From: a virus
Taxonomy: Duplodnaviria > Heunggongvirae > Uroviricota > Caudoviricetes
Virus record (IMG/VR): IMGVR_UViG_3300012940_000021
Coordinates: 63,912 to 127,911 of that record
Length of the DNA: 64,000 nucleotides
Strand: one strand, 5' to 3'
Shown here: one piece after another, positions 1 to 64,000 of the stretch
Numbering within the stretch: the stretch's first letter is position 1
Layout: every line of letters starts with the position of its first letter
Program-made: the position numbers and the translations under genes
The notes under the pieces: generated by a model
Database searches by the model: none
Seen by the model: the letters and a program-made list of their open reading frames with translations, nothing else
Told to the model about the DNA's origin: nothing

Positions 1-115
1 GGGACATCAAGGCTCGCGTCTTCAGACGCTCGACCTTGATTTCGAGGCCGGACTCCAGCGTGATTGGAGTGGCCTCGGCGGCGATGGTGTCGATGTCGTT
101 GTTGCCGGTCGTCAT
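1..115 (-). CDS. 5' end of a gene running off the window (N-terminus MTTGNNDIDTIAAEATPITLESGLEIKVERLKTRALMS...); unknown function, lies downstream of the putative major tail gene (tail assembly chaperone position)
   Basis: ATG at 115 (minus) preceded by CAGGAGAG Shine-Dalgarno; coding-like GC3-rich frame continues to window edge. Confidence 0.4.
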   Translation of the reverse strand, partial: MTTGNNDIDTIAAEATPITLESGLEIKVERLKTRALMS

Positions 116-166
116 GCGACTCTCCTGTTCATCGGTGTTGGGTTATGCGGTGACCTCAGACGAGGA

Positions 167-745
167 TCAGATCGGGCGGCTCAGGAGCCGTCCGACGGCC
201 TTGGTCGGCTGGCCGGTGAGCGAGTCGAGGACGGGGTTGCCCGCCTCGTCGGTGTCGCTGAACAGCGCCGATCCGTTGTAGTTGAGGAGCAGGCCCTCCT
301 TGTACGACGGACCGTCGAAGGAGAAGGGCTGGAACTGGACCTTGTAGAGGATGAAGTCCAGGTAGCGCACGAGGCCGTCGCGGTCCTTCGAGGGCACGCG
401 GATGAGCATCGGGCGTGGAGCGGTGTTCATCGTCCGCTCTTCCCAAAGCGGGAGCGAGAAGGTCTCGTTGTCGCCGCCGCCCGAGGAGGTCACGACCGAG
501 CCGGAGATCAGCGCGAGCGTGCGGAACGGGATGTAACCGCCCTGGATCGTGACGTTGACCTTGTTGGCCCAGTACCACGTCGAGAGGATCGTGTCGTCGC
601 CCGTGTTGTCGTAGCTGTCCTGGTCCAGCTCCAGCGAGCCGGAACGGATGCCGTAGATGTCACCGAACTCCTCTTCGAGGCCCGTGGAGCCGTCGAGGAT
701 TGCGGCGTGGGAGAGGGAGAACCCCTCCACGATGGGGCTTGCCAT
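167..745 (-). CDS. hypothetical virion structural protein, 192 aa; possible major tail subunit
   Basis: ATG at 745 with AAGGAGA SD 6 nt upstream; conserved promoter-like motif plus hairpin ~65 nt upstream; position after head-tail genes and before chaperone-position gene. Confidence 0.5.
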   Translation of the reverse strand: MASPIVEGFSLSHAAILDGSTGLEEEFGDIYGIRSGSLELDQDSYDNTGDDTILSTWYWANKVNVTIQGGYIPFRTLALISGSVVTSSGGGDNETFSLPLWEERTMNTAPRPMLIRVPSKDRDGLVRYLDFILYKVQFQPFSFDGPSYKEGLLLNYNGSALFSDTDEAGNPVLDSLTGQPTKAVGRLLSRPI

Positions 746-804
746 TGCTGTCTCCTTCAGAGCCGTGTCGAAGCCGATGCCTGGTACGGGCCAAGGCCCG
801 ATTT

Positions 805-825
805 CTCTATGTGATATCGGCCTCA
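805..825 (-). promoter_or_regulatory. left-arm conserved motif copy 1 (minus strand GAGGCCGATATCACATAGAGA), followed by GGGCCTTGGCCC hairpin and SD of gene 167-745
   Basis: near-identical 18-20-mer found 6 times, always in gene orientation upstream of starts. Confidence 0.6.
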
Positions 826-1036
826 GTCGCTCGGAGTGGCGACGGCGGTCTCTACCAGTTCCCCGGCGAGGTTGTAGCGGTGGAGGACCCGCGTCACCAC
901 ATCGCCGCGCTGGCGCATCGTTCGCTTGCAGTCGTCGCAGGCGAACTCGATGAGGTTACCCTCGACCACCTGGGGCTTCCCGCCCGAGAGGAGCAGCTTC
1001 GACAGGAGCCGCCGTGGACCAACGGGGCACCGGATC

Positions 1037-2197
1037 TCAACTGTCTGCATGGAACCCATCCCGTCGAGCCATCTGGGCCAGCGTCCAGAGCCGCTCGCCC
1101 TTCTCTGGAAGGGCCTCCCGCAGCTTCAGGAACAGGTTCTCGACCACCTTGTCCCACGAGTGCGATGCGGGCACGACCTGGGCGGCGATGTGGCCCTTCT
1201 CCCGGACCTCCGCTCGATTGCGGAAGCAGTGCAGCATCAGCTCCGCCAGGTGCTGCACGTCGGCGCGAGCGTTCAGGGTCTCCTTGTGGTAGATCGACTC
1301 TGGAGCGAGCGAGTAGTTGAGCGGGTAGGCATAGTCGGGCGACAGCCATTGCTTGTGCCCCGCCCAGTTGGTGGCGATCACCGTGCCGCCCGTGCTCATG
1401 AACTCCAGGGCGGGCATGTTCTTCCCCTCGCCGCGAGAGGGGGCGAGCAGCACGTGCTGGACCTTGTAGAACTCCTTCACGACCGAGGTCGGCCAGATGT
1501 CGTAGAACACCCGGAGCGACGTGTACTCCTGGCCGGTCTCCGGGTCCGTCTGCCGGTAGAGGTCTTCGATCTTGTGGTGCAACCCTGGGGCCGTCGTCTT
1601 CAGGCTGAGCCGCGCCCAGCGGTCGAACTCGGGGTCGGCCTGCTTGGCGCGGTTGAACGCCTCGATGGCGACGAAGGGGTCCTTGCGCTCGGAGAGCACG
1701 CCGATCATGAAGAAGTAGAACTCGCGGCAGTCCCAGTCCCGAGGCAGCTCCGGCCACTCGGTGGGATCGAACCCGCCCTGCTGCACGAAGATCGGCCCCT
1801 TGTAGTAGGGCCGGAAGGAGTCCACGTCGATGTCGGAGTAGCCCACGAAGGCGTCGAACCGCTTCAGGCGCTTGCGGAGGGTCTTCAGCGGCTTCTTGTC
1901 CATGTTGAGCACGTTCGAGTACTCCCACATGGTCCAAGCGATGCTGACCCCGCAGTTGCGGACGACCTCCTCCTTCGCTTCGAGGGCCATCGGGTCCACG
2001 TGGTTGATGAAGAGGTCGAAGGGCGCTCGCAGCTCCTTGGAGAGGAGCATCGCCACGTCCTCTGGAAGGCCGGAATCGACGTGGGTGGGGGACACGTAGA
2101 CATCGGCCCCCCAGCGCATGAGCGCCTGAGCCAGACCGATGCCGTCGTTGCCGTAGCCCGAGTATCTCGACAGCGGGATCTTCAGCAGCACCTTCAT
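1037..2197 (-). CDS. glycosyltransferase, GT-B fold family 1/4 (386 aa)
   Basis: C-terminal motif LAPSRGEGKNMPALEFMSTGGTVIATNWAGH resembling the GT4 E-X7-E nucleotide-sugar binding signature; full-length ORF. Confidence 0.8.
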   Translation of the reverse strand: MKVLLKIPLSRYSGYGNDGIGLAQALMRWGADVYVSPTHVDSGLPEDVAMLLSKELRAPFDLFINHVDPMALEAKEEVVRNCGVSIAWTMWEYSNVLNMDKKPLKTLRKRLKRFDAFVGYSDIDVDSFRPYYKGPIFVQQGGFDPTEWPELPRDWDCREFYFFMIGVLSERKDPFVAIEAFNRAKQADPEFDRWARLSLKTTAPGLHHKIEDLYRQTDPETGQEYTSLRVFYDIWPTSVVKEFYKVQHVLLAPSRGEGKNMPALEFMSTGGTVIATNWAGHKQWLSPDYAYPLNYSLAPESIYHKETLNARADVQHLAELMLHCFRNRAEVREKGHIAAQVVPASHSWDKVVENLFLKLREALPEKGERLWTLAQMARRDGFHADS

Positions 2198-2230
2198 GTG
2201 GACCTCCTGGGTCTCTCTTGTTTTCAGAAA

Positions 2231-2740
2231 CTACGGCTTGTTCACGCCGTAGGTGAGTCGCCCCATGTACGCGCCTTCGGCGTTGCTGATCGGGGAGAAG
2301 GTGGGACCGTCGAGCCGCTGGCTGCCGGTGATGGGCACCCCCGTCTTCGAGGCGATCTGCTCAGCGGTGCCCCAGATGTAGATTTCGCCAGAGGGCGTGC
2401 CGGAATCCACCAGATGCAGGTGCTTGTCCACGAACGCCTGGATGTCCTCGATCTTCTTCTTGGCGTCGAACTTCTTGATCGACTTGTCGGAGTTCCGAGT
2501 CGGGTCGGCCCAGATATCCACGAAGAGGCGAGGGAACCGCATGGTGTTGTGCTGGTTCGGCGTCGTCCAGGTGTCCTCCTCGTTGACGACGATGAGGCAC
2601 CTGCCGGTGTTCTCGACCTTGACGTTGACCGGGTGCTCATCGAAGATCCACGTGTCCCAGCTCTGCGAGCGCCCGAGGAGAGCACGCAGACCTTGGTCCT
2701 GGGCAAGAAGATTTCGAACGGCGAGGGAGAGGTCGGTCAT
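2231..2740 (-). CDS. hypothetical protein (169 aa), head-tail joining/tail region
   Basis: start MTDLSLAVRNLL... ATG at 2740 overlapping stop of upstream gene (ATGA coupling). Confidence 0.55.
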   Translation of the reverse strand: MTDLSLAVRNLLAQDQGLRALLGRSQSWDTWIFDEHPVNVKVENTGRCLIVVNEEDTWTTPNQHNTMRFPRLFVDIWADPTRNSDKSIKKFDAKKKIEDIQAFVDKHLHLVDSGTPSGEIYIWGTAEQIASKTGVPITGSQRLDGPTFSPISNAEGAYMGRLTYGVNKP

Positions 2741-3120
2741 CCTGCCAGTCCCTTCTTGACGGCGGCGATCCACTGCTCGTGGAGGACTCCGAGGCCAGCC
2801 ATGAAGTCGTGGTTGCCGTAGTGCTCGTCCGGCTCGCGCCGCTGCTCGTAGATCGCGTAGTCCACGGGGTTGTTCGGCCCTGTCGAGGGTCCGCCGTACT
2901 CGATGGTGCCCTCCCAGGTGTGATCGAGCTTGTCGGTGGAGGTCTCCTCCTTGCCGGACCCCTTCAGCGAACCGGTCTGGACGTGGACCTGGGCCTGGGT
3001 GATGCCGAAGCCCTCGCTGAGGACGGCACCGAGCAGAGCCTGGGTCTTCGCGTCGGGCATGCCGATGATCCGATCCAGCTCCTTGTCGATCTCGCTCCAG
3101 TCGCTCTCGATGCGGATCAT
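2737..3120 (-). CDS. hypothetical protein (127 aa), head-tail region
   Basis: MIRIESDWSEIDKE...; ATG at 3120 overlaps TGA of upstream gene (ATGA). Confidence 0.55.
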   Translation of the reverse strand: MIRIESDWSEIDKELDRIIGMPDAKTQALLGAVLSEGFGITQAQVHVQTGSLKGSGKEETSTDKLDHTWEGTIEYGGPSTGPNNPVDYAIYEQRREPDEHYGNHDFMAGLGVLHEQWIAAVKKGLAG

Positions 3121-3602
3121 GGCTCGTCCTCGATGGGGTCTTCGATGGGGTCTTCGATGGGGTCTTCGATGGGGTCTTCGCCCGGCCAGTTGTTCTGGGT
3201 CAGCTCCTGGCCGGTCTCGGTGATCTGGACCTCGATGTGATGCCGGGAGGAGAAGCCCACGGCCTCGTCCGGGATGGCTCGGATCTCGAAGGTTCCCTCG
3301 ACCGGAATCTCGTTCTGCTCGTTGGGGATGGCGACGATCCGGTCCCCCGCCTTGATCGGAGCGTAGGGGTAGGTGAACATGACGCCGATCCGGTCTGGAG
3401 CGCGCCCGGCGACCGGAGCCGGTGGGATGTCCTTCCCCTGCCGGATGAAGTTCATGTCGAGGCGGCACTTCAGGAAGTGCAGCATGTCGTTGAGCGCCGG
3501 GTCTTCGTCCGTCGCCTGGGCGTAGTCCATCACGGCCTCGCCGTCGGTCACGACGAGCTGGATGCGCTCGACCCGCACCGCCGAGTTGAACAGGTGGTCC
3601 AT
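3117..3602 (-). CDS. hypothetical protein (161 aa) with C-terminal (EDPI)x4 repeat
   Basis: complete ORF, coupled to neighbours; ends ...EDPIEDPIEDPIEDPIEDEP. Confidence 0.6.
   Translation of the reverse strand: MDHLFNSAVRVERIQLVVTDGEAVMDYAQATDEDPALNDMLHFLKCRLDMNFIRQGKDIPPAPVAGRAPDRIGVMFTYPYAPIKAGDRIVAIPNEQNEIPVEGTFEIRAIPDEAVGFSSRHHIEVQITETGQELTQNNWPGEDPIEDPIEDPIEDPIEDEP
3128..3180. repeat. perfect tandem 12-bp repeat (gatggggtcttc x4) encoding EDPI x4 at the C-terminus of gene 3117-3602
   Basis: directly visible in sequence 3132-3179. Confidence 0.9.
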
Positions 3603-3605
3603 GGG

Positions 3606-4157
3606 CTACTCCTGGTAGTACTGCGATCCGGGAGCCGGGTCGATGCCATAGGTGAAGTACTGGGAGAGCCGGATGTCGGCGGGCGAGAGGTAGTCCACGT
3701 TCCCGTTGCTGCCCGGAACGAAGACGCCATCGTTCTCGAACATCTCGATTCCGCCACCGCCGAACCCGATCTTGGCCGGGTCCACGTCGCCACAGACGGA
3801 GAGGTCCGCGATGGCCATGTCGAACCACGAGACCCCGGTGGGCAGTCCCATCTGAACGGCCTTGGCCATCTTCGAGTACGAGTAGGAGCCGATGGTCTCC
3901 GAGTTGAAGGGGGACGCGAGGACGGTCTGGTACGGAGCCACGAGATGGATCGCATCGGCCATCGACAAGATGGCGAAGTCCACGAGCTGCTTCTGGTCAT
4001 CCGTCAGGTCATCTGGAGATGCCAGGCAGGTGCCCAGCTTGAAGAGCAGAAGGGCCTGGGGGAGGGCGGAGTTCTCCACGTAGGCTTGCGGGAACGACGC
4101 CAATGGTCGCCCGGTGAAGTCCGCCAGGTCCTGGCGCGTGTACGTCTTGTAGCCCAT
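3606..4157 (-). CDS. hypothetical protein (183 aa), possible head-tail connector/adaptor
   Basis: complete ORF following capsid-proximal genes. Confidence 0.5.
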   Translation of the reverse strand: MGYKTYTRQDLADFTGRPLASFPQAYVENSALPQALLLFKLGTCLASPDDLTDDQKQLVDFAILSMADAIHLVAPYQTVLASPFNSETIGSYSYSKMAKAVQMGLPTGVSWFDMAIADLSVCGDVDPAKIGFGGGGIEMFENDGVFVPGSNGNVDYLSPADIRLSQYFTYGIDPAPGSQYYQE

Positions 4158-4177
4158 CCCCCAGTCCCTTCTCTTGG

Positions 4178-4828
4178 TCAGGCTCGAACGATGGGCACCC
4201 GGCGACCGCGACGGGCATCCGCCTTGGCGATCTCGTCATCGAACTTCTCGTGGCGCAGGCCGACGAACGGGCCGGGGGCGATGTACTGCTTGCCCCAGCG
4301 GTCGTACTGACCCTGCACGTCGTGCGCCAGGTCGAGCCAGGACTCGCCCCGACGGTTGACGGTGCGGAGGTAGTCCGGGCTTCCCTTGACGAACTCCAGC
4401 TCCTGGCCCCGATACCAGACCTCGCCCAGCGCGGTGAAGCCGTCCAGCACGACGTGGATCAGAATCTTCTCGCCGTCGGCCACGGTGTCCGAGTACACCG
4501 GCTCGGCGTGCTCGACAGCGGCGGCGGTGCGGCGAGCGAGCTGGTCCTCCAGGTCCTGGATCTCGCGCTGCTTCTCCGTGAGAGGCGCGGGAACCGCTGG
4601 AGTGGCCGCGAGGGCTGCCTTCAGCTCGCGGATGCGTCGGTCCTCGGCATCCTCCTCCACGACGACGGACGGGGAGGAGGTCCCGGCATCCAGCTTCTCC
4701 GGGGCGTCCAGAGGGTCGGCGTCGGGAGGAGACACCGGCTCTGGAGTCGGCTCTGGAGTCGGCTGCTCGGCGTCGTCGTTCGTGAGATCGAGCAGGTCAT
4801 CGAAGTTGTCGGGAGTGTTCTCGGCCAC
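4178..4828 (-). CDS. hypothetical acidic protein (216 aa) downstream of major capsid gene
   Basis: GTG at 4828 with AGGAGG SD 8 nt upstream and conserved motif immediately upstream; longer ORF to 5056 overlaps capsid gene and is rejected. Confidence 0.5.
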   Translation of the reverse strand: MAENTPDNFDDLLDLTNDDAEQPTPEPTPEPVSPPDADPLDAPEKLDAGTSSPSVVVEEDAEDRRIRELKAALAATPAVPAPLTEKQREIQDLEDQLARRTAAAVEHAEPVYSDTVADGEKILIHVVLDGFTALGEVWYRGQELEFVKGSPDYLRTVNRRGESWLDLAHDVQGQYDRWGKQYIAPGPFVGLRHEKFDDEIAKADARRGRRVPIVRA

Positions 4829-4847
4829 TGGTGCGCCCTCCTGGGGG

Positions 4848-4868
4848 TCTCTATGTGATATCGGCCTT
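4848..4868 (-). promoter_or_regulatory. left-arm conserved motif copy 2 (GAAGGCCGATATCACATAGAGACC)
   Basis: identical core to other copies; sits between capsid gene stop and next SD. Confidence 0.6.
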
Positions 4869-4941
4869 CTGGTCGATGCCCTTAGCGTACAAGCGGGAGG
4901 CCCCCGCTCCGTAGAACGAGGGCCTCCGCGTGTGGGCTGGC

Positions 4942-6054
4942 TCAGGCAGCCTGCGTCACGTTGCTGACGTAGATGAACTGCTCCGGGCGCGTGATGACCG
5001 GCAGGAGGTTCCACTCCAGCAGGTACTGCCGCGCCGACGGGTCCTTGTCCTTCCACGTCTTGGCGAACTTGCCCGTGTAGTTCTCCGGGGCCTCGTCATC
5101 GGCGGTGGGGCCGATGAAGACCTCGATGGGGCGGTTCTCCGTGAAGTTGCCCAGGACGAGGGCGTCGTCCGCGAGGAAGAGCTGCTCCTGGCCGGGGTCC
5201 GTCGGGGACGACGTGTAGGCCGCGCCTGCCGCGTCGTACACCGCCTCCTGCGGACGCCAGTTGAGACCCATGAAGCCCGGCAGCACGCCCGTCTGGTAGT
5301 ACTGGTCCTTCATGCGGTCGGAGAGCAGGATGCCGCCCTGGGTGCCGGGGGCGCTGAGGCCCGCGTTGGCGAACGAGTCGAAGATGTACGCGATGGTCTT
5401 CTCCGTCGCGTAGGCATCCTGCGCCTCGACGCGACCGTCGCGGCGGATGAGGCGCTTCCACGCCCGGATGTCCTCCACGATCTGGCCCGGAGCGGCGCTG
5501 TCCCAGCCGACCGACGGGGACGGCTTGTGGGACGGCAGGAACTTGTAGTCCACCGTCGCCTGGACATCCGGGTAGTCCAGGACCAGCTCACCCGTGAGGG
5601 CCTGCCAGATCATGAACTCCGCGAAGTTGTCGAAGCGCTGGTTGAGGTCCGCGACCTCGCGCAGGACGGCCTCCTCGGCGCGCCGGTTGGCCAGCTCGCT
5701 GATGGAGTTCGCCGCCTGGCGGAGCCAGTGAAGAGTGGTCGGCTCGAAGACCTTCTTCTCCCGGAGGTAGACGAAGGCCGCGCTCTCGGTCGAACGACCG
5801 AGGCGAGGCACGATGTGCGCCTCGGAGTTCGGCACGTTCGGGCGAGCGATGGCACGCGAGCCACGGATCACTTCCCACTGGACGGTGGGGAAGGGGTGCG
5901 GCGTCTGCGGGATGCGGCTGAGCATCTCCAGCGACTCTGGGGCCGTGAAGCGCTCGACCACACCACGGAGAACCGTGGGCTGGAGCAGGGAGATCTCGGG
6001 CACTGGAATCATCCTTTCGTTGCGCCAGAGCTTGACTGGGTTGAGCAGCGACAC
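4942..6054 (-). CDS. major capsid protein (370 aa)
   Basis: size, position after scaffold/decoration genes and before head-tail genes; abundant-protein codon usage. Confidence 0.65.
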   Translation of the reverse strand: MSLLNPVKLWRNERMIPVPEISLLQPTVLRGVVERFTAPESLEMLSRIPQTPHPFPTVQWEVIRGSRAIARPNVPNSEAHIVPRLGRSTESAAFVYLREKKVFEPTTLHWLRQAANSISELANRRAEEAVLREVADLNQRFDNFAEFMIWQALTGELVLDYPDVQATVDYKFLPSHKPSPSVGWDSAAPGQIVEDIRAWKRLIRRDGRVEAQDAYATEKTIAYIFDSFANAGLSAPGTQGGILLSDRMKDQYYQTGVLPGFMGLNWRPQEAVYDAAGAAYTSSPTDPGQEQLFLADDALVLGNFTENRPIEVFIGPTADDEAPENYTGKFAKTWKDKDPSARQYLLEWNLLPVITRPEQFIYVSNVTQAA

Positions 6055-6190
6055 CTGGCGGTGCCCGACCTGCGCCCCACCGCGAAGGTGGTCACTTGGC
6101 TGGTCTGTTTTCGAGTTGTCCGGTTGGGCTACTCGCGGATCGGCTGGGGCTTTCGACCCAGCCTCACCGTCAGTCTCCCGACCCCTCGGA

Positions 6191-6583
6191 TCAGAACTTG
6201 AAGGTTCCGATGACCGAGTTCACACGAGCGCCGAGGACGTTCGTGAGGGTGACGCCGGAGTTGGCCGACGAGACCTTGGCGAGCTTGGCGATGCCCGTGA
6301 GGACGATGTTCGCCTGCCATGCCTGGCCGTCGGGGTCGGTGCCGGTGTCGGTGGTCTGACGCAGGAGGCCCTCGGCGGTGTTGTCCGTCGCCACGACGTA
6401 GTGCTTCGTCGAGGGGTCCTGCTTGATGAGCGTTCCGAGGAGGAGGACACCCTGGCCGGGCTTCAGCGTGACGCCCTTCTGGGTGTAACCGACCGTGGAG
6501 AAGAGCAGCTCGTCATCGACGGACGTGGCGCTCTTCGCGTAGCCGGGAGCTGGCATCGCGTTGCCGGTGTAGGGGATGGACAT
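6191..6583 (-). CDS. putative head decoration protein (130 aa)
   Basis: small Thr/Gly-rich protein between scaffold and capsid genes (lambda C/Nu3-D-E type order). Confidence 0.4.
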   Translation of the reverse strand: MSIPYTGNAMPAPGYAKSATSVDDELLFSTVGYTQKGVTLKPGQGVLLLGTLIKQDPSTKHYVVATDNTAEGLLRQTTDTGTDPDGQAWQANIVLTGIAKLAKVSSANSGVTLTNVLGARVNSVIGTFKF

Positions 6584-6627
6584 TTCGAGGTTCTCCTATT
6601 CGAGTGGGTCGGTGACTGAGGGGCGGG

Positions 6628-7152
6628 TCAGGCGCGAACCTTCGCGCTGGTCTTCTCGGCGGCGATGTTCGAGAGGCGGGCGATCTCCTGCTCGACGGTC
6701 TCCTCGTGGGACTCGTCGGCGGGCTGGAAGCCCTCCTCGACCGAGAGCTTCACGACGGGCTTCTCCGGGATGAGCTTGTCGAAGAGGTCCTTGTTCGTGA
6801 GGCGGAGTTCGAGCATCGCCTCCTTGTCCTTCGGGAGGATGAAGCCGGAGAGCGAGAGCTTCTCGACCTCGGCCTGCGCCTCCTTCTTGGCAGCCTCCTC
6901 GCGGATCTCGTTGACGCTGTTGGTCAGCTCCACGATCTTGTTGCCCGCCTCGGCCACCGCACCGATGAGGGTGTCGGCGTCCACGGTCTCGTCCGTGTTG
7001 GAGAGCTTCAGCAGGCCGGTGCCCACCAGCTCCTCCTGGATCTTGTTGGACAGCGCGAGCGCCTTGTCCGCCTCCGCCGCCTTCGCCTGGAGCGCGGCCA
7101 CGTCGATGCCGTGGTCCGTCTTCAGCTCCGCGAGCAGTTCATCGAGAGTCAT
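6628..7152 (-). CDS. possible nested in-frame scaffolding protein (174 aa, MTLDELLAELK...) made from an internal start, lambda C/Nu3-like
   Basis: internal ATG at 7152 preceded by AAGGAAGAGGAAG and, ~50 nt upstream, an extra copy of the conserved motif inside the coding region. Confidence 0.35.
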   Translation of the reverse strand: MTLDELLAELKTDHGIDVAALQAKAAEADKALALSNKIQEELVGTGLLKLSNTDETVDADTLIGAVAEAGNKIVELTNSVNEIREEAAKKEAQAEVEKLSLSGFILPKDKEAMLELRLTNKDLFDKLIPEKPVVKLSVEEGFQPADESHEETVEQEIARLSNIAAEKTSAKVRA

Positions 7153-7737
7153 CGTGACTTCCTCTTCCTTGGTCTCGGTGGCTGGTGTCAGGACCACCAT
7201 CTGGTTTGTGATATCGGCCCCACGAGCCGACGCTGCGATGACCTCTTCGAATCCGTCGAGGTCGGTGACGTAGGGACGGTTGGTGATGGCCGTGTGAAGG
7301 AGGGTCGGTCCCACCTTCTGACCGGTCTTGGTGTCGGTGTAGTTCAGGTGGAGCATGGCGCTCGCCCCGAGCAGGGTCTTGCCCACCTTGTCCGCGTCCT
7401 CGGTGCGCACGTCGATGTCGGCGTAGAGACCCTTCGGGGTCTTCACGAGGTTGATGACCTCACCAATGTTCCGGTCCGGGTCCTCGGTGTGCTCGTTGTT
7501 CGGTCCCGCCTTCGGGACCTGAACGATGTCGGCCACCTTGTTGCTGAAGTTGGTGATGAGGGTGTCCACGAACTCCTCATCGACCTTCACCTTGCCGCCC
7601 TTGACGCCGGGGTAGATGAGGTCGCCGTAGTGCAGGATCTGCTTGCGGAAGACGCGACCCTGCTTCGAACGCGACAGCGGAATGAAGCCCTCGTCCTTCG
7701 TGGGAGGGACGATAGCGAAGCCATCGAAGTCGGTCAT
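6628..7737 (-). CDS. capsid maturation protease/scaffold fusion-like protein (369 aa): N-terminal globular domain plus C-terminal Glu/Lys/Ala-rich coiled-coil scaffold domain
   Basis: ATG at 7737 directly abutting conserved motif (leaderless arrangement); C-terminal half strongly coiled-coil-like. Confidence 0.55.
   Translation of the reverse strand: MTDFDGFAIVPPTKDEGFIPLSRSKQGRVFRKQILHYGDLIYPGVKGGKVKVDEEFVDTLITNFSNKVADIVQVPKAGPNNEHTEDPDRNIGEVINLVKTPKGLYADIDVRTEDADKVGKTLLGASAMLHLNYTDTKTGQKVGPTLLHTAITNRPYVTDLDGFEEVIAASARGADITNQMVVLTPATETKEEEVTMTLDELLAELKTDHGIDVAALQAKAAEADKALALSNKIQEELVGTGLLKLSNTDETVDADTLIGAVAEAGNKIVELTNSVNEIREEAAKKEAQAEVEKLSLSGFILPKDKEAMLELRLTNKDLFDKLIPEKPVVKLSVEEGFQPADESHEETVEQEIARLSNIAAEKTSAKVRA
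7201..7221 (-). promoter_or_regulatory. left-arm conserved motif copy 3 (GGGGCCGATATCACAAACCAG) located inside the protease/scaffold ORF
   Basis: 13-mer core TGTGATATCGGCC identical to intergenic copies. Confidence 0.5.
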
Positions 7738-7757
7738 GCTATGTGATATCGGCCTCT
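7738..7757 (-). promoter_or_regulatory. left-arm conserved motif copy 4 (AGAGGCCGATATCACATAGC) immediately followed by ATG of the protease/scaffold gene
   Basis: motif-CATAGC-ATGACCGAC identical to copy at 26211. Confidence 0.6.
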
Positions 7758-7828
7758 GCGCCGCATACTTGACCATCTCGCAGACATGCCGAAGGCCCCC
7801 GCCGAAGCGAGGGCCTCCGTGCTCCCGG

Positions 7829-9064
7829 TCAGACCGAGTTGACGAACCGCTGGAAGGCGCTCCAGGTCATCTTGCCGGGGATGCCGTCCACTGGACCCGC
7901 GTACCCCCAGTCGCGCTTCAGCCACCGCTGGAAGGCGCTCCAGGTGTACTTGCCCGGCACCCCGTCGATGGGACCGGTGTAGCCCCAGTACTTGGCGAGG
8001 AACCGCTGGAGCGCCTTGTAGGTGTTCGGGCCGGGGATACCGACCACCGGGCCGGTGTAGCCCCAGTCTCGCTTCAGCCAGAACTGGCCGCGCTTCCACG
8101 TGATCGTGCCGGGCACACCGTCGATCTGGGTCCGAGGCAGCGCCTCCTGAGCTGGAGCGGACGGCTTCGGAGGGTTCTTCAGCGCCTTCCCCGCCCGGCC
8201 CATGGCCGCGTAGGTGAGCGGGCCTGGAATGCCGTCCACGACTCCGGTGTAGCCGTACTCGGCCTTCAACCAGCGCTGCGTCGCTCCCCACGAGAGCTTC
8301 GCTGGAAGGCCGTCGATGATGCCGAGGTAGCCCCACTTCTGCTTCAGGAAGGACTGCATCGCCTGCCAGGTCAGGCGACCTGGAATGCCGTCGATGATGC
8401 CGGAGTAGCCCCACTGACGGGCGAGCCAGGTCTGGAGGCCCTTCCACGCCTCGATGCCTGCCGCACCCCCGAGGTTGTAGCCCGCCGTGCCGTCACCTGC
8501 GGGGCCGGTGCCGCCGCCCCCTGGAATCGGCGCTGGAGCCTGGCCCTGGCCGAGGATCTCCCGAGCGCGGTTGACGATCCAGTCCATGTTGAGGCCACCG
8601 GGGCAGGCGGTGGCGTAGGAGGCCCGGTAGCGGGTCCACAGCTCGCGGTGCCCCTCGACGGTCGAGGTCCGGTTGAGGTCGATGCCGTACCGGCGAGCCA
8701 CGTCGGCGCAGAGCTGGGCGACTCGCTCGTGCGCCTTCGAGGACACCGGCCAGTTTGGAGCGCCCGCCTCGTTCTCGATCTCCAGCGTGATGGAGCGGCG
8801 GTCGAAGGCTGCGCCCTTCCCGCCGTCGGTCGAGGACCCTGAAGTCCAGGCGCGGTCCTCCTCGTCCACCACGCCCGTGATGCGGCCCTCGTTCGAGACC
8901 GTGTAGTTGGAGGAGACCTGGCGCGAGCCGGTCACCATCATGTTGATGACCGCATCGTCGTTGGTCCCCGCCTGGTGGTGGAGCGTGATGTGGTCGATGC
9001 GTGCGCCCTGGCGAGCCGAGCGCTGTGGAGAGCGCCGGATCTGGTCGGTGAGTCCCGAGAACAT
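7829..9064 (-). CDS. endolysin: N-acetylmuramoyl-L-alanine amidase (Amidase_2/PGRP-type) with 6-7 C-terminal PG_binding_1-like repeats (411 aa)
   Basis: HITLHH...GHRELW...ACPGG zinc-ligand pattern of T7-lysozyme-type amidases; repeats WGYxGxxDGxPGxxTWxAxQRFL. Confidence 0.85.
   Translation of the reverse strand: MFSGLTDQIRRSPQRSARQGARIDHITLHHQAGTNDDAVINMMVTGSRQVSSNYTVSNEGRITGVVDEEDRAWTSGSSTDGGKGAAFDRRSITLEIENEAGAPNWPVSSKAHERVAQLCADVARRYGIDLNRTSTVEGHRELWTRYRASYATACPGGLNMDWIVNRAREILGQGQAPAPIPGGGGTGPAGDGTAGYNLGGAAGIEAWKGLQTWLARQWGYSGIIDGIPGRLTWQAMQSFLKQKWGYLGIIDGLPAKLSWGATQRWLKAEYGYTGVVDGIPGPLTYAAMGRAGKALKNPPKPSAPAQEALPRTQIDGVPGTITWKRGQFWLKRDWGYTGPVVGIPGPNTYKALQRFLAKYWGYTGPIDGVPGKYTWSAFQRWLKRDWGYAGPVDGIPGKMTWSAFQRFVNSV
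7832..8497. repeat. tandem ~75-81-bp coding repeats (peptidoglycan-binding modules) in the endolysin gene
   Basis: protein-level repeats ...DGIPGxxTWxAxQRWLK... x6-7. Confidence 0.7.
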
Positions 9065-9085
9065 GTTGGCCCCTTGTTTTTGGAA

Positions 9086-9361
9086 TTACTGCGACTGGTA
9101 CTGACTGCGGGCGTCGAGGAGGATCTCCTCCAGGTCGATGCGGTCATCATCGACCGATCCCCACCAGAAGCGGTGATTCGCGGAGCGTGTCTTCTCTTCC
9201 ACGAAGACATCCCAGGGAACGCTCGTGCCCTTGTACCCGACGATCTGCTCGCCCTGCTTCTGGAGCTGCTCGAAGCCCGGCTGGTAGAACACGTCACCGA
9301 CCTCGGAGAAGATTCCGACCGGTTCGCCCTCCAGGGTCTTGTGGATCAAGAACAGGGCCAT
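9086..9361 (-). CDS. hypothetical protein (91 aa)
   Basis: ATG overlapping TGA of upstream gene; complete ORF. Confidence 0.5.
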   Translation of the reverse strand: MALFLIHKTLEGEPVGIFSEVGDVFYQPGFEQLQKQGEQIVGYKGTSVPWDVFVEEKTRSANHRFWWGSVDDDRIDLEEILLDARSQYQSQ

Positions 9362-9657
9362 CAGAACTCCTTCATCGTCGTCTTGATGGCCTTCTCCTGC
9401 TCCGCCGAGAGGGGGGCGAACCGGAAGCGCCGACCCTCGGAGTGGAAGACCCAATCGCCGTCCTCGCGGACCATGATGTCCTCGGGGTAGAACACCATGT
9501 CCTTCATCGGCAGCGCCCAGCCGATGACGACCGTCTTGCCCTGGTCTTCTCCGACCTCGACATCGACCATCTCGAAGTTCGGGCGCTCGCCCTCCTGGGC
9601 GACGATCACACCGTGCGGGAAGGCCCGGTGAAGCTCCTCCTGAGTCACTTCGTCCAC
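9361..9657 (-). CDS. hypothetical protein (98 aa)
   Basis: ORF overlapping 13 nt with the end of the giant gene. Confidence 0.5.
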   Translation of the reverse strand: MDEVTQEELHRAFPHGVIVAQEGERPNFEMVDVEVGEDQGKTVVIGWALPMKDMVFYPEDIMVREDGDWVFHSEGRRFRFAPLSAEQEKAIKTTMKEF

Positions 9658-12600
9658 TGAGCCTTCACCTTCGCAATCGCTGCCTGCAAGTTTACGCGCA
9701 TGACGAACCGATCCTCGATGGGCAGTCCTCGGAGCATGGCGAAGCCGAGCGCCTTCATGCGCTGGATGGCCTCGTTCCGCTTCTCGGCGTTGTCGAAGAC
9801 GAAGATCTCCAGGTGGTCGAGGATCGACATCGCGTTCGGAACCATGGTCTCGTTGCTCGATCCGGTGAAGCTGGTCAGCGCCTTCAGCGGGTCGTACTTG
9901 TTCTGGCTCTGCTGGTCCGTGCGATCACCGAAGCGGTCGCCGGAGAACGAGTAGGTGTCCACCTGAGTGAAGACCGACGGGTTCCAGTAGGCCACGTGCT
10001 TGCCGTAGATCGAGCCGGAGAACTCGACGCTCGCCCCGGTGTGCGCGATGCGCGTGAAGACGCTGTTCGCGCCACCCGTCCCCTGGTCGGAGCCGGAGGA
10101 GGCACCCTGCTTGAAGTAGCCGAGGATGCGCAGACGCTCCTCCGTCGAGAGCATTCCACCCGACGTGATGTAGCGCAGGAGCGAGTCGTCCTTGCCGTTG
10201 TTGCCGATGGCCACCATGTGGCCCTTCTTCAGCACCTGCTCCAGGTCCACATCGATGCGCTCGTAGTACGGCTTGCCCGTGGCCAGCTCCGGGTTGGCGA
10301 GGTCCATGTGGTTGAACTTCGGCATGTGCTTGCCCTGGGCGATGAACGAATCGACGCGATCCTTGCCCCAGGCTTCCTCCGAGATGCTGCGGTAGAACGC
10401 CAGCTCTTCGGTGTCGCTCATGCTCAGGCCGATGCCTTCGATGAGGGTCCAGTCGGTGAGGTTCTCCCCGTTCGGTCCCTTGACCGTCTGCTTCTTGTCC
10501 TTCAGCTTCTTCAGGGCGCTCTTCACCGTGGCTGGGGCGCTCGACTCCGCGTAGGTGAAGATGACGCGCTCCCACATCGCACGCCAGTAGTTCAGCTCCG
10601 CCTGGGTCTCATCGGCCCCCGTGAGGTCGAGGCCCATGAGTTCGAGCTGGGACTGCACCCGAGCGAGCGAGGCTTCCTTGTCCGGCCCGACGAGGCGGAA
10701 CGACACGGTGCCGCGCTGCGACCGAGCGGTGTTCGTGCTCGTGGAGTTGCGGAAGAAGATGACCTCGCCGGACGGCAGCGTGATCCGGTACTCCTTGCCG
10801 GTGTGCCCGGACGTGCCCTCGTCCTTCGAGTTCTCGACCTTCAGACCACCCTCGTTGAGGGTGCCGCCCTTGCCCGCCGCAGACTGGACGGTGTACAGGA
10901 CCTCCTTGACCGCCTCCTGCGGCTCGGCCTCGACGTTGTTGGTCCAGCCGTCCGGCAGGGCGTTGGGGTCCACCGGCAGCGCCCCGACCGAGACCTCGGA
11001 CCCCTTGGACGAGAGCCACTGCCCGTTCGCCAGCTCGGTGTAGGTGATGCCGTCGGGGCTGACGATGATCCGCCCCTCGACCTTCGGAGCGAGGCCCTGG
11101 AAGACCGTGAAGTCGCCCTTGTTGGTCGTGCCTCCCTCGGAGATGGCCGTCTTCACCTTGCCGATCTGGGTGAAGTAGTGGTCCAGCATCATCTTGTACT
11201 GGGAGAGGTACTCCGGCGCGACTCGCTTGCCCGACGGGAACTCCACGTAGTCGGCGTTGCCCTCTGGCTCCAGGTCCGGCTTCCAGAAGGCGGCGTCCGC
11301 CAGGAGGGTCTGCTCCAGGCTGTTGAACGCCGAGATGATGTCGGGGTCGTACTCCTTGTCCACCGAGTTCTTGGTGACGTTCTTGCCCGCCGCCGTGATG
11401 GTGGACTTCCAGTCGTTCGTCGTTGGGAACTGTGCCTGGTTCAGGTAGATCGGCTGGGTGTTGACCGAGTTGACCTGAACCTGCTGCGCCTTCGGCTGGA
11501 GGAAGGCCAGCAGCTTGTTCTGGGCGAGGTCCCCGAGCGTGATCTGGCCCTTGTGCAGCTCCTCCCCGGTCTCGTTCTGCTCGGTCCAGAGCAGCGAGTG
11601 GCCGTTGTGGATCGAGGCGCTTCCGTGCAGCGGGGCGGCTCCCCAGACCTTGGTCTCGGCTGCCTTGTCGAGAACGCCCGGCTCGTCCCAACCGGAGATG
11701 TGCTCCTCGAAGACGGTCGGCGGCTCCTCGGGGAGTCCTCCGAATCCGGCGTCCTGGAAGATCTTGTCCCACATCTGGTCGATCTGCTCGACCAGCTTGC
11801 TCTTGCGGTGGAGGAACGCCTTCACGAGCTGGTCCGCGTTCGCCGGAGCATTGCGGTGCGTGAAGTGGGTCATGTAGTCCGGCACGTCCCAGTTCGTGCG
11901 GAACTCGACCGCCTCGCGGACCATCTGCTCGGCAGCGGCGTCGTCGGACTTCTGGATGCGGGACGCCGCCTTGCGGGCACCCTGGTACGCCTTGACGGCG
12001 GTCTCGTAGTCGATGGTGCCGTTGCGGATCTTGTCGTAGAGCTGGGTGTAGACCAGGGTGGCGTTCGTGTGCGCCGAAGCGTCCCCAGAGATGCCGTTCC
12101 AGTTGCCGTAGACGAAGAACGCCCGCCCCTTGTCGATGCCGACCACTCCGCCGCTCGGCGTCATCAGGAGGTTGTCCGGGTGGGTGTCGTCGTTGTCGAG
12201 CGCCCAGTCGAGCACGTGCTCAGCCGCGATGGCCGCGAGCTGCTTCTCGTTGAGGGTCTCCATTTGGATCTCGCCATCGCCGTTACCGGCGAACGACCCT
12301 ACGTTGTCCACGAAGTTCTGAATGAGTCCCTCGTGACCGTCCTCGGTGGTCGCCATGACCGTCTTGGCCGACTGGAAGCCCCACATCCGAGCCAGCTCGT
12401 TGGCCTTGTGCTCCATCTGGGCGCGGGCCTTCTGGTCCTCGCTGTTCCAGGGCTTGAAGATGTACTTCCGGTCGAACTGGTCCTTGACGAGCCAGACCTC
12501 GTGGCTGCCCTTGTCGATCTGCTCCACCTTGAAGTACTTGGGCTTGTTCAGCTCCTCCAAGTACGCGGCGTGCTTGGCGTCGAAGTAGGCGGCGACGATC

Positions 12601-15600
12601 TCCTCGGACTTGTACTTCGTGCTGTAGTCGGTGTTCGAGGGGTCCCACTCCAGACCCCCGACCGACGTGTCGTAGTTGGAGTAGAACTCCTTGAAGTCCG
12701 GGTCCTGGAAGTGGTCCTTCGCCCAGTCGGTCGTCACGTCGTAGGGGGTGGCCTTCCAGATGCTGCCCTGCGGCCACGGAGTGTCCGGGTTGTTTTCGAA
12801 AACGTGGTCGTAGCTCTTGGCGGGCTGCACGTCGTCGGTCCAGGTCGGAGCATCCGAGAGCGCGGCGTCGCCGTTCTGCTTGCGGACCTGCGCGAGCGCG
12901 GAGAGCTGGTCCACCTTCTCCTTCTGGCCCTGCTTGTGAGCGAGGACCCACTGGCGCTTCTCCGCGTTCGACAGGAACGTCGGGTTCTGCATCTGGGCCT
13001 TGATGAGGTAGTTCTGGATCTCCGGGAGGGATGGCTCGATGCCCGGCGAGGTCCAGTTGCCCTCCACCGGCTCACCTGCCGGAATCTCCCCCTCGACGGC
13101 AGGCCCCCAGGTGATCTGATGCGTGGCCTCGCTGCCCTCGTAGCCGGGGTGCAGGTAGCCCGAGTTGTGGGCCTTCCCCTCCTTGGCAGCCGCCGAGACC
13201 TCGATCTGGTAGAGCGCCTTGAAGTCGCCCTTCTTGAACGCCGCGACCCACTTCTGGCGCTCCCACTTGTCCATCTTGGTCAGGTGCTGGCCGATGATCT
13301 TGCCGTCACCGATGGACGCCGACGCCGCCTTGATGTACGAGCCGAGGGAGTTCTTGTCGTAGGAGTTGACGGTGAGCGCCGCGACCGAGGCGGGGAACTT
13401 GGCGTAGCCCATCTCGTTCCACTCGAAGAGGTCGGCGGCGTTCGCCTCGGGCGTGCTGGTGTCCACCCCGGAGAGGAGGCCGTCCATGGCCTCCTTCAGT
13501 GCCTGCACCGCGTTCTCGGGGGTGTTCTCCGTGAAGCCGTTCTCCGCACGCCACTTGACCCAGAGCGGCTGCTGCCAGAAGACGCCGAGGCTCTTCAGCT
13601 TCTCGCCCATGGCGTAGGCGCTCTCGTCCGTCACCGTGTCGAGGTACTGCCGAGCCTGCATCAGCGACGGGACGGTCGTCTGCGAGCCGAAGAAGAACAC
13701 CGACCCGGTGTAGCCCTCTGGCAGCACGGACATGCCGAACTTGTCCGTGAGCTGCCCCTTCGAGAAGAGCGTGTTGACCTTCTTCTTGTCGAACTCCACC
13801 GGGTCCTGGAGGCCGTGGCTGAGGACGTGCGAGTAGTAGGTGGCCCAGATGTTGGGCTGTTCCTCGGGAGGCTTGACCTCCTCCCCGGTCTTGGGGTCCG
13901 TGAAGTGCCACTTGCCGTCGGAGTGCTTCGTGGCCTCGTAGGGCTGCACGTACTCGCCGTCTTCGTAGTGCGAACTCGTGACCTCGTACTTCGCTCCCAC
14001 GCCTGCGGCGTTCAGCCAATCGGTTGTCGGGTAGCCCCCGATCTTGACCCCGGTCATGGCGGTCACGTCGGTCTTGGGCTTGAAGATCTTCGCCGTGTCG
14101 GTCGAGACCTCGTAAACCGCCGTCTTGGGGTTCTGCGGGCTTCCGGCGAAGTAGGTGCCCGGAGTGAGATCCGACACGACGACGGGCTTCTTCGGCGCGG
14201 CCTTCGCCGTGGGCGACGGGATGTCGTCGGGCATCCCGTGGTACTCCTTCATGCCCTTGTCGTAGTTCGTCTTCACCGCCTTGGCCGTGAGCTTCGACAC
14301 CCCGCCCTTGGTGTTGACGTAGACGCCCGTGCCGTCGGCGGCGACGACCATGTACGCCTTGCCTCCCGGCGAGGAGTACTTGCCGGGCACGATCTCCGGG
14401 TTCTCATTGAGGGTCGGGTTCTCCACCGGGGAGAAGTCCCAGTCGCCCTGCATGGCGTTGAACATCTCGGAGTCGTTCATGAACCCGAAGCCGTTGTCGG
14501 AGAGGTTGTCTCCCGTCTTGGCGTCGTAGATCGTCCAGTGGTCCTCCCCCTCCTTCACCGCGACCATCTGGAAGTCCGTGCCGGGCGCACCGTTCTGAGC
14601 CTTGGTGCCGACCGGAGCGTCCTGGACCACCTTCAACGAGAAGTCACCGTCGTCCTTGCTCAGCTCCTCCTGCTGCTTGTCCTGGAGCGCCGGAGGGGTC
14701 TTCGCGTAGTCGGGCAGCACGTCCGGCTTCGACTCGATGCGGAGGAACCCGTTGTCGATGGCCCCCGAGAAGGAGTCCTCGCCCAGCACATTTCCACTGC
14801 CGTCGTCGGTCCACTGCGCCGCGCTGATCTTGGTGTAGGTGTGCGGAATCCCTCCGGTGCCCTGCCAACGCACCACGGTTCCCACAGGGAGACCCGACAG
14901 CTCTTCGAGGCTCTTCACCTTCGGGTGCTGGATGTCGGTCTCCGTGCGGACCAGCTTGGCCTTCAGGAGGTCGATGAACTTCTGCTTGGTGACCGTCTTG
15001 TCCTTGTCGAAGCCGACGATGGAGTTCGGGTTGAGAGACCCGAGAGCGTTCATCTTCTTGTTCAGCTCGGACTTGAAGTTCTTGCCCTGGAACGATTCCA
15101 GGATGTCGATGGCCTGCTGGACCTGGGACATCGTGAACTCTCCGCCGTCCATGCCCTGCACGCCCGTGCTCTTCGGCGTCTTCGAGCCGATCCAGACCTT
15201 GGGGGCGTTCTCCTCCTCGACGCTCGTCCCTTCCTCGATGCCGATGGAGTCCTTCAGGTACTTGATGACGGCAGGCTTGGCCTTCAGATCCGGGTACTTG
15301 TTGAGCGCGGCGACCTTCAAGGACTCCTGGTTCTCGGCGCTCTTCAGCGGGTTGCTGTCCGGCAGCGCCTTCAGGCCGTAGCTGACGTGGAAGGACGAGT
15401 GCTCCTCCAAAGCCTTGTACGCCTCCGCGATCTGGATGGAGGACATGGCCGGAGCACCTGGCCAGAGCTGCTTGTCCTTGGCTCCGAAGCTGCTCTCCGG
15501 GGCCTTCGGCGCGACGTAGCGCAGATTCCCCGCCGCGACGGCATCGCCCATGTCGCCGGGCGTGAACGCCAGGTTCGGCCACTTCGGATCGTCGGCGGGA

Positions 15601-18600
15601 GCCTTCCAACCCTCCTCGGTCTTGTCCACGAAGTTGAGGAAGTTGCCCGCCTGGTCGAACATCGCCAGCCGCTGTCCCACCGGGAAGGCGTTGACGTGGG
15701 CCATCTTCGTGATGGCGTCGCCCTCGGCGTAGCCGAACTCGTTGACCTCGCTGGGGGACGGGACGTTCGGCTCCAGGGCAGGAAGCGAGAAGACGGTGAA
15801 CTTCTGGCTCTTGGCCGAGCCGGAGAGCTGCGACGCCGCGTAGACGTTGCCCCCCGGCGTGAGGAAGGCCCCGTTGTCGAGCTTGGTGTAGTAGGTCTTC
15901 GACCCGTCCTTCTTGGTGTACTCCAGCTTCGTGCCTGGCAGCAGCGACTCCAGGTCCTCGACGCTCGTGATGGTGTGACCCTCGCCCCACTCCCAGGGAG
16001 CCTGCTCCTCAGCCGACTGGCTCTGGAGCGGAGCCGGGACGTAGTAGTGCTTGTTCCCCCCTGGAGCGAAGAAGATGTCGTTGAGGGTGAGCATCCCGCC
16101 GTCCAGTCCAGACGGAAGCAGGGCGCTCCACTCGTCGCCGTCCTGGGCCTTCGTGTAGGTGATGATCTTGCCCTTGCCGGTGACCTCGAAGATCTGGTCC
16201 CCCGGCTTCGGGGCGTGGGTCACGATGTCCTTGTTGACCAGGACCGCGTTGGTGGGCACCCCCTCAGGCAGGTCGTCGTCCGTCGCCGGAGCCTCCGACT
16301 CGCTCGTCTGGTCGGGCACCAGATGCGGAGACTCCTCCGGCAGCGGGAGCGAGTAGTGCTCCGCGATGTACTTGCGACGGGCGAGGAGGGTGTTCGCCAT
16401 GGACTCGTCCATGCCGTACTCCGAGACCATCTCCTGGATGCGCTCGGGCGACAGGTTGACGATCCGCTGAGCACCGTCCAGCTCCTCGGCGTAGGTCATG
16501 TCCGATCCGAAGACCGCCGCCTTCTTGCCGGTGCGGTAGCTCTCCAGCTCGGTGACGCTCGGACCGAAGTCGGACCCCTTCGCGCTGCCCATGGCGCGGT
16601 ACTTCAGCGCGCCGCCGTTGTCGATGCGCCACGGGTTGCCGTCCTTGTCCGTGAGCACGTTGTCCCACGACAGTCCGAACACATCCCAGTTGGCCAGCCA
16701 GGCGTCGATGGCGAAGTCGCGTCGGACCTTGGAAAGCCACACCTGGTCGTTGAGCCGGGCCTGCATGTCCTGCTTGCCGTCCACGATCTTGGAGTAGATC
16801 TGGCCATCCGAGGCGACATCGACCTCGGGGGCGTTCACGCCCAGCTCGCGGTAGAGCGCGTTGGCCAGCGCCTCGTTGTTGCCGTGATCGGCGGTCTGCG
16901 GCTTCTTGACGTAGTACTTCGCCGGGCCGTCCGGCGTCGGCAGCTCGTAGAGGCCCCCCGGATTCGAGCCGCTCTGTCCACCGATCTTCTTCGCGCCCTC
17001 GTCCGTGATGAGACCGTGGCTGGGGATCGGCTCCTGAGTGGCCGGTGCCGGACCAGCCGTCAGGGCAGCGCCGTACTGCGCCAGCTCCTCATTGGAGTAG
17101 GTGTTGCCGTTCGCCCACGACAGCCACTGCCCGTTCGACTGCTTGGTGAGAGTCACGCCGTCGAGGTTCACCTGAGCGCCGGTCGGCGCGATGGCCAGGT
17201 GGTTGCGCTTCTGATCGACGGTCAGGTCCGGCGAGTTGAAGATCGGGGAGAAGCCCGAGATCGGCTCTCCAGGGTCGGCGGGCTGCTCCGGCTCCTGGGT
17301 CCCCGTCGGGGTCACGAGCGTGAGCTGATCGCGCATCGCGTACATGACGCCGTGGGACACAGGCTTCTTCTTGCCGCCCTGCGTCCAGGTGCCGTTCTCC
17401 TGCTTGCGGAACGGGACCTGACCCTCCTCCGGGATGAGCTTCGAGCCGACCGGAGCGTTCACCAGTGCGGTCGAGAACTCGACATCCGTCATCTCGGCCA
17501 ACGGCTTGTCGGCAGCCGGAGCCTCCTGAGGCTGCTGCTTGGTCGAGTTGCCCTTGAAGGCGTAGAGCTGCTCCGGCTGGTACTCGCCCTCGGAGGCCAT
17601 GACCGCCGTCATCAGATCTTCTTCGGTGACTCCGGCCTGCGGGTGGGTGAGGTTCTTCCACGAGCCGTCCGGCTGCTTCTCCACGAGGTCCGCCGCCTCA
17701 TAGTGCGGGGCGTCGCCGTCGGCGGTGTTCTCCTCGAAGTCCGGGTCGTAGCCGATCAGAATCTTGTCGCCCGGCTGGGCGTTCGTGATGTCGTCCTGGG
17801 TCGCCTCGGCGGTGTAGTCGTAGTCGCCGGGGAAGAGGTAGTGCGGGGATTCCTCGCTCAGGATGTCGAGCGGGGCCATGTCCTCGTGCCAGATGAGATC
17901 CGTCGAGTTGACGTTCGGCTCGTCCTCATCGACCTCCGGTGGCAGCGGCTTCGACTGCTTGGTGGCGTGGATGTAGACCTTCTCGGCACCACCGTCCACG
18001 ACCATCGCGTTCATGGCGACCTGGCCGAACCAGTCCTCGTCGTCATCGACGTTGGACCAGATGGCGAGGCCGTCCCCGGAGTCGGTCAGTTCGTACTCGG
18101 AGACCATCGCTCCGTTGTCGAAGGCCACGAGCACGCGGTCACCGATGGTGGAGACCTGCATGTGGCCGGGCGTGGCCAGCTCGGTGTAGTCGCCCTCGCC
18201 GGGCACGAGCTTGGAGGTCGAGCGGGGCTTGTCCCGCTTCGGCAGCTCCGGCGCGGGGCCATCTCCGATGTCCGGCGCGAGGATGGCGACGTTCTCCGAG
18301 GTCAGGTCGTTGCCGGTCTTGCTGGACTTCCAGGTCCCGTCCTCGTTCTTCGTGAGCGTGGCCTCGCTGTCCACCATGTAGATCTGGTGGCCGACCTCCG
18401 CGCTGTCGAGGAGTCGCTGAACCTCCGCCACGTTGGAGTTGCCGTTGATGGCGGAGATGTCCTTCGGCTTCGGACGCTTCGGCTTGGCCGGTGCCGGAGA
18501 GGGCTGCTCGGGCTGGGGTCCGTCCGCCAGCCCCTCCGGGCCGATGGCAGCCAGGAGCGCGTTGGTCGAGACCACGACCCCCGTGCTGCTGTCCCAGTCG

Positions 18601-20075
18601 CCGTCTTCACGCTTGGTGAACTCCCGGTCGCCATTCGTCTGGTGGATGACGTGACCGACTTCAGCCGCGTCGAGCAGCTCCTTGGTGTCGGCTTCGGAGA
18701 GGTCGGGACCGAGCGCGCTGAGGTCCGGCTGCTCAGTGGACTCCTGCGGAGCGGAGGAGTCCCCACCGTCGAGTGGAGAGCCAGCCGGAGCCTTCGGCTC
18801 CTTGCCCTCCTTGGCGATCTTCACGTCGCTGTTGTTGACCGCGATGGCGGACTTGAACGACTCGGCGTCGAGCTGGCCCCCGAACTGATTCGTCCAGGCG
18901 TCGCCCTCCTTGTCCTTGGTCCAGTTGGTCTTGTTTCCAGCGGGCGACGTGTACGTGACCTGAGCGCCGGGCAGCGCCTTGTCGATCCAGTCGTTCGTCG
19001 GGGTGTCGCCCACGGAGACAGGCGCGGGCTTGGAGGCTGCCTCTCCGTCGAGCGGATTCACCGACTTGCCATCGAGCGGGTTGTACTCCGGCTCCTCGGG
19101 AGCACCGATGGAGAGGATGCTCTTCAGGTGCGCGAGGTTGTCCGCGCTGACGCCCTGAGTAGTGCCCTCGTCCTGTCCGTCGAAGGTGCCTTCCGAGTTC
19201 TTCACGAAGGGGCGATCCGCCACCATGACGGTGACCCCCTCGGGAAGCCCTTCGAGCGCCTGCAACGCCTCCTCGAAGTTCATCTCCCCGAAGTTCATCG
19301 CCTCGGTGTTGGCGAAGGTCTCCTCGACCACGGAGATGTCGTCGTCGCTCGTGTCGGGCACGAGGTCACCGGAGTCGTAGAGGTCCTGGAGATCGGCGTC
19401 CTTCAGTCGCACCCCAAGATCCACGTGCTCCCAGGTGTCGTCCGCGAGCTTCTTGAACTGAGGGGTGCCTCGACTGTCCACGAGGGTCGCGCCCACCTTC
19501 AGGGCGTTGAGGCTGACCGACCCGCTCGTGGCCTCGAACTCCTCGACGGAGTAGTTCTCGTCGCCTTCGAAGTCCGGTCCGAACTTGTTTTGGAAAACAG
19601 CGGTGAGAGTCTTCGGGATCTCGATCTCGCCAGCCTCGTTGAAGGCGTGAACGGACCCGTCGGGGGTGACGACGTAGGCCATGCCCGGCTGAGAGGCCGG
19701 ACGGATGAGCTTGGAGCCGTTGGGCGCGGTGTACTTCGCCTTGCCGATGCTGAAGTGCTTGTTGCCCGTGAGCGTGGACTTCTTGATCTTGAGCTTCAGC
19801 TTCGGCTTCTCGGCAGGCTTCGGCGCGTTCTTCTCGGAGGCTGCCTTGCCGGAGATGGTGCCCTGCGACATGAAGCCGCCTGCGGCGCTGCCCGAGGAGA
19901 TGGCTCCCTGCGGAGGGGTGAGGCCCTGGGCTGCGGCCTCGGCGTTCTTGGCGTCGATGATGTCCTTGGTGATCGGAGCGCCGATGGGCAGCCCGTAGAA
20001 CTGAGCACCCTCCGGGGTGCGCACTCGACGGACGGCCAGCTCCAGGACCTGGGACTCGAACTGTTCGACGCTCAC
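9645..20075 (-). CDS. giant multidomain protein (~3,476 aa from GTG at 20075; longest ORF extends to 20273 = 3,542 aa). Candidate virion-packaged 'polyvalent' protein: N-terminal capsid-targeting-like motif, >=10 copies of a ~35-40-aa repeat, two HipA/APH-like kinase catalytic-loop motifs
   Basis: uninterrupted 10.6-kb frame directly downstream of MuF; GTG with GGAG SD after conserved motif+palindrome; motifs HVLDWALDNDDTHPDNLLMT...GGVVGIDKG and AIDAWLANWDVFGLSWDNVL...RIDNGGAL. Confidence 0.8.
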   Translation of the reverse strand: MSVEQFESQVLELAVRRVRTPEGAQFYGLPIGAPITKDIIDAKNAEAAAQGLTPPQGAISSGSAAGGFMSQGTISGKAASEKNAPKPAEKPKLKLKIKKSTLTGNKHFSIGKAKYTAPNGSKLIRPASQPGMAYVVTPDGSVHAFNEAGEIEIPKTLTAVFQNKFGPDFEGDENYSVEEFEATSGSVSLNALKVGATLVDSRGTPQFKKLADDTWEHVDLGVRLKDADLQDLYDSGDLVPDTSDDDISVVEETFANTEAMNFGEMNFEEALQALEGLPEGVTVMVADRPFVKNSEGTFDGQDEGTTQGVSADNLAHLKSILSIGAPEEPEYNPLDGKSVNPLDGEAASKPAPVSVGDTPTNDWIDKALPGAQVTYTSPAGNKTNWTKDKEGDAWTNQFGGQLDAESFKSAIAVNNSDVKIAKEGKEPKAPAGSPLDGGDSSAPQESTEQPDLSALGPDLSEADTKELLDAAEVGHVIHQTNGDREFTKREDGDWDSSTGVVVSTNALLAAIGPEGLADGPQPEQPSPAPAKPKRPKPKDISAINGNSNVAEVQRLLDSAEVGHQIYMVDSEATLTKNEDGTWKSSKTGNDLTSENVAILAPDIGDGPAPELPKRDKPRSTSKLVPGEGDYTELATPGHMQVSTIGDRVLVAFDNGAMVSEYELTDSGDGLAIWSNVDDDEDWFGQVAMNAMVVDGGAEKVYIHATKQSKPLPPEVDEDEPNVNSTDLIWHEDMAPLDILSEESPHYLFPGDYDYTAEATQDDITNAQPGDKILIGYDPDFEENTADGDAPHYEAADLVEKQPDGSWKNLTHPQAGVTEEDLMTAVMASEGEYQPEQLYAFKGNSTKQQPQEAPAADKPLAEMTDVEFSTALVNAPVGSKLIPEEGQVPFRKQENGTWTQGGKKKPVSHGVMYAMRDQLTLVTPTGTQEPEQPADPGEPISGFSPIFNSPDLTVDQKRNHLAIAPTGAQVNLDGVTLTKQSNGQWLSWANGNTYSNEELAQYGAALTAGPAPATQEPIPSHGLITDEGAKKIGGQSGSNPGGLYELPTPDGPAKYYVKKPQTADHGNNEALANALYRELGVNAPEVDVASDGQIYSKIVDGKQDMQARLNDQVWLSKVRRDFAIDAWLANWDVFGLSWDNVLTDKDGNPWRIDNGGALKYRAMGSAKGSDFGPSVTELESYRTGKKAAVFGSDMTYAEELDGAQRIVNLSPERIQEMVSEYGMDESMANTLLARRKYIAEHYSLPLPEESPHLVPDQTSESEAPATDDDLPEGVPTNAVLVNKDIVTHAPKPGDQIFEVTGKGKIITYTKAQDGDEWSALLPSGLDGGMLTLNDIFFAPGGNKHYYVPAPLQSQSAEEQAPWEWGEGHTITSVEDLESLLPGTKLEYTKKDGSKTYYTKLDNGAFLTPGGNVYAASQLSGSAKSQKFTVFSLPALEPNVPSPSEVNEFGYAEGDAITKMAHVNAFPVGQRLAMFDQAGNFLNFVDKTEEGWKAPADDPKWPNLAFTPGDMGDAVAAGNLRYVAPKAPESSFGAKDKQLWPGAPAMSSIQIAEAYKALEEHSSFHVSYGLKALPDSNPLKSAENQESLKVAALNKYPDLKAKPAVIKYLKDSIGIEEGTSVEEENAPKVWIGSKTPKSTGVQGMDGGEFTMSQVQQAIDILESFQGKNFKSELNKKMNALGSLNPNSIVGFDKDKTVTKQKFIDLLKAKLVRTETDIQHPKVKSLEELSGLPVGTVVRWQGTGGIPHTYTKISAAQWTDDGSGNVLGEDSFSGAIDNGFLRIESKPDVLPDYAKTPPALQDKQQEELSKDDGDFSLKVVQDAPVGTKAQNGAPGTDFQMVAVKEGEDHWTIYDAKTGDNLSDNGFGFMNDSEMFNAMQGDWDFSPVENPTLNENPEIVPGKYSSPGGKAYMVVAADGTGVYVNTKGGVSKLTAKAVKTNYDKGMKEYHGMPDDIPSPTAKAAPKKPVVVSDLTPGTYFAGSPQNPKTAVYEVSTDTAKIFKPKTDVTAMTGVKIGGYPTTDWLNAAGVGAKYEVTSSHYEDGEYVQPYEATKHSDGKWHFTDPKTGEEVKPPEEQPNIWATYYSHVLSHGLQDPVEFDKKKVNTLFSKGQLTDKFGMSVLPEGYTGSVFFFGSQTTVPSLMQARQYLDTVTDESAYAMGEKLKSLGVFWQQPLWVKWRAENGFTENTPENAVQALKEAMDGLLSGVDTSTPEANAADLFEWNEMGYAKFPASVAALTVNSYDKNSLGSYIKAASASIGDGKIIGQHLTKMDKWERQKWVAAFKKGDFKALYQIEVSAAAKEGKAHNSGYLHPGYEGSEATHQITWGPAVEGEIPAGEPVEGNWTSPGIEPSLPEIQNYLIKAQMQNPTFLSNAEKRQWVLAHKQGQKEKVDQLSALAQVRKQNGDAALSDAPTWTDDVQPAKSYDHVFENNPDTPWPQGSIWKATPYDVTTDWAKDHFQDPDFKEFYSNYDTSVGGLEWDPSNTDYSTKYKSEEIVAAYFDAKHAAYLEELNKPKYFKVEQIDKGSHEVWLVKDQFDRKYIFKPWNSEDQKARAQMEHKANELARMWGFQSAKTVMATTEDGHEGLIQNFVDNVGSFAGNGDGEIQMETLNEKQLAAIAAEHVLDWALDNDDTHPDNLLMTPSGGVVGIDKGRAFFVYGNWNGISGDASAHTNATLVYTQLYDKIRNGTIDYETAVKAYQGARKAASRIQKSDDAAAEQMVREAVEFRTNWDVPDYMTHFTHRNAPANADQLVKAFLHRKSKLVEQIDQMWDKIFQDAGFGGLPEEPPTVFEEHISGWDEPGVLDKAAETKVWGAAPLHGSASIHNGHSLLWTEQNETGEELHKGQITLGDLAQNKLLAFLQPKAQQVQVNSVNTQPIYLNQAQFPTTNDWKSTITAAGKNVTKNSVDKEYDPDIISAFNSLEQTLLADAAFWKPDLEPEGNADYVEFPSGKRVAPEYLSQYKMMLDHYFTQIGKVKTAISEGGTTNKGDFTVFQGLAPKVEGRIIVSPDGITYTELANGQWLSSKGSEVSVGALPVDPNALPDGWTNNVEAEPQEAVKEVLYTVQSAAGKGGTLNEGGLKVENSKDEGTSGHTGKEYRITLPSGEVIFFRNSTSTNTARSQRGTVSFRLVGPDKEASLARVQSQLELMGLDLTGADETQAELNYWRAMWERVIFTYAESSAPATVKSALKKLKDKKQTVKGPNGENLTDWTLIEGIGLSMSDTEELAFYRSISEEAWGKDRVDSFIAQGKHMPKFNHMDLANPELATGKPYYERIDVDLEQVLKKGHMVAIGNNGKDDSLLRYITSGGMLSTEERLRILGYFKQGASSGSDQGTGGANSVFTRIAHTGASVEFSGSIYGKHVAYWNPSVFTQVDTYSFSGDRFGDRTDQQSQNKYDPLKALTSFTGSSNETMVPNAMSILDHLEIFVFDNAEKRNEAIQRMKALGFAMLRGLPIEDRFVMRVNLQAAIAKVKAQWTK

Positions 20076-20087
20076 GACGCTCCAAAA

Positions 20088-20128
20088 TCTTCTGGCCAGA
20101 AGAATGTCTGCTCTGTGATATCGGCCTC
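20088..20128 (-). promoter_or_regulatory. left-arm conserved motif copy 5 (AGAGGCCGATATCACAGAGCAGACA) followed by 16-bp perfect palindrome TCTTCTGGCCAGAAGA, upstream of the giant gene
   Basis: seen in sequence. Confidence 0.6.
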
Positions 20129-20349
20129 TACTCGTCTTGCCGAACGGCCCCTGGAATCGCCTCGACCTTCTCCACAACCTCCGAGATCTCACCTTCGAGC
20201 AGGAGACCGCTTCGATAGACCGTCGTGGCGTCGAGTCCACCGAAGCGGTAGCTCTTTTCGGTGGTTCGAGCATCGAGAACTACGGCCAGCAGCCCAGCCG
20301 CTGCCGACGGCACCGAGTCGAAGAAGAATCTTGTGGTCGAACTAGCCAT
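20128..20349 (-). CDS. hypothetical protein (73 aa)
   Basis: ORF overlapping 8 nt with MuF stop. Confidence 0.45.
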   Translation of the reverse strand: MASSTTRFFFDSVPSAAAGLLAVVLDARTTEKSYRFGGLDATTVYRSGLLLEGEISEVVEKVEAIPGAVRQDE

Positions 20350-21145
20350 CGTCGCCTCCCCGACGCACGAACGAGATGATTCGCTGGAGGGTCCTCACGA
20401 CGGCCCGGAAGATCATGCCGGGCATCCTCTTCACGTCCTCGGTGGTCATCGTGAGCGCACCTGGCCCTGGAGAGTCGATGTCGAGTGTCTCCAGGGTGTT
20501 CGCCAGGGTCACGATGAGGATGGCGAGGTAGCACTGGCACCGAGGATGGCGAGGAGGTCCGAGCAGGTCCCCGTAGACCTTCAGCCGGTTGTCACCGGTC
20601 GGGAACTCCTCGTGCAAGCCGACCTCGGTGCCGTGGAGTGCGCGGCAGTACTCGCAAGGCGTGTTGTTGACGAAGTTCGCCAGCCAGATCTTGCGGACTC
20701 GGTAGCCGAAGTCCTCCAGCTCGGTGTACGCCTGGATCATCGCGTCGGTGTAGCCTCGCTGGGCTGCGACCCCGGCGCTGTGCTGCATCCGCAGGATGGC
20801 TCGACGGCGAGCCTTCTCGTCGCGGCTGCTCTTCTTGTACTCACGGAGATTCCGGCGCACATCCGCGAGAAGATTCTGGAGGTACTCGGAGTTGAAGATC
20901 TCCGTGGGCGTCCATCCGGTGAGGCCGGACTCTCGGACCGCATGCGCAGAGGCCACGGCTGCGCTCGCTCGGTAGGCGCTGCGCACGATGGCTTCGAGCT
21001 GCCAGCGCACCGACTGCGGGCTGAAGCGCCCCTGATCCCACGCATCGAAGGTCGCGGCAATCTGCTGCCGAACGGTGGCCTCCAGGGCGCGGGCAGCGAG
21101 ATGAGCCTGACGGGCAGCCCGGAGTTGTTCCGCGAAGCTCGCCAT
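20342..21145 (-). CDS. MuF-like head morphogenesis (minor capsid) protein (267 aa)
   Basis: C-terminal PCEYCRALHG...HPRCQCYL cysteine pattern of phage F-like/SPP1 gp7 family; position after portal. Confidence 0.75.
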   Translation of the reverse strand: MASFAEQLRAARQAHLAARALEATVRQQIAATFDAWDQGRFSPQSVRWQLEAIVRSAYRASAAVASAHAVRESGLTGWTPTEIFNSEYLQNLLADVRRNLREYKKSSRDEKARRRAILRMQHSAGVAAQRGYTDAMIQAYTELEDFGYRVRKIWLANFVNNTPCEYCRALHGTEVGLHEEFPTGDNRLKVYGDLLGPPRHPRCQCYLAILIVTLANTLETLDIDSPGPGALTMTTEDVKRMPGMIFRAVVRTLQRIISFVRRGGDDG

Positions 21146-21507
21146 CAGCCCTCCTCGGGCTTCTGCTCCTCCGCCGCGTCAGCCAGCTCCGAGAGCACTG
21201 GGGTGCCGGGACGAGCCTCTCGGAACTGCTTCACCGCATTGGTGAACTCGCTCTGGATGTCCTTCATGAGGGCCGTGTTGCCCGTGCGCTTGGCCTCCAC
21301 GAACTGAGCCTGGAGAGACTTCAGACGCTCGATGGTGACCGGACGAGCGCCGCCTTCTGGAGCCTCCTCTCCACCCCCGATTGGAGACCCGATGGGCTTG
21401 CCATACAGACGAGCGCCCGCATCCGTCGCCACTCGACGGACCGCCAGGCTCACGAGCGAGGAAAGCTCCTCGCGCTCAGTTGGAATCGACGGCATCGAGC
21501 AGGTCAC
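21145..21507 (-). CDS. hypothetical protein (120 aa) sharing an N-terminal ~30-aa motif with the giant protein
   Basis: SLVSLAVRRVATDAGARLYGKPIGSPI vs giant VLELAVRRVRTPEGAQFYGLPIGAPI (17/31 identical). Confidence 0.6.
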   Translation of the reverse strand: MTCSMPSIPTEREELSSLVSLAVRRVATDAGARLYGKPIGSPIGGGEEAPEGGARPVTIERLKSLQAQFVEAKRTGNTALMKDIQSEFTNAVKQFREARPGTPVLSELADAAEEQKPEEG

Positions 21508-23053
21508 CCGCCATCCTCATCAGCTCCGAGTAGGCGTCCAGCGGCTGAGAGAGCTGCATCGCCTGCTCTTCGAAGTCCCGGAGGGCCTGGTCCTCTGGAG
21601 AGGCCGGAGCTGGAGGCCCGCCTGGAGCCGGGGCCACTGGACCGCCAGGGAGTGGCTGACCGTCGGGACCCAGGGCCGGGACGGCTCCGCCTGCGGCAGC
21701 GGCGAGCTGCGCCTGAGCGGCTGCCTGCTCCTCCTCGATCCGACGATCCACTTCGTCGTAGTCGATCTCCAGGCCCATCTCCTCGGCCACGACCTCCTCC
21801 AGCGCCCGCATGAACTCGGGGGTCGCGTTGACGCTCTGACCCGCCGAGGCGAGCTTGTCGAAGGTGGCCGAGATGGCCTGCTTCTGCTCGTCGGTGAGCT
21901 TGCCCCAGGTGAAGGTCGGGTACTTGCCCCCGTCGAAGTTGAAGTCGATGAGCTGCGGGATGATGTAGTGGTTGATCTGGTTGGCGATGTCGTCCATGAT
22001 GGCGCGGAGCATCAGGATGAACATGTCGTCGCCCGGCTGGGCGAAGTTCACCATCGAGCCTTCGCCCTGGCCCGCGCCGGTCTCCTTGTCCATGAAGCCA
22101 GCGAGCATCGACTTCGACATCTGGTTGTTGTGGTGGTTGATGAGGTTCAGGTACTCGAAGGACCCGGCCTCCTTCAGCAGCTCCACCTTGAAGCCGTCCG
22201 GCACCATCATCCACTGGGCCAGGGCGAGGTTCGCCAGGTTCTGCGCGAACTCGCGCTTCGCACCCATCGAGGCGTTGGGCGGAACGGTGCCGATGCGGGT
22301 GCCGACGGCGGCTCGCTGCGCGGCCAGGTGGGCGGTGTAGTAGAGCTTGACCTTCTTGTCGTAGTGGTAGAAGGCGCTCTGGAAGAACGAGACCCCGTAG
22401 AACTTCCGCTCCTCCTCCTGGGCCGCGTAGTAGAAGCAGTACTCCGGCTCGATGTACACGTCGGTGACCTTGCCGCCGTTGGTGGCCCGCTGGCGGATGC
22501 CCGCGAAGCCACCGCCCTTGTCGGTGACGAAGGTGACGGTCTCGCTCGGGCGGTAGGCGAGCTTCTTCAGGGTGATCTTGCCCGCGAGCGGGCCGAACTC
22601 TGGACGCCAGAAGACCTTCTCGAAGGCGGCGAATCCATCGAACAGAGCGCCGAGGAGCTGACTCATGAAGCGGTGGAAGGTGACGCTCATGCCGCCCTGA
22701 GCTGGAGGCGTGTGGAAGACCTGCTCGATGAACTCGGCCTCCTTCTCCCCGCCGTCGGCGGGAACGAAGGTCGCCGTGCTGAGCGCGGCACGAATGGGCA
22801 GCGAGAGGAGTCGGAACAGCGCTCGCGCCTGACCGTCCATACGCCGCATCGTCACGAGCTGTCGGACAGTCGGCCCCATCTCCTCCGACTCGTCGCGGAG
22901 GATCTCCTGAAGCTCCTCGTCCACGCTCTTCTTCAGGCCGACCGAGAACGGACGGAATGGAGTCGTGAACGCGAGGTTCTGATCGACGCCCTGCTCGACG
23001 CCAAGCTCCGGGACCTCGGTCTTCTCCGGCGCAGTTACGTCTTCACCAGCCAC
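21476..23053 (-). CDS. portal protein (525 aa)
   Basis: size and position directly downstream of terminase large subunit; overlaps TerL stop. Confidence 0.7.
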   Translation of the reverse strand: MAGEDVTAPEKTEVPELGVEQGVDQNLAFTTPFRPFSVGLKKSVDEELQEILRDESEEMGPTVRQLVTMRRMDGQARALFRLLSLPIRAALSTATFVPADGGEKEAEFIEQVFHTPPAQGGMSVTFHRFMSQLLGALFDGFAAFEKVFWRPEFGPLAGKITLKKLAYRPSETVTFVTDKGGGFAGIRQRATNGGKVTDVYIEPEYCFYYAAQEEERKFYGVSFFQSAFYHYDKKVKLYYTAHLAAQRAAVGTRIGTVPPNASMGAKREFAQNLANLALAQWMMVPDGFKVELLKEAGSFEYLNLINHHNNQMSKSMLAGFMDKETGAGQGEGSMVNFAQPGDDMFILMLRAIMDDIANQINHYIIPQLIDFNFDGGKYPTFTWGKLTDEQKQAISATFDKLASAGQSVNATPEFMRALEEVVAEEMGLEIDYDEVDRRIEEEQAAAQAQLAAAAGGAVPALGPDGQPLPGGPVAPAPGGPPAPASPEDQALRDFEEQAMQLSQPLDAYSELMRMAGDLLDAVDSN

Positions 23054-24974
23054 CGCTCATCCCCTTCATTCCGATGGGCAACCCGAGGTTGCCCTGCCCG
23101 AAGCTCAGCTCCGCCATCCCGACCAGCGGGGCGACGGCATCCCCCACTTCGAAGAAGCCGACCCCGACTTCTGTGATCTCGTGCTCGGGGTCTTCCTCGC
23201 CTCCGAGGTTGATGGCTCCCACGATAGAGCACGCGAGTGCGTCAGCCTCGTCTTTCGACCCGCCAGGCGGGTGGTCCACCTTGCCCTTGTCGCCCCGAGA
23301 GAGGGCCTCCAGCTCATCCATCAGGCGCTGGCTGAACGGCATGTAGAGGCGCGACTCGCTCGCCACGTCCTTCAGCGTCTTCCAGATGTCGGGGTCCCGG
23401 TCCGTGCTCACCCGGTCCGATTCGATGCCGTGGGAGAGCAGGATCTGGATCGTGTCCGTGCTCTGGAACCCGTCGAAGGTGAAGGAGCCGATCCAGAAGC
23501 CCCGCTTGATGAGTTCGAAGGCGAGCATGCGCGCCCAGCGGATCTGGATCTCGCGGGGGAGCTTCGACCCGTCCTCGTCCTTGGCCGACACGTCCGCCTC
23601 GAACGAGATGGTGAAGTCGTTGCGCAGGATCGGCACCGTCGTCGGCACCTGCACGATGAAGCCGGTCTCGTCCTCGACCTCCGCGATGCGCTCCTCCCAG
23701 CGCTCCACGTGGCTCATGGCGATGCCCGCCCGGTCGCCCTTCACCGCGAGGTCTCCGTGCATGGCGTAGCGAGCGCCCGCGATGGGCTTGAAGTCTGGGT
23801 CGAAGGTGAACACCGGCTCCCAGCCGCGCACCGTCTTGCCGGTCTTGGGCGAGGTCACCGCCGTGACCCGGTAGTCGATCTGGATCGGTTGGTCGGCGCG
23901 GTCCACGGCCTGCTTGAAGATGACCGGGTTGCGGAAGTAGGCGTCGGTGGCTCGGGTCGGCTTGCACTCGTACATCGAGGCAGCCTCGTCCGGGTCCTTG
24001 TCGTAGTCCTCCTGGAAGTCCTCCGGCCCCTTCACGCGAGGGTTGACCTCCCACGTGGCCAGCGGGCCGGACACGTAGTGGATGCTCTTCTCGCCGTACT
24101 TGGCGATGGAGTCGCGGCCCTCCTTGGTCTGCTTCTGGATGGTCGATCCGAGGTAGCGGGGGTAGGAGATGGTGACGCGCTTGTAGGTCTGCGGGAATCG
24201 GGTCGAGGCCGACCCCTTCAGCATCTTCAGGATGGACTCGGCGGAGGTCGATGCCTCTCGGGCGCGATTGCCCAGACCGACCATCTCGTCCTTGGCGCGG
24301 AAGGCGTCGATCTCGTCCGCGACGCCGAGCATGATGTTCAGACCCTCCTGGCTCTCGGCGTCCGAGTGGCCGGAGATGGCGATGATGTGCTTGTCGTACT
24401 CGATGATGTTCTGCTTGGCGTCGGCCTTGTCCTTGAACCAGCCGCGCTTGACCGCCTCTCGCATCGGGGTGAAGAAGGCGTTCATGGCCTGCGCCGAGTT
24501 CGCCGCGATGTTGAGCAGGTGGATCGAGTCGAAGTCCGGCATCTGGAAGTAGCGCTGCGGCGACTTCATGCAGAGCAGGAGATACGCCACCCGGAGCGAC
24601 GAGAACCGGGCGATGGCGTCCTTGCCGGACCCCTTACCCCACTGGAGCGTGATGATGTTCTTGACCGGGATGTCCTTCGCCCAGTACTCCTTGGTCTTCG
24701 GGTCATCGAAGCCCTCGGCCATGAGCGGGTACAGGTCCGGGTAGAAGATTCGCTCGATGTGCCGGACCGCATCCTCCTGCACTTCGGAGAGGTCGATGTC
24801 GGGCAGGTTGAGGAACTTCGAGTCCTGGATGAAGGTGCGCAGATCCACCGGCTCCTCCCAGAAGATGTCCTCCAGGGGGGACGGTGGGGTCCAGACCTCT
24901 ACCTCCGGCTCTGCGAAGGCAGCCGACATCTCCAGCGGGTTGCGGATCAGCCGAGGCCCGAGTTCGAGAGCCAT
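23043..24974 (-). CDS. terminase large subunit (643 aa)
   Basis: Walker A-like LQWGKGSGKD, Walker B GVADEIDAF, C-terminal RNaseH-like nuclease region HGDLAVKGDRAG. Confidence 0.85.
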   Translation of the reverse strand: MALELGPRLIRNPLEMSAAFAEPEVEVWTPPSPLEDIFWEEPVDLRTFIQDSKFLNLPDIDLSEVQEDAVRHIERIFYPDLYPLMAEGFDDPKTKEYWAKDIPVKNIITLQWGKGSGKDAIARFSSLRVAYLLLCMKSPQRYFQMPDFDSIHLLNIAANSAQAMNAFFTPMREAVKRGWFKDKADAKQNIIEYDKHIIAISGHSDAESQEGLNIMLGVADEIDAFRAKDEMVGLGNRAREASTSAESILKMLKGSASTRFPQTYKRVTISYPRYLGSTIQKQTKEGRDSIAKYGEKSIHYVSGPLATWEVNPRVKGPEDFQEDYDKDPDEAASMYECKPTRATDAYFRNPVIFKQAVDRADQPIQIDYRVTAVTSPKTGKTVRGWEPVFTFDPDFKPIAGARYAMHGDLAVKGDRAGIAMSHVERWEERIAEVEDETGFIVQVPTTVPILRNDFTISFEADVSAKDEDGSKLPREIQIRWARMLAFELIKRGFWIGSFTFDGFQSTDTIQILLSHGIESDRVSTDRDPDIWKTLKDVASESRLYMPFSQRLMDELEALSRGDKGKVDHPPGGSKDEADALACSIVGAINLGGEEDPEHEITEVGVGFFEVGDAVAPLVGMAELSFGQGNLGLPIGMKGMSGGW

Positions 24975-24982
24975 GAGGAGAC

Positions 24983-25753
24983 CTACCGATTCTGGGCAGC
25001 GATGGCCTGGATGGTCTCCAGGTAGGACTTCCGGCTGGCGCTGAGGGTGAGCACGTCCTGGAGGAGGAGCTGCTCGATCTCGTTCAAGTCGTCGGAGTCG
25101 AGGTCGTCGTCTTCGGTCTCCTTCCAGACCTGCTCGACCTGCTCCGCCTCACCGAACATGACCTTGTTTCCCGAAACGGTGTACGGGATCTTCAGGAAGG
25201 ACTGGTTCGCGTCCTTGCCCTCGCACTCCACGATGATGAAGTCGCTCCACAGCTCCCGAATCCACCGGTACGGGTAGAGCACCGACGACGGCGCGGCGAT
25301 GTCCTTGGCGTCCTCGTGCAGCTCCTCGTACAGGTGCCGACGCTCGCGCTCCTGGGCGTCCCACGCCCGGCGCACGATCTCGGTGTTGAACGACCCGACG
25401 CTCGTGAGCATGAGGTAGTCGGAGCCGCTCTCGTGGGTAGCCCGGACGATCTTCTTCGCCTTGTTCTTGGCCTTCAGCGCCTCCCACGCGGCGGCAGCCT
25501 TCGCGGCCTTGGCCTGCGTGTCGGCATCCACGTCGTCCCCACCAGCCGCCCACTTCTTCACGCGGGAGACAGCGATGGCGATGGCCGACGACTTCGACTT
25601 GCCGCTGCGCATGACCGCCTTGGCGATCCGGCAGATGTAGTTCGGCAGCCCGCCGCTCTTCTCGACCCAGTTCTCTCCCGGCGACGAGTCCAGGGAGCAT
25701 CCGCTCCCCGCCGCGAGGAAGACAACGAGGTCGGTGTCGTGCTTATCCAGCAT
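24983..25753 (-). CDS. hypothetical protein (256 aa) between putative TerS and TerL
   Basis: ATG at 25753 with GAAGGAG SD. Confidence 0.55.
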   Translation of the reverse strand: MLDKHDTDLVVFLAAGSGCSLDSSPGENWVEKSGGLPNYICRIAKAVMRSGKSKSSAIAIAVSRVKKWAAGGDDVDADTQAKAAKAAAAWEALKAKNKAKKIVRATHESGSDYLMLTSVGSFNTEIVRRAWDAQERERRHLYEELHEDAKDIAAPSSVLYPYRWIRELWSDFIIVECEGKDANQSFLKIPYTVSGNKVMFGEAEQVEQVWKETEDDDLDSDDLNEIEQLLLQDVLTLSASRKSYLETIQAIAAQNR

Positions 25754-25763
25754 GATGCTCCTT

Positions 25764-26210
25764 CTACTGGCCGATGGCGGCGTACTTCTCCGCGAAGTGC
25801 CGACGGACGCGCTGGCGCTCGGACGCATCCGAGATGAGTTCCACGGCCTCCAGCGAGATCTTGGTGACCTCCTCCATGAGCGCGGCGCGGAGCTGCTCCT
25901 GGCTGACCTGGAGCACGCGGTTCCACTCCTTCAGCAGGTCGAGCCACTGAGCATTGAAGTCCTTCTCGGTGTTGACTCCGACCCAGCCGTGCTCCTCGCG
26001 GTACTTGATGATGAGGTAGCGAGTGACGATGCGCTCCAGCAGGATCTCCTGGGCGGTGTGCATCGGGATGCCGAAGGCTTCGGCGCGCAGGCGGCTCTTC
26101 AGCTCGTCGTGGAGCGCGAGCAGCTCGGGGTCCTGGGCGATGTACTCCGGCAGACGGAACGCTCGTTCGAGACCGTCAGCGGGTGCTGCATCGAGATCGC
26201 GGTCGGTCAT
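25764..26210 (-). CDS. hypothetical protein (148 aa), possible terminase small subunit by position
   Basis: ATG at 26210 immediately after conserved motif (leaderless arrangement identical to 7737). Confidence 0.4.
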   Translation of the reverse strand: MTDRDLDAAPADGLERAFRLPEYIAQDPELLALHDELKSRLRAEAFGIPMHTAQEILLERIVTRYLIIKYREEHGWVGVNTEKDFNAQWLDLLKEWNRVLQVSQEQLRAALMEEVTKISLEAVELISDASERQRVRRHFAEKYAAIGQ

Positions 26211-26230
26211 GCTATGTGATATCGGCCTCG
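26211..26230 (-). promoter_or_regulatory. left-arm conserved motif copy 6 (CGAGGCCGATATCACATAGC + ATG); its TAG is the stop codon of the upstream GT2 gene
   Basis: seen in sequence. Confidence 0.6.
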
Positions 26231-26946
26231 CGGAAGGTGGGCGACCCCCAGAACTGCTGGAAGTGCGGGTTTCGGAAGAAGTTCTCGGCGGTCCCGTGCG
26301 TGCCCACGACTCCGATGTGGTCCGAGCGAGGGGCGCACGGAACGGCGCACCGCAAGCCTCGCTGCGGCAACACCCTCGTGTTGAGGTTCCAGTCCCAGCC
26401 GGACTGGTGCCCCGGATAGTCGTTGAAGGTCGAGTAGTCGTGGTCCCACGTCGGGCTGATGACCTGCTCCCAGCGGTCGCGCCACGTGCCCCAGACCAGA
26501 GGGCTGAACTGCCGCGACCGCTGGACTACATCGGGCTGCGTGGGGTCGCTCGTCATCGTGTTGAAGGCGTTGACGGTGGCGATCTCTGGATCGTGCTCGA
26601 AGTGCTCGGACGACCACTCGAAGAACTTCAGGATGTCGTCGGACACCACGATGTCGTCCTCCGTGCGGACCACGAAGTCGAAGCCCTCGGAGAACAGGCG
26701 CTCGAAGACGACCCACGGGTGACGAAGCACTCCGTAGCGCTCGGGGTTGATGGTCAGCTCGATGTCGATCCCCATGCGATCCGAGAAGGACCGAATGATG
26801 TCGGAGACCGCACTCTGGAGAGGCGACGGCTCGATGGTGGCCAAGACGGTCCACCCCTCCAGACCCTGCACCGACTCCCACGAGACCAGCGAGTCTCGAA
26901 GGTAGTCGGGACGGTTGTAGGCCGTGAGGAAGAGCGCTCGCCGCAT
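26212..26946 (-). CDS. glycosyltransferase, GT-A fold (family 2-like), 244 aa
   Basis: N-terminal FLTAYNRPDYL and TEDDIVVSDD (DxD-like) motifs; upstream part of the long ORF is wrong-frame artefact. Confidence 0.6.
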   Translation of the reverse strand: MRRALFLTAYNRPDYLRDSLVSWESVQGLEGWTVLATIEPSPLQSAVSDIIRSFSDRMGIDIELTINPERYGVLRHPWVVFERLFSEGFDFVVRTEDDIVVSDDILKFFEWSSEHFEHDPEIATVNAFNTMTSDPTQPDVVQRSRQFSPLVWGTWRDRWEQVISPTWDHDYSTFNDYPGHQSGWDWNLNTRVLPQRGLRCAVPCAPRSDHIGVVGTHGTAENFFRNPHFQQFWGSPTFREADIT

Positions 26947-27719
26947 CAGAGGGTCTCCACTGGAGGGGCGGCTTCCACGACCGGCTCCAGGACCTCCACT
27001 ACCTCGCCCACCACGAGGTCGGGGATCGGAGTGGCGGTCTCCACGACGTTCGAGCGCCCATCCTTCTTGTGCCCCCAGTGGTGAACGGCGATGGTCTCTG
27101 GAGGGAGCTGGTCGAGGAACTCCTGGGCGTCGCCGCCCGGCACGATCCGACTCCAGTGGATCGGGTTGAAGGTCGGGACCGGGTAGACGTGGATCAATCC
27201 AGGATGAAGCCGAGCCTGCTCGGTCAGCAGCGAGGGGCCGGTGGTGAGGACCATCTCGGCGGTCGGGTTGGCAAAGTACTTCTCGGGGAGTCGGGCGAGC
27301 ACCTTGCCCCAGAACTCGTTCTGGGGATCTGGAGCGCCGAAGGCGGCGTTCACGATGTCCCCGATGTCGTTCTCGTAGGAGGCCCAGGCTCGGTCGGGCA
27401 GGTTCTCCGGCAGCGGGCGCACGGGCTGCATGTCGCAGTTCACGTAGACGCCGCCCCACTTGTGGACCAAGGCGTAGGCCACCACGTCCGCGAGCTGGAC
27501 GTACAGCTCGATGCCGTGCCGTCCGGCGTCCCGCTCGTAGAGGCTGTCGAAGACCGGCTTCAGGTCGGGGAAGTCGCTGAGGACGCTCTCGTCCCAGAGG
27601 AGGACCTGCCAGCCGGGGTTGAGGTCTTGCCACATCCAGCCGTAGACCTCGTACTCATCGGGGATGACCCGCCCGGCCCAGAAGCGGTGGATGATCCGGG
27701 TGTGGCCGAACTCGTTCAT
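26946..27719 (-). CDS. glycosyltransferase with DXD sugar-binding region (Och1/GT32-like), 257 aa
   Basis: RIIHRFWAGR...NPGW...LLWDE motif block typical of Gly_transf_sug family. Confidence 0.55.
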   Translation of the reverse strand: MNEFGHTRIIHRFWAGRVIPDEYEVYGWMWQDLNPGWQVLLWDESVLSDFPDLKPVFDSLYERDAGRHGIELYVQLADVVAYALVHKWGGVYVNCDMQPVRPLPENLPDRAWASYENDIGDIVNAAFGAPDPQNEFWGKVLARLPEKYFANPTAEMVLTTGPSLLTEQARLHPGLIHVYPVPTFNPIHWSRIVPGGDAQEFLDQLPPETIAVHHWGHKKDGRSNVVETATPIPDLVVGEVVEVLEPVVEAAPPVETL

Positions 27720-27723
27720 CGCC

Positions 27724-28641
27724 CTAGCCCCGGTAGTACTCGACCGTCCGTCGCACTCCCTCTGGAAGGGGGACGAACGCCCGGCCCTCTGGACCATAGA
27801 TCACGTTCAGGGTGCTCGGATCGGCCTTGACCACGGCCCCTGGAGTCTCGCCGGGTCGAAGTGGAAGGTGGACGATGGACCCCGAACCGACCTCCCGGAT
27901 GACTGCCTCCGCGATGTCGAGGACGGTGGTGTCAGCCCCGGTGCCTGCCTCCAGGACGTGGATGAAGTTCCCGTTCTGGGCGGTCGCGTAGAGGGCATCC
28001 ACCAGGATGTCGGCCACGTCGCTGACGAAGATCATGTCCATGATCTGCTGGCCGTCGCCGTAGACCTCGATGGGGTCTCCGTGCAGCGCTCGCATCACGA
28101 ACGACGGCATGATCTTGCGGACCTTGCTCGGACCGTAGGGAGCAGCGACCGACTGCCGAGGCCCGTAGGCGTTGAGCGCCCGGACGACCGAGATGTTCGT
28201 GCCCCGGTACTTGTTGAACATCCAGCAGAGGCGCTCGACCGTGGACTTCGAGATCGAGTAGGGGTTCTGCTCCCAGTGGTTGCCGACCGCGATGTTGACG
28301 CCCGGAATCTTGTACTGCGCCGCCGCCTCCAGGATGTTCAAGCCACCTTGGATGTTGGTCATGATGGCTGGAGTCGGGTTGCCGATGGTCTCCTGCGTGC
28401 CGAGCACTCCGGCCAGGTGGATGAAGGCGTCGGCGTGGGCCATGGCCTCGGTGACAGCGACCGGATCGCGCATGTCTCCGAGGAAGGCCGTGACCCCTGA
28501 AGGGTGCATGTGCGTCGCGGTGTGGTCGAGCACGAGCACGCGGTTCCCGTCCGCCAGGAGGCGCTCCACGACGTAGGAGCCGATGAAGCCTGCCCCTCCG
28601 GTGACGAGTACGGTCTGGTTCTTCACTGAGCGCTCCTTCAT
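27724..28641 (-). CDS. NAD-dependent nucleotide-sugar epimerase/dehydratase (SDR family), 305 aa
   Basis: VTGGAGFIGS Rossmann motif, YSISK catalytic YxxxK. Confidence 0.85.
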   Translation of the reverse strand: MKERSVKNQTVLVTGGAGFIGSYVVERLLADGNRVLVLDHTATHMHPSGVTAFLGDMRDPVAVTEAMAHADAFIHLAGVLGTQETIGNPTPAIMTNIQGGLNILEAAAQYKIPGVNIAVGNHWEQNPYSISKSTVERLCWMFNKYRGTNISVVRALNAYGPRQSVAAPYGPSKVRKIMPSFVMRALHGDPIEVYGDGQQIMDMIFVSDVADILVDALYATAQNGNFIHVLEAGTGADTTVLDIAEAVIREVGSGSIVHLPLRPGETPGAVVKADPSTLNVIYGPEGRAFVPLPEGVRRTVEYYRG

Positions 28642-29756
28642 CGTTCTCGCATCTCCGCGAGAGAGAGCTTGCGAGGGGGGCCTGCGGTGGGTTCGGCGGG
28701 TCTGGCCGAATCCGGTGGAGCGGGTACTACACCGGGGGACGAAACCGCCTTCCCCCGAGTGAACGCTTCAGCGATCAGGATAAGGGCCAGCTCCAGGTTG
28801 CCGCGAGGATCGGAAGACCCCCGAAGGCGGGTATTGACCTCCCACAGCGTCTTGACGGCGAAGAGCAGTCGTTCCTGCTCCAAACGCAGGGCGAGTTCGC
28901 GCCGTGCCTCGAACGAGGCCCCGGTCACCTGGAGGGTCCCTCCGGCCTTCAGCACGAACAGGTCTCGGATGCAGGCCACCAACTCGGCCTGGATCTGGGA
29001 GGGGGAACCGATGGTGGCTAGCTGCTCGTCCAGGAGAGCGAAGATGCGCTCGTGGTTGCCGGTCATCATGGCGGCGAGCAGCGCTGGGGCCGGGTCGTGC
29101 TCGCCCGCAAGCGTCGCGTAGCCCTCCAGGGTCGTGACACGAGCGCGCCAGGCCATGTCGAGCGACTGGATGGCGCGGCGGACGTTCCCGTCGCTGCGCT
29201 GAGCCAGGTGGTGCAGGAGCGCAGGCTCGACCTCGATGCCTTCCTTCTGCGCGATGACGACCAGGCGGTCCAGGACCTCCGCCGCCGAGACCGAACGGAA
29301 CTGGAACTCCACGAGCCGGGACAGGATGGTCTCCGGGATCTTGTGCGGCTCGGTCGTGACGAGCACGAAGACCGTCCCGGCAGGCGGCTCCTCCAGCGTC
29401 TTCAGGAACGCCTCGTAGCCCTGCTTCGTGATCGACTGCGCCTCGTCCAGGATGACGACTCGGTAGGAGCCTCCGGTCGAGTAGCGCACCACGTCGATGA
29501 GCTTGCGAATCTGATCGACGCCTCCGTTGCTGGCCGCGTCGATCTCGATGGTGTCGCTGGCGTCCATGGCCGAGGCCAGGATGCGCGCCGCCGTGGTCTT
29601 GCCGACGCCGGACGGGCCGGAGAAGAGCAGCCCCGGAGGGACGGACTCCGTGGTGACCATCTGCTGGAGCACGATGGCGTTCAGGCGCTGCCCGATCATT
29701 TCTGAAAACGAAGTCGGGCGGTACTTCAGAACGAGGGGCTGCCCGTCAGAGGCCAT
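28638..29756 (-). CDS. DNA polymerase III clamp loader subunit (DnaX/gamma-tau-like AAA+), 372 aa
   Basis: KYRPTSFSEMIGQ, GPSGVGKTT Walker A, VVILDEAQ Walker B, SRL sensor. Confidence 0.85.
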   Translation of the reverse strand: MASDGQPLVLKYRPTSFSEMIGQRLNAIVLQQMVTTESVPPGLLFSGPSGVGKTTAARILASAMDASDTIEIDAASNGGVDQIRKLIDVVRYSTGGSYRVVILDEAQSITKQGYEAFLKTLEEPPAGTVFVLVTTEPHKIPETILSRLVEFQFRSVSAAEVLDRLVVIAQKEGIEVEPALLHHLAQRSDGNVRRAIQSLDMAWRARVTTLEGYATLAGEHDPAPALLAAMMTGNHERIFALLDEQLATIGSPSQIQAELVACIRDLFVLKAGGTLQVTGASFEARRELALRLEQERLLFAVKTLWEVNTRLRGSSDPRGNLELALILIAEAFTRGKAVSSPGVVPAPPDSARPAEPTAGPPRKLSLAEMRER

Positions 29757-29994
29757 CTTCGATGTCCTGGGTCAGGTCATCGAGGAGGTCCCGACGCATG
29801 TCCTCGATCATGCGCTCCAGCAGCTCGGCCTCGTTTTTCGAATCTCCGTAGTAGAAGTCGAAGGCCAGCGTGATGTTGTCGTGGCACGCCTTGCAGGGCT
29901 GCTGCGAGATCAGGCAGTCGTTGTGGACTCCGAGCTGGTGCGCCTTGCGGAGCACCTTCCGGGGCATTCCGGGGTCGATCATCAGCTCAGCCAT
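29746..29994 (-). CDS. small Cys/His protein (82 aa), possible zinc-binding
   Basis: CLISQQPCKACHDN motif; overlaps neighbours. Confidence 0.45.
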   Translation of the reverse strand: MAELMIDPGMPRKVLRKAHQLGVHNDCLISQQPCKACHDNITLAFDFYYGDSKNEAELLERMIEDMRRDLLDDLTQDIEDGL

Positions 29995-30637
29995 CCTCGC
30001 GCACCTGCGTCTTCCCGTCCTCCAAGGTGAAGCGGTACACCTTGTCGGCATCTTCCGCGAACTCGGGCTGGTGGGTGACCATGAAGATCTGGACGCTCGT
30101 CTTGTCCACGATCTGGCGGAGGAACTCCCGGAGCGGGTCCAGGTACTCGGCACTCACGTGGGCGAAGGTCTCGTCCAGGATCAGGATGTTCTCAGTCTTC
30201 GTGCCCTTGGACAGGAGCATCACGACGAGCCGGAGCAGGAAGCCGATGGTCGCGGCCAAGCCGCCGCCTCGGGCCTCCATGACGTTGGTCTCGAAGACGC
30301 GGCCCTCCAGGGTCGTGCGGACGATGAACTCCACGGTCGCGGACTTGCCGCGCACCGCCTGGATGATGTGGAAGGACAGCGACTCATCGAAGATCGTCTG
30401 GAGTCCACGAGTGACCAGCTCCTCGATGATGCGCTGCGCCTTCATCTGCCGGTCCTCGCCCAGCGAGTTGAGCAGGATGGTCACCCGCTCCAGGGTCTCG
30501 ATGGTCTCGGCAAGGTCAGCGACCTCGGCCTGAAGCTCCTTGCCGCGCAACAGGGTCGCTCGCATCTCGCCTTGCTCTGCGTCGATGCGACGACGCGCTT
30601 GGCGAGTGCGGATGGTGAGGGTGTCGAGGTCAGCCAT
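29987..30637 (-). CDS. Rad50/SbcC-type ABC ATPase C-terminal lobe only (216 aa): coiled-coil, signature-like motif, Walker B, H-loop; no Walker A lobe
   Basis: GGGLAATIGFLLRL (signature-like), ILILDETFAHV (Walker B), FMVTHQ (H-loop); ATG 3 nt after right-arm motif. Confidence 0.5.
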   Translation of the reverse strand: MADLDTLTIRTRQARRRIDAEQGEMRATLLRGKELQAEVADLAETIETLERVTILLNSLGEDRQMKAQRIIEELVTRGLQTIFDESLSFHIIQAVRGKSATVEFIVRTTLEGRVFETNVMEARGGGLAATIGFLLRLVVMLLSKGTKTENILILDETFAHVSAEYLDPLREFLRQIVDKTSVQIFMVTHQPEFAEDADKVYRFTLEDGKTQVREDG

Positions 30638-30638
30638 T

Positions 30639-30657
30639 TCACGTTGTGATACGTCCG
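30639..30657 (-). promoter_or_regulatory. right-arm conserved motif (GGACGTATCACAACGTGAA) abutting start of 29987-30637
   Basis: core CGTATCAC shared by >=9 sites. Confidence 0.55.
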
Positions 30658-31088
30658 GCTGTAGGAATCGCACAGCGCGTAAGCGGTAATCGCTGGGGGT
30701 TTACAGCTCGGGATGTCTGGTGTATGCGCGCAGGCAGCCCCGCGCTCGCGGGAATCAGATGAAGTTGAATCTCTCCAGGTAGCGATCCAGAGCCTGGGAT
30801 GCTGGATAAGGCCCCTTACCCCACGCGGTGAAAAAATCTCACCCATGGTGGTGACTCGCCCGGTCTCGACGCCGTTGTCGAAGGTGGACGGCCAGGCCCA
30901 GATCTCAGCTCCCGGCTCGGATGCTCCCTGGAGAGCGAGTAGCACTCCAGTACAGCGACCGTCGCCTCCGAGGATTGCCCTTCGAGGGGTTCTCGCGGAT
31001 GGGAGAGGCTGGAGCGCCCGACGGCGCGGCCCCTACTGCTGCACGCAGTGCGAGTGAATGTACCCCCGGAGATGCTCCCTCGCAAGTC

Positions 31089-31130
31089 GAAGCCCCTCCA
31101 CTGCGTGCAGCAGTTCGGTGGAGGGGCTTC
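31089..31130. terminator. 13-bp perfect inverted repeat (GAAGCCCCTCCAC...GTGGAGGGGCTTC) with 16-nt loop in the 750-bp non-coding region; probable bidirectional terminator/boundary of the plus-strand island
   Basis: seen in sequence. Confidence 0.5.
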
Positions 31131-31151
31131 GCGCTGGAAACTGTACCGGAG

Positions 31152-31340
31152 TCAGCTTTGCTGGTCAAACTTCAGCGGCGTATCACTCCGAGAGGGCACT
31201 GCCAGCGCGACCTTGATCCGACGCCGCTCCTTGCGAGTCGGATCGGTGAGTGCGAAGTAGGCCCAGGTCGCAATCGTGATCGGGATCATCGCCGCCGCGA
31301 TCCAGAACGCGACGATGGCGAAGGTCAGGAAGGTGTCCAT
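31152..31340 (-). CDS. small hydrophobic protein (62 aa, two predicted TM segments)
   Basis: ORF with hydrophobic stretches; no clear SD. Confidence 0.3.
   Translation of the reverse strand: MDTFLTFAIVAFWIAAAMIPITIATWAYFALTDPTRKERRRIKVALAVPSRSDTPLKFDQQS
31177..31195 (+). promoter_or_regulatory. right-arm motif in plus orientation (CAGCGGCGTATCACTCCGAGAGG; 16-mer identical to copy at 41066-41083)
   Basis: seen in sequence; only plus-oriented copy, upstream of plus-strand island. Confidence 0.4.
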
Positions 31341-31360
31341 GAGTCTGGCACTCTAGCAGG

Positions 31361-31392
31361 TTGCAATTGTCATCCGCTAGGTATAGTCTGAA
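31361..31392 (+). promoter_or_regulatory. sigma70-like promoter P1 for plus-strand island: TTGCAA-15 nt-TATAGT, overlapping TTGCAATTGTCA element
   Basis: hexamers seen in sequence ~45 nt upstream of ATG 31431 (SD AGGAGGA). Confidence 0.55.
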
Positions 31393-31430
31393 TCACGGTC
31401 AACATTCATTTCCGAAAATAGGAGGACACC

Positions 31431-31796
31431 ATGGCCCAGCTCCCCGAAGGTCTCACCCAGAAGGACATCGACCGGCTCGCGCAGCTCGACGCCGGGATGA
31501 AGAAGCTCCAGGACGAGTACAACGCCCTGAAGGACAAGGTGAAGCGTGCCCATCAGGACGCGGGCCTCACCGGCAAGCAGACGCTCGTCTACCCGAGCGA
31601 CAAGTACGGGACCGTCATCGTGGACCTCAACGAGCAGAAGCGCGTGGACACCGAGGCCCTCATCAAGGCGCACCCCTTCGACAAGTTCCCGCAGTACTGG
31701 CGGATGCAGTTCGACCAGGCGGCGGTGGACGAGACCGTCCTCAACAAGTTCCGCACGAACGTCATCCCGACGCTCTCGATCAAGGTCGCGCAGTAG
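31431..31796 (+). CDS. hypothetical protein (121 aa)
   Basis: first gene of plus-strand island, strong SD. Confidence 0.65.
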   Translation: MAQLPEGLTQKDIDRLAQLDAGMKKLQDEYNALKDKVKRAHQDAGLTGKQTLVYPSDKYGTVIVDLNEQKRVDTEALIKAHPFDKFPQYWRMQFDQAAVDETVLNKFRTNVIPTLSIKVAQ

Positions 31797-31865
31797 GGGA
31801 GGGCACGCCGACAGAAGACGCCGACGAGCACCAAACCCAACGCCAGATCCTTCGAAAGGACATCC

Positions 31866-32846
31866 ATGTTCGTTCTTGCCATCATCGTCTTGCTGCTGGC
31901 CCTCGTGGCCTTCGTCGCCTCGTTCTTCATCCGGGTGACCGGCGAGCGCCGCAACCCCGAGACTCGGGAGTACGAGACCGTCGAGCTGAGGGGACCCACG
32001 CGGTGGACTCGCCTCGGTGCCTTCGGCGGATTCGTCCTCGGCGGTCTCTTCCTGCTGTTCGCGTCCTCCTACACCCAGGACCCCGGCGAGGCCAACGTGC
32101 TCCGCTCGTGGACGGGTGAGGTCGTCGGCTACGAGACCACGCCGGGCTTCCACCTGAAGGCCCCATGGGTGGACACCGTGACCTTCGACATCCGCAACCA
32201 GCGCGCCGTCTTCGTGAGCGAGCAGGTCGCAGGAGAGGGCGACAACGCGGGCGGCGTCGCGGATGGCCCGCAGATCACCGTGCAGGACGCCGAGGGCGTG
32301 ACGGCGAACATCGACATCGCCATCCGCTACAGCATCGACCCCGACGCGGTGGAGGGCATCTACGCCGACTACGGCAACGAGGAGAACCTGCGCTCGCGGC
32401 TCATCTTCAACGACATCCGCTCGGTCGTGCGCAACGTCCCCGGCTCGTTCGACACCATCGAGCTGCTGACGAACCGCACGGATGTCCAGAACGCCATCCA
32501 GGAAGCCCTGGAGGCGCGCTGGGAGGACGACGGCATCATCGTGGAGGACGTGGCGCTCCAGGAGATCCGCTACGGCGAGAGCGTGACCGCTGCCTTCGCG
32601 GCGGCGCAGGAGGCCCAGATCCAGGTCGAGACCGAGCAGGCTCGCCTGGAGGCCGTCCAGGTGTCGGCGCAGCAGAAGGTGGTCCAGGCACAGGCCGAGG
32701 CGGACGCCAACGCCATCCTGAACGCCTCGCTCACCCCGGCCATCCTCCAGCAGCGCTACTTCGACACGCTGCGTGAGCTGGCGGCGGCGGGCAACCTCGT
32801 CATCACCGACGGCACGAGCACCCCGCTGGTGCAGATTCCCCGGTGA
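31866..32846 (+). CDS. SPFH/band-7 (stomatin/prohibitin/HflKC-like) membrane protein (326 aa)
   Basis: N-terminal TM helix, band-7 core (LKAPWVDTVTFDIRNQ...), C-terminal coiled-coil/oligomerisation region. Confidence 0.75.
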   Translation: MFVLAIIVLLLALVAFVASFFIRVTGERRNPETREYETVELRGPTRWTRLGAFGGFVLGGLFLLFASSYTQDPGEANVLRSWTGEVVGYETTPGFHLKAPWVDTVTFDIRNQRAVFVSEQVAGEGDNAGGVADGPQITVQDAEGVTANIDIAIRYSIDPDAVEGIYADYGNEENLRSRLIFNDIRSVVRNVPGSFDTIELLTNRTDVQNAIQEALEARWEDDGIIVEDVALQEIRYGESVTAAFAAAQEAQIQVETEQARLEAVQVSAQQKVVQAQAEADANAILNASLTPAILQQRYFDTLRELAAAGNLVITDGTSTPLVQIPR

Positions 32847-33064
32847 TGAACACCCCGAAGTCCCTCGTGAGGGCGGGTGCGGTCCTGGTGGCCGTGCTCG
32901 CCCTCACGGGCTGTGAGCGCGCCGACGGCTTCACCGAAGAGGCCGAGCGGCAGTACACCATCGACTGCCTGGAGCTGGGCGGCGAACTGCGCGAGATCGA
33001 GGTTCCCGAGGTCAGCGCGCAGTGCGTCTTCACGTTCCCCGACCTCCCCTCCACTGACCAATGA
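32843..33064 (+). CDS. small lipoprotein (73 aa), translationally coupled to SPFH gene
   Basis: signal peptide with LTGC lipobox; ATGA start/stop overlap. Confidence 0.6.
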   Translation: MMNTPKSLVRAGAVLVAVLALTGCERADGFTEEAERQYTIDCLELGGELREIEVPEVSAQCVFTFPDLPSTDQ

Positions 33065-33465
33065 GCACTCGACTCGGACCCCTGTACCACTGGTCTCCAC
33101 GGGACCGGCTCAACAGCATCAAGCGTTACGGGCTGCTGCCCGGCAAGCGCAACATCCGAGGTCCCGTCTGGCACGGGAACGAGACCAACCCGAACATCGA
33201 CAACAACGAGGACATCGGGGAGGGGGAGTTCCTCCAGCGAGGCATCTGCTTCGCTCCAGACCCGGCTACGGCCTGGGACCTGTCGCACCGCATCTTCGAC
33301 GTGCCCGGCACCTACGACCTCTGGCAGGTCGTGCTGGAGGAGAGCGACGAGGTTCACATCCTGCCTCAGTGGGGGGCGCGCATCTGGGAGGTTCGCGTCT
33401 TCAACCGCATCTACAAGCGCCGCCTCATCTGGGTGGGTGAACGCACCATTCTGCCCCCCGACTGA
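33061..33465 (+). CDS. small protein (134 aa) with DarT/ADP-ribosyltransferase-like N-terminal motif; candidate toxin/effector
   Basis: LYHWSPRDRLNSIKRYGLLPG resembles DUF4433/DarT N-terminal NAD-binding motif; ATGA coupling to lipoprotein gene. Confidence 0.3.
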   Translation: MSTRLGPLYHWSPRDRLNSIKRYGLLPGKRNIRGPVWHGNETNPNIDNNEDIGEGEFLQRGICFAPDPATAWDLSHRIFDVPGTYDLWQVVLEESDEVHILPQWGARIWEVRVFNRIYKRRLIWVGERTILPPD

Positions 33466-33473
33466 GGGGTGGT

Positions 33474-33515
33474 GGCAATTGTCATCTATGCGATAGGGTG
33501 TCAATTGCAATCCCC
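33474..33515 (+). promoter_or_regulatory. promoter/operator region P2 with inverted pair GGCAATTGTCA ... TGTCAATTGCAA upstream of surface-protein gene
   Basis: two copies of the TTGCAATTGTCA-family element in opposite orientation; SD GAAGGGAGA before ATG 33553. Confidence 0.5.
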
Positions 33516-33552
33516 GTCTTGGGGAACAAGCTGGTCAACGAAGGGAGACCAC

Positions 33553-35481
33553 ATGAAGTTGAAGAAGATGTTGGCGGCGCTCTGTACGAGCGCGCTGATC
33601 GCAGGTGCTGCCGTCATCGGCATCGCCTCGGCGGCGCACGCCAGCGGGTCGGACAGCCCGACTCCGTACACGGTCGATGCCACCGGCATCACCCTGCCGA
33701 GTGGAGCGACCTTCCCGGACGGCGGTCACGTCAACATCAAGACGAGCGCCGGGGACAAGGGAATCCACTTCGAATCCCTCAACTGGCCCGACGACAACCC
33801 GAAGAAGTACTACATCGGCAAGTCGTTCATCCCGTGGAGCGCCTTCGGTCTGACCGGATGCTTCACGGTGACGTGGGTCCAGATCTCGATGTACAACGAG
33901 CACTTCGGTGATGGCGGGCAGTCGCCCATCCAGGTCGGAGACTGCGGCGAGGAGACCCCCAACAAGGTCTACGTCTGCAAGTACGTCGGGACCCCCGGCG
34001 TGAACGAGACCCTCCAGACGGGGAACAACCCCATCGAGGTCAGCGTGAACGCGATTCCGGGCTGGGACGGCACCACCATCCCGTTCCCCTTCGCGGATGC
34101 CCAGGGCAAGTCCGTGGTCATCGCGTTCTCGGATGGTCCCGGAGGAGGTCAGGGAGACGAGCCGGATCTGAGTGACTGTCCGACTCCCGAGGGTCCTCCG
34201 ACGGAGGAGCCGGAGTGCATCACCGCAGCCTGGCTCATGCCGGGTCCGTGGGTCGAGGGACAGGCCTCCTGGCCGCAGACGCTGATCGGCTTCGAGCCGC
34301 GTGCGTGTGGCGACCTGACCTGGCCGACGCCCGAGTGCGGGATCTCCATCCAGATCGACTCCTACAACGACAACGCCATCACGACGGCGCTCCTGACGCC
34401 GGGGAGGGTCCTCAACGGCCCGAACAACCCCCCGGAGTCGCTCTGGAGCGGATCTCCGGCGTGGCGGTTCGTCTACGGTGGGGATTGCCCGCCGCCCCCG
34501 GTGAACGAGTGCGTGGCCGGTGTCGGTGAGACCTTCACCAACGCCAACCCGATGATCGAGACCCCCGGTGCCAACCTCGGCACCTACACGGTCGAGTACG
34601 TCGAAGGCGCGGTCGAGCTGACGGTGGCTGACGGCAACTCGAAGATCAACCTCTCGTCGGGCAACCCCGGCTTCGCGCTCCACGACCTCGGTGTCCTCGA
34701 CATCCAGGCCACGGATCTGCACGACGCCTCGGACCCGTCGGGTGGCCTCGGACTGAACCTCTACGTCGATTTCGACAACGATGGTGATGTGGACGGCACG
34801 CTCGTCTACGAGGAGGTCTACGAGCAGGGTTCGGAGCAGGATCTCTGGCTGACCGGAGGCTCCGCGCAGTTCGTGAAGGACGCCGCGCCGGACACCAGTG
34901 GGGGCTTCGGCTCCGGCTGGCACGGCACGGCGAACGAGTGGCTGACGGAGTTCCCGGACGCTGAGGTCGTGGACTGGGCTGTCAACCTGGGTCGTTTCAC
35001 GGACTCGTCGTGGTCGCTGACTCAGGTCGGCATCAACTGCGCCGTGTTCGACTACGACCTGTACGTCGAGCCGGAGCCTGACCCCGAGGTCGTGACGCCG
35101 GAGGCCCCTGAGGCCACCGACGTGTGCGGCACCGAGGATGACGGCTACACGATCCCGGAGGACACCGAGGAGTTCGACTACTCGCTGTTCAACGACGACC
35201 GTGAGAGCGGCGTGGGCGAAGTGACGATCATCGCGGAGCCGAACGAGGGCTTCGAGGTCGCCACGCCTGGCGAGGGTGACACCTACGAGGTGGTGGAGGG
35301 CGTCGCGGTTTGGACGTTCGACTTCACCAACGAGGCGTGCCCGACCCCGACGCCGAAGCCCCCGGTGACCCAGGGGCTGGCCAACACCGGAGCTGAGATC
35401 GGGGCTGGCGTTCTCGCCGCCCTGGCCCTGCTGATCGGTGGCGGCGTCGCCCTGGGGATTCGCGCCCGCAAGAGTGCGTAG
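33553..35481 (+). CDS. secreted cell-wall-anchored surface protein (642 aa): signal peptide, Cys/Pro-rich central region, C-terminal LANTG sortase-type sorting signal + TM + basic tail
   Basis: MKLKKMLAALCTSALIAGAAVIGIASAAHA signal; C-terminus LANTGAEIGAGVLAALALLIGGGVALGIRARKSA. Confidence 0.7.
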   Translation: MKLKKMLAALCTSALIAGAAVIGIASAAHASGSDSPTPYTVDATGITLPSGATFPDGGHVNIKTSAGDKGIHFESLNWPDDNPKKYYIGKSFIPWSAFGLTGCFTVTWVQISMYNEHFGDGGQSPIQVGDCGEETPNKVYVCKYVGTPGVNETLQTGNNPIEVSVNAIPGWDGTTIPFPFADAQGKSVVIAFSDGPGGGQGDEPDLSDCPTPEGPPTEEPECITAAWLMPGPWVEGQASWPQTLIGFEPRACGDLTWPTPECGISIQIDSYNDNAITTALLTPGRVLNGPNNPPESLWSGSPAWRFVYGGDCPPPPVNECVAGVGETFTNANPMIETPGANLGTYTVEYVEGAVELTVADGNSKINLSSGNPGFALHDLGVLDIQATDLHDASDPSGGLGLNLYVDFDNDGDVDGTLVYEEVYEQGSEQDLWLTGGSAQFVKDAAPDTSGGFGSGWHGTANEWLTEFPDAEVVDWAVNLGRFTDSSWSLTQVGINCAVFDYDLYVEPEPDPEVVTPEAPEATDVCGTEDDGYTIPEDTEEFDYSLFNDDRESGVGEVTIIAEPNEGFEVATPGEGDTYEVVEGVAVWTFDFTNEACPTPTPKPPVTQGLANTGAEIGAGVLAALALLIGGGVALGIRARKSA

Positions 35482-35488
35482 TTCTACC

Positions 35489-35525
35489 CCTACCGAGAAG
35501 CCCCCTGGAGAGATCCGGGGGGCTT
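35489..35525 (+). terminator. stem-loop (AAGCCCCC...GGGGGGCTT) just after surface-protein gene
   Basis: seen in sequence. Confidence 0.5.
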
Positions 35526-35672
35526 CTTGGCGTGCGTGTCAATGTCCTCTGGACGGGGGACTTGTACCTGTAGTCTTCCTGGGAGTTGCGAAACCTCCGG
35601 CTCCTGCGGCGTCATAGTGGGGCTGGTCATCAGTCCCCTCGGTAGAACACAGGCCGACGCTGGGAGAGAAGA

Positions 35673-35954
35673 ATGGCCGATCTGACCGTCGAGAACATGT
35701 TCACCGAGCGGAGCTACGCCATCGAGGACCGGCTCCCCGTCGAGGCGCTCTCGGCGCTCGACCGCAAGCGGATGCTGGTCCACGTGCTGGCCGACATCAC
35801 TCAGAAGATTCTGAGCGCTCCAAGCGCCAACCCCGTGGGCCTCGCCATCACGGTCACTGTGGTGCCCGGCATCTGCCCTGAGCGCAAGCCGGATCTGCTG
35901 GTGACGGCGACGTGCCCTCAGTACGAGCTGGACGACTCGTTCTTCTCGCCCTGA
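35673..35954 (+). CDS. hypothetical protein (93 aa), last plus-strand gene of island
   Basis: SD GAGAGAAGA; complete ORF. Confidence 0.5.
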   Translation: MADLTVENMFTERSYAIEDRLPVEALSALDRKRMLVHVLADITQKILSAPSANPVGLAITVTVVPGICPERKPDLLVTATCPQYELDDSFFSP

Positions 35955-36181
35955 TCGAACAGCTCTGGAGCCAGTTCTTCGAGCGTGACGATCTCCACGT
36001 CATCTGGAGTACGCCCGTGCCGCTTGATGGCGATGTGGGCCGCGATGCCCACGCCAAGGAGCACAGCCGCGTAGGCTGCGCCGACGATCACGAATGCGAG
36101 CACCACGGCACCCCCTTTCGAGTCGGATAGTACGCCGAGAGGTTCCTGAGAACGCCCTCCCCCGAAAGGGTGTCACGAAAC

Positions 36182-36502
36182 TCAGTTGTCGAGGATGTGC
36201 TCGACCGCGAGCCACTTCTCCGTAGCGCTCGATCCCATGGTCCGCAGGGTGCGGATGGCGGCGAGCTTCAGCTCGGCCTGGTCTCGGTCCGGGAAGATCG
36301 CGTCCATGAGCGCCACGCGGTCGGAGTAGTACCGGTAGATGGTCGCCACCGAGCAGCCCGCGAGGGCCGCGACCCCATCGAAGTTGAAGCGGTCGCGGCC
36401 CACGTCCTCGTAGTGCTGTCGTGCAGCGGCCAGGATGGCCTCCACGCGGGCCTTGGCACGTCCCTGGACCGGAATGGCACGCAGGTTGGTATCGAGGCTC
36501 AT
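36182..36502 (-). CDS. TetR-family transcriptional regulator, short (106 aa)
   Basis: HTH signature GRDRFNFDGVAALAGCSVATIYRYYSDR; SD GAGAAGGAGAAGG. Confidence 0.7.
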   Translation of the reverse strand: MSLDTNLRAIPVQGRAKARVEAILAAARQHYEDVGRDRFNFDGVAALAGCSVATIYRYYSDRVALMDAIFPDRDQAELKLAAIRTLRTMGSSATEKWLAVEHILDN

Positions 36503-37125
36503 GCGGCCTTCTCCTTCTCGCTCGTCAGCCACTTCTGGACGAACTCCTGAGGGACCAACTGGCCCTCCCAGGCGTCGATCCCGACGTGGAGCTGGTTGGG
36601 GAACTCGAACTTCTCGTCGCTGTGGACGTGCCCGTGGACGAGTGGGAGGCCGAGGTTCGGCAGCCGGTACTGCTCGAAGCGCGGCTCCACGCGGTCGTAG
36701 GGCATGTACGGGAAGTGACTCAGCAGGAAGTCGATCCCGTTGAGCTTCCGCCGCAGGTACGGCTGGATGGTCTCGAAGTACTTCAGCCAGTGCGGCAGGA
36801 GCCGAGTCGAGCGCCGGTCCCACGGCCCGACCGGATCGTGGTTGCCCGCGATCAGGTGCTTGATGCCCGGACGCCGCTCGATCCAGTCGAGGGCGTGCTG
36901 CCCGCCGTTGATCGAGATGTCGCCCAGTACGAAGATCTGGTCGTCGTCGCGGAGCGTCGAGTCCCAGATGTCCGCGAGCCAGGCGTCGTGCGCCTCGGTA
37001 TCCGGCATGGCGACGGGACCGCCGAGCGGGTCGTCCGCCACGTTGTCCTCGTCGTAGAAGCCGCGAAGGCCCGCCACGAGGCGGTGACCGATGTGCAGGT
37101 CGCTGGTGTAGTAGATGCGGCTCAT
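36499..37125 (-). CDS. calcineurin-like metallophosphoesterase (208 aa)
   Basis: SDLHIGH, VLGDIS, GNHD, GHVH motifs. Confidence 0.8.
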   Translation of the reverse strand: MSRIYYTSDLHIGHRLVAGLRGFYDEDNVADDPLGGPVAMPDTEAHDAWLADIWDSTLRDDDQIFVLGDISINGGQHALDWIERRPGIKHLIAGNHDPVGPWDRRSTRLLPHWLKYFETIQPYLRRKLNGIDFLLSHFPYMPYDRVEPRFEQYRLPNLGLPLVHGHVHSDEKFEFPNQLHVGIDAWEGQLVPQEFVQKWLTSEKEKAA

Positions 37126-37535
37126 TTCGAGACCACCTTCACTTCGCGGGCGAATGCCTGGACCCACTCGGGGGCCTCGTGCAACTGGAGCCGACCGACG
37201 GAATCCATGAAGTCCCACGGGTTCGCCAGATCGACCTCGCAGGTGGCGGGAGCGTGCTCTGCGAAGAACTTCTCGTACCAGACCCGCCCCTCCCACCAGT
37301 TGTAGGTGTGGATGCGGATCGTCTGGGGCCAGAAGTTGTTGTCGCGCATCCACACGGCCACCCAGATGAAGGTCCAGCCCAGCGTGGCGTGCGCGTCGTA
37401 GTCGAACGAGACCACTTCGACGGTCTCGCCAGTCCGCTGAGCCTCTTTGAGCGCGAGGATGGCCTCCTCGACGGTCCACGCCTGACGGTCGTAGAACGAC
37501 GGGAGCGGGCGGTTGTCGTCAATCCAGAGCTTCAT
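37122..37535 (-). CDS. hypothetical protein (137 aa)
   Basis: GAGGAGG SD; ATGA coupling. Confidence 0.55.
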   Translation of the reverse strand: MKLWIDDNRPLPSFYDRQAWTVEEAILALKEAQRTGETVEVVSFDYDAHATLGWTFIWVAVWMRDNNFWPQTIRIHTYNWWEGRVWYEKFFAEHAPATCEVDLANPWDFMDSVGRLQLHEAPEWVQAFAREVKVVSK

Positions 37536-37548
37536 GATCCGCCTCCTC

Positions 37549-38352
37549 TCAGGCGTATCGGTATCGGTTGAAGTCGATGAGGATGTCCCAGGCTCGGGCA
37601 TCCCGGATCTCGGTGTCGAGCACGCCGAGCGAGAAGTTCATGTTGTCCTTGGCCAGGCCGAGGACCTGGCACTGGTGCCACTGCTCCCCGCGCTGGACGT
37701 TCAGGTGCTCGGTGACGAGGAAGTGGTAGTGCCCGTGCAGCAGAAGGCTCGGAGCGACCTCCTTGAAGGCCCTGGTGAGCAGCGCCCGTCCTTCGGCGGC
37801 GTACTCCAGGTCCTCCGGCGTGAAGCCGTTCGGGTTGCCCGCGATCCGGCGCTCGATCTCCTGGACGCCCCTGGGAGCGTCATGACAGACCATCACGTCG
37901 GCGTAGCCGCCGTCGATGACCTTCTGCACGTCCTCGTCGGTAATGGCCTCCTCCGGCCACCAGGACTTCGCCGCCGTCTTCAGCCGATAGGCCCGGTCCA
38001 CCGACGGAGCGCCGCCGAGAGCCACGAAGGACACCCCGTCCCACTCCCAGCGGTGGCCGCGAGGCGCGAGCAGGATGCGCTCGCGGAAGCGCTGCCAGCC
38101 GTCGTCCTGCACCGGCAGGGCGTTGATCTGGTCGTAGTCCTCATGGTTGCCGGGCACCACGTAGAGCTTCTGGTGGTAGTTCCGCAGCAGGATGTTGACC
38201 CGGTTCATCAGGCCGACGTTCTGCTCGCCGGGCCAGATGCCGAAGTCCCCGAGCTGGAGGATCGTGGTGACGCCCTCGCGGTTGAACTTGTTGAGGGCGT
38301 ACATCAGCCAGGCGTAGTTGGCATGCGTGTCGCCCAGGAGTCCGATCTTCAC
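37549..38352 (-). CDS. Ser/Thr-phosphatase-like metallophosphoesterase (267 aa)
   Basis: KIGLLGDTHANY, LQLGDFG, GNHED, GHYH motifs; GTG start in GTGA overlap. Confidence 0.75.
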   Translation of the reverse strand: MKIGLLGDTHANYAWLMYALNKFNREGVTTILQLGDFGIWPGEQNVGLMNRVNILLRNYHQKLYVVPGNHEDYDQINALPVQDDGWQRFRERILLAPRGHRWEWDGVSFVALGGAPSVDRAYRLKTAAKSWWPEEAITDEDVQKVIDGGYADVMVCHDAPRGVQEIERRIAGNPNGFTPEDLEYAAEGRALLTRAFKEVAPSLLLHGHYHFLVTEHLNVQRGEQWHQCQVLGLAKDNMNFSLGVLDTEIRDARAWDILIDFNRYRYA

Positions 38353-38630
38353 AGGTGCTTCCCCGCCTTCTCCGACACGTAGGCCCAGGTCAGGAACTTC
38401 TTCTGGCCCAGGGCCTGGAGCCGACGGAAGGCGTAGACGGTGCATTCGAGATCCCGGATGAGCTTCGCCGGGTCGGTGCAGTCGTCCATCCACACCACGT
38501 GCTCGCCCACCGTGACCTCCGCAACCCACGTCAGATCGACGCCGTGACCGCGCTCCGTGTAGAGCGCGCCCCGGACTGGGCCACTGGTCTTCTTGATGGG
38601 CATGTGTTCCTCTTTCTGACTATCGGTCAA
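38349..38630 (-). CDS. hypothetical protein (93 aa; alternative start MPIKK at 38603)
   Basis: first gene of operon downstream of TTGCAATTGC element. Confidence 0.5.
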   Translation of the reverse strand: MTDSQKEEHMPIKKTSGPVRGALYTERGHGVDLTWVAEVTVGEHVVWMDDCTDPAKLIRDLECTVYAFRRLQALGQKKFLTWAYVSEKAGKHL

Positions 38631-38637
38631 TCCTACC

Positions 38638-38658
38638 AGAAGATTGCAATTGCTACTA
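38638..38658 (-). promoter_or_regulatory. P3: TTGCAATTGC operator-like element / -35-like TTGCAA upstream of operon 38630->36182
   Basis: member of 5-site TTGCAATTG(T/A)CA family. Confidence 0.4.
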
Positions 38659-39183
38659 CTTCAGCCACGGGTTGCGCATCTGCTGGACCACGCCGATGAA
38701 GCCGTGCTCCCGGTCCTCCACGAAGAGCGGGGTCAGCATCGTCTTGGTGTCCTCGCCCACCTTGAAGATGACGGTCTCGACCTCGTAGGCCGACAGAAGA
38801 TCCGAGAGGTAGTGGTGGTTGACCACCCACTCCCGAGCCTTCCCGTTCCCGGCCCACTGGCACTCGATGACCTCCTGGCTGGCGTTCCCCGCCGCATCCT
38901 GCGCACGGACGGCGAGGGACCAGACGATCTGGTTCTGGGCGTCCCTCGGGCCGGGAACGAGGCGCAGAGCGATGGCGGCGGTGTCGGGGTCCGCGTTGAT
39001 GCGCACCCGCTTGACGGACTCGGCCAGCTCCAGTCGGTCCACGGTGAGTGAGAACGGATTCGAGAACGCCGCGCCGAAGATGAGGGTGTCCAGTTCTGGG
39101 AAGGGGATGAGCAGCCGCTGCGCGACAATGAAGTCCTCCCCGATTCTGAAAACGAGATGGATGTCGTCGTAGCCCATCTCCAT
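38656..39183 (-). CDS. dnaN: sliding clamp (DNA pol III beta-like) domain III portion (175 aa); same frame as 39220-39900, separated by one in-frame TAG
   Basis: beta-clamp domain III-like sequence; 36 nt (12 codons) in frame between the TAG and this ATG. Confidence 0.6.
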   Translation of the reverse strand: MEMGYDDIHLVFRIGEDFIVAQRLLIPFPELDTLIFGAAFSNPFSLTVDRLELAESVKRVRINADPDTAAIALRLVPGPRDAQNQIVWSLAVRAQDAAGNASQEVIECQWAGNGKAREWVVNHHYLSDLLSAYEVETVIFKVGEDTKTMLTPLFVEDREHGFIGVVQQMRNPWLK

Positions 39184-39219
39184 GAACTCGGCGTCGGTCT
39201 CGGTGAGCGCCTTCAGGAG

Positions 39220-39900
39220 CTAGTCGGTCACCTTCAGAGGGATCGAGACATCGGTGGTTGTAGCGACTACTCCTAGGTCGGCTCGGTGCAATCGCCCCCC
39301 ATCACACCCGGTAACGGTTTGGTTACGAACCTGGACCTGGGAGAGGGCGAGCCGGGCACTCGTGGACGCCGCCTTGCGGGCGATGCTCAGGGCATTCACG
39401 AATGGCCCGATGGCGACTGTCTGCAACTCGATGCCGCTCACGTCCAGGAGGGTGCTCAGCGAGTCCCCCACCGGAATCTGAACGGTCCACTGTGCCCGGC
39501 CCGACCGGATGATCGCCGCCGTGCCGATGACCTCGATTTTCGCGGTCGCGGACGGGGCGAGCTTCAGGATGTCTGAGATGCGCTTGGCGGGGACGAGAAC
39601 TGCCCCGGCCATGAGCACCGAGATGTCGTCCACGACCACGGAGACTGTCTGGTCGCCGTCGCTGGCGGTGATGCGCAGGTGCGCCGCCTGGGTGTTCGTA
39701 GTCTGGACGGCCTCCAGCAGCGCGTGAGCGGTGCCGGGGATGACCTCGCGCTGTGGGAGGACGGCGGCGGCACGCGAGAACAGGGCGAGGAGCTTCGACA
39801 CGCTCGCCTTGATGCTCAGCCTGGCATCGACGGGCAGGATCTCCGGGACGAACTCCGAGTCCTCGTGCTCCATCTCCACCAGCTCGGAGAGGTCAGGCAT
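39220..39900 (-). CDS. dnaN: sliding clamp domains I-II portion (226 aa) ending at in-frame amber codon
   Basis: LKLAPSATAKIEV...IRSGRAQWTVQIPVGD typical beta-clamp; stop TAG at 39220-39222. Confidence 0.65.
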   Translation of the reverse strand: MPDLSELVEMEHEDSEFVPEILPVDARLSIKASVSKLLALFSRAAAVLPQREVIPGTAHALLEAVQTTNTQAAHLRITASDGDQTVSVVVDDISVLMAGAVLVPAKRISDILKLAPSATAKIEVIGTAAIIRSGRAQWTVQIPVGDSLSTLLDVSGIELQTVAIGPFVNALSIARKAASTSARLALSQVQVRNQTVTGCDGGRLHRADLGVVATTTDVSIPLKVTD

Positions 39901-40267
39901 CCGGGATCGGGTCCCCCAGGTAGTCGAGCCGCTTCAGCTCCTTGCGGTAGACGTTGGCCCGATGGGTGAACGACTCGACGGCCTTCTCCAGGACCTTCCG
40001 CCACGGGATCAGGCCGGAGCCACCGTCGAACTCAACCGGCTCATTCCGGTCCACGAGCTTGACGAGGAGGGTCCGGCGCTCCGCCGTGGGCAGTTCGAGA
40101 ACGACGCCCCGCGTCCCGTAGGAGATGCCGTCCTGCTTGCCGTGCTCCCAGAGCACCTGCTGGCCGACGTAGTAGCGGTAGTGCTCTGCCGACCAGTGGT
40201 GCCGAGTGTTCCGACTCTGGTACGACTGCACGCCCTCCGGGACGGGGGCCTTGATCGTGGTGCTCAT
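39893..40267 (-). CDS. hypothetical protein (124 aa)
   Basis: ATGA coupling with upstream gene. Confidence 0.5.
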   Translation of the reverse strand: MSTTIKAPVPEGVQSYQSRNTRHHWSAEHYRYYVGQQVLWEHGKQDGISYGTRGVVLELPTAERRTLLVKLVDRNEPVEFDGGSGLIPWRKVLEKAVESFTHRANVYRKELKRLDYLGDPIPDA

Positions 40268-40506
40268 GCTCCTGCTTCCTCCAATGCCTTCTCGACCTCA
40301 GCGACGGCTGCATCCCGCTCGGCTTGCAGCTCGGTGAGCTTGGCGCGAGCCTCCTCCTTGGTCTTCACGCCGTAGTCAGCCAGCGTGGCGTTCGCCTGCG
40401 CGAGTCGCTCCTCGGCCTGGTCCTTCTCGACCTGGGCACGGGTCTTCCGGGCCGTCGCCTGGGAGATGGCTTGCCGCAGCTCGCGGATCTTGTCTTCGAC
40501 CGTCAT
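40264..40506 (-). CDS. hypothetical coiled-coil protein (80 aa)
   Basis: MTVEDKIRELRQAISQ...; ATGA coupling. Confidence 0.5.
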   Translation of the reverse strand: MTVEDKIRELRQAISQATARKTRAQVEKDQAEERLAQANATLADYGVKTKEEARAKLTELQAERDAAVAEVEKALEEAGA

Positions 40507-41054
40507 TCGAGTGCCTTTCGTGGAGTGAGCGTCTTGTCGATGAGGACGAGCCGTCCTGGAAGGCCCGAGTACGCGAGCGCCCTGGTGTCCTCCGCTCCGT
40601 AGGCCACCAGGCACGATGGAGCGCCCGAGTTGGCCTTCGCTGGCTCGAAGGTCAGGTCATCGAGGAACGTCAGCCGCCCCTTCAGGAAGAGCACTGAAGT
40701 CGCTCCCTCCCAGACGGTCTCGAAGAACATCTCGGTCTCGACCCGAGCGAAGATGAGCGCCGTCCCGTGACGGTGCTGCACCATCCTGCGCAGGAAGGGG
40801 TACGCCTCCTTGCCGTAGGGCGGGTTGCACCACACGCGGCCCTCCCAGGGCAGCTCCAGGCCGTCCTCGCCGTTCTCCAGCAGGAAAGTCCGGTCGGCCA
40901 GTTCCCACCCTGGAGCACCGCACGGGTCAAGATCGAAGTGCCCGAGGGACTCCACGAGGGGGCGCGGCGTCAGCCATCTGGTCTTGCGGATGTCGTTGCC
41001 CCCCAGGCCGTCGAGGAACCCCTTGAGCTTCGTGGGTTTCAGGTCCGTCGTCAC
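40503..41054 (-). CDS. DNA N6-adenine methyltransferase (phage Dam-like), 183 aa
   Basis: LDPC...WCNPPYG catalytic NPPY motif; GTG start with TAGGAG SD downstream of right-arm motif. Confidence 0.65.
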   Translation of the reverse strand: MTTDLKPTKLKGFLDGLGGNDIRKTRWLTPRPLVESLGHFDLDPCGAPGWELADRTFLLENGEDGLELPWEGRVWCNPPYGKEAYPFLRRMVQHRHGTALIFARVETEMFFETVWEGATSVLFLKGRLTFLDDLTFEPAKANSGAPSCLVAYGAEDTRALAYSGLPGRLVLIDKTLTPRKALE

Positions 41055-41065
41055 GTTGACTCCTA

Positions 41066-41083
41066 TTCAGAGAGTGATACGCC
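41066..41083 (-). promoter_or_regulatory. right-arm conserved motif (GGCGTATCACTCTCTGAA); its TGA is the stop of the Cas4-like gene
   Basis: 18-mer identical to copy at 42947-42964. Confidence 0.55.
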
Positions 41084-41939
41084 GCTGACCGTTGACCAGA
41101 ACAGGCTGGAACTTCGAGCAGGCGTGCTTGACCGGGCAGTAGCCGCAGAGGCTCGTGTCCTTACGGGGGGTCTTGTCGTCGCGCCAGATGTCGTTGGCCA
41201 TCCCGACGATGCGCGTCATGAGCTGCGCCCGGCTCTCTGGAGAGGGCGCGTAGGGGACAGTCGGACGCTTGCAGAGCGGCTGGAGCAGCCCGGTGCGGAT
41301 CGTCGGCTGACCGAACATCAGCTCCACGGCGAGGTCGTAGAAGCCGAGCTGGCCGATGGTCTTGCGCCAGTACGACTCGTCGCGGGTGTGCTTCACGTCC
41401 CAGACCCACCAGCGGCCCTTGTCGTCCCGGACGATGATGTCCATGAAGCCGATGAGCAGGACGGTCTCCATCCCGCCATCTGGATGTGGGATCGTCACGG
41501 GGGCCTGGAATCGGAAGTCCGGCTGGAACTCGTAGGGGATGACGTACTTCAGCAGGAGCGGCTCGATCTTCGTCACGGCCTCGATGCAGTCGCGGAGCAC
41601 CCGCTCGCGGTCCTGGCTGTCCTTCCAGCGCATCACGCCGGGAGGGACGCCCTTCTCTGGATCTCCCTCCAGAATCTTCTGCCGCTCGCGCTCCATGATG
41701 GTCTCGACCATCTGGGGCATGACGCCGCGCTCGTGCGAGCGCTCGTTGAGGAACTCCCGGACCACTCGGTCGGTGACGTTGCCGGGGAAGTAGTTCCGGG
41801 TGTTCTCCAGCGGGGCCTTCTTGCCGGTGCGCGTGAGGTAGCCCTTCTGCTTGCACTCCTCGTGCGTGCGAAGACCAGACCATGAGATGCGCAGGGTCAC
41901 GCGACCACACTCCTTGCAGACATCACGCCCGACAGCCAC
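41067..41939 (-). CDS. Cas4/RecB-family PD-(D/E)xK exonuclease with Cys cluster (290 aa)
   Basis: IVRDDKGRWWVWDVKHT nuclease core plus N-terminal Cys and C-terminal CGYCPVKHAC Fe-S-type cysteines. Confidence 0.6.
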   Translation of the reverse strand: MAVGRDVCKECGRVTLRISWSGLRTHEECKQKGYLTRTGKKAPLENTRNYFPGNVTDRVVREFLNERSHERGVMPQMVETIMERERQKILEGDPEKGVPPGVMRWKDSQDRERVLRDCIEAVTKIEPLLLKYVIPYEFQPDFRFQAPVTIPHPDGGMETVLLIGFMDIIVRDDKGRWWVWDVKHTRDESYWRKTIGQLGFYDLAVELMFGQPTIRTGLLQPLCKRPTVPYAPSPESRAQLMTRIVGMANDIWRDDKTPRKDTSLCGYCPVKHACSKFQPVLVNGQRRITL

Positions 41940-41943
41940 GGCT

Positions 41944-42492
41944 TCACGCGGCAGCCGGGAGGAGTGTGCGCCACTCCGACCAGTTCATGAGCCGACGCTG
42001 CGGGAGGCCCTGGTTGTAGGGCTGATCGAAGAGCACGTGCTCCCAGGTCGGGTCGGCCACGCCGTGGATCTCCGGCTTGTCGTCCACCAGGATGTCGCCC
42101 TGCACGAGGGTCTTGTCCTTCGTGATGATGACGCGCTCTCGCCACCCCTCTCCCAGGTGCTTGGCCACCCAGTCGAGCTTGTCCTGGGCGCAGGTGGGAT
42201 TCGTCAGCCACGGCGAGGTCACGATGAAGACCTCGTGCCCCTCGGCCTTGATGGCGCGCATGGCGTCGATCCAGCCGTCGATGGGGGTCAGCTCGGCGTA
42301 GAAGCCGGGGTGGTCCATGATCGCCTGGATGGCCTCGACCACGGCTGGAGGCTGGCCGTCGTAGAAGTTGAACGACATCCGCTCGTGCTTCAGAGGGATG
42401 CCGGGCACGTGCGCCCAGTTGGTCTGGATGTGCCAGTCGAAGTGGTTGTCCCACTCGCTGCCGACACCATCGAGGTCGGAGAGGAAGATCAC
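41944..42492 (-). CDS. 5'(3')-deoxyribonucleotidase, HAD superfamily NT5C-like (182 aa)
   Basis: MIFLSDLDGV HAD motif I, conserved family layout. Confidence 0.65.
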   Translation of the reverse strand: MIFLSDLDGVGSEWDNHFDWHIQTNWAHVPGIPLKHERMSFNFYDGQPPAVVEAIQAIMDHPGFYAELTPIDGWIDAMRAIKAEGHEVFIVTSPWLTNPTCAQDKLDWVAKHLGEGWRERVIITKDKTLVQGDILVDDKPEIHGVADPTWEHVLFDQPYNQGLPQRRLMNWSEWRTLLPAAA

Positions 42493-42710
42493 GGGGTGGC
42501 CCCCTCGGAGTGGTATCCCACCCAGTCGCAGGACAGACCGCCGCCGTAGCCCTGCTTCGCCCAGACGCAGGTGACGAACTTCCCCGGCTCGACCTCCTGC
42601 TGGAAGACGTAGTGGCTCTCCGGGGCGTAGGTCCCGATGGTCTGGCCCTCCGAAGCACAGCCGGAGAGCAGGAGGGCGGCGCTCGCCGCCACGAGGAGGA
42701 GTCGCTTCAT
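42489..42710 (-). CDS. small lipoprotein (73 aa)
   Basis: MKRLLLVAASAALLLSGC lipobox signal peptide. Confidence 0.55.
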   Translation of the reverse strand: MKRLLLVAASAALLLSGCASEGQTIGTYAPESHYVFQQEVEPGKFVTCVWAKQGYGGGLSCDWVGYHSEGATP

Positions 42711-42712
42711 GG

Positions 42713-42904
42713 TCACTTCCCGTCGAAGTCGATGGTGACGCCGCCGACGTTCATGCCGAGCGAGCCGTCGGAGAGGTCGATGGCGAGACCGCCACCCAGG
42801 CCCATCGTGAGGTCGCCTTGGGTGTCGATTCCGATGCGGCCCGAGTTGTCGCGCTGGCACTCGGAGTCCCAGCAGTTGAAGCGGTTGTGCGCCTTGCAGT
42901 TCAC
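42713..42904 (-). CDS. hypothetical small protein (63 aa)
   Basis: GTG start with GAGGAA; downstream of right-arm motif. Confidence 0.4.
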   Translation of the reverse strand: MNCKAHNRFNCWDSECQRDNSGRIGIDTQGDLTMGLGGGLAIDLSDGSLGMNVGGVTIDFDGK

Positions 42905-42946
42905 GGTTCCTCACAGGTGGATAGGGCTGTGGATAACTGATCGTCG

Positions 42947-42964
42947 TTCAGAGAGTGATACGCC
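42947..42964 (-). promoter_or_regulatory. right-arm conserved motif (GGCGTATCACTCTCTGAA), copy 2 of identical 18-mer
   Basis: seen in sequence. Confidence 0.55.
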
Positions 42965-43234
42965 TCAGAGGCCCTCCAGCCAACCCTCGACCGCAGTCTG
43001 ATGATCTGGATGGAGGAACACCCGGTAGCGGCCATCCTCGAAGTGTTGTCGGTCCATGATGTAGCCGCGCTCAGGCGGCACCGACGACGAGTACTCGAAG
43101 ATCACGTTCCTCGGTGAACGCGCCCATTCCTCCTTCTGGAAGGACTCGTGGAGCTGCCGAATCTTCTCGATGATGTCCGGGATCGGGCGCTGCCATTCCG
43201 GGACGTGGTTCGGGTCGATCTGGAAGTCCGACAC
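42965..43234 (-). CDS. hypothetical protein (89 aa)
   Basis: complete ORF; overlaps C-terminal part of HNH ORF in another frame. Confidence 0.4.
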   Translation of the reverse strand: MSDFQIDPNHVPEWQRPIPDIIEKIRQLHESFQKEEWARSPRNVIFEYSSSVPPERGYIMDRQHFEDGRYRVFLHPDHQTAVEGWLEGL

Positions 43235-43586
43235 GGCTCTCCTTCTTGCGCAGTGCGTACAGTTCTCGGCGGCGACGGTTCCGTCGCTCTCGTCGGGCGG
43301 CTTCGAGCGCCCGTTCCAATGCTGCCTGGCGCGCTCCCTCGCGGGCGTTGCAGCTCATGCACGCCGGACGGACGTTGCCCTTGGCGTACTTGCCGCCCTT
43401 CCGGCCTGGAATGGGATACCGGTCCTTCGTGATCTCGCTGTAGAAGAGCCGACGCCCGCATCCGAACGAGCACGGCACCGTGATGCCGTCCCCGAACTCC
43501 GCCAGCATCCAGACCTTCAGCGCCCGGCCCGCGTAGGAGTTGGGGCGCTGGTTCTTGTTCCCGGTCTTGCTCGCTCGCCTCACCAT
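43071..43586 (-). CDS. HNH endonuclease (C-terminal extent uncertain)
   Basis: PCSFGCGRRL...KDRYPIPGRKGG...NVRPACMSCN HNH zinc-finger pattern. Confidence 0.45.
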   Translation of the reverse strand: MVRRASKTGNKNQRPNSYAGRALKVWMLAEFGDGITVPCSFGCGRRLFYSEITKDRYPIPGRKGGKYAKGNVRPACMSCNAREGARQAALERALEAARRERRNRRRRELYALRKKESRVGLPDRPEPRPGMAAPDPGHHREDSAAPRVLPEGGMGAFTEERDLRVLVVGAA

Positions 43587-43712
43587 CCGAACACCTGCAC
43601 CACTCCGCATTCGCCGCAGACGGTTCCCATGCCGTCGCGGATCTGGCTGTCGATGGGATGCTGGCACTCTGGATCGCCGTAGCGAGGGAAGCGCGCCCTG
43701 GTGTCCTCGTCC

Positions 43713-44123
43713 TCAGACATCGAACCGCTCGCGGTCTCGGAGCCACTCCTCGAACGTCGGTGCCTTCAGGCGCTCTCCGATGATGTAGCGCTCCTCGTAG
43801 ACCCAAGTCTTGTACTCCTCGTACAGCTCGGGGAACCGCTTCGCCAGCACCATCGACCGAGGCATGAGCACCTTGGTCAGTCGGGCCTGGAGCCACGGGC
43901 GGAAGACTCCGATCAACAGGAGTCCGATGGCTCCTCCGCCGACCACTCCGAGAAGGATGCGCGGCGCGAGCGGCATGCGAAAGACGAGGAAGAAGAGCAC
44001 CACGAACAGCGCGAGCGTCGCCACGATGCTGAAGATCCAGGCGAGGACGACGGCGGCGAGTTCGGGGCCGACGAGCTTGGGACGAGGCTCCTCGTCCCGA
44101 CGGCGGGAGATGCGGATGGCCAT
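43713..44123 (-). CDS. membrane protein (136 aa, two TM helices)
   Basis: hydrophobic segments AAVVLAWIFSIVATLALFVVLFFLVF and LLGVVGGGAIGLLLIGVF. Confidence 0.5.
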   Translation of the reverse strand: MAIRISRRRDEEPRPKLVGPELAAVVLAWIFSIVATLALFVVLFFLVFRMPLAPRILLGVVGGGAIGLLLIGVFRPWLQARLTKVLMPRSMVLAKRFPELYEEYKTWVYEERYIIGERLKAPTFEEWLRDRERFDV

Positions 44124-44125
44124 GG

Positions 44126-44605
44126 CTATACCTCCGGGATGAGTGCGGTGCCCCTGCGGGGCGCGATCATGATGAACCCCATGCCCATCATCTGATCGGC
44201 CTGTTCGCCCTCGATGCCGAGCGTCTGCGGAGTGACGACCTCCCAGAGGCCCAGGTGGTTGCCGAGCGCCATGAACGCCATGGCGAGGCCCTGGTCCCCG
44301 ATCCAGCCGCCGAGTTCGATGTACGACGGCCCTCCGGCCAGGCGCTCCACCGGCTCGTCGGCGTGGTAGCCCTTCTCCGCTGCTCGGATGGCGTCCGCGA
44401 ACGCCTCGGCGGTGAGCGTGGAGTCGTCCTTGGCCTTGAACCGGAGGAAGCCCACGTCGATCCCTTCGTCGCTCTCCTTCGGGAGCTGGACGAGGTTGTT
44501 GCGGACGATCTCCGCGAGGGTCTGAATGCCGAGGTAGGGGTCGGCGGCGGTGTCGTTCACGGTGCCTCCTATGGGTTGATGCGGACGCCGTGCTCGTAGA
44601 GCCAC
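44126..44605 (-). CDS. hypothetical protein (159 aa)
   Basis: complete ORF. Confidence 0.45.
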   Translation of the reverse strand: MALRARRPHQPIGGTVNDTAADPYLGIQTLAEIVRNNLVQLPKESDEGIDVGFLRFKAKDDSTLTAEAFADAIRAAEKGYHADEPVERLAGGPSYIELGGWIGDQGLAMAFMALGNHLGLWEVVTPQTLGIEGEQADQMMGMGFIMIAPRRGTALIPEV

Positions 44606-44937
44606 TCCGCGATGGTCATGCGTCGGTAGGTGGTGTTCCGCGAGTTGTACTCCCGGAGGATGAGCGTGAGCCGCTCGACGGTCTCTCGCTTGTCGAAGTA
44701 GATGTGCTGGAGGGGGTCCTCCGGCTTCTTCTTGGGCCGCTTCGGTGCCGTCCCGGCGAGCCTCTCCATGAAGTTGTCGATGTCCTCGCTGGTCGGCTGG
44801 ACCTCAACCACTTGGCGTCCGACGATTCGCTTCGTCGGGATCAGCTCCGAAGTCGGCACAGTCCGACGTGGCGGCTCCTCCTGACGAGGAGGCGGCAGCG
44901 GCTTCTTGCGCCACGGCGGCGTGAACTCGATGGGCAA
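44569..44937 (-). CDS. hypothetical protein (122 aa)
   Basis: complete ORF. Confidence 0.45.
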   Translation of the reverse strand: MPIEFTPPWRKKPLPPPRQEEPPRRTVPTSELIPTKRIVGRQVVEVQPTSEDIDNFMERLAGTAPKRPKKKPEDPLQHIYFDKRETVERLTLILREYNSRNTTYRRMTIAEWLYEHGVRINP

Positions 44938-44982
44938 GGGGCGACCTCGTTTCCTAAAACTAGAGTTGACCTACGATCAGGA

Positions 44983-45411
44983 CTACAGCTTGCGCACCAT
45001 GGCCGAGGAGGCGATGGTCACCGGACCGCGCTCGGTGTCCACGTGCAGCCAGTGCGACCCCTTGTCGATGGTGGAGATCCGGCCCTTCAGCCAATCGCCG
45101 TTCTTCATCGCCTCGACCTCCTCGCCCTGGCGGTACTCCTTCAGCGGCGGCTGCGGGTTCTTCTCGGGCTGGGGCACGTAGTTCCGGCCCTTCCAGTTGA
45201 TGACCTTCTCGTCGGTCGATGCGAAGATCTCCGGGCCGAGCACGATGGTGTCACCCTCCAGGCGCGGATAGTCCACCGAGGCGTCGTCCTTGGGGGAGGG
45301 CTTAGCCCAGCCCTTCTCGACCAGCTTCTCCGCGAGCGCCGCCGCTCCGAGGTCGTTGCTGCCGTCCACTTCGCGGATGTCGGCGGCGAGGTCGTTGATG
45401 ATGTCGGTCAT
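44983..45411 (-). CDS. hypothetical protein (142 aa, MTDIINDLAAD...)
   Basis: ATG overlapping stop of upstream gene (ATGA). Confidence 0.5.
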   Translation of the reverse strand: MTDIINDLAADIREVDGSNDLGAAALAEKLVEKGWAKPSPKDDASVDYPRLEGDTIVLGPEIFASTDEKVINWKGRNYVPQPEKNPQPPLKEYRQGEEVEAMKNGDWLKGRISTIDKGSHWLHVDTERGPVTIASSAMVRKL

Positions 45412-45971
45412 GGGCGTGCTCCGTAGTTGATCTTGTTGACGGTGAGCTTCGAGCGGTTGAAGTAGGTCCCCAACTCCTTCAGCCACTTCTCCTTCGCGTC
45501 GGCCTTCACATAGGCCAGGGTCAGGTGGGGACGGTAGTCGGGGTAGGTGTTGACGTGCGGCAGCAGCTCCAGGCGCTTGTGCCCCTCCAGCAGCTCGTCG
45601 GTCACCTTGATGTGCGCGACGATGCAGGCATACGGCTCATCCTGGAACGGGGAGTCGAACGAGCCGAGCGACTCGATCTCCAGCACCGGGGGAGTCCAGT
45701 CCGCGAGCACGATATCCACGAGGGGCTTCCAGGTGACCGCGCTCTCCAGGAGGCCGTAGAGCAGCGTGACGTGCGCGACGGTCTCGGCCACCGCTCCGTC
45801 GATCCAGAAGCGCTCCTTGTTCTGGGCGAAGTACAGGTCGTCCTTGCCCTTGGTCACGAGGTCGGTGACGGTCAGGGGGTCCACGTCGAGCATGACGCAC
45901 CCCAGCTCGTTCACCTTGACGCCGAGCGCCGTGTAGACATCCGGGAACTGGTTGGCATTGAGGCCGGTCAT
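45408..45971 (-). CDS. 2H phosphoesterase superfamily protein (LigT/cyclic phosphodiesterase-like), 187 aa
   Basis: two H-x-T-x motifs: AHVTLLYG and PHLTLAYV. Confidence 0.6.
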   Translation of the reverse strand: MTGLNANQFPDVYTALGVKVNELGCVMLDVDPLTVTDLVTKGKDDLYFAQNKERFWIDGAVAETVAHVTLLYGLLESAVTWKPLVDIVLADWTPPVLEIESLGSFDSPFQDEPYACIVAHIKVTDELLEGHKRLELLPHVNTYPDYRPHLTLAYVKADAKEKWLKELGTYFNRSKLTVNKINYGARP

Positions 45972-46237
45972 ACGGGTTCCTTCTCGTGCAGGCGGTTGAT
46001 GGCCCCGATGTAGTCGAAGACGGCGTGGGCCTGCGCGGTCTCGTGGGTGGGGTAGGAGCCGTCCACCACGGCTTCGATGTGCTCCGTGCGGCCCCTGAGG
46101 GCCTCGACGCCCACCGTGAACCGCACGATGTCCCTGCCGGGCTTCAGGCCCCGCGTGGCGGCGTACTGGCCCATTCGCTGGGCGTTGCCGAAGAAGACGA
46201 TCACGAGGCCACCTTCGGACGGATGGCGGCGTACCAC
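45968..46237 (-). CDS. hypothetical protein (89 aa)
   Basis: complete ORF. Confidence 0.45.
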   Translation of the reverse strand: MVRRHPSEGGLVIVFFGNAQRMGQYAATRGLKPGRDIVRFTVGVEALRGRTEHIEAVVDGSYPTHETAQAHAVFDYIGAINRLHEKEPV

Positions 46238-46590
46238 CGGCTCATGAGCCAGGCGACCGCTGCCTCCTTGTGCTCGTGCTTCGGCTCGAAGGAGCGCATG
46301 ATCGTGTGCAGGTGCCGGAACGCGGCCTCACCGTCCACGTCGGGGCGCTGGTAGAGATAGCGGTCCTCCGGCCAGCCCTTGAAGAACCAGTCGCGCACGA
46401 AGACGTTCCACTCCGTCCGCCCGTTCATGTTGCGGAACTCCTCCGGGATCGAGTCCCAGGGCGGCAGGAGCTTGTCCAGGTGGCCGGGGAAGGCGTAGAG
46501 CACGTCGTCCACGACCAGGGGCTGGTCGTAGCCGTCGTTCAGCGGTGGCGGAGCCTCCCACTGGATCTCGGGAGCGTCGGATGTCGTCAT
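46201..46590 (-). CDS. hypothetical protein (129 aa)
   Basis: complete ORF. Confidence 0.45.
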   Translation of the reverse strand: MTTSDAPEIQWEAPPPLNDGYDQPLVVDDVLYAFPGHLDKLLPPWDSIPEEFRNMNGRTEWNVFVRDWFFKGWPEDRYLYQRPDVDGEAAFRHLHTIMRSFEPKHEHKEAAVAWLMSRWYAAIRPKVAS

Positions 46591-46868
46591 CGGCGTGGGG
46601 CCTTTCCGGTACGGAGGAACTGGGCGAGCTGCTCCAGCATCGCGGGGAACTGCTCGCGGAGCAGGGGGAGTAGCTCGGGGTTTTCCTCCAGCGAGCGGGT
46701 GAGGTCGTAGAGGGCGAGGTTGGCGGGGACGACGTGCTCCCTGGTGCGGTTGCGCTCGTCACGGATACCGAGCCGGTAGCCCTCCATGAAGTCTCGCTTG
46801 CGCAACTGCCGCCGACGCCCATAGCGCAGGAAGCGCTCCTTGTAGCCGCGCCAGGCGGTCTCGGCCAT
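46587..46868 (-). CDS. hypothetical basic protein (93 aa from ATG; GTG at 46883 in motif also in frame)
   Basis: starts right after right-arm motif. Confidence 0.45.
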   Translation of the reverse strand: MAETAWRGYKERFLRYGRRRQLRKRDFMEGYRLGIRDERNRTREHVVPANLALYDLTRSLEENPELLPLLREQFPAMLEQLAQFLRTGKAPRR

Positions 46869-46879
46869 CTCGATATCGG

Positions 46880-46897
46880 TCACGTGGGTGATACGCC
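46880..46897 (-). promoter_or_regulatory. right-arm motif (GGCGTATCACCCACGTGA); GTGA supplies stop of upstream and possible start of downstream gene
   Basis: seen in sequence. Confidence 0.5.
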
Positions 46898-47746
46898 TTC
46901 GTGGGTCACTCGGTACAGGGTCTCGAACAGCTCGCCGTAGCGCTTCCCCGGCGTGGTCTTCTCCATCCAGACCCACCGCTCCTTCGGATCGAGCTTCTTC
47001 ATCTCGGCGCGGAGGGCGACGAACTCCTGGCCCTCCTCGGTCTTGATCCACTCGGCTTCGAGAGCGCGGCGGGCCTCGGCAGCCTTGCGCTGCTCCTCCG
47101 CCTTGCGCTTGTTCTCTCGTGCCTTGCGGCGTCGCTCGGCCTCGTAGCGCTTGCGGGCTGCCTGCGCCTTGCGGTGAGCACTGCGGATGCGCTTGTCGAG
47201 ATGGTCGCCGCCGATGAGGATCGAGATCTCCACCGGGAAGAGCGAGTCCGGGAACCGGTTCTCCCACGTCACCTTCGGAGGCTGGTAGGGATAGCCCGCG
47301 TTGGTGTATCGGCCCCCGTAGGGGTCGTCTTTCGGCACGCGCTTCCGCTTGGCCCCCAGGAAGGGGTCCTCGACGCCCGACTCGCTCTGCGGGGGGAAGA
47401 ACTGGAACGGCTCTCGAATCCAGCCGGTGAACGTGATGTTGCCATCCCACGAGTGCTTGAACTGCACGCTGTGAAGGGCGACATAGAACGGCTTGGACAC
47501 GTCCCCCTCGTCATCACGTGCCCACGGGTGACGCAGCTCGATGAAGGCTCGGTTCGGCTCGCCGGGGTTGGCGTTCAGGGCACCGTTCATGACGTAGAAG
47601 AGCGTGCGGCTCAACTCGCTCGGCCAGCCGACCTCGTAGGAGAAGGCGTCGTCCAGGGAGATCTTGACGACGTAATCGACCGACTCTCCCTCCGCATCCT
47701 CGATGAGGTACGGGAAGAGGGGGCGCTTCAGCGTGATGGCGTTCAC
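46880..47746 (-). CDS. hypothetical protein (288 aa) with C-terminal Arg/Lys/Glu-rich coiled-coil
   Basis: complete ORF. Confidence 0.5.
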   Translation of the reverse strand: MNAITLKRPLFPYLIEDAEGESVDYVVKISLDDAFSYEVGWPSELSRTLFYVMNGALNANPGEPNRAFIELRHPWARDDEGDVSKPFYVALHSVQFKHSWDGNITFTGWIREPFQFFPPQSESGVEDPFLGAKRKRVPKDDPYGGRYTNAGYPYQPPKVTWENRFPDSLFPVEISILIGGDHLDKRIRSAHRKAQAARKRYEAERRRKARENKRKAEEQRKAAEARRALEAEWIKTEEGQEFVALRAEMKKLDPKERWVWMEKTTPGKRYGELFETLYRVTHEGVSPT

Positions 47747-48447
47747 GCCCCCTCCTCCCGAACGATCTGGGCGATGCGAGCACGCTCGTCGTCCGTCAGG
47801 GCCTTCCAGATGGCTCGCGCTCGGTCGGCGCGTTCCTCGGCCCAGACCGGCTCGGAGAGGTCGATGATCTCGCCCAGGACAGACGTGTCGTCCTTGCGCT
47901 CCCGGAAGACCTCCGTGGCGTAGAGGCCCCCTCGGGTGGCCTTGACCGCCCAGCCCGCGTCGATGACCGCCTGCTCCGCCTCTCGGCGCAGCCCGATGAC
48001 GTGAGAGCCGAAGGCTTCCGTGTCCTGGAGGTCTTCCAGGTCCGAGATGCTCACGAAGGTCTCGCCGGACTCCGCCTCACGTCCGAGGCTGGGATAGGCC
48101 GGGATCGTGTACGGCAGCACCACGCCGTGGCGCAGCTCGATGCTCGTGGCGATCTTGACCTCGCTGCCCTTGGTGTACTTCGGCTCCACGGGCTTCGGCG
48201 GGTCCCACTCGAAGTGGCGAGCGCGGTGCTCCTTGGACTGGCTCTCCCAGCCGAGGGCGTAGCGGTAGCACTCATCCACCGAGTCGCCGTTGGTCGGCAC
48301 CTTGGATCGGGGGTCCTCGCCGGGCATGACGTAGATCGGGTAGTTGTCGCCGGAGAACGAGTCCCAGGCCACGATCATGTGCGTCGCGCCGAGGCGTTCG
48401 CCTTCGTCGTAGGCCGCTTTGATGTCGGCTTCGAGCCAAGTCGCCAT
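47743..48447 (-). CDS. hypothetical protein (234 aa)
   Basis: AGGAGG SD; consensus sigma70-like promoter upstream. Confidence 0.55.
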   Translation of the reverse strand: MATWLEADIKAAYDEGERLGATHMIVAWDSFSGDNYPIYVMPGEDPRSKVPTNGDSVDECYRYALGWESQSKEHRARHFEWDPPKPVEPKYTKGSEVKIATSIELRHGVVLPYTIPAYPSLGREAESGETFVSISDLEDLQDTEAFGSHVIGLRREAEQAVIDAGWAVKATRGGLYATEVFRERKDDTSVLGEIIDLSEPVWAEERADRARAIWKALTDDERARIAQIVREEGA

Positions 48448-48451
48448 GGTT

Positions 48452-48500
48452 CCTCCTGATAGTTGACCTACCGTTAGCTTAGCACTCGGATTGCAATTGT
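48452..48500 (-). promoter_or_regulatory. P4 sigma70-like promoter TTGACA-16 nt-TAAGCT embedded in TTGACAATTGCAA element
   Basis: hexamers and spacing read directly; followed by AGGAGG and ATG 48447. Confidence 0.6.
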
Positions 48501-48599
48501 CAACTACGAGGGTCCTGGCGCTTCCTCTCGTCGGTGGCCTTCATGAGCACGTAGATGATCGGGAGGCCGACCACGAGGATGCCCAGAATGGAGAGCGCT

Positions 48600-48872
48600 T
48601 CAGCCATCGACGGCCTCCCCCGTCCTGGTCCAACCGAGGATGATGAGCTGCTGCACGACCATCTCGGCGTTCTGCCGGGAGACTCGATGGGACTCCAGGC
48701 GACGCACGGCCTCTCGGTACTCGTTTCCAGAAACCTGGAAGCGGGGGCACTGAGGATCGACGCACCAGCACACCCAGTAGTGGATGGCCTCGAAGTCCTC
48801 CTCTGGCCCCTGCGCCTGGTTGTTGACCGGGAGGGGGAAGTGCTCGGGCACTTCGACCATGGGGCTGGTCAC
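48600..48872 (-). CDS. hypothetical protein (90 aa)
   Basis: complete ORF (alternative frame 48541-48771 also open). Confidence 0.35.
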   Translation of the reverse strand: MTSPMVEVPEHFPLPVNNQAQGPEEDFEAIHYWVCWCVDPQCPRFQVSGNEYREAVRRLESHRVSRQNAEMVVQQLIILGWTRTGEAVDG

Positions 48873-49636
48873 GGAGAGACCTTCTCGCCGGAGTAGGTGG
48901 GGTCCCCGGTGAGCGGCGACAGAGCGGAGACCGTGCCGACCATCGACCGGGCCGGGTCCTCCAGATGCGCCTTGGCGAGCGCGAGGGCCATGCTGTGCTG
49001 GTTGCCGCTCGTGCCCTCCTCCCGCGAGATCTTCTTGATGGCCTCGGACTCGTGCTCGTTGATCTCGAACACGTCCTTGTCGAGGATGACCTCTCCGAGA
49101 GCGGCGTACTCGACGGCCAGCTCCGCGATGATCAGCTCATAGCCCCAACCGTCCGTCTGGAACTTCTCCCCTCCCGTCGCGTGGAATCCTTCGATCCGCT
49201 GGCGAATCCAGTCGGGGAGGGCGTCCTGACGCCGCTGCCAGTCGGCCCTGTTCTCCTCCAGGCGCTCCCGATTCTGGCGCTCGAAGGAGGCGACGAACGC
49301 CTCGTGCTCCCGCTGGAGGTCCTGGTCGCTCTTGCGGTCGTACCACCTGCCGTCGATGATCCAGCCGGTGATGTGGCTGAAGCCTCGGGTCTCCAGGATG
49401 AACGCCTTGCCTTCGGGCAGCAGGTCGTAGACCTCCTTCGAGCACCCAGCCGTCCAGCCGCTGGTGCCGGTGATGGCATACCAGTCGCTGCCCTCCCGGT
49501 GCTCCCGCTCCTTCACCCACTGGGCCTGAAGGCGGCGGTCGCTGTACGTCGGGATCTCCAGTACGGACATGAGCGCCGCGTGGTTGGCGTCGATCTTCTC
49601 CAGCTCGGCCAGGGCCTGCTCCAACTGCTCGTTCAT
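48869..49636 (-). CDS. hypothetical protein (255 aa)
   Basis: complete ORF. Confidence 0.5.
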   Translation of the reverse strand: MNEQLEQALAELEKIDANHAALMSVLEIPTYSDRRLQAQWVKEREHREGSDWYAITGTSGWTAGCSKEVYDLLPEGKAFILETRGFSHITGWIIDGRWYDRKSDQDLQREHEAFVASFERQNRERLEENRADWQRRQDALPDWIRQRIEGFHATGGEKFQTDGWGYELIIAELAVEYAALGEVILDKDVFEINEHESEAIKKISREEGTSGNQHSMALALAKAHLEDPARSMVGTVSALSPLTGDPTYSGEKVSP

Positions 49637-49645
49637 CTTGCTCTC

Positions 49646-50089
49646 CTATTCGAAGGTCACTGGAACTCGTCGCAGCCCGAGGATTCGGGCGACGAGCAAC
49701 CGATGGTGCCCGTCCCAGACTCGGCCATCTGGACCGAGCGACACTGGAGATGTCATGCCGTCGCGGGAGACCTCCCCCATGAGCCACACGATCCTCTCGG
49801 AGCGGTTCTCCACGAGCCAGGCGAAGGTCTGCTCCCACCCCAGCTCGTCGCCGTCCTTGTAGCGACGCAGGAGGTTCTCCACGGGCATGGTCTGCGGATA
49901 CCGAGGCGGGAGCGGCTTGCCCGTTGGGTAGAGGTCCTCGACGCGCACATAGCGGTCGGGGTTGACTGCTTGGTCGAGCCGGACGTGGGCATAGCCGCTC
50001 GGCATCAGCCGAACGAACGTGACCTCTAGGTCCTTCCGGCCCGATTGGCCGCGCCAGATGTATCTCTGACCGTCGATCAACTTGAACAT
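49646..50089 (-). CDS. ParB-like nuclease domain protein (147 aa)
   Basis: DGHHRLLVARILGL (ParB/Srx DGxHR motif). Confidence 0.55.
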   Translation of the reverse strand: MFKLIDGQRYIWRGQSGRKDLEVTFVRLMPSGYAHVRLDQAVNPDRYVRVEDLYPTGKPLPPRYPQTMPVENLLRRYKDGDELGWEQTFAWLVENRSERIVWLMGEVSRDGMTSPVSLGPDGRVWDGHHRLLVARILGLRRVPVTFE

Positions 50090-50304
50090 CAGAGGTCCCC
50101 CCAATCCGTGTACGTGACCGTCTTGGTTCTTTTCTGAAAACGTGCGTCCGGGTACTCCTGGCGCATGTCCTCCAGCCACTCCTCGACGGTAACCCCCTCT
50201 GGCCACTCAGGGCTGTCAATAGCGGGGGTCGAAATGACCGGCCCCCCAGGCCCCTTGCGGATGACGCGGTACTCGACCTCTTCTTCAGTCCAGTTCGCCA
50301 TCAC
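50089..50304 (-). CDS. hypothetical protein (71 aa)
   Basis: complete ORF. Confidence 0.4.
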   Translation of the reverse strand: MMANWTEEEVEYRVIRKGPGGPVISTPAIDSPEWPEGVTVEEWLEDMRQEYPDARFQKRTKTVTYTDWGDL

Positions 50305-50403
50305 GCATCCTCTCGTGGACGCGAGCCATGTGCCTGCCGAAGGCCAGGATGGTGCCAGCCAGCGCGACGACGACGGCTCCGAGGACGGCGAGGATGGCCT
50401 GCA

Positions 50404-50781
50404 TCAGAAGATCAGGTCGTCCGGCTGCATCTGGCCGATCTGGTAGCGCGGCTTGGGCTGGGCCTCCTCCTCATCCACCGGGTGGCGGCGAGGGTCGAAC
50501 GTGGCCTCGAAGAAGTACATGTCGCTGGGGTCGCTCGCCCAGTCCACCTTCGTGATGCGGTAGCGAGTCGAATGAGGCCCGTTGGGCAGCAGGAGCCAGT
50601 CGCCAGCCCGGATGCTCAACCCGAACAGGTGACCCTTGATCGTCATCCCACCGGAGTCCACGAGCTGGAAGTAGCAGGCGTAGCCCCAGATGTTGCCCCG
50701 GCTGTAGTCGTGGGTCTTCCCCGTGGCGGGGGGAAGCGCTGGCTCGCGCCTACGGCGATGGAACAGGTTGCGCAGGCCCAT
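50404..50781 (-). CDS. hypothetical protein (125 aa)
   Basis: in-frame ATG with coding-like composition; upstream part of ORF is artefact. Confidence 0.4.
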   Translation of the reverse strand: MGLRNLFHRRRREPALPPATGKTHDYSRGNIWGYACYFQLVDSGGMTIKGHLFGLSIRAGDWLLLPNGPHSTRYRITKVDWASDPSDMYFFEATFDPRRHPVDEEEAQPKPRYQIGQMQPDDLIF

Positions 50782-50783
50782 GG

Positions 50784-51041
50784 CTACTCCTCGAAGTCCT
50801 TCGTGTAGTCGTGCATGAGCGCACGAGCGACCGCGACGACCTTGGGTACAAGCGGGTCGAGTGGAGCAGCAACAGCGGCCTCGAAGAGGTCGATCATCCG
50901 CTCGGTCGTGGCCATCCACTGGCGGGCAGCGGCGGAGATCTGCTCGGGCGCGGTGTAGGCGAGCTTCGACTGGGCGTCGTGCAGTTTCTCGCGCAGGCTC
51001 TCGGCGCTCTCCAACAGGAACTGGGTATCGACTTCGTTCAC
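50784..51041 (-). CDS. hypothetical protein (85 aa), GTG start directly after right-arm motif
   Basis: leaderless-type arrangement. Confidence 0.45.
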   Translation of the reverse strand: MNEVDTQFLLESAESLREKLHDAQSKLAYTAPEQISAAARQWMATTERMIDLFEAAVAAPLDPLVPKVVAVARALMHDYTKDFEE

Positions 51042-51055
51042 GTGGGTGATACGCC
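51038..51055 (-). promoter_or_regulatory. right-arm motif (GGCGTATCACCCACGTGA) preceded by terminator-like hairpins
   Basis: seen in sequence. Confidence 0.55.
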
Positions 51056-51060
51056 GACCG

Positions 51061-51160
51061 GGTGTCCCCTGACAAGGGGTCAAGATTTGAAACTCGATCA
51101 GGCGACTGCCGAACTAGCCTTTAGGCTAGTTCGATTCTGAGAATCGGTCAAGTCAAGGTC
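51061..51160 (-). terminator. cluster of three stem-loops (CCCCTGACAAGGGG; GAACTAGCCTTTAGGCTAGTTC; GATTCTGAGAATC) in intergenic gap
   Basis: seen in sequence. Confidence 0.5.
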
Positions 51161-51307
51161 GTACTTCAGCAGCGCCCACTCCCGAAGCTGCTCAGCGAGC
51201 TTGTGGTCGCCTTCCTTCTCAGCACGGGCGATCAGGAAGCGGTACTCGCGCTCCAGCGTGGTCACGAACCAACCACTTCGGCGGAGCCGTCCCAGTGGAA
51301 CTCCCAA
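51098..51307 (-). CDS. hypothetical protein (69 aa)
   Basis: ORF. Confidence 0.35.
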   Translation of the reverse strand: MGVPLGRLRRSGWFVTTLEREYRFLIARAEKEGDHKLAEQLREWALLKYDLDLTDSQNRTSLKASSAVA

Positions 51308-51621
51308 ACGGGGAGATGGGTGCGGCAGCCGGAGCAGTACGTCAGGCCGTAGTACTTCGGGTCTCGGGCGAAGGTCTCCGCGATGGCGGTGGCCATGGTC
51401 GTCGCCGCACCACAGCCGCCGAGATTCGACAGGTGCTCGTTCAGGACGACGAGAGGCATCGGGGAGCCGTCGAGGGTGTACCTGTGGACGTAGGTCTTGC
51501 GCAGTGGTCGGACGAAGCCCTTGGCCCGCTCCTCCTCGCTGAGGACGAGGTACGCCTCCTGGAGGCCGTCCTTCCCCTCGGAGATGAGTCGTGGGTCGTT
51601 CGGGTCCGTGGTGATGGCCAT
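51262..51621 (-). CDS. hypothetical Cys-containing protein (119 aa)
   Basis: in-frame ATG (MAITTDPND...). Confidence 0.4.
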   Translation of the reverse strand: MAITTDPNDPRLISEGKDGLQEAYLVLSEEERAKGFVRPLRKTYVHRYTLDGSPMPLVVLNEHLSNLGGCGAATTMATAIAETFARDPKYYGLTYCSGCRTHLPVWEFHWDGSAEVVGS

Positions 51622-51641
51622 GGGAGCAGGGTATCGCTGGC

Positions 51642-51941
51642 TCAGCTCGCGGGACCGGACGCCACGCTCGACTGCAACTCGACCAGGCTGAGCCGCTGGA
51701 TCTCGACCCGCTCCTCGGTCCCGAGGGGAGCGCCGACGCCGTTCGTCGGACTGTTCGGGTCCTTCAGATGGGGGTACTTCGATTCGAGAAATAGCAGGTT
51801 CCTCCACCAGAGGTCGTACTCCTGGTCATCGACCTTGGCGACGCCGTAGTAGTACGCCTGCTTCCACTCCCGGATCTGGTCAGCGAGCTGCCGCATGTAG
51901 CGCTTCTGCCAGAGGTCCGAGGGGTAGACCGGCGTCCTCAT
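51642..51941 (-). CDS. NAD-dependent DNA ligase domain-Ia-like protein (99 aa), stand-alone
   Basis: LADQIREWKQAYYYGVAKVDDQEYDLWWRNLLFLESKYPHLKDPNSPTNGVG matches LigA N-terminal Ia domain pattern; no adenylation KxDG domain follows in frame. Confidence 0.4.
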   Translation of the reverse strand: MRTPVYPSDLWQKRYMRQLADQIREWKQAYYYGVAKVDDQEYDLWWRNLLFLESKYPHLKDPNSPTNGVGAPLGTEERVEIQRLSLVELQSSVASGPAS

Positions 51942-52104
51942 CGAGCGTGCCTCGGCGGAGGCTCTGGAGCACCGCTGGCGCGCCGTGTTGCGGCATCCGC
52001 GATGCCCTGCTCGATCAACGAGTCGAACGATGGCTCTGGAGCCGGATGCACTGAACGGGCCGCGAGCGCTCGTTGCAACTCCTGCTCGAAGAAGACCGGT
52101 CTGT

Positions 52105-52593
52105 TCACGGGTTCCTGGGTTGATGCCATGGCTTCCTCCACTCAATCCGGGGCAGAGCGCTCTGACGCTGGCGCTCTTCGTAGACGGCAAGTCGCGCCTC
52201 GGCTTCACTGACTACCTTCGGCTCGCCCACGGTCACGAACTCTTGAGGACGCATCACGGAGGGGGCGTAGGGAAGGAGATGAGGCAGCGACCCCGAGCGC
52301 TCTCGGGTCTTCGCCAGAGCGGCAGCCGTGCGCGGCCCTGGAATGCCGTCGATGGGTCCGAAGTACTCGCCCTTCGCGGCCAAGTCGGACTGGATCTCGC
52401 GCACCTTCTCCCGATCCTGCAACCGCTGAAGCTCCAGGAGAGTGGCGACCTCGTTCATCGAGGCCAGGGAGGTCTTCACCTGTCGCTCGACGGCCTCTCG
52501 CCGGTTCTTTTCCATCGCGGCGCGGACGAGAAGGTAGACGATGAACACGGCGAAGCTGCCGAGGCCAGCGGAGAGGACTGAAGTGATGTCCAT
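52105..52593 (-). CDS. membrane-anchored peptidoglycan-binding domain protein (162 aa)
   Basis: N-terminal TM helix; PG_binding_1-like GEYFGPIDGIPGPRTAAAL; GGAGG SD. Confidence 0.5.
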   Translation of the reverse strand: MDITSVLSAGLGSFAVFIVYLLVRAAMEKNRREAVERQVKTSLASMNEVATLLELQRLQDREKVREIQSDLAAKGEYFGPIDGIPGPRTAAALAKTRERSGSLPHLLPYAPSVMRPQEFVTVGEPKVVSEAEARLAVYEERQRQSALPRIEWRKPWHQPRNP

Positions 52594-52790
52594 CACGCCT
52601 CCCCCGACTTCAGATTCGCCTGCACTCCATCCAGCCGGGTGCGAACGCGATCCCAGAACTCCTCGGAGCCTATCTTCTCCGGCTCCATCCGGGCATCGTA
52701 TTCGTTGACCTCTGCAAGAACTGCCAGCCCCACGAGCGCCCGCCCGAAGGTCTTGGCGAGTTCGTCCATCATGGCTCGACTTCCTCCCAC
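52593..52790 (-). CDS. hypothetical protein (65 aa)
   Basis: ORF. Confidence 0.35.
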   Translation of the reverse strand: MGGSRAMMDELAKTFGRALVGLAVLAEVNEYDARMEPEKIGSEEFWDRVRTRLDGVQANLKSGEA

Positions 52791-53080
52791 TGGAGAGCCT
52801 TCCGGTCGAGCCAGACCTTGCTGACACCGATGGGCAGGTCACCGGAGGAAGCGGCGATGTGGACGAGCTGCTGCATCGTGCAGTCGAAGAGCCTGCCCTC
52901 CAGGCGCTCGGTGATCGGGTGCTGGAGCGTCCATCCGCTGTCGGTCACGCGAACGTAGTGGTCGGTGCCTCCGCACGCCTCGATGACGGCATTCCAGCCC
53001 GCCTGGAACATCGGGTCCACGGTGTCGTGCTTCGGAGACCCTCCGAAGAGGTCGTGGTAGGCATCCTTCATCGTCGTCAT
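52769..53080 (-). CDS. hypothetical protein (103 aa)
   Basis: ORF coupled to Mre11-like gene. Confidence 0.45.
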   Translation of the reverse strand: MTTMKDAYHDLFGGSPKHDTVDPMFQAGWNAVIEACGGTDHYVRVTDSGWTLQHPITERLEGRLFDCTMQQLVHIAASSGDLPIGVSKVWLDRKALQWEEVEP

Positions 53081-54129
53081 CCGACTTCCTCCAGGATCTC
53101 GATGGCGGTCTTCTTGACCTTCTCCGGTACGTCCTCGCGGCTCTGGATGTGCGAGATGACGTTGCTCGTGTTCGAGATGTCGAGCGTCGAGTGCCCGACC
53201 TCGGAGAGGAACGAGTCGAGCGAAATCTTGTCGGCCTTCTCCTCCGACGCCTGGGCGATCTTCAGGACCTCCTCGGCGGGCTTGTGCGGCACCGGGATCT
53301 CGATGAACCCAGGCTCGCCCAGCGTGGTGTAGCCGGTGCCGTCCGACATCTCGAAGCGCTCCTCCGCGCCGTCCGTCCAGAGGGCGACCTTGATCTCGCG
53401 CTCGATGTTGTACTCGGTCAGCGAGCCACGGGAGATGGCCCCCATGTTGGCGTAGGTCACGCCCTCGACCTCGAACACCGAGTGGTACTCGTGGATGTGC
53501 CCGTAGTACAGGAAGCCCTCGTTGCCCATCGCCGCCGACAGACCGTGCTCGCCCTGTGTGGGCACCAGCTCGAAGAGCTGCTTCTCGGCCTCGCCGGGCG
53601 GGTAGATCGGGGCGTGCGTGACCGCGAGCGAGCGCTCGGGGTAGCGGGGGTGCTCTTCGTCGTGCTTCGCCACGCGCCAGTTGTAGAAGGCGTCCATCGA
53701 GGCGGACTCGTCCGTGGTCCAGTTCGCCTGCCAGGGCACCCCGAACAAGGGCAGTCCGGTCTTGTCCCAGCCCACCAACTCGACGGCCCCGGCCTTGTAG
53801 AGCACCCCCAGCGGTTGCTTCTCGTGGACGGTGGCGAGCACGTCGTTCGAGATGTCGTGGTTGCCCGTGACGATGTAGAGCTTCAGGCCCTTCTTGCGGT
53901 AGTAGCGCACGACGGCGATCATCCGCAGGACCAGGGCGTGCGAGGTCTTCGAGGGCTGCTTGAAGTGGAACACGTCGCCCGCCCAGACGACGGCATCGAC
54001 TTTCAGCCGGTCGGCCTCATCCGCGATCCAGTAGAGCATCGAGATGATGTCGTCGGTGTAGCTCTCGGTGGCGTTCTTCGGGGGGCGGTCCATCACGTGG
54101 ATGTCCCCGACGCAGATGATCTTGGTCAC
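53077..54129 (-). CDS. Mre11/SbcD-like metallophosphoesterase nuclease (350 aa)
   Basis: CVGDIHV, AGDVFH, TGNHD, GHIHE phosphoesterase motifs. Confidence 0.75.
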   Translation of the reverse strand: MTKIICVGDIHVMDRPPKNATESYTDDIISMLYWIADEADRLKVDAVVWAGDVFHFKQPSKTSHALVLRMIAVVRYYRKKGLKLYIVTGNHDISNDVLATVHEKQPLGVLYKAGAVELVGWDKTGLPLFGVPWQANWTTDESASMDAFYNWRVAKHDEEHPRYPERSLAVTHAPIYPPGEAEKQLFELVPTQGEHGLSAAMGNEGFLYYGHIHEYHSVFEVEGVTYANMGAISRGSLTEYNIEREIKVALWTDGAEERFEMSDGTGYTTLGEPGFIEIPVPHKPAEEVLKIAQASEEKADKISLDSFLSEVGHSTLDISNTSNVISHIQSREDVPEKVKKTAIEILEEVG

Positions 54130-54145
54130 AGTGTCTCCTCAGGTC

Positions 54146-54445
54146 TTAGGCGGTCGTCGGGAGGGAGAACTCGTCACCGATGAGTTCTCCGTTCGGTCCC
54201 TTGCGTTGGCACTTCCAGGGGGTCTTCGGGGTCAGTGAGTAGTGCTGACGGTACGACCGGGACACAGACTTGCTGCGGTCGTCGGATCGCCGCATCTCGA
54301 CCGTCGTGTTATCGGCCAGCTTGACGAGTCGGTAGTAGGCGCTATGCCTCCAGAACCCGATCACCTTGATCTGGAGATGCTTCTCCAGGGCGATCACGTC
54401 TGCACTGTCCCAAGGCTGCACCCGGAGCACTGGATCACGCCTCAT
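54146..54445 (-). CDS. hypothetical protein (99 aa)
   Basis: in-frame ATG; upstream ORF part artefactual. Confidence 0.4.
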   Translation of the reverse strand: MRRDPVLRVQPWDSADVIALEKHLQIKVIGFWRHSAYYRLVKLADNTTVEMRRSDDRSKSVSRSYRQHYSLTPKTPWKCQRKGPNGELIGDEFSLPTTA

Positions 54446-54644
54446 CTCTCTCGACCTTCCAGTCGAGATCCCGGTGGTCCTCATTGTCGATGGTGCGCTG
54501 TGTGAGCATGCCCGCAGCCCCCACGATGACCCATCCGATGCTCGAAGCGAGCACCCGACCATGGATCACGTCGCCCTGATTGTTGGTGACGACGACCTTC
54601 TCCAGGTGCTTGTAGAGCGTCAGGTCATTCCCAAGGTGCTTCAT
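54435..54644 (-). CDS. hypothetical protein (69 aa)
   Basis: ORF. Confidence 0.35.
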   Translation of the reverse strand: MKHLGNDLTLYKHLEKVVVTNNQGDVIHGRVLASSIGWVIVGAAGMLTQRTIDNEDHRDLDWKVERDEA

Positions 54645-55115
54645 CCGAACAGCTCCCGCAAGGCAGCGAGCATGTCACGGAAGGCTTGCCCGAAATCCTG
54701 AAAGAAGGTCCGCACCGGGCCGGGTTCGCTGCTCAGGTGGATCTGGATCATTCTGTCTTCCCGTAGGGCGCACCGAAGTACTCGAAGGCGACGATGGCCT
54801 CACGCCGCACGAAGATCCGCTTCCGGGTGTCTCGGCGGAAGAACGGAATCCAGTGGAGTTCGGTCGTCGGCGTCCGTCACTTCTGACCCTTCGTCAGGTG
54901 CTTGAAGAGCACGTCCAGGGCCTCGCGGCGAGTGTTCCCTCCGCCGACCAGGCTGTCGTTCGCGTCGGAGGCGACCCAGCGAAGGAGCGGGCCTCCGGGC
55001 GGGGTCTTGCGCACGTGCCCGAGCACTGGACCGGACGGGCCGGTGCCGAGGTTGTTCCGGTCACGGACGACGCCGTTTCGAGAAACGTGGAGATGGTAGG
55101 TGGCCGTGGCGAGCA

Positions 55116-55298
55116 TCAGTCCCGCCCGATGACGTTGCGCTCGTCGGCGGTGAGCCGCATGGGCGCGAGCGGAGGCTGCACGTCGGTGCCTCCGGCCCGC
55201 CGCTGCCGACGGATCTCCCGGATGCGGCGACGGATGGCTCGCACGCGGGAGTAGTGCCACTCGATGACTTCGCGGAGTTCGCTCTCTTCGGGGTTCAC
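55116..55298 (-). CDS. hypothetical Arg-rich protein (60 aa), GTG start directly after right-arm motif
   Basis: motif-GTG arrangement as at 51041. Confidence 0.4.
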   Translation of the reverse strand: MNPEESELREVIEWHYSRVRAIRRRIREIRRQRRAGGTDVQPPLAPMRLTADERNVIGRD

Positions 55299-55312
55299 GT
55301 GTGTGATACGCC
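55295..55312 (-). promoter_or_regulatory. right-arm motif (GGCGTATCACACACGTGAA)
   Basis: seen in sequence. Confidence 0.5.
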
Positions 55313-55705
55313 TCTCGCTGGGATCTCGACAGGGGACAGGCTGCGGTGAGCGGGCCGCAAGCGGGGACGCTTCCCCGCCAGCTCGCGCTCGAACTTGTAG
55401 AGCAGGATGCGCTCGTCTTCCTGAGCCTTCGTTTCAGGAATCTTCTCGCTGCTGTGCCTCGGCAACTTCCCTCCTCAGTCGGTGCTCGCGGAACCGCAGG
55501 ATGGGCGGGACCGCGATCAGGGTGAAGGTGAGCGCGTTCACCAGGAACGAGATGGCCGTGAACACCGAGCCGCCCGTGGCCACGGTGACGAGGAAGAGCA
55601 CCAGGGTCGTCAGGACCCAGAGGACGCAGAAGCCGATCAGGACGGCATCCGCCTTCCAGGTCCGATGCCGATCCTCGGCGTTGCCGAACTTCAACTCCAG
55701 CCGTT

Positions 55706-55975
55706 TCACGGGAAGACAAGCTCCTCGCTCGGGACGTTCGCGGCGAGCGTGAAGATGCAGTGGATGGCGAAGGCGGACAGCTCCTCGCCGTCCTCGACCA
55801 GATCGAGCATCCCGAACAGCATGCGCTCGCCAGTGTCCCCCGTGACGTGGAGCGGCTGGCCGTCGCCACCGGAACGCAGCTCCTCGACCCAGCCCCGGAT
55901 GAACGCCGACCACTGATCGGACTTGGCGGTGAACGCCGGAGGGACCTCATCGGGCGGCGGAGGATTGAACGTCAC
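55706..55975 (-). CDS. hypothetical protein (89 aa)
   Basis: GTGA overlap with upstream gene. Confidence 0.4.
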   Translation of the reverse strand: MTFNPPPPDEVPPAFTAKSDQWSAFIRGWVEELRSGGDGQPLHVTGDTGERMLFGMLDLVEDGEELSAFAIHCIFTLAANVPSEELVFP

Positions 55976-56139
55976 GTCGGCTCCTCGATGACCTGCTCCA
56001 CGGGCTTGGCCGCGTAGATGCGCAGCTTGTACGGCAGCTCGACCTCAGCGACCACCTGCCAGTTCGCGTGCGGAGCCATGATGCGGATGCCGACCTCGGC
56101 CTTGACCGTGCCCTCGATGACCTCGCTGCTACGCGCCAT
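55972..56139 (-). CDS. hypothetical protein (55 aa; below ORF-track size cutoff)
   Basis: manually translated MARSSEVIEGTVKAEVGIRIMAPHANWQVVAEVELPYKLRIYAAKPVEQVIEEPT; good GC3 bias. Confidence 0.4.
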   Translation of the reverse strand: MARSSEVIEGTVKAEVGIRIMAPHANWQVVAEVELPYKLRIYAAKPVEQVIEEPT

Positions 56140-56731
56140 TGGTCATCACCCTCTTGCAGTAGCCACACTTCCCGCTGCCGTCATCGCGGTGCTTGATCGG
56201 GTCGTCGGGCATGGACGCGATGGGGCAGTCGTACTCCGGCGAGATCGGCTCCTTCGCGTCAGGGAAGTGCCGGTCGATGTGCTCGATGGCGGCGACGAGG
56301 ATGGACGCGGCCTGCTTCAGCTCGTGACGGACGGCTCCGGGGGACGAGACCTCGCCCAGGTGGCCCAGGATGTAGTGCGACTCCTGGATCAGGTGCCCGA
56401 GGCCCTCTTCGTCATCGTGCTGGATCGTGTAGCCCCGGTCGAAGTGCGTGAGCCGCTCGTCCCCGATCTCCAGGATGACGGCGGTCGTGGTGACCTCCTG
56501 CTCGGATGGCTGGGGGGTGCCCTGCTCGGCGTCGATCTCGCGGAAGCGCTCCAGGGCGGCGAGCAAGCCGCTCTGATCGAGCGAGTGCTGCCGGAAGTGG
56601 TAGCCGACCTCGAAGGCTCGGGCCACGTCGTCGTCCGTGTGGGGGCTGAGCGCGCCGAGGCTCTCGACGTACTCCTTGGCCAGGGTCTCGCGCTTCGGGT
56701 CCTGCTGGATGCCCTCGTAGAAGTCGGTCAT
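56129..56731 (-). CDS. hypothetical protein (200 aa)
   Basis: TAGGAGG SD after right-arm motif variant and hairpin. Confidence 0.5.
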   Translation of the reverse strand: MTDFYEGIQQDPKRETLAKEYVESLGALSPHTDDDVARAFEVGYHFRQHSLDQSGLLAALERFREIDAEQGTPQPSEQEVTTTAVILEIGDERLTHFDRGYTIQHDDEEGLGHLIQESHYILGHLGEVSSPGAVRHELKQAASILVAAIEHIDRHFPDAKEPISPEYDCPIASMPDDPIKHRDDGSGKCGYCKRVMTNGA

Positions 56732-56740
56732 CGTGTCCTC

Positions 56741-56962
56741 CTACCGTGTGATACGGCGCTGAAGGTCTTTCAGCAACGCTTCGGACTGCACGACGGTGAT
56801 GGCGGTGCTGCCGTGCTCCTGAGCGTGCTGCTCCAGCGAGTTGCCATCGACCTTGGGCGACGGGCAGCCGTCCTCGGTGCAGCGGAAGATGACCGAGGCG
56901 TTGGGGTCGGCTCCCTCCGCTAGCGGCTGGAGCACGAACGTGGTCTTGCGGTCGTTGGTCAC
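56741..56962 (-). CDS. hypothetical small Cys/His protein (73 aa)
   Basis: GTG in GTGA overlap; FRCTEDGCPSPKVDGNSLEQHAQEH. Confidence 0.35.
   Translation of the reverse strand: MTNDRKTTFVLQPLAEGADPNASVIFRCTEDGCPSPKVDGNSLEQHAQEHGSTAITVVQSEALLKDLQRRITR
56745..56759 (-). promoter_or_regulatory. right-arm motif variant (GCGCCGTATCACACGG) followed by TAGGAGGACACG-ATG
   Basis: seen in sequence. Confidence 0.45.
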
Positions 56963-57165
56963 TTCTGTCCTCTCAGGGCTTGGGCCATGGCCTCTTCGTC
57001 GGCAGTGAGCTTCCCGCCCCACCACTCCATGTGGTGCTCTCGGTTCCGGTGCTTGCCGGAGTGCCCCGGCGAGTACTTCCCGACGCCTCGGTCGCACTCG
57101 ATCAGGATTCCGTGCTTCAGCCCTCCCGGCCACGCCTGAGGGCAGGGGGTGTCACTCGCGGGCAT
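56959..57165 (-). CDS. hypothetical small Cys/His protein (68 aa)
   Basis: MPASDTPCPQAW...CDRGVGKYSPGHSGKHRNREHH. Confidence 0.35.
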   Translation of the reverse strand: MPASDTPCPQAWPGGLKHGILIECDRGVGKYSPGHSGKHRNREHHMEWWGGKLTADEEAMAQALRGQK

Positions 57166-57446
57166 CAGTACGCCTTCTTGTCGAAGCCGATGGGGTCGGT
57201 GTTCAGCGGGTCCTCCCACTGCTGCGCGGCGATGACGGCGCGGGTCAAGGTCTCGGCGTCGGTGCCGAAGTAGCAGTAGCCGTGCTCGTAGACCATGCCG
57301 TAGAGGTCCGGCACGGCCACGTGGACCCGCCAGTTGAAGATCTGCCGCACCACGTCGATGACGTACTCGTCGGTGCGCTTGACGATCCAGCCTCCCTGGA
57401 TCGGCTCCAGCTCGTCCCGGTCGAGCGTCTTCGGCTCAGGCATCAT
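57165..57446 (-). CDS. hypothetical protein (93 aa)
   Basis: in-frame ATG. Confidence 0.35.
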   Translation of the reverse strand: MMPEPKTLDRDELEPIQGGWIVKRTDEYVIDVVRQIFNWRVHVAVPDLYGMVYEHGYCYFGTDAETLTRAVIAAQQWEDPLNTDPIGFDKKAY

Positions 57447-58384
57447 CCCTCCCCAGTCCGTCCAGGCGGTCGAGGCGCGAGTACTCGGGGTTCGGGTCAT
57501 CCGCGACGACGTTGCGCTCCCACCACGCCCTCAGCGCCGCCAGGAGCCTCATTCCGAGCCTCGGAGGGCCGGGAACATCAACCCGGTCTTGCCGGGCCAC
57601 AGGTCGGCCTTCAGGGCGGTGGGGCGTTCCTCTCCGAGATCCTCGGGGAGCACGACGCGGAAGTTCTGCGAGCGCGTCCGGCCTTCCCAGCCCGCCCACT
57701 CGACCTCGACAGGCACTTCTCGGTCGCCGTAGACCAGCACGACGCCCTCGGGCGGGTGCATCTCGCCGCGCTGCCACGGCCACCGTCCCTTCGGGGCCTG
57801 ACGGGCTTGGCGCTCCGCTCCGGCGCGGTTGTCGGCCTGCCACGGGTCGATCATGTCGTTGCTCCTCTGCTCAGTCCACGGGTGGAAGGCCAGCCCTCCA
57901 GCGGTTCGTTCGTGACGCACACCGGCTCTTCCCAGCACCCGCTCTGGCACACGGGCTGCACCCCCTCTGGAAGGGGCTGCTTCAGGAAGGCGCTCTGGAA
58001 GTACGGGCAGGTGCCGTAGTCGGGGTCGTCCTCGAAATCTTCTCCGTCGTCAGCCAATGAACTCTCCGGCTCGGGTGTACTGCTCGGGGTAGCCGGTGGG
58101 GTTCGGATGACCCTTGGTCGGGTGCTCGGGGCGGAAGACGCACTGGCCCCGGTTGTCGAGCGGCTGCCCGCAACAGGTCGCCGTGCCGAACTCGCCGGAC
58201 GCGAGGAAGTCGGCTGCGTCGCGGTAGGCACGGGCGATGGCGGTAACGCTCAGGGGGCGACGATCAGGCACTGGGGGCCTCCTCGACGGCTCGGTAGGTC
58301 TCGGTCCACTGCGAACCCGACCACCAGCGCTCCAGGCCGGGTCGGTACGCCTTCCAGCCAGACGTGCGCTCCTCGGGCGCGTTG

Positions 58385-58756
58385 TCATCCAACGGAGACC
58401 TCCTGCGGCTCGATGTGGCCTTCGTCGTCCTCGTGGTCGTCGGCGTGCCCCGTCGCTCGGATGCATTGGAAGCGCACGATGCTGTCCTCGACGGCGACCA
58501 TGTGCTGGCACTGCCCCAGCTCCTCGGGGTACGGCTCGATCTCGTGCGGCTTCATGAGCCATCCGATGTCGTCCATGCCGAACACGACGGGGCCTGGCTT
58601 GGGCGCTCCCTCCCACTGCACACGGTAGGGCAGCTCCTCGTTCGGGTGCGTCCAGGTGATGACGCCCACGGTGCCTGCGGGAAGCCCGCTGTACTCGGTC
58701 GTCAGACGGACGGGCTGCCCCTTCCGCAGGGGCGGGCGGTACTTCGGTGCGGTCAT
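58385..58756 (-). CDS. hypothetical protein (123 aa)
   Basis: MTAPKYRPPL... Confidence 0.4.
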   Translation of the reverse strand: MTAPKYRPPLRKGQPVRLTTEYSGLPAGTVGVITWTHPNEELPYRVQWEGAPKPGPVVFGMDDIGWLMKPHEIEPYPEELGQCQHMVAVEDSIVRFQCIRATGHADDHEDDEGHIEPQEVSVG

Positions 58757-59349
58757 GCGAACCTCGCTGCGATGGTGTCGGCCAACCGGTTGAAGTCGTC
58801 CGGGTCGTTGTTCCACGCCGGGGTGCTCAGGTACTCCTGCCCGACCGGATCACCGGGCGCGAACGGTCGGTAGTCGAGGATCGTATCCCCGTCCTGGAGC
58901 AAGCGATAGGCGGGGTCGTTCGGGGTCCAGAGCTTGGTGATGGTCATCCCGACGGGGCCGGGCACGTTCAGCCGCCCCGGACGGTCGAACTGGTCGGCGC
59001 TGATGTCGATCAGGTGGCGGGGCTGCCCCGGCTCGCGCACGATGGCCACCAGATGCCCGTTCCAGCCGTCGGGGGGCACATCCCCCTGCCGGAAGCCGAC
59101 GCCCAGGTTGTACGCCTCGTCCGGCCACTGCTTGAACGGCACGTTCGCGTTCATGAGGTTCCAGGACAGGCGGTTCATGACGGCCACGCGCACCGGCTGC
59201 GGCCTCGCAGGGATGCCCAGGCGCTCGAACACGAGGAGTCCCAGCCGGGTGGACTCGATGCACGAGTTGACCTCGCACCACGACAGCACCGCGTTGCGGA
59301 CTTCGAGCGCGACCTCTCCGACGAGGGTCGTTTCCTGGGTCATCGTCAT
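58753..59349 (-). CDS. hypothetical protein (198 aa)
   Basis: TAGGAGG SD; upstream GGATGGCAAATGCCATCC palindrome. Confidence 0.45.
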   Translation of the reverse strand: MTMTQETTLVGEVALEVRNAVLSWCEVNSCIESTRLGLLVFERLGIPARPQPVRVAVMNRLSWNLMNANVPFKQWPDEAYNLGVGFRQGDVPPDGWNGHLVAIVREPGQPRHLIDISADQFDRPGRLNVPGPVGMTITKLWTPNDPAYRLLQDGDTILDYRPFAPGDPVGQEYLSTPAWNNDPDDFNRLADTIAARFA

Positions 59350-59389
59350 GCCGCCTCCTAATCGTTGACCTGGGGTCAGTTTACCACAT

Positions 59390-59407
59390 GGATGGCAAAT
59401 GCCATCC
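59390..59407. promoter_or_regulatory. perfect 8-bp-arm palindrome GGATGGCAAATGCCATCC upstream of gene 58753-59349 (operator- or terminator-like)
   Basis: seen in sequence. Confidence 0.35.
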
Positions 59408-61794
59408 GCTACAGGACGCCCTCGTAGGCGTAGCGGTGGATCTCGACCACGGGGAACGCCCCCTCGCGCTCGGGTCCGGCCTCCCGCCAGTGGACGACAT
59501 CGACGCGGCCCAGCCCTCTGCCGTCGTACAGGACCCATGTGCCGTCCGGTAGGCGTAGGTCGGCCATCGTGCTCCCGTCGTGGCGCACACGGCGCGTGGT
59601 GCCCGCTCTGGGGCCGTTCACGGGGGCCAGGACGGTCATAGCGACTTCACCAGGCAGTCGGGGCACGTCACGTCCTCCTCCTTGGTCGAAGCGCTGATCT
59701 TCGCCCTCTCCCCGTCGTCCGAGTGGAACCGGATGCCGCATGCGGTCGTCCACGGGGTCTGCTGCACGTCCCACAGGTGGACCGGCAGGTAGGTGAACTG
59801 GCTCTGTCGCACCGCTCTGTCGCACCGCTCGGTCAGTGGCTCGCTCCAGCTCGTCGGCGGCGAGTCCCAGGGCGGCTGCGAATCCGGCCTTGAACGCCTC
59901 GGCCTCTCTCGTTCCCATGCCGGGCCGGTAGAACCGCTGCCAGGCTCTCCCGACGGGCGTCAGGGGATCGTTGACCGGCTCCACGTGAACGGGGTCCGGG
60001 CCAGGGGTGCCGTTGCACTGCACGTCGGGGTAGGGGCCTTCGTTGAACACGACGGTGTGCAGGTGGGGCGCGTGCGGCTCTTGGCGTCCACAGTGGCTCC
60101 AGGTCCCTACGTCGCCCTCTGTCGGCTTCGGGGGCGGCGGGGTGTAGTCCTCCCGGAACATGGCGAACGGGTCGCGCTCGGTCACAGGTCCAGCCCTTCG
60201 GTCGGGTCGATGCGGCGTCGGAACCGCTTGCCGAACGATGCGCAGTCGGCCACCACGGTCTGGGTGCGTGCGGTCTCCGGTTCCGTCCGGTAGGTGACCT
60301 CGTGGACGCGCTCCCCGAACCGGTAGGTGCGCCACTCGACGCCCAGAATCTTCACGGCGCGCCCCTGGGAACCGCGCTGCTCCCAGATGTCGCCCGCCAC
60401 GGGGTGCGGCTTCGTGGGGTCGTGGACGGCCCGTGTCATCTCGTGAACTCCTCGACCGTGAGGTTGACGCGCTCCCCGGTCTCGTAGCTCCAGTCCACCA
60501 GCCCTCCGCCTCGGATGCGGACCTTCGTCACGCCCTTGGACGTGTGCGTCACCATGGTGATGCGCGCCCATCCCCACTCGTAGCGGTAGGCGGGATCGTC
60601 AGCCTCTGGCAGGTCCGTGGGCCACTGCTCGCGGGGGAGGTAGCGGATGCGCGCCCAGATCCCCTTGCCGATGTCCTGCGCGGTGAGGTCGCCTGCGCGC
60701 TTCCAGACGCTCTGCGCGGTCACTGCTCGATCACCTTCTCCACGGGAGTCCACGGTCCGGCGACCCGCGTGAGCAACTGCGCCTCCGGCCTGCCCGCCTT
60801 CATCGTTTCGGCCAGCAGGGGGTTCGTCGTGACGTAGGTGAGACCTGGCTGCGGGGAATCGAAGCCCCACTCCTGGGTCTGTGGCGCACGGGGCGCGAAG
60901 TCCTCCTCCAGTCCGATCTGAGCGGCGTCCGCGACCGCCTGCCGAATCTTGTCGCCTGCGAGGTCGTATGCCTCCATGACCTGCCGGGCGATCTGGTCGG
61001 CGCGCTCTTCAGCGGTCATCACATCTCCTTCAGGATGAGGTAGCTCTTCACGGGGCCGATGCGCCCGTGGGTCTTGCACTCCACGGGGTCGTTCGGATGC
61101 GCGGCCTTCCAGTCCCGGATCTGCGCCGCGTGCTCGTCGCACAGGTACATGAGCTGCCCGGTCGTCGCCTCGCACTCGGGGCCGTAGACGTACCCTGCGG
61201 GCCGTCGGCACCCCTTGGCCTCGCACGTGACGTTCTGGGGCTTGCCCAGTAGGAACCCGTCGCTCACCGGACTACCAGCCGCTCTGCGAGGGCCGCGTAG
61301 ACGGGGGCCTTCGTCCGCACGTCGGCATCCGCTGCCAGGTGCGCTGCGTAGCCGGACACGGTGGCGCGCTCGTCGTGCGCCTCGGGGAGGACCTGCGCCC
61401 CGCTCTCTTCGTAGACGGCGCTCATCGTGCTTCCGCCTCTCGGATGACGTACTCGACGGCGGGGCCGATGCACTCGGGCGAGCACGCATAGACGGCGGGG
61501 ATCGGGCCTCCTCCGCCTTCGTGGTGGTAGGTCCCCCTTCCCAGGTAGTACCCCAGGGCCGGTTCGTAGCGGCTCGTCACCCTCGGCGGCGTCCTGCACG
61601 CGGGGTTGTCGCACTCCATGACCTCGGCGCGGCGCTTGCCCATCAGTCGGCCTCCTCTCGGATGTGCGCCTTCAGGTCTTCCGTGGCCTCGTCGGCGGTG
61701 TCTCCCCAGATGCGCTCTCCGCAGTAGCAGTCCGCGTAGAACTGATCCCGGTTGGCGTCCCAGGTGGGCCGCGATGCGAGGGGGCGATGGTCGG

Positions 61795-62031
61795 TCACGT
61801 GCGATCCCCTCGGCTCTGCGCGAGGGTGGCGTGGATCTGCGCCCGCATGAGGGCGGCATCCTGCGCCTCCCGCTCACGGTGGAGCTGAATCATGATCTCG
61901 TCGGCGCTCCGGGTGAACCCCTGCGCGAGGGCGTGCTTGCGCGCCTCGTCCAGCTCTGCGATCCGCTGCGTGTGGAGGTCGGCCTGCGTCAGCAGCTCCT
62001 CGGCCTTGGCGTAGTGCTCTGCGGGGGACAT
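61795..62031 (-). CDS. hypothetical protein (78 aa)
   Basis: ORF downstream of motif + inverted repeat. Confidence 0.4.
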   Translation of the reverse strand: MSPAEHYAKAEELLTQADLHTQRIAELDEARKHALAQGFTRSADEIMIQLHREREAQDAALMRAQIHATLAQSRGDRT

Positions 62032-62073
62032 GTAAGCGGTAATCCTTTTTCGAGAAACGTCGTTACCGCTTAC
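62032..62073. repeat. 11-bp inverted repeat GTAAGCGGTAA ... TTACCGCTTAC separated by 20 nt; GTAAGCGGTAAT also present at ~30680
   Basis: seen in sequence. Confidence 0.5.
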
Positions 62074-62083
62074 GGGAGCGGCC

Positions 62084-62100
62084 TTCGTGAGTGATACGGC
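62084..62100 (-). promoter_or_regulatory. right-arm motif variant (GCCGTATCACTCACGAAGG)
   Basis: seen in sequence. Confidence 0.45.
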
Positions 62101-62145
62101 GATCCGGGGCTACCGGCAAGTCATATCACTCGGGCCGGGGGCGAG

Positions 62146-62799
62146 TCACTCCCACAGGTGCGCGTTCGCATGCGCCTGCAACCAGGCGTAGGGGTCCACA
62201 GGGACGCCCCCCAGGTGAACCTCGAAGTGCAAGTGGTTGCCCGTGCTGATCCCGGTGCTGCCCACCAGTCCCAGGACGGTGCCGCGCTCGACGTGCTGCC
62301 CCGGCTCGACCCGGATGCTGCCGTACTGCATGTGCCCGTAGACGGTGGTGACGCTCTGCCCGTCCAGGATGTGCTCCACGGTGACCGCCTGCCCCAGTCC
62401 TCCATTCGGGCCTGCCTGCGTGACGGTGCCGTCCGCGATGACCTCCACGTCCGTTCCGCCTCCAGGCGTGAGGTCCACGCCCTTGTGGTCGCTGCTCGCG
62501 CCTGCGGTAGGCGACACGCGCCACCCGAACCCGTCCGAGTAGTCGTAGGGCGTGGGTCCCGTCGTAGGCCACTGGATGACCGACACCATGGTGACGCCCC
62601 AGTCGTCGCGCTGCGGCTCGGGAACTACTACGTCGGCGGCGACCTCGAAGTGCTGTGCGGGCTGAGGCGCGTCATCCTGCGCCCCCATGATGACCTCTGC
62701 CGCTGCGGGGCCGGTTGGGAGGGCGACGGCGGTCCAGGCGAGCAGTCCAGACACCAGGGTCAGCACTCCGGGGAGCGCTCGAAGCTTCATGGCGGACAT
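62146..62799 (-). CDS. secreted M23 (LytM-type) metallopeptidase (217 aa)
   Basis: signal peptide MSAMKLRALPGVLTLVSGLLAWTAVA; HKGVDL...GNHLHFEV zinc-binding motifs. Confidence 0.75.
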   Translation of the reverse strand: MSAMKLRALPGVLTLVSGLLAWTAVALPTGPAAAEVIMGAQDDAPQPAQHFEVAADVVVPEPQRDDWGVTMVSVIQWPTTGPTPYDYSDGFGWRVSPTAGASSDHKGVDLTPGGGTDVEVIADGTVTQAGPNGGLGQAVTVEHILDGQSVTTVYGHMQYGSIRVEPGQHVERGTVLGLVGSTGISTGNHLHFEVHLGGVPVDPYAWLQAHANAHLWE

Positions 62800-62946
62800 G
62801 GGTCGAAATCTTCCTTCGGGTCGGGTCACGGTGCCCCTCGGCGGGGTCTCTTCCCTCCCAGTGGGCGCTTCGTTTCTCGATCTGAGGCGGTGCTACCTCG
62901 GCGTGTCGTGGGATCGACCCCCCGCATGGGGGGCAAATCCGAGTGG

Positions 62947-63918
62947 TCAGGGGGTCGTGGCGGATCTCGTCCAGGCGAGCATGGCTGCGGTGCGCTCGTA
63001 CAGGTCGTCCAGGGTGCCGGTGTTCTCGATCACGTAGTCGAAGTCGTCGGCCTTCAGGGTGACCTCTGAGGCGTGCTGCGCCACGTTGTGCGCCGCGAGC
63101 GCTTCATCCATGGCTGCAAGGGTCTTCGCCAGCCTCGGCGGCGTCTGAGGGGCCTCGGAGGGCCGCTCGATCCACACCAGGCGTCCGCCCAGTGCTCGAA
63201 CCATGTCGGCCTCGTTCTGGAAGCGGATGCCGGTGATGACGACGGGCTGACCTTCGGCCCACAGGGCCTCGATCCGTCGGCGGGCTGCCGTCGTCCAGGT
63301 GTCTTCGCCCAGCAGCTCGCGCCCGACCTCGGTGCCCAGGGCCTGCAACAGGCGTCGGACCTCTGGAATCCGCTTCGCCTCGGTGTACCCGATGGCGTCC
63401 GCGATCACTCGGTAGCGCTCGTAGCGGCTGCTCGTGCCCCATCCGACCTCGGCGGCGAGCGCTGCGCCTCCCTCGAAGTAGCAGTCGATGATCGGATTGA
63501 GCCGGTACAGGGCCTCTGCGAGGGTCTCGGCCATGAACGTCTTGGCGTACCCGTGCTTCTCGACCAGGCGATCCGCGACGGCATCCTTCCCGGCTCGAAG
63601 CCTCCCGCCGATGCCGATGAGGCGTAGGGACTGGATGGACACGGGCCTCGGCGCGTAGGGCTGCGGGGTCGGCGTGGCTCCAGGCGGGGGGAAGTACTCG
63701 TCGGGCAACTCTCCCGCCGCCAGGGTGTCGCTGAGGGCCTCTGAGCGCTGGATGCCGACGCCCATGTCGTTCAACGCGCTCTGGAGGGCCTGCGCCCGGC
63801 CTACGGCCTCCCGTAGGGCGCTGAGGTCCGGCTCCGGGGCCTCTGGCTCGCGCAGCTCGGGGGGAACCCGCCTCCGGCGCTCCTCGGCCTGCTCTGGAGT
63901 CTCGTCAACGTCCGGCAT
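62947..63918 (-). CDS. deoxynucleoside monophosphate kinase-like P-loop protein (323 aa; N-terminal ~100 aa low complexity)
   Basis: IGIGGRLRAGKDAVADRL P-loop resembling phage dNMP kinase GxxRSGKD. Confidence 0.55.
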   Translation of the reverse strand: MPDVDETPEQAEERRRRVPPELREPEAPEPDLSALREAVGRAQALQSALNDMGVGIQRSEALSDTLAAGELPDEYFPPPGATPTPQPYAPRPVSIQSLRLIGIGGRLRAGKDAVADRLVEKHGYAKTFMAETLAEALYRLNPIIDCYFEGGAALAAEVGWGTSSRYERYRVIADAIGYTEAKRIPEVRRLLQALGTEVGRELLGEDTWTTAARRRIEALWAEGQPVVITGIRFQNEADMVRALGGRLVWIERPSEAPQTPPRLAKTLAAMDEALAAHNVAQHASEVTLKADDFDYVIENTGTLDDLYERTAAMLAWTRSATTP

Positions 63919-63934
63919 GGTGCCCTTCCTGCTC

Positions 63935-63966
<32 letters not shown>

Positions 63967-64000
63967 GCAGCACAGAACGGGCCGCCCGTGCGGAGCAGCC

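Follow-up and report, generated by a model that had tools for sequence, protein, structure and literature searches.

Three adjacent genes for a nucleotide-sugar enzyme and two glycosyltransferases, together with a fourth transferase gene of the GT4 type set among the tail genes, are best read as machinery for glycosylating virion proteins, a reading to which we give a roughly even chance of being right. They lie in the window, i.e., the whole 64,000-nucleotide stretch analysed here, which is part of a metagenomic phage contig of ~128 kb. This contig is syntenic with Microbacterium phage Magritte, which was isolated on Microbacterium foliorum in the SEA-PHAGES programme and is in culture; the phage of the window is probably a lytic siphophage of Microbacteriaceae. 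The three genes form a cassette on the minus strand between a clamp-loader-like ATPase gene and the terminase and portal genes, and the GT4 gene has a tail terminator gene on one side and the major tail protein gene on the other. A sequence-only reading of this DNA had described these four genes, and all of them are indeed present at the positions it gave, on the minus strand.

The cassette consists of an extended SDR of the nucleotide-sugar epimerase/dehydratase family (27724..28641, minus strand, as are all features given here; PF01370, E 4e-40), a GT32-like (Gly_transf_sug) GT-A glycosyltransferase (26946..27719; PF04488, E 2.6e-8) and a GT13-like GT-A glycosyltransferase (26212..26946; PF03071 (GNT-I), E 9.5e-8). 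Upstream lies the AAA+ ATPase (28638..29756), which resembles the gamma/tau/delta' subunits of DNA polymerase III (Pfam DNA_pol3_delta2 E 1.8e-22, AAA E 1e-12), is 59% identical to Magritte gp4 and is kept as the upstream flank in related contigs. Downstream follow a 148-aa protein (25764..26210), whose position is also kept in related contigs, a 256-aa protein (24983..25753, as called in the source contig; 55% identical to Magritte gp11, with a family search giving no match), the large terminase subunit (23043..24974; 64% identical to Magritte gp12, “terminase”, with a weak match to PHROG 17415, E 1.4e-4) and, directly after it, the Mu-type portal protein (21476..23053; Portal_Mu, E 2e-35). 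The 148-aa gene had been labelled TerS, a name which finds no support, as its product matched nothing in Pfam, PHROG or the PDB.

The cassette genes and those for packaging and the head follow one another head to tail, with tight junctions in the cassette. The clamp-loader stop codon (28640-28638) overlaps an SDR ATG at 28641, which would give a protein of 305 aa; the likelier start is a GTG at 28626 (300 aa), because it is preceded by AAGGAG, was chosen by the gene caller of the source contig and agrees with the N-termini of homologues. Four nucleotides separate the SDR stop (27726-27724) from the ATG of the GT32-like gene at 27719, which yields 257 aa as against 283 aa for the longest ORF; the TGA of this gene shares one base with the GT13-like ATG (TGATG, 26948-26944), a single nucleotide lies between the GT13-like stop (26214-26212) and the ATG of the next gene (26210), and no terminator-like site was found inside the cassette. 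For each of the four enzyme genes, metagenomes contain over 100 homologues of equal length, so that these are conserved, real genes and chance ORFs are excluded, and the retention of catalytic motifs across homologues (EDD/WDW, EX7E, N-x-D) indicates enzymes under selection.

The genes upstream of the terminase occupy a variable slot. Of 56 related contigs, 46 carried cassette genes, in 17 or more distinct sets that mix transferases (other GT-A enzymes included), FkbM or class-I methyltransferases, a cytidylyltransferase (PF01467) and SDR genes, with the GT13-like gene as the usual anchor. In one contig (L174), identity to the window is 83% for the terminase but only 42% for the GT13-like gene, and the partner genes are others; two more contigs (L198 and L203) carry no cassette, with only ~0.7–0.8 kb between the flanking genes, which means that the cassette is dispensable for assembly. 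By these gene comparisons, the three-gene set is one allele of a swappable cassette, and such variability is as expected for an exposed glycan.

The tail module, by the same kind of comparison, holds the GT4 gene as a fixed core component paired with a small, zinc-ribbon-like protein. It comprises a tail terminator homologue (2231..2773; 54% identical to Magritte gp30, “tail terminator”), the GT4-type enzyme (1037..2197), a small Cys3-His protein (823..1059; PHROG 31736, E 5.5e-19) and the major tail (tube) protein (167..745; 81% identical to Magritte gp33, “major tail protein”; PHROG 36442), which is a candidate acceptor for the GT4 enzyme. This order was found in 80 viral contigs, and also in the 58–61-kb Arthrobacter phages Kitkat and DanielleIgnace, where GT4 identity is only ~34%. 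The small protein follows GT4 in 77 of 82 loci, is ~70–78 aa long and has a pattern R-C-P ... E..C..C ... H that is at least 90% conserved among ~65 distinct homologues. The GT4 protein itself is marginal in Pfam (PF00534 Glycos_transf_1, 26.9 bits with a cut-off of 26.4), matches PHROG 2170 “glycosyltransferase” at E 5e-31 and has an EX7E motif (E257-x7-E265) invariant in a four-sequence alignment, features which suggest a GT-B enzyme of the retaining type. Its profile best matched chlorovirus B736L in the PDB (3oy2, E 4.6e-6), 7qsg being another GT-B sequence match.

Profile searches placed all four enzymes above curated Pfam cut-offs, in line with the gene identities of the sequence-only reading, and the family assignments are backed by Pfam and PDB matches, with model-based folds also used. 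For the SDR, the score against PF01370 (Epimerase) was 138 bits (cut-off 20.9), and it matches PHROG 540, “nucleotide-sugar epimerase”, at E 1.4e-57. Its top PDB matches are UDP-GlcA decarboxylase (UXS) and GalE, with equal scores (both ~E 1e-26), and none of the NCBIfam equivalog models reached its cut-off, the best being RmlB with 103 bits against 365. The GxxGxxG (VTGGAGFIGS) and YxxxK (YSISK) motifs, both named in the earlier reading, are read in the translation and are conserved in 13 phage homologues. The catalytic Ser/Thr, which precedes the Tyr by ~24 residues and is S124 in GalE of E. coli, has no conserved counterpart in the MAFFT alignment of the phage clade, which has a gap of ~18 residues where GalE, included as an approximate reference sequence, has NFIFSSSATVYG. 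The same deletion is seen in the alignment to UXS, and in this shortened segment the strand upstream of the Tyr reads NIAVGNHW, with VGNHW invariant among phage homologues in place of the usual catalytic Ser/Thr strand.

The GT32-like protein scored 34.9 bits against PF04488 (cut-off 23) and has 141 homologues in metagenomes, which JGI names “mannosyltransferase OCH1-like enzyme”. It had been described as an Och1-like DXD transferase, of which the PF04488 family stands and the motif does not: the region after the GG-x-Y strand reads GGVYVNCD, i.e., N-x-D (N-C-D) and not the canonical D-x-D. All 42 sequences compared have D96, and N94 is kept in at least 90% of them. Since the SDR has no recognisable catalytic Ser/Thr and this enzyme has no first Asp of the DXD motif, activity of the two should not be assumed. 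In the AF2 model (pLDDT 91.9), the best Foldseek matches were SetA of Legionella, YeGT of Yersinia and PaToxG of Photorhabdus (E 1.5e-9 to 4e-8), with Och1 (9n3s) only at rank 14 (E 1.5e-5), and weak sequence matches likewise point toward glycosylating toxins. The predicted structure appears closer to protein-glycosylating toxin domains than to Och1; TMq is ~0.5 for all Foldseek matches, Och1 and toxin domains alike, and TM-scores against the toxin-domain structures are only 0.50–0.54 at 15–18% identity. The PF04488 region and the GT-A fold are shared with SetA, YeGT/YGT, PaToxG and the fungal Och1 (GT32), from which the phage enzyme differs in its N-x-D motif and in being a free-standing protein in a phage operon.

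The second GT-A enzyme had been reported only as such; this holds, and it can be placed more specifically as GT13-like. It scored 31.7 bits against PF03071 (cut-off 25.4), and phmmer matched its residues 7–231 to the catalytic domain of human POMGnT1 (E 4e-10; only the catalytic region 215–428 of POMGnT1 is aligned) and, at E 8e-4, to GnT-I. The top seven Foldseek matches of its AF2 model (pLDDT 91.1) are GnT-I and POMGnT1 (E 2e-14, TMq 0.67–0.75), followed by GnT-II, with TarS and TarP among the more distant ones. Like GnT-I (1fo8, 1foa) and POMGnT1 (5ggf, 5ggi), it has a GT-A fold, an EDD metal-binding motif (E96-D97-D98, invariant in sets of 32 and 45 homologues) and a C-terminal WDW...R...P..SR..H.G block, in which W184-D185-W186, R191, P203, G212, G215 and H217 are invariant in 45 sequences. 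Unlike them, it is a bare catalytic domain of 244 aa, without type II membrane anchor, stem or lectin domain, with ~17–22% identity and a place in the bacterial cytoplasm. A lone homologue gene is present on an Amnibacterium chromosome, so the enzyme family is not tied to virions.

The enzyme set had been considered unusual; the arrangement is not peculiar to this genome, being common to Magritte and dozens of metagenomic relatives. As in the window, Magritte (OR553905.1) genes 4–13 encode an ASCE ATPase, an SDR, two glycosyltransferases, three hypothetical proteins, terminase and portal, and genes 30–33 a tail terminator, a glycosyltransferase, a small ORF and the major tail protein; in Magritte, unlike in the window, the two transferase genes are separated by an inserted HNH endonuclease gene. 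Identities between the two phages are 73% for the SDR (Magritte gp5), 71% for the GT32-like, 46% for the GT13-like and 61% for the GT4 enzyme, so that the GT13-like gene is far more diverged than its neighbours. The Magritte GenBank record labels all four genes with generic product names (the SDR as “UDP-glucose dehydrogenase”); these labels and the glycosylation of mycobacteriophage virions are already known, and what is new beyond the sequence-only reading is the division between a swappable cassette allele and a GT4 gene fixed in the tail module.

To our knowledge, proof of glycosylated phage virions comes only from a few mycobacteriophages, the primary study reportedly being that of Freeman et al. 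(2023, Cell Host Microbe 31:1216). The virions of Che8, Corndog and Myrna are glycosylated by phage-encoded transferases (PMC12363180), and these systems (Che8 gp108-110, Corndog gp35-38, Myrna) place the glycans on capsid and tail-tube subunits (PMC12363180, PMC11256854, PMC4351075). A transferase inside the tail operon, also called unusual before, has a precedent in Corndog, whose transferase genes lie within the structural operon, with products that are not present in virions (PMC4351075). The likeness to Che8 and Corndog consists of soluble transferases and sugar-tailoring enzymes in or beside the virion structural genes. The families differ: Che8 and Corndog have GT2, GT25 and TylF-type methyltransferases, whereas the window has an SDR of the sugar-nucleotide kind, GT13-like and toxin-like GT32-type transferases and, fixed in the tail module, a GT4/zinc-ribbon pair, and blastp of the window’s enzymes against those of Che8 (including gp110) and Corndog (including gp38) gave nothing better than E 0.08. 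Chlorovirus PBCV-1 A64R (2p72) and NY-2A B736L are also virus-encoded cytoplasmic transferases, but both matches are weak (A64R to the GT32-like fold, E 6e-5), and these are unrelated viruses with eukaryotic hosts. A64R acts on the major capsid protein of PBCV-1 itself.

To hypothesize, the enzymes would put O-linked glycans on the phage’s own virion proteins in the host cytoplasm, late in infection. One module, GT4 and the small Cys3-His protein just before the tube gene, would have the tail tube or some other structural protein as its target; the other would be the cassette, whose slot, flanked by the clamp-loader gene and the packaging genes, is prone to recombination. Within the cassette, the SDR would use a UDP-sugar of the host to make a rarer one, the GT32-type, toxin-like enzyme (retaining) may transfer a sugar, possibly straight onto a Ser, Thr or Tyr residue in a protein, and the GT13-like enzyme (inverting, GnT-I/POMGnT1-like) would add a beta-linked hexosamine to an existing sugar. 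Since the partner enzymes are swapped among related phages, the glycan would differ between otherwise similar phages. In favor of this reading, the closest structures to the GT32-like enzyme glycosylate proteins directly in the cytosol. Sequence inspection of the capsid and tube proteins found no Ser/Thr-rich C-terminal tail that would mark an acceptor, the C-terminus of the tube protein being conserved. The cassette lies directly downstream of replication-type genes (exonuclease, clamp loader), and its location is not by itself proof of late expression. The comparison establishes the identities of the genes, their folds and motifs, the synteny and the variability of the slot; what we infer is the acceptor, the sequence of steps, which sugars are used and the benefit (e.g., shielding or stability).

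Another option, which we regard as unlikely, is that the enzymes work on the cytoplasmic precursor of a host cell-envelope glycopolymer (rhamnan, lipoglycan or a polymer like teichoic acid) and so alter the phage receptor, thereby blocking superinfection or keeping progeny from adsorbing to debris. TarS and TarP, the distant fold matches of the GT13-like model, are soluble GT-A enzymes that modify wall polymers, the cytidylyltransferase of alternative cassettes is of the glycerol-phosphate type, which is typical of teichoic-acid chemistry, and the Amnibacterium gene indicates that a GT13-like enzyme can serve cellular glycans; the absence of the cassette from some relatives also fits. On the other hand, the cassette has no membrane or flippase component, the GT4 gene fixed in the tail operon across ~80 genomes would be left unexplained, and the phage appears to be lytic, as the Magritte annotation lists no integrase or repressor, which also argues against lysogenic conversion.

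It seems more improbable still that the toxin-like enzyme of the GT32 type, alone or perhaps aided by the others, serves in host takeover as an effector that glycosylates a host protein. The Legionella and Photorhabdus glycosylating toxins do inactivate their targets, and SetA, YeGT, PaToxG and YGT are the best structural neighbours of the model, with the weak sequence matches in the same direction; however, the TM-scores and identities given above are low, its partner genes encode a sugar-nucleotide enzyme and a second transferase of a sugar-acceptor family, and its replacement in close relatives by unrelated transferases or methyltransferases fits glycan building better than an effector with one target. 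Least probable among the explanations weighed is glycosylation of modified bases in phage DNA as protection from restriction, in the manner of the T-even phages, which also vary their DNA sugars, or of an actinophage, Brevibacterium phage LuckyBarnes. In LuckyBarnes, a dCMP hydroxymethylase and two transferases led to the proposal of DNA-base glycosylation (PMC6588365). The adjoining replication-type genes, a dNMP-kinase-like protein in both Magritte and the window and a MazG-like protein in Magritte would agree with this. Against it, no pyrimidine hydroxymethylase is annotated in Magritte, the closest cultured relative (the corresponding region of the window’s phage is outside the window), its only thymidylate-synthase homologue (gp52) is a canonical ThyA (472 bits vs. 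327, full-length equivalog), none of the four enzymes matched the T4 alpha- or beta-glucosyltransferase families in Pfam, and neither the FkbM-type methyltransferases nor the tail-operon position of GT4 fits.

If virion glycosylation is true here, the trait arose more than once, with unrelated enzymes, and would be common in environmental Microbacteriaceae and Arthrobacter phages. Glycans on mycobacteriophage virions blunt antibody recognition; environmental phages never meet an immune system, so the benefit would lie elsewhere, in stability, adsorption control or evasion of host defences. A bolder version, possible but in our view rather doubtful, is that a whole, widespread lineage of ~58–150-kb actinophages coats its virions with serotype-like, rapidly exchangeable O-glycans produced in the host cytoplasm, a universal GT4/zinc-ribbon pair serving the tail tube and a hot-swappable cassette joining a GT13 extender of eukaryotic type (GnT-I/POMGnT1-like) to a toxin-like, protein-priming transferase. 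Machinery for virion glycosylation would then have evolved independently a second time, and GT13-type enzymes would have their first functional role in viruses of bacteria. The swappable cassette may also represent a natural toolkit of small soluble protein- or glycan-directed transferases, including a minimal 244-aa GT13 catalytic domain.

The genes considered here are all encoded on the minus strand, whose translation shows a tightly packed array, and two modules of sugar genes are physically tied to virion genes, one of them fixed and the other hypervariable. The hypervariable module follows a clamp-loader-like AAA+ ATPase (28638–29756, 372 aa) and comprises an SDR sugar-nucleotide enzyme (27724–28641, 305 aa), a Gly_transf_sug/GT32-like transferase (26946–27719, 257 aa) and a GT13-like GT-A transferase (26212–26946, 244 aa), after which come p148 (25764–26210, 148 aa), p256 (24983–25753, 256 aa), the large terminase (23043–24974, 643 aa) and a Mu-type portal (21476–23053, 525 aa). 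The sequence-only reading had placed a glycosylation cassette at 26212–28641; in the minus-strand translation this interval holds exactly the three enzyme genes, and the earlier gene calls are correct. The label TerS, which had been put on p148, was rejected as unverified, as the protein has no match in Pfam, PHROG or PDB. The large terminase gave no sequence match in PDB, and neither the GT13-like nor the GT32-like protein, nor p148 or p256, has a family in PHROGs.

The clamp loader and SDR genes meet in an ATGA overlap, 4 nt separate the SDR gene from the GT32-like gene, the two transferase genes overlap by one base (TGATG), and a gap of 1 nt precedes p148. The SDR gene more likely starts at a GTG (28626, with AAGGAG before it) than at the ATG, since the GTG was picked by the source's gene caller and agrees with the N-termini of homologues. 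A promoter and terminator scan of 20000–32000 returned no signal beyond chance, so the timing of expression cannot be read from the sequence. The sole sigma-70-like site of that range (31168–31140, minus strand; one such match is the chance level) lies inside a divergent intergenic region (30673–31431, some 750 bp), which corresponds to both ends of the linear Magritte record, the metagenomic contig being continuous across it. The window holds no tRNA genes.

Microbacterium phage Magritte (OR553905.1; 133,228 bp; host M. foliorum) was the sole similar cultured phage found, and it alone was returned by megablast of positions 26000–29000 against 50,697 phage records. Synteny was seen when the window ORFs were compared with the whole Magritte genome by tblastn: positions 64000 down to 31000 correspond to Magritte from about 116.8 kb to 133 kb, and 30673 down to 167 to Magritte 0.3 to 30.2 kb, and since these two blocks map to opposite ends, the window crosses the point where the Magritte record ends and begins. 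The annotation of Magritte lists an ASCE ATPase (gp4), a "UDP-glucose dehydrogenase" (gp5, the counterpart of the SDR enzyme), glycosyltransferases (gp6 and gp8), terminase (gp12) and portal (gp13), and further on a tail terminator (gp30), a glycosyltransferase (gp31) and the major tail protein (gp33), with no integrase and no repressor. In Magritte the two neighbouring transferase genes are split by an HNH endonuclease gene (gp7, Magritte positions 4005–4622), which is absent from the window.

Several other genes of the window were compared with Magritte. A single 3,542-aa ORF (9645–20273, minus strand), located between portal/MuF-like and scaffold/capsid genes, has no Pfam family and shows only a weak stretch of similarity (19% identity) to the shorter Magritte gp17 (1,991 aa); visual inspection shows numerous module repeats of about 100 aa each, plus two kinase-like stretches. 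In the head-gene block, a 411-aa protein (7829–9064, minus strand) combines an N-terminal Amidase_2 domain with repeated peptidoglycan-binding motifs (WGYxGxxDGxPG), and may be a lysin that is virion-associated or has been relocated; in Magritte it matches only a part of the endolysin gp116, encoded elsewhere in that genome. At the C-terminus of a 161-aa protein (3117–3200, minus strand) stand four EDPI repeats in tandem (EDPIEDPIEDPIEDPIEDEP), and the alignment of this protein with its Magritte homologue stops at residue 141. The G+C content rises from about 0.65 to 0.68–0.69 across the last 8 kb (56000–64000), a stretch that remains syntenic with Magritte, e.g., at a dNMP-kinase-like gene (62947–63918).

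The SDR enzyme matches Pfam Epimerase (E 4e-40) and contains both the GxxGxxG and the YSISK motif. Its best PDB matches, UDP-glucuronate decarboxylase and UDP-glucose 4-epimerases, have near-equal scores (about E 1e-26), and as no NCBIfam equivalog cut-off was approached, the reaction cannot be named. In the phage clade of this enzyme the strand that usually bears the catalytic Ser/Thr has the sequence NIAVGNHW, of which VGNHW is invariant, and the segment before the Tyr of YxxxK is approximately 18–24 residues shorter than in GalE or UXS. Since the clade is conserved it is presumably functional, although with an atypical active site, and may represent a distinct SDR subfamily.

The GT32-like protein scores above the cut-off of PF04488. 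The earlier description "Och1-like DXD" is imprecise, as the motif after GGxY reads N-x-D, with N94 at least 90% conserved and D96 invariant. Its structural model (pLDDT 91.9) is nearest to SetA (Legionella), YeGT (Yersinia) and PaToxG (Photorhabdus), bacterial domains with direct protein glycosylation (E 1.5e-9 to 4e-8, TMq 0.50–0.54), while Och1 was matched with E 1.5e-5 and A64R, a capsid-glycosylating enzyme of chloroviruses, with E 6e-5. Nearly all of its 141 homologues are metagenomic, many on contigs of 110–137 kb, and among the 50,697 phage records it matched Magritte and, weakly, three uncultured phages.

The GT13-like protein matches Pfam GNT-I above the cut-off, and with phmmer the catalytic domain of human POMGnT1 aligns over almost the full protein (E 4e-10), GnT-I being next; it corresponds to the catalytic domain alone, without a membrane anchor. 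Across 45 homologues, neither the hallmark EDD nor the block WDW...R...P..SR..H.G varies. In the Foldseek search of PDB with the AlphaFold model (pLDDT 91.1), the top seven hits were GnT-I/POMGnT1 (E about 2e-14, TMq 0.67–0.75), followed by GnT-II. The BFVD fold search gave no viral relative that was close or carried a name, tblastn against the 50,697 phage records gave Magritte as the single match, and our literature search turned up no description of GT13-type enzymes in phages. The more than 265 homologues, of about 240 aa, are nearly all metagenomic, many again on contigs of 110–137 kb, and an identical protein is encoded on the ENA metagenome contig ERZ27256362:k141_473844 (128,478 bp). 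A lone chromosomal GT13-like gene (42–48% identical to that of the window) occupies one conserved locus in Amnibacterium spp. (L171, L172, L173, L175) and a Microbacteriaceae MAG (L170). MarR-type and HisC-like genes flank it at a few kb, a cation/proton-antiporter-like gene (assigned by eye) abuts it in L172, and the locus is neither a prophage nor a glycan gene cluster.

The fixed module surrounds a GT4 transferase gene (1037–2197, minus strand), placed between a tail-terminator homologue (2231–2773, minus strand) and the major tail protein (167–745, minus strand). The GT4 protein has a marginal Pfam Glycos_transf_1 match, a strong match to PHROG 2170 "glycosyltransferase" and an invariant EX7E motif, and its best PDB sequence match is the chlorovirus glycosyltransferase B736L (E 4.6e-6). 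Among the 50,697 phage records it matched Magritte, six Arthrobacter phage records and, weakly and partially, Streptomyces and Rhodococcus phages. In 82 loci (80 viral contigs with a GT4 homologue and two Arthrobacter phage loci), the order tail terminator, GT4, small protein, major tail protein recurs almost throughout, the small protein following GT4 in 77, and it is shared by Arthrobacter phages Kitkat and DanielleIgnace (58–61 kb), where GT4 identity is only about 34%. GT4 is a core gene of the tail module. In the small protein (PHROG 31736), a Cys3-His pattern resembling a zinc ribbon is conserved (R-C-P ... E..C..C ... H); its longest ORF (823–1059, minus strand) overlaps the 3' end of GT4 by 23 nt.

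The gene content upstream of the terminase is very different among relatives. We collected 80 viral contigs with a GT13-like gene, of which the syntenic ones carry the clamp loader, one to three sugar genes, the GT13-like gene, p148, p256, terminase and portal. That scan used two peptide patterns and was blind to diverged copies (e.g., in L174, a related 126,252-bp sequence), while a second, anchored on the terminase, covered 56 contigs with at least 5 kb upstream; recognisable cassette genes were present in 46 of them, in at least 17 combinations. The commonest, SDR+GT32+GT13, occurred in 10 contigs (11 with a diverged GT13-like variant), and others include another GT-A enzyme, FkbM methyltransferases (PF05050), a class-I methyltransferase or a cytidylyltransferase (PF01467). 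In most loci a close SDR homologue is followed by a GT32-like gene; L225 is an exception, with SDR directly before the GT13-like gene. L174 (CAZIWB010000017.1) is plainly a phage, a near-complete genome closely related to the window (terminase 83%, clamp loader 75% and portal 75% identical), and its slot holds a cytidylyltransferase, a 243-aa protein, a GT13-like gene (only 42% identical) and an FkbM methyltransferase; it was deposited within an "uncultured Cellvibrionaceae bacterium" MAG and looks mis-binned. A few relatives (e.g., L198 and L203) have merely about 0.7–0.8 kb between the flanking genes. The two modules are separable, since contig 3300025875_000003 carries the GT4 module (L100) while its slot is almost empty (L198). 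A supposed absence of GT13 from GT4-bearing contigs of 140–150 kb was overturned by distant GT13-like matches (25–31% identity) found in several of them by the terminase-anchored scan. The slot is variable, and the window cassette represents one of its alleles.

The four sugar enzymes are conserved and probably active, and we consider the chances about even that they glycosylate virion proteins in the cytoplasm. This reading follows from the linkage to structural and packaging genes, from the allelic diversity of the slot, which resembles an O-antigen locus and includes sugar-tailoring methyltransferases, from the toxin-like fold of the GT32-like enzyme, which suggests a protein acceptor, from the GT13 family, which typically extends a sugar already on protein, and from mycobacteriophages Che8, Corndog and Myrna, which are glycosylated by their own transferases according to PMC12363180. 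Its weak points are that no acceptor can be proposed from sequence (neither the capsid nor the tube protein has a Ser/Thr-rich extension at its C-terminus, and the C-terminus of the tube protein is conserved), that the window enzymes show no similarity to the proven ones of Che8 and Corndog, that two active sites are atypical, and that some relatives dispense with the cassette.

Modification of a host-envelope glycan is unlikely in our estimation: cytidylyltransferase alleles in the slot and the vertically inherited lone GT13-like gene of four Amnibacterium species speak for it, but a lytic phage and a GT4 gene fixed in the tail operon are hard to reconcile with it. The moderate fold match of the GT32-like model is the sole basis for glycosylation of a host protein by a toxin-like enzyme, which we regard as quite improbable. 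Glycosylation of DNA bases, modelled on LuckyBarnes with its dCMP hydroxymethylase and pair of transferases (PMC6588365), is judged about equally improbable, as the only ThyA homologue of Magritte is a canonical thymidylate synthase (472 bits vs. a cut-off of 327), and none of the four enzymes belongs to the T4 glucosyltransferase families of Pfam.

The enzyme set and the glycosyltransferase within the tail operon had been called unusual, which holds only in part: the layout is standard for the lineage and already annotated in Magritte, and transferases within structural operons are known from Corndog. The novelty lies in the enzymes (one GT13-like, one GT32-type with N-x-D and a toxin-like fold, an atypical SDR, and the GT4/zinc-ribbon pair), in the modular exchange at the slot and in the breadth of the lineage. 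The cassette and GT4 form a real, well-defined feature, in all likelihood phage-encoded glycosylation and probably that of the virion, and the idea is directly testable in Magritte.

Follow-up and report, generated by a model that had tools for sequence, protein, structure and literature searches.

What is the function of a single group of genes that runs against the direction of the rest of a phage genome? The window analysed here, a stretch of 64,000 nucleotides which is only half of a 128-kb contig, belongs to a phage whose genome has 65% GC and whose nearest isolate is Microbacterium phage Magritte. A codon-position GC scan places essentially all of its genes on the minus strand, and six plus-strand genes at 31431-35954 form the sole convincing plus-strand block (Table 1). 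Rechecking the gaps gave no other convincing plus-strand gene in the window, which confirms the lone inverted block of the original prediction. Its start had been set at 31361, the coordinate of a promoter motif and not of a gene, and four of its proteins had been described correctly but the first and the last genes had been missed. The block encodes a 121-aa protein, a prohibitin/HflK-like SPFH protein, a 73-aa lipoprotein, a 134-aa cytosolic protein, a 642-aa LANTG sortase substrate and a 93-aa protein. We consider it somewhat more probable than not that this is an accessory cassette, recurrent among the Magritte-like large siphophages of Microbacteriaceae, which combines envelope remodelling with a separate cytoplasmic modification.

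Table 1. Features of the plus-strand block and its flanks (window coordinates; genes of the block from the codon-position GC scan)
Feature	Position	Strand	Basis or remark
Structured RNA candidate, about 270-300 nt, flank outside cassette	30775..31075	-	Conserved sequence, covarying pairs
13-bp-stem hairpin	31089..31130	.	Folding -32.6 to -35 kcal/mol, z about -5
Single-pass membrane protein, 62 aa, divergent from block	31152..31340	-	GC3 0.81
Palindromic motif TTGCAATTGTCA	31361..31372	+	Overlaps -35 of block promoter
Conserved protein, 121 aa, always block's first gene	31431..31796	+	Homologues in Magritte, L004, L008, L009, L010
SPFH/band-7 protein, prohibitin/HflK-like, 326 aa	31866..32846	+	Pfam Band_7, phrog_200, prohibitin-2 matches
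Lipoprotein, 73 aa, lipobox LTG/C	32843..33064	+	Sequence; start overlaps SPFH stop
Cytosolic ART-fold protein, 134 aa	33061..33465	+	Invariant His10 and Glu110; ATGA-coupled to lipoprotein gene
Palindrome pair TGGCAATTGTCA and TGTCAATTGCAA, 26 bp apart	33473..33510	+	Upstream of LANTG gene, with TGGCAA-15-TAGGGT
Secreted modular surface protein, 642 aa, LANTG sorting signal	33553..35481	+	Signal peptide, C-terminal LANTG, hydrophobic segment, RARK tail
Terminator-like hairpin, 17 bp, after LANTG gene	35493..35530	+	-36 kcal/mol, z -6.0
Conserved protein, 93 aa, block's last gene	35673..35954	+	Converges on and overlaps minus-strand ORF
TetR-type HTH protein, 106 aa, adjoins block	36182..36502	-	Pfam TetR_N; candidate binder of palindromic motif

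The envelope part of this proposal begins with the SPFH protein, whose assignment to the stomatin-prohibitin family is borne out by matches to Pfam Band_7 (E 3e-25 and 89.7 bits, the cut-off being 23.6) and phrog_200 (E 2.5e-51) and by prohibitin-2 (E 2e-13) and prohibitin-1 as the closest solved sequences. It is 61% identical to its homologue in the related genome L008, 43% to that of L004 and 33% to Magritte gp126. Two hydrophobic segments at the N-terminus, by which the protein would insert in the membrane, are joined by an arginine-rich loop, and the positive-inside rule, the sole basis for the topology, thus suggests an HflK-like arrangement with the SPFH domain outside the membrane. The C-terminus is a coiled-coil-like tail. 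The protein shares the Band_7 domain, N-terminal membrane anchoring and C-terminal helical tail of the HflK/HflC and prohibitin cages and may, as other SPFH proteins do, assemble a ring or cage microdomain; unlike them it is encoded by a phage, with neither a partner paralogue nor an NfeD gene. Band-7-like membrane proteins have already been annotated in actinophages, with no stated function. The following gene, predicted to encode a lipoprotein, does possess a signal peptide and a lipobox (L-T-G-C, the cysteine following MMNTPKSLVRAGAVLVAVLALTG), and its product would be acylated on the outer leaflet; it shows weak matches to lipoprotein and spanin families and has no homologue in the blocks of related phages. 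The coupling by ATGA overlaps that had been claimed for the three genes is literal between the lipoprotein and 134-aa genes (33061-33064). At the SPFH/lipoprotein junction the overlap depends on the start codon, being GTGA with GTG 32843 and TGATG with ATG 32846, so that these two genes are, as judged from their sequence, coupled, though not literally via ATGA.

The 642-aa protein carries a signal peptide (MKLKKMLAAL...AHA/SG) and ends with LANTG, a hydrophobic stretch and RARKSA, as expected of the sortase-anchored surface protein that it had been taken for. It would be secreted through Sec, after which the host class E (LAXTG) sortase would attach it to peptidoglycan, and it would display domains apparently taken over from the surface proteins of the host. 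Over residues 25-128 it shares 61% identity with Magritte gp249, residues 130-215 are common to about 95 LPXTG/LAXTG/DUF11 surface proteins, and residues 307-509 recur in the surface proteins of L008 and L010; its homologues bear LAXTG or LPXTG signals. Together the envelope products would alter the surface of the infected cell, which could mask receptors or block the entry of competing phages or, alternatively, keep the progeny from binding to cells already infected and to debris. Superinfection exclusion or surface remodelling by the block is plausible; among the six proteins there is none that resembles a superinfection-exclusion protein already characterised.

Prophage-encoded LPXTG surface proteins are known in Firmicutes, such as SasX/SesI of staphylococcal SPbeta-like prophages, and in both cases a phage gene specifies a protein that is exported by Sec and, through a sortase signal at its C-terminus, destined for the host cell wall. 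The block could accordingly be read as a set of lysogenic-conversion genes (morons) through which a prophage would change the host surface, a possibility that we regard as unlikely. The surface protein is assembled from host-like adhesin modules; a promoter-like motif of its own precedes its gene, and a strong terminator hairpin follows it, the latter as predicted (none of 200 shuffles folds as well). At the edge of a Leucobacter prophage there is a homologue of the 134-aa protein, and others are carried by cluster F mycobacteriophages, which are temperate. In contrast to the Firmicutes proteins, the window protein has a signal of the actinobacterial LAXTG type and is a mosaic of actinobacterial surface-protein modules, and its phage is a 128-kb siphophage in which no lysogeny genes were found. 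Magritte itself forms turbid plaques, and no integrase or immunity repressor was found in it (PMC11663251); our search for these genes in its 89-125 kb region and in ten mid-size ORFs of the window, which covers half of the contig, found none; expression in lysogeny, as first supposed, is thus unsupported.

The regulatory sequences also bear on this point. The hexamers of the predicted host-type promoter, TTGCAA-15-TATAGT, are present at 31361-31387 (TTGCAA-17-TAGTCT in an alternative reading of the same stretch), but a consensus scanner did not call it; promoter-like hexamers precede the first block gene in the window, L004 and Magritte. The operator-like elements are well founded: with one mismatch allowed, the palindrome TGNCAATTGNCA has five copies where 0.56 would be expected, and three of these are at the two predicted promoters of the block. 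In L004 and L008 a similar palindrome precedes the gene for the 121-aa homologue; the surface-protein gene has upstream of it a matching pair 25 bp apart in L008 and one copy in L004. The same palindrome occurs at the intergenic sites 38644 and 48491, which suggests that the block is part of a phage regulon, co-regulated with lytic genes, and not an insulated moron. Host-type promoters would thus drive the block divergently from the rest of the genome, and the palindromic operator overlapping them would probably be read by the neighbouring TetR-type protein (TetR_N, 30.5 bits against a cut-off of 24), homologues of which are found near the block in L004, L008 and L010.

The window was compared with Magritte, L004, L008, L009 and L010, L005 and L006 being near-copies of L004. 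In these related phages the block sits at the same place in the genome, between a clamp-loader/SbcC-like operon and TetR/phosphoesterase genes, so that the expected synteny is present for the block but not for the SPFH-lipoprotein-ART trio, which is not a conserved unit. All seven genomes have the ART-like gene, the 121-aa homologue and a surface protein anchored in wall or membrane. The SPFH gene lies in the block in only three of the seven; that of Magritte is on the main strand far from the block, and two other relatives have none in theirs. Most other genes of the related blocks also encode exported or membrane proteins; L004, for instance, has transmembrane proteins there and L009 a 184-aa lipoprotein. 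The 121-aa gene has a strong ribosome-binding site (AGGAGG). Its product shares 55% identity with Magritte gp250, and the 32 homologues found are uniform in length (120-121 aa); an AF2 model of poor quality (pLDDT 66) gave no fold match. The 93-aa protein is 49%, 57% and 34% identical to proteins of L004, L008 and L010, respectively. Rather than subunits of one machine, the parts resemble neighbours within an accessory region that is variable, and since the content of the block varies, no shared function is required of its genes.

The 134-aa protein, whose N-terminus reads ...GPLYHWSPRDRLNSIKRYGLLPG as quoted earlier, had been called DarT/ART-like. The ADP-ribosyltransferase fold was found in this very small, unannotated protein, with a confident model, and is common to the DarT, RES and ParT toxins; closeness to DarT did not hold. 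The protein is some 70 residues shorter than DarT (DUF4433), the ssDNA thymidine ADP-ribosyltransferase of DarTG, none of the 44 members of its family matches Pfam DUF4433, a DarT1 profile reaches only E 0.77, and there is no DarG-type or macrodomain neighbour. Structurally it is nearer to the NAD+ lobe of the RNA 2'-phosphotransferase Tpt1/KptA, but the N-terminal winged-helix RNA lobe is missing, as are three of the four essential tetrad residues, and it has a variable insert of 25-30 residues and an invariant Glu110. Phage ADP-ribosyltransferases whose targets are host or defence proteins include the T4 enzymes Alt, ModA and ModB as well as the anti-CRISPR AcrIF11, to which it shows no sequence relationship. 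The enzyme may bind NAD+ and transfer ADP-ribose to a host protein or nucleic acid, or alternatively hydrolyse NAD+.

The Tpt1/KptA likeness would also fit a trimmed RNA-repair enzyme with no relation to the envelope genes, one that would use NAD+ to remove or cap the phosphate ends of RNA alongside the phage 2H/LigT-type phosphoesterase. We find this improbable, as the gene does not adjoin the 2H gene and the invariant Glu is kept on what appears to be the strand that bears the catalytic Glu in transferase-type ARTs. Least probable of all is phage-borne defence or abortive infection, in which the SPFH protein and lipoprotein would detect that an incoming phage perturbs the membrane, with the ART-like protein as a DarT-like toxin effector: the toxin-type fold, the translational coupling of the three genes and one remote family member fused to HTH_3, recalling Xre-RES pairs, speak for it, but PADLOC assigned none of the six proteins to a defence family, the lipoprotein is unique to the window, the ART-like gene stands without SPFH or a window-type lipoprotein in Magritte, L009, L010, the Leucobacter prophage and the mycobacteriophages (alone in the latter two), and no conserved partner, whether antitoxin, macrodomain or immunity gene, recurs beside it.

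Outside the cassette proposed here, the flank at 30674-31430 had been described as a 750-bp non-coding region with a 13-bp-stem hairpin. The hairpin is real, but the flank holds a minus-strand transmembrane ORF of 62 aa that is conserved in position, L004 and L008 having short transmembrane ORFs of 68 and 66 aa in the corresponding place, and about 270 nt of conserved structured sequence. The hairpin lies directly downstream of the ORF on the minus strand and is likely its terminator. The structured RNA candidate is conserved in nine distinct phage sequences and matches no Rfam family, tRNA or tmRNA. In an alignment of seven sequences its 34 pairs are 94% paired, against 35-51% with slid partners, and compensatory changes occur in 10 pairs, against 1-4 in the slid controls. 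It folds better on the minus strand, its G-U pairs being A-C mismatches on the plus strand.

The plus-strand block was confirmed, without a second convincing example in the window, where nearly all genes lie on the minus strand according to a codon-position GC scan and the GC content stays at 62-71% throughout. It holds six genes, and not the four of the original prediction. Translational coupling by ATGA overlaps had been proposed for three of them; the overlap is present between the lipoprotein gene and the gene of the 134-aa protein, and is replaced by GTGA or TGATG between the SPFH and lipoprotein genes. The promoter hexamers that had been named are found in place, the first promoter being read equally well as TTGCAA-17-TAGTCT, and a consensus promoter scanner calls neither promoter. 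The 13-bp hairpin to the left of the block is likewise real. The gene of the 642-aa LANTG surface protein is followed by a strong 17-bp hairpin (-36 kcal/mol, z -6.0) and preceded by a promoter-like motif, which the consensus scan does not call; the two may be the promoter and terminator that a moron-type gene would have. For the 121-aa and 93-aa proteins no informative match came from Pfam, NCBIfam or PHROGs. A nucleotide search with positions 30600-36200 against 50,697 phage records returned no match, and relatives therefore had to be sought via protein. A minus-strand transmembrane ORF overlaps the 3' end of the 93-aa gene by 37 nt, so that transcription from the two strands meets and overlaps on the right side of the block.

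Features of the window and, in the last rows, of the conserved spacer element in related contigs
Feature	Position	Strand	Remark
121-aa gene	31431-31796	+	
SPFH gene	31866-32846	+	326 aa
Lipoprotein gene	32843-33064	+	73 aa
134-aa gene	33061-33465	+	ART-like
642-aa gene	33553-35481	+	LANTG protein
93-aa gene	35673-35954	+	
62-aa transmembrane ORF, left	31152-31340	-	in the spacer
62-aa transmembrane ORF, right	35918-36106	-	overlaps 93-aa gene
Conserved spacer element	about 30775-31075	-	about 270-300 nt
13-bp hairpin	31089-31130		
16-nt inverted repeat	31035-31050 / 31099-31114		ACTGCTGCACGCAGTG / CACTGCGTGCAGCAGT
Further motif copies	38644, 48491, 59393		38644 (related copy) and 48491 intergenic
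3,542-aa ORF	9645-20273	-	GC3 0.92
Weak MuF-like gene	20342-21145		downstream of portal gene
Terminase gene	23043-24974		
Stretch without strong coding signal	49637-52768		about 3 kb
Stretch without strong coding signal	59813-61642		1.8 kb
Spacer element, L002	135-430		
Spacer element, L004	5110-5410		
Spacer element, L008	7640-7935		
Spacer element, L009	5437-5735		
Spacer element, L010	4640-4950		
Spacer element, L040	1128-1425		
Spacer element, L129	200-495		
Spacer element, L130	835-1065		

The terminase is 64% identical to that of the Microbacterium phage Magritte, the nearest isolate, and about 32% identical to those of Streptomyces phages. Pfam matches in the window comprise a major capsid protein, a Mu-like protease, an amidase endolysin, phosphoesterases and a PD-(D/E)XK nuclease, and the block proteins are encoded on a 128,478-bp metagenomic contig. 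Thus, the window represents half of a Magritte-like phage genome. Magritte itself is a 133-kb singleton siphovirus, circularly permuted and forming turbid plaques, in which an integrase or repressor was not identified (PMC11663251); neither was found in the examined part of the present genome, the window being half of the contig. No tRNAs were found anywhere in the window, and Magritte has 26. A single ORF of 3,542 aa with clean coding composition sits between the weak MuF-like gene on one side and the genes for endolysin, protease and capsid on the other. Neither Pfam nor PHROGs shows a domain in it except a sub-threshold match to PI3/PI4-kinase, and it seems too long for a tape measure because the tail of Magritte is reported as 260 nm; its product may be a giant head-packaged or polyvalent protein. 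Two stretches of the window contain no ORF with the strong codon-position GC signal typical elsewhere.

The 134-aa protein had been compared with DarT-type ADP-ribosyltransferases (ARTs). Its AlphaFold model is confident (pLDDT 86, pTM 0.78) and possesses the ART fold, a split beta-sheet NAD-binding core; a lack of likeness to this fold had been named beforehand as a refuting outcome, and the check thus came out in favour of the original prediction. In a fold comparison, Tpt1/KptA scored 9.2 and 8.2, a DUF952-type protein 7.6, the heat-labile and pertussis toxins about 7, E. coli DarT1 7.0, M. tuberculosis DarT 6.7, RES/ParT/MbcT 5-6 and AcrF11 4.6. A family profile run against PDB sequences placed three Tpt1 entries at the top (E 0.011), with DarT1 at E 0.77, and BFVD yielded, besides a DarT and a putative RNA 2'-phosphotransferase, small phage proteins that are uncharacterised. 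The assignment to DarT itself did not hold: no Pfam match to DUF4433 was obtained for the 134-aa protein (E up to 1) or for 44 family members (E up to 10), no Pfam model covers these members, and no DarG macrodomain is recorded beside the ART-like gene in any context read. DarTG carries an adjacent DarG macrodomain, whereas the neighbours of the 134-aa gene encode the lipoprotein and the surface protein.

That the small enzyme serves in RNA repair, as a Tpt1/KptA-type protein, is a separate alternative which we consider unlikely. His10 aligns with the NAD-lobe His of Tpt1/KptA, and only residues 7-32 of the 134-aa protein align with E. coli KptA (residues 102-127); residue 7 falls on residue 95 of an archaeal Tpt1 and nothing precedes it. 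Since the alignment starts at KptA 102, the protein corresponds to the NAD+ lobe alone. Tpt1/KptA has an N-terminal winged-helix RNA lobe, which the 134-aa protein does not have; of the essential tetrad, three residues out of four reside in this lobe and are hence missing (lobe boundaries and tetrad from PMC6333775). The fourth, an Arg, has a counterpart in R30, which is not conserved in distant members. Furthermore, unlike Tpt1, the family has an invariant Glu on the strand carrying the catalytic Glu in transferase-type ARTs, and on the basis of secondary structure Glu110 may be the equivalent of that catalytic residue.

We found 85 homologues of the 134-aa protein in a 90%-clustered collection, and an exhaustive search extended the family to 387 representative clusters, mostly about 105-145 aa and stand-alone. 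The family shows 13 invariant columns, among them His10 (strand 8-13) and Glu110 (strand 108-113), both invariant in 44 sequences. NCBIfam gave nothing useful for the protein and PHROGs only two families of 'unknown function'. Domain fusions were uninformative, with one HTH_3 fusion among ten proteins of the remote members. Outside the Magritte group the gene stands alone, with the annotation hypothetical in every case, both in mycobacteriophages of clusters F and H and where a Leucobacter prophage ends; a search for toxicity data on the mycobacteriophage homologues found no phage with a published overexpression screen among the 58 records with a homologue. The analysis thus defines a stand-alone ART family which has no Pfam model, is spread through actinophages and includes mycobacteriophages tractable in the laboratory. 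Phage ARTs are known that seize control of host transcription or inactivate defence proteins, which makes a new family whose His/Glu pair can be tested a tangible lead.

The remaining identifiable products of the block are envelope proteins, and here the original calls proved sound. The SPFH protein matches Pfam Band_7 (PF01145) over residues 72-263 with 89.7 bits (cut-off 23.6, E 3e-25), phrog_200 (E 2.5e-51) and prohibitin-2 (E 2e-13), and near the N-terminus its sequence has two hydrophobic segments, at about residues 2-22 and 49-68, with an Arg-rich loop between them. The 73-aa ORF has a signal peptide whose closing lipobox, at residues 20-24, was read by eye as ...AVLALTG|C and fits [LVI][ASTVI][GAS]C. 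The 642-aa protein carries both a Sec signal peptide (MKLKKMLAAL...AHA|SG) and a C-terminal sorting signal, LANTGAEIGAGVLAALALLIGGGVALGIRARKSA, formed by LANTG, a hydrophobic stretch and RARK. Actinobacterial sortases of class E recognise LAXTG, and the protein has the full layout of their substrates (signal peptide, LAXTG, hydrophobic segment and positive tail); most of its homologues also end in LAXTG or LPXTG. Pfam and PHROGs gave nothing useful for it, no solved structure matched its sequence, and NCBIfam NF058582 (Microco_LAVTG) reached 22.6 bits (E 8e-5), under the cut-off of 27. The protein is a mosaic of segments with separate sets of homologues: residues 25-128 are common to about 26 proteins, including Magritte gp249 and Demequina proteins; residues 130-215 to about 95 proteins from Microcella, Nocardioides, Demequina and many metagenomes, most with LAXTG/LPXTG signals or DUF11 repeats; and residues 307-509 to surface proteins of the related contigs L008 and L010 and to Salinibacterium 'cell wall-binding repeat' proteins. 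Judged by its sequence, it resembles a host-type protein of the cell wall that phages would have taken up and rearranged.

The block recurs at the same genome position in Magritte and in four more metagenomic or MAG relatives, beside a clamp-loader/SbcC-like operon. In Magritte it adjoins the spacer (in the window, the 30674-31430 region left of the block) on the reverse strand and encodes gp250 (121 aa, 55% identity to the 121-aa protein), gp249 (877 aa, LAATG-anchored, N-domain 61% identical to the LANTG protein) and gp248 (116 aa, 58% identity to the 134-aa protein). L004 (94 kb) has a 113-aa homologue, a Band_7 protein (43%), two transmembrane proteins and the ART-like protein (58%), followed by a transmembrane protein and a 574-aa LAQTG protein. 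L008 (134 kb) has a 113-aa homologue, a Band_7 protein (61%) and a 417-aa LASTG protein, with the ART-like gene across the spacer; L009 (130 kb) a 121-aa homologue, a 184-aa lipoprotein, a 393-aa LAATG protein and the ART-like protein with a one-base overlap; and L010 (124 kb) a 124-aa homologue, a 625-aa anchored protein, an 81-aa protein and the ART-like protein. The recurring set is therefore the 121-aa protein, the anchored surface protein and the ART-like protein, the ART gene being beside or one gene from the surface-protein gene in five of six relatives and overlapping it by one base in two. The SPFH gene is in the block in three of seven genomes (the band-7 gene of Magritte, gp126, is 50 kb off on the main strand), and the 73-aa lipoprotein has no counterpart in the related blocks.

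A palindrome, TGNCAATTGNCA, occurs in five copies in the window with one mismatch allowed, against 0.56 expected. At the first promoter of the block a copy overlaps the -35, and two lie 26 bp apart upstream of the LANTG gene; the arrangement is the same in L004 and L008, where the surface-protein gene of L008 is preceded by a pair with a distance of 25 bp. Since the palindrome is also found elsewhere in the genome, the block probably shares its regulation with further phage genes. Just to the right of the block a 106-aa TetR_N protein is encoded (30.5 bits, cut-off 24), with homologues near the block in L004, L008 and L010, and this protein may be the binder of the palindrome (TTGCAATTGTCA sites). 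Lysogenic conversion, in which the block would act from a prophage, is unlikely: the turbid plaques of Magritte speak for it, but early lytic expression would fit the distribution of the palindrome better than prophage expression. Sortase-anchored surface proteins of a host-like kind occur again and again in large actinophages in which lysogeny genes are not recognisable, which suggests that surface remodelling at the time of infection is commoner in Actinobacteria than annotation shows. The further motif copies in the table, with the form TTGCAATTG(C/T)(T/C)A or TGGCAAATGCCA, include two in short intergenic gaps before minus-strand genes, and suggest a genome-wide regulon or a promoter class common to the plus-strand block.

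Starting from the observed domain identities, targeting signals, synteny and motif enrichment, we propose that host RNA polymerase would transcribe the block from the divergent promoter region. The Arg-rich loop between the two hydrophobic segments points to an HflK-like topology of the SPFH protein, so that a putative ring of this protein would, like the lipoprotein and the sortase-anchored protein, have its place of action in the wall and on the outside of the membrane. Other phages, or progeny of the phage itself, might thereby be affected in their adsorption or entry, and the 134-aa enzyme would carry out NAD+-dependent modification of a cytoplasmic target. That the block is a defence system, as had been suggested, is unlikely, the DarT likeness of the fold being set beside zero families in PADLOC-DB v2 for all six proteins (E up to 0.1). 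The variable content, the solitary ART gene elsewhere and this negative result together lead us to see in the block a variable accessory region enriched in envelope proteins, and not a fixed multi-component machine. It is unlikely that the 121-aa protein, the anchored surface protein and the minimal ART form a functional unit, a so far undescribed phage system whose NAD+-dependent enzyme would work jointly with the wall-anchored protein and, where present, an extracytoplasmic SPFH cage, rewiring the envelope of the infected cell and excluding competitors. If this were true, the minimal ART family, which is common among actinophages but lacks annotation there, would be directed at a target of a new kind. 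As Magritte and its host are available, gp248-gp250 are open to direct experiments. The parts of the block are known kinds of proteins; new are the minimal ART family, which lacks annotation, its recurrence close to sortase-anchored proteins of large actinophages, and the RNA candidate next to the block.

This candidate lies in the spacer, which had been described as a 750-bp non-coding region and is not empty. It contains a 62-aa transmembrane ORF, conserved in position in the relatives, and, between this ORF and the SbcC-like ATPase gene, a conserved element present at the same place in Magritte, L004, L008, L009, L010, L040 (a 135-kb IMG/VR contig) and the metagenome contigs L129 and L130. 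Its invariant blocks, in plus-strand reading, are GGATARRGCCCCTTACCCCA and GCCCCTAC. RNAalifold on seven sequences gave 34 pairs, 94% paired versus 35-51% when partners were slid by 1-3 columns, with compensatory changes at 10 pairs versus 1-4 and a covariation score of 0.444 versus at most 0.119 in the slid controls. The minus strand folds better than the plus strand (-37.5 versus -27.4 kcal/mol), several of its G-U pairs being A-C mismatches on the plus strand, and one minus-strand loop reads GUCG, UCCG or UUCG. Rfam, a permissive Rfam search and ARAGORN returned no match. The element is thus a candidate structured RNA of Magritte-like phages, new to Rfam, or a candidate cis element of the downstream operon. 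When metagenomes were scanned for the motif, one real homologue came up twice (L129, L131) and a shorter real variant once (L130), beside four chance matches of REP-like type (L125-L128). The Magritte record ends in the spacer, and a physical genome end was considered there and rejected, since that genome is circularly permuted and the record starts at gene 1. The perfect 16-nt inverted repeat overlaps the 13-bp hairpin, and two mutually exclusive structures result, by which the conserved RNA element and a terminator of the 62-aa ORF could be switched against each other.

Follow-up and report, generated by a model that had tools for sequence, protein, structure and literature searches.

The window, a stretch of 64,000 nt that makes up half of the genome of a 128-kb uncultured metagenomic actinobacterial phage related to Microbacterium phage Magritte, carries a recurrent palindromic element in its intergenic DNA. 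Judged from its sequence and its conservation among relatives, this element is probably (about 55%) a functional cis-regulatory block at promoters read with a host sigma factor, where its dyad would dock a dimeric repressor encoded by the phage.

Identification of the element

The repetition of TTGCAATTG, noticed earlier at five sites, is confirmed as real, and the coordinates first assigned to these sites were off by 0-7 nt. All five copies hold, but the count was incomplete, as a sixth copy (site 5 in the table) had been overlooked. The generalised pattern TNNCAWTTGNNATC has 6 matches in the window compared with 0.03 expected, and all six are intergenic and co-oriented with the downstream gene. 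A pattern search of the window for exact TTGCAATTGWCA returned three occurrences against 0.00 expected, at 31361 (+), 33499 (-) and 48491 (+), and copies with one and two mismatches are located at 33473 and 38644, respectively. A position-weight matrix trained on 25 sites from seven genomes, which includes the downstream TC flank, detects exactly six sites in the window with scores of 20-28 bits. The next-best score in the window is at most 11 bits, and the maximum in shuffled sequence is 15.5 bits. The gap between the six sites and the next-best score indicates that no element copies lie within window genes. Five further copies lie beyond the window, in the replication and tRNA region of the other half of the genome (L038, same contig), so that the source phage has no fewer than 11.

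Element sites in the window and the operon of site 3
Feature	Class	Position	Strand	Sequence or product	Matrix score (bits)	Putative promoter	Downstream
Site 1	A	31361-31374	+	TTGCAATTGTCATC	25.2	TTGCAA as -35, 17 nt 5' of -10 TAGTCT (31384-31389)	GGTCAAC 31397-31403; ATG of 121-aa gene at 31431
Site 2a	C1	33473-33486	+	TGGCAATTGTCATC	25.4	-10 TAGGGT (33494-33499), 9 nt downstream	642-aa gene, ATG 33553
Site 2b	C2	33499-33512	+	TGTCAATTGCAATC	22.8		
Site 3	B	38642-38655	-	TAGCAATTGCAATC	27.8 (best)	directly 3' of clamp-gene stop codon; -10 TAGGAT (38630-38635), 8 nt downstream	operon 36182-38603, mini-TetR gene last
Site 4		48489-48502	-	TGACAATTGCAATC		within TTGACA (48498-48503)-N16-TAAGCT (48476-48481)	GGTCAAC 48462-48468, then AGGAGG, then ATG at 48447
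Site 5		59391-59404	-	TGGCATTTGCCATC	22.2	9 nt 5' of TGG-TAAACT, extended -10 (59378-59383)	GGTCAAC 59364-59370; ATG at 59349
Mini-TetR gene		36182-36502	-	106 aa; last gene of site-3 operon			
Rest of site-3 operon		36499-38603	-	84-aa protein, Metallophos phosphoesterase (267 aa), cREC_REC protein, p208			

The family consensus of the element is TnGCAATTGCnA+TC, which in the source genome extends to a 16-bp dyad, G.T.GCAATTGC.A.C. In agreement with the quasi-palindrome described earlier, the information profile is mirror-symmetric (paired bits 1.4/1.2, 0.5/0.5, 1.0/0.7, 1.4/1.4, 2.2/2.2 and 1.7/2.0), and the outer G...C pair is mirrored at 10 of the 11 source-genome sites. Site 5 is embedded in a perfect 8+2+8 palindrome, GGATGGCA-TT-TGCCATCC. 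TTGACA had been assigned to every copy; it is found only at 48498-48503 and within 33499-33510.

The hexamer CAATTG occurs only five times in the 64 kb, each time at an element site, and all five occurrences are intergenic, intergenic DNA making up 11% of the window. CAATTG is a palindrome of the MunI/MfeI type, so that the element might be a methyltransferase target that tunes promoters or a remnant of restriction purging; all window copies of CAATTG fall in promoters and none falls in coding sequence, and the phage encodes Dam-type and N6/N4 methyltransferases. Either reading is very unlikely, given that CAATTG shows no overall depletion (5 observed, 3.5 expected), that relatives have intragenic CAATTG, that functional variants carry CATTTG or CAAATG cores, and that conservation reaches well past the hexamer.

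Architecture of the promoter cassette

The element is the most upstream of three parts that make up a cassette. The palindrome with its -35 is followed, after 7-11 variable nt, by a TAnnnT -10 and, about 7 nt further on, by a GGTCAAC leader, which lies at or near the putative start site and precedes a Shine-Dalgarno sequence. At 48476-48503 (minus strand), the TTGACA-16-TAAGCT promoter and its AGGAGG Shine-Dalgarno sequence are arranged as described before. The proposal that the element overlaps -35-like hexamers of predicted host sigma-70/SigA-type promoters is supported by conserved orthologous promoters in six related genomes (L013, L014, L015, L017, L018 and L019), in which only the element, the -10 and GGTCAAC are conserved and the flanks are unalignable. 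The sequence comparison likewise supports the cassette as a putative genome-wide promoter class conserved among the related phages. Particularly, the site 1 promoter is kept in all six relatives, where its -10 aligns as TAnnCT; site 2a has orthologues in L013, L014, L019 and L018, and GTAGCAATTGC is kept in 6 of 7 orthologous site-3 promoters.

Sites 2a and 2b were previously regarded as an inverted pair. Matrix scores including the TC flank instead favour a tandem pair, 26 bp apart, and the tandem arrangement recurs in L013, with a spacing of 26 bp, and in L014, with one of 34 bp. Site 2b begins on the last T of the site-2a -10, spans the start-site region and has no downstream -10 of its own; by its position it behaves as an auxiliary operator-like copy. 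The 642-aa protein encoded downstream has an N-terminal signal-peptide-like segment, as read by eye from the sequence.

The distance from the element to the -10 is 8, 9 or 11 nt depending on the promoter, and each value is kept among orthologues; at the tRNA-Met promoter it is only 2 nt. The centre of the element at about -26 to -30, the weak -35 of most sites (3-4 of 6 matches) and the copies preceding replication-region genes would suit an activator, encoded by the phage, that takes over or aids recognition of the -35 at middle-gene promoters, modelled on the T4 MotA box. An activator site is nevertheless improbable, since the element is symmetric and its register varies by at least 3 nt, whereas a MotA-type box is asymmetric and stands at a fixed distance. 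Moreover, site 4 is a perfect promoter requiring no activator, other copies lie over the start site, and in a distant phage of 124 kb the element dominates an early-looking small-gene region that is necessarily read by unmodified host polymerase.

Distribution among related phages

The promoter class is apparently common to a family of actinobacterial phages of ~113-128 kb, as judged from sequence comparison. The distant 124-kb phage, with 55% GC, has 18 sites of at least 18 bits in 37 kb, located at 17 promoters, and the element is found on about ten other metagenomic contigs. Magritte, L004 and L005 do not carry the element. A different -35/spacer word, TTAGCGCGTA, which is not palindromic, is conserved at 12 sites in Magritte.

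The earlier note placed the element upstream of operons that look early or lysogenic and considered it an operator or promoter class. The promoter class and the operator-like features stand; the lysogenic part finds no support, as no integrase or immunity-type repressor is found in ~97 of the 128 kb or in the Magritte annotation. The multiple dispersed copies of one short site do resemble a stoperator or CIR-type layout, and a reversed gene island adjoins two sites, as might be expected for operators of a prophage immunity repressor that decides between lysogeny and lysis, in the way of Cluster A stoperators or phiC31 CIR sites. This possibility is highly doubtful. Neither the ~97 kb covered of the 128-kb genome nor the 250 annotated features of Magritte include an integrase, an excisionase or a CI/Cro-type gene. 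The tRNA array, the phage's own replication machinery and the nearly one-strand gene arrangement give no sign of a temperate lifestyle, and the sites lie in core promoters rather than in blocking orientation inside transcription units.

Operator-like features and proposed mechanism

The element is missing from three SigA-like promoter candidates in the window, and relatives have canonical element-free promoters at the same position; it is therefore not needed for promoter function. Together with the dyad symmetry, the variable register relative to the -10 and the conserved copies that cannot serve as -35, these palindrome-free promoters favour a site for a dimeric repressor as the most likely reading of the sequence.

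In the proposed mechanism, a 12-bp dyad (extending to ~16 bp) would be joined to the -35/spacer region of promoters that RNA polymerase reads with the host primary sigma factor. The left half of the palindrome would double as the -35, and the whole dyad would serve as the docking site for a dimeric repressor made by the phage. The bound repressor would occlude RNA polymerase, and its build-up would switch off or damp the promoter class. At the promoter of the 642-aa gene, the second copy over the start site would allow tighter control, while the mini-TetR protein, encoded last in the operon driven by the strongest site, might repress its own operon, as Aca proteins do.

Some observations speak against a repressor. 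The register spread of 2-3 nt (8-11 nt at the main promoters) is roughly tolerated by sigma-70-type spacers, and in relatives the right arm (ATC) is more conserved than the left outer arm. Moreover, the left half-site is -35-like in either register, so that conservation is partly explicable by polymerase contacts alone.

Less probable than a repressor site, and the strongest of its competitors, is that the element belongs to the promoters themselves, as an extended -35/spacer consensus that is specific to this phage family and shared by its strong early promoters, with no dedicated repressor. Selection by the host polymerase, together with duplication or gene conversion of whole cassettes, would then keep the copies similar, in parallel with the early promoters of T4 and with PeSLs, the mobile regulatory cassettes found in T4-type phages. 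In line with this, the 124-kb phage has the element before almost every small early gene, with near-identical 48-nt cassettes in sub-families, and TTGCAA lies exactly 17 nt from the -10 in the prevailing geometry. The entire cassette is conserved, GGTCAAC included, rather than the palindrome alone; the Magritte word offers a non-palindromic counterpart; gene content between cassettes differs among relatives, as for PeSLs (PMC2839356, PMC4122927); and a candidate binder is identified in one clade only. Polymerase contacts would not readily account for the mirror-symmetric profile, with a palindrome that reaches 16-18 bp at many sites, or for an invariant word TTGCAA in place of the sigma-optimal TTGACA. 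Nor would they explain the conserved copies that are unusable as -35, being situated over the -10/+1 or 16 bp 5' of another copy, the copy within the spacer of a separate TTGACA-17-CATACT tRNA promoter, or the palindrome-free promoter candidates in the same genome.

A candidate repressor

The mini-TetR protein contains the sole recognisable DNA-binding domain among the ~60 window proteins. It matches Pfam TetR_N at 3e-7 and is composed of a TetR-type N-terminal helix-turn-helix domain and two short helices, without a ligand-binding domain. The ORF downstream encodes an unrelated membrane protein and is separated by two stop codons. A search of 5.8 billion proteins yielded 17 homologues, 99-111 aa long, that form a family in which the recognition helix does not vary. 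The AlphaFold2 model has a pLDDT of 88.6, and all top Foldseek matches are TetR regulators of at least 171 aa. The preceding gene, p208, is weakly Metallophos_2-like and overlaps the mini-TetR start by 4 nt; 7 of 7 clade genomes carry the pair, and the site-3 operon is missing from Magritte, L004 and L005.

The mini-TetR may be the binder of the element in this clade, acting as an autorepressor, an assignment that we offer tentatively and consider rather doubtful. The mini-TetR and the element are found together in 7 of 7 clade genomes, among them L018, which has diverged as far as the genomes lacking both, and the promoter of the mini-TetR operon has the best-scoring site. In the 124-kb phage, no mini-TetR was detected in 37 kb (HMM search and Pfam, 75 ORFs), by the IMG/VR-wide search or among the 17 homologues, and a p208 homologue there precedes an unrelated gene. 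The element would thus be older and more widespread than the mini-TetR, and another regulator must bind it in that phage. The remaining ~31 kb of the source genome could hold another regulator as well.

Comparison with known systems

The site-3 operon resembles those of the Aca autorepressors (PMC9410906) in that the last gene of a phage accessory operon encodes a small helix-turn-helix protein and an inverted repeat lies within the core promoter of that operon. The predicted role, damping a strong promoter, is also the same. However, the protein here has a TetR-type fold outside the Aca1-10 families, phosphoesterase and cREC_REC proteins take the place of known anti-CRISPRs in the operon, and the same inverted repeat is present at at least 10 other promoters genome-wide.

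With TetR/tetO, the phage shares a TetR-family DNA-binding domain, a short palindrome overlapping the promoter of its own operon, and tandem operators at one target. In contrast, the mini-TetR lacks the ~120-aa ligand-binding/dimerisation core of every solved TetR matched; it would therefore not undergo classical ligand induction and must dimerise differently. The conserved core GCAATTGC is also more compact than the typical 14-15-bp TetR half-site spacing.

PeSLs are composite promoter and stem-loop-terminator units of Gram-negative myoviruses, and PeSL and T4-type early promoters likewise place similar cassettes before small variable early genes in large lytic-type phages (PMC2839356, PMC4122927). 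Here, too, the cassettes flank regions whose genes vary between relatives, whereas the conserved upstream block is a palindrome and the cassette is defined without a terminator half.

Like stoperators and the phiC31 CIR repeats, the element is one short site at many intergenic positions of an actinobacterial phage and is linked to transcription. Cluster A stoperators are asymmetric, act inside transcription units and form part of an immunity system; the sites described here are symmetric and located in the -35/spacer, and no lysogeny genes were found in ~97 of 128 kb. The T4 MotA box is asymmetric, keeps a constant spacing and binds an activator once sigma has been appropriated. Like the element, it is a phage-specific sequence whose centre lies near -30 and which is paired with a host-type -10, whereas the element is symmetric, varies in register and can coexist with a perfect -35. 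As a kind of feature the element is ordinary, while its form is undescribed.

Occurrence of the palindrome in the source genome

The recurrent motif described in the earlier note, a promoter-embedded palindrome with a CAATTG core that overlaps the -35 region, is real. TTGCAATTGWCA is found exactly three times in the window against 0.00 expected, accompanied by one-mismatch and two-mismatch copies at 33473 and 38644. The 64-kb window has just five CAATTG hexamers, all at element sites, and these sites occupy the four lowest-GC intergenic gaps. When the sites are aligned along the direction of the downstream gene, the generalised pattern TNNCAWTTGNNATC gives six matches (0.03 expected), adding a sixth site (site 5) to the five known before; every one of the six points the way its gene is transcribed. 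With a weight matrix derived from 25 sites in seven genomes, the six window sites score 20-28 bits, everything else in the window 11 bits or less, and shuffled sequence up to 15.5. The matrix scan therefore reveals no copies scattered at random inside genes, which had been named beforehand as the outcome that would speak against the motif. Sites 2a and 2b, earlier taken for an inverted pair, are instead favoured as a tandem pair 26 bp apart by matrix scores that include the downstream TC flank. Avoidance of CAATTG as a restriction footprint was rejected, as the hexamer is not depleted and is present inside genes in relatives.

The window (65% GC) is a near-identical variant, distinguished by a few SNPs, of the 128,478-bp metagenomic contig ENA ERZ27256362 k141_473844. 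Nearly all its genes lie on the minus strand, the exception being one plus-strand island. About 97 kb of the source genome was read, composed of the window, ~10 kb past its low end (segment L010), 0.8 kb past its high end (L012), and L038, a 22.7-kb segment around the DNA polymerase in the replication region. The genome-wide motif search proposed earlier yields 11 sites in this ~97 kb. L038 contributes four more full element-bearing promoters and a fifth, weaker copy, TGGCAATTGACGCC, which lies within the spacer of a TTGACA-17-CATACT promoter directly upstream of tRNA-Met, in an array of at least seven tRNA genes. Since the palindrome sits inside this promoter, the same regulator may gate phage tRNA expression as well.

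The operons behind the element had been considered early or lysogenic. The lysogenic part of this reading is not borne out: neither integrase nor immunity repressor, both required by a temperate immunity system of stoperator or CI type, is present among the Pfam-annotated called genes of the ~97 kb read out of 128 kb, nor in the annotation of the cultured Microbacterium phage Magritte. The source genome carries a tRNA array and its own replication machinery.

Coordinates of the element sites and other features in the window and related segments
Feature	Position	Strand	Remark
Site 1	31361-31374	+	
Site 2a	33473-33486	+	
Site 2b	33499-33512	+	over -10/+1
Site 3	38642-38655	-	
Site 4	48489-48502	-	
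Site 5	59391-59404	-	
Site-3 operon	36182-38603	-	84-aa protein, Metallophos phosphoesterase, cREC_REC protein, p208, mini-TetR
Mini-TetR gene	36182-36502	-	106 aa
Plus-strand island	31431-35954	+	
SigA-like promoter candidates without element	31168, 31085, 51151		
GGTCAAC leader copies	31397, 48462, 59364		start 7 nt after -10
GGTCAAC leader copies	33533, 44965, also 41091		
GGTCAAC leader copies	L038 3430, 18608, 20030		
tRNA-Met promoter with TGGCAATTGACGCC	L038 21544-21645		
GGCCGATATCACA(TAG) copies	819, 4863, 7216, 7751, 20123, 26224	-	
Magritte promoter words (examples)	L001-L003 87379-87407, 90772-90788, 132722-132731		
"Empty" gap	30638-31151		514 nt, next to site 1
Candidate structured RNA	30726-31065	-	
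Sliding-clamp-like gene	38656-39900		split into 226-aa and 175-aa ORFs
In-frame TAG	39220-39222	-	CAG in ENA contig
3,531-aa ORF	9645-20240	-	head-gene region
G-rich end	63935-64000		

Anatomy of the promoter cassette

Each promoter has -35-like and TAnnnT hexamers 15-18 nt apart upstream of an RBS-bearing gene, as expected for the sigma-70/SigA type. Sites 1, 2a, 4 and 5 pass a relaxed promoter scan; the spacer at site 3 is 15 nt. The element is separated from TAnnnT by 8 nt at site 3, 9 nt at sites 2a, 4 and 5, and 11 nt at site 1. Site 4 is located within a TTGACA-16-TAAGCT promoter, exactly as the earlier note had it. At site 1, TTGCAA is positioned exactly 17 nt from TAGTCT, which is fixed as the -10 by orthologue comparison, and the -10 hexamers are conserved at orthologous promoters in general.

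A further word, GGTCAAC, is found 21 times in the window (7.4 expected), with eight copies in the intergenic 11% of the window. It lies ~7 nt past the -10 and usually 3-6 nt ahead of the Shine-Dalgarno sequence. The offset is exactly 7 nt at three window promoters (Table) and at several orthologous and L038 promoters, which is only suggestive of a transcription start. GGTCAAC, which may represent a conserved transcript 5' end or leader signal, also occurs in palindrome-free relatives (contig L005 and one Magritte site). At 44965 the leader and GGTCAAC are kept and the palindrome is lost; the orthologue in contig L015 (L015:896) has the palindrome. The promoter unit is thus a three-part cassette composed of the palindrome/-35, the -10 and the GGTCAAC leader. 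TGAC-N5-GTCA after the -10 was tried as a second, TetR-specific operator and is not enriched (4 observed, 1.4 expected); it is merely part of the general -10...GGTCAAC block.

The 514-nt gap beside site 1 holds a candidate new structured non-coding RNA on the minus strand. Its DNA is 75-82% identical over about 260-350 nt in five relatives, and it has its own palindrome-free SigA-like promoter, TTGCGA-17-TACATT, whose -10 is kept in every one of the six sequences. From these six alone, RNAalifold predicts a fold of 92 pairs, and 20 pairs show compensatory double changes. The candidate matches no Rfam family, either at the gathering threshold or at E<=1, and the whole window has zero Rfam matches.

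Conservation in relatives

No close DNA relative of the window is found among GenBank phages. Magritte (133 kb, ~30 tRNA genes, genes almost all on one strand, no integrase annotated) is the closest relative in culture and has a terminase 64% identical to that of the window; it is related at the protein level only and its whole 133 kb contains no site of 15 bits or more. Homologues of the 121-aa gene that follows site 1 are found in Magritte and in IMG/VR contigs L004-L007, and all of these genomes have canonical promoters at the site-1 position that lack the CAATTG element. The six long contigs with a homologue of the mini-TetR, the TetR-like protein encoded by the site-3 operon (L013, L014, L015, L017, L018 and L019), are all syntenic with the window and carry the element at orthologous promoters (6/6). 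The tandem pair is likewise conserved, at a distance of 26 bp in L013 and 34 bp in L014. In alignments of orthologous promoters only the element, -10, GGTCAAC and RBS are conserved, and the upstream flanks are unalignable. At the sequence level, this conservation reads as a clear phylogenetic footprint.

The small-gene region of Magritte has its own promoter words, TTAGCGCGTA at 12 sites and ACGTGCAATAAT at six. TTAGCGCGTA is non-palindromic and located in the -35/spacer or -10 region. These words suggest that every lineage of the phage family has a promoter signature of its own. The structural-gene half of the window has a different repeated word, GGCCGATATCACA(TAG), with six copies restricted to that half and often placed at gene junctions; its 10-mer core occurs four times against 0.01 expected. 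The Magritte analogue is GATATCCCTG, found 11 times in the structural region. The GGCCGATATCACA word may mark a late-promoter class or a junction signal.

Three further features of the window are recorded here. An in-frame TAG cuts the sliding-clamp-like gene in two; the ENA contig has CAG at this codon and a single 414-aa gene, and the TAG reflects a nonsense variant or, alternatively, a sequence error. The head-gene region contains one 3,531-aa ORF with a strong coding signal (GC3 0.92) and no Pfam family on record; its place between portal and scaffolding genes is comparable to that of Magritte gp17 (1,991 aa). The last ~66 bases of the window are almost all G, with 44 mismatches to the ENA contig, and are probably an assembly-end artefact rather than biology.

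The cassette in a distant phage

The composite cassette signature was used as a query of public collections and found a 124-kb, 55% GC phage and about ten shorter contigs. The 124-kb phage is recorded both as IMGVR_UViG_3300031836_000002 and as Ga0256369_100001: L021 and L022 match parts of L034 and L028 at 100% identity. The 124-kb phage has 17 element-bearing promoters, or 18 sites of at least 18 bits, within 37 kb of its small-gene region. The few proteins it has in common with the window are a DNMK-type kinase, an Nlig-Ia domain protein and a homologue of p208, the weakly phosphoesterase-like neighbour of the mini-TetR. Here p208 is followed by an unrelated 467-aa ORF. No mini-TetR was detected by HMM search of the ORFs of this phage, by Pfam on 75 ORFs, or by an alignment-based scan of all IMG/VR, and none of the 17 known homologues lies on a contig of its size. 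The element is older than the mini-TetR.

Operator or plain promoter element

The element is an operator-like palindrome embedded in the promoter, and it is the hallmark of a promoter cassette conserved in a phage family yet to be characterised. We favour its function as an operator with a probability of about 0.55; specific protein binding and repression at the element are candidate activities, proposed from sequence. All sites overlap the -35/spacer region, as an operator within the core promoter would. The information profile of the 12-mer is mirror-symmetric, and among the source-genome sites the symmetry reaches further, over a 16-bp dyad, G.T.GCAATTGC.A.C, with positions +/-1-3, +/-6 and +/-8 complementary in 91-100% of the 11 sites.

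The element could tentatively be regarded as an intrinsic component of a promoter class instead. Nearly every promoter of the 124-kb phage that looks early carries it, and near-identical 48-nt cassettes occur there; the dominant spacing is 17 nt; the conserved Magritte word TTAGCGCGTA is likewise a -35/spacer word without being a palindrome; and T4 early promoters and PeSL cassettes provide precedents (PMC2839356, PMC4122927). However, the dyad symmetry counts for an operator, as does an invariant TTGCAA in place of the sigma-optimal TTGACA. Moreover, the element stands in registers of 2, 8, 9 and 11 nt from the -10, each main value being kept among orthologues, and three SigA-like promoter candidates in the window do without it. 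Some conserved copies lie over -10/+1 or 16 bp upstream of another copy and are thus unable to serve as a -35. Site 2b is such an auxiliary copy, with no -10 downstream and a layout kept in L013 and L014; further copies of non-promoter type are the tandem ones in the 124-kb phage and the one in the tRNA-Met promoter spacer.

Two known box types were also compared with this operator-like palindrome and rejected. A MotA-box-type middle promoter would have an asymmetric box at a fixed distance replacing the -35, whereas the element is symmetric, lies at variable distances from the -10, and at site 4 coexists with a consensus TTGACA. A Fur/Nur-type box differs in architecture, the Fur operator having the spacing TTGCAA-N5-TTGCAA.

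The mini-TetR and its operon

The earlier note proposed the short TetR-family protein as a possible binder. The mini-TetR matches Pfam TetR_N at 3.2e-7, above the curated cutoff, and has the N-terminal three-helix HTH of the TetR type. Its best PDB sequence matches are TetR regulators, the top 50 Foldseek matches all belong to the TetR family, and the AlphaFold2 model (pLDDT 88.6) has six helices. The protein thus contains a genuine TetR-type DNA-binding domain. The C-terminal ligand-binding/dimerisation core (helices 4-9, ~120 aa) is absent, the mini-TetR stopping after two short helices at residue 106. It is not a broken full-length TetR, as two stop codons and then an unrelated membrane-protein ORF follow, nor a truncated pseudogene, as the family is uniformly about 100-110 aa long (17 homologues, all 99-111 aa). 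The family shows no variation at residues C50, S51, T54, Y56, R57 and Y58 of the recognition helix, consistent with a conserved DNA target. Covariation between this helix and motif variants is uninformative because the helix hardly varies.

Magritte, L004 and L005 lack the site-3 operon, and relatives differ in its gene content, with p208 and the mini-TetR alone constant. Together with a nearby 2'-5' RNA ligase-type gene, the operon, which includes a cyclic-phosphate-processing receiver protein (cREC_REC), could form an RNA-repair or counter-defence module. Searches with Pfam and PHROGs identify no other DNA-binding domain among ~60 window proteins, and no DNA-binding protein among 75 ORFs of the 124-kb phage; the sole marginal matches are a weak ParB-like domain and an AP2/HNH homing endonuclease.

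In all seven genomes with the mini-TetR, the element is located at the operon promoter, and Magritte, L004 and L005 lack both. L018, no closer to the window in its core proteins (54-69%) than the genomes with neither (45-70%), nevertheless has both. Counter to this co-occurrence, the 124-kb phage carries the element without a detectable mini-TetR, and therefore the protein cannot be its universal binder. At best, the mini-TetR was recruited to an older palindrome. That it binds the element in the source phage is plausible but less likely than not; the proposed target of a mini-TetR dimer would be the candidate dyad GATTGCAATTGCAATC.

An elaborate extension of this idea, which we consider unlikely, is that a minimal TetR was recruited in one clade to the ancestral cassette palindrome and now acts as a genome-wide, self-limiting shut-off repressor at 11 or more promoters, its own included. 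Such a protein would be a DNA-binding domain only, with no ligand pocket. One repressed promoter would drive its own phosphoesterase/cREC_REC operon, and any signal would reach the repressor in trans through p208, its translationally coupled partner, with no fused ligand domain.

Discussion

Our analysis confirms and extends the original observation with a sixth window site, genome-wide copies and conservation in relatives; its interpretation is partly supported, the operator-like palindrome defining a conserved promoter class being borne out and the lysogenic reading finding no support. If correct, the result provides a map of a single transcription class, with a clear sequence rule and no fewer than 11 promoters, in a large family of ~113-128-kb actinobacterial phages that is entirely uncharacterised and has been seen almost exclusively in metagenomes. 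It would also offer a simple pair for study, the 16-bp dyad with the 106-aa truncated TetR, which could show a TetR DNA-binding domain working without the ligand-binding core. In addition, the cassette (palindrome, -10, GGTCAAC) is a practical search key, one pattern having given more than 12 related contigs missed by protein searches.

A sequence-string literature search surfaced the Fur operator as the sole prokaryotic regulator-binding site, and the literature on actinophages contained nothing relevant on this motif or cassette. Phages are well known to carry both operators embedded in promoters and repeated early-promoter cassettes, and the element is not a new kind of system. PeSL mobile regulatory cassettes, in which a repeated early promoter is joined to a stem-loop terminator and flanks indels between close relatives, are a possible counterpart: the promoter is repeated here, and the gene content between cassettes varies among relatives. 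The mini-TetR gene closes the operon whose promoter holds the best-scoring site, a layout resembling that of the Aca autorepressors (PMC9410906).
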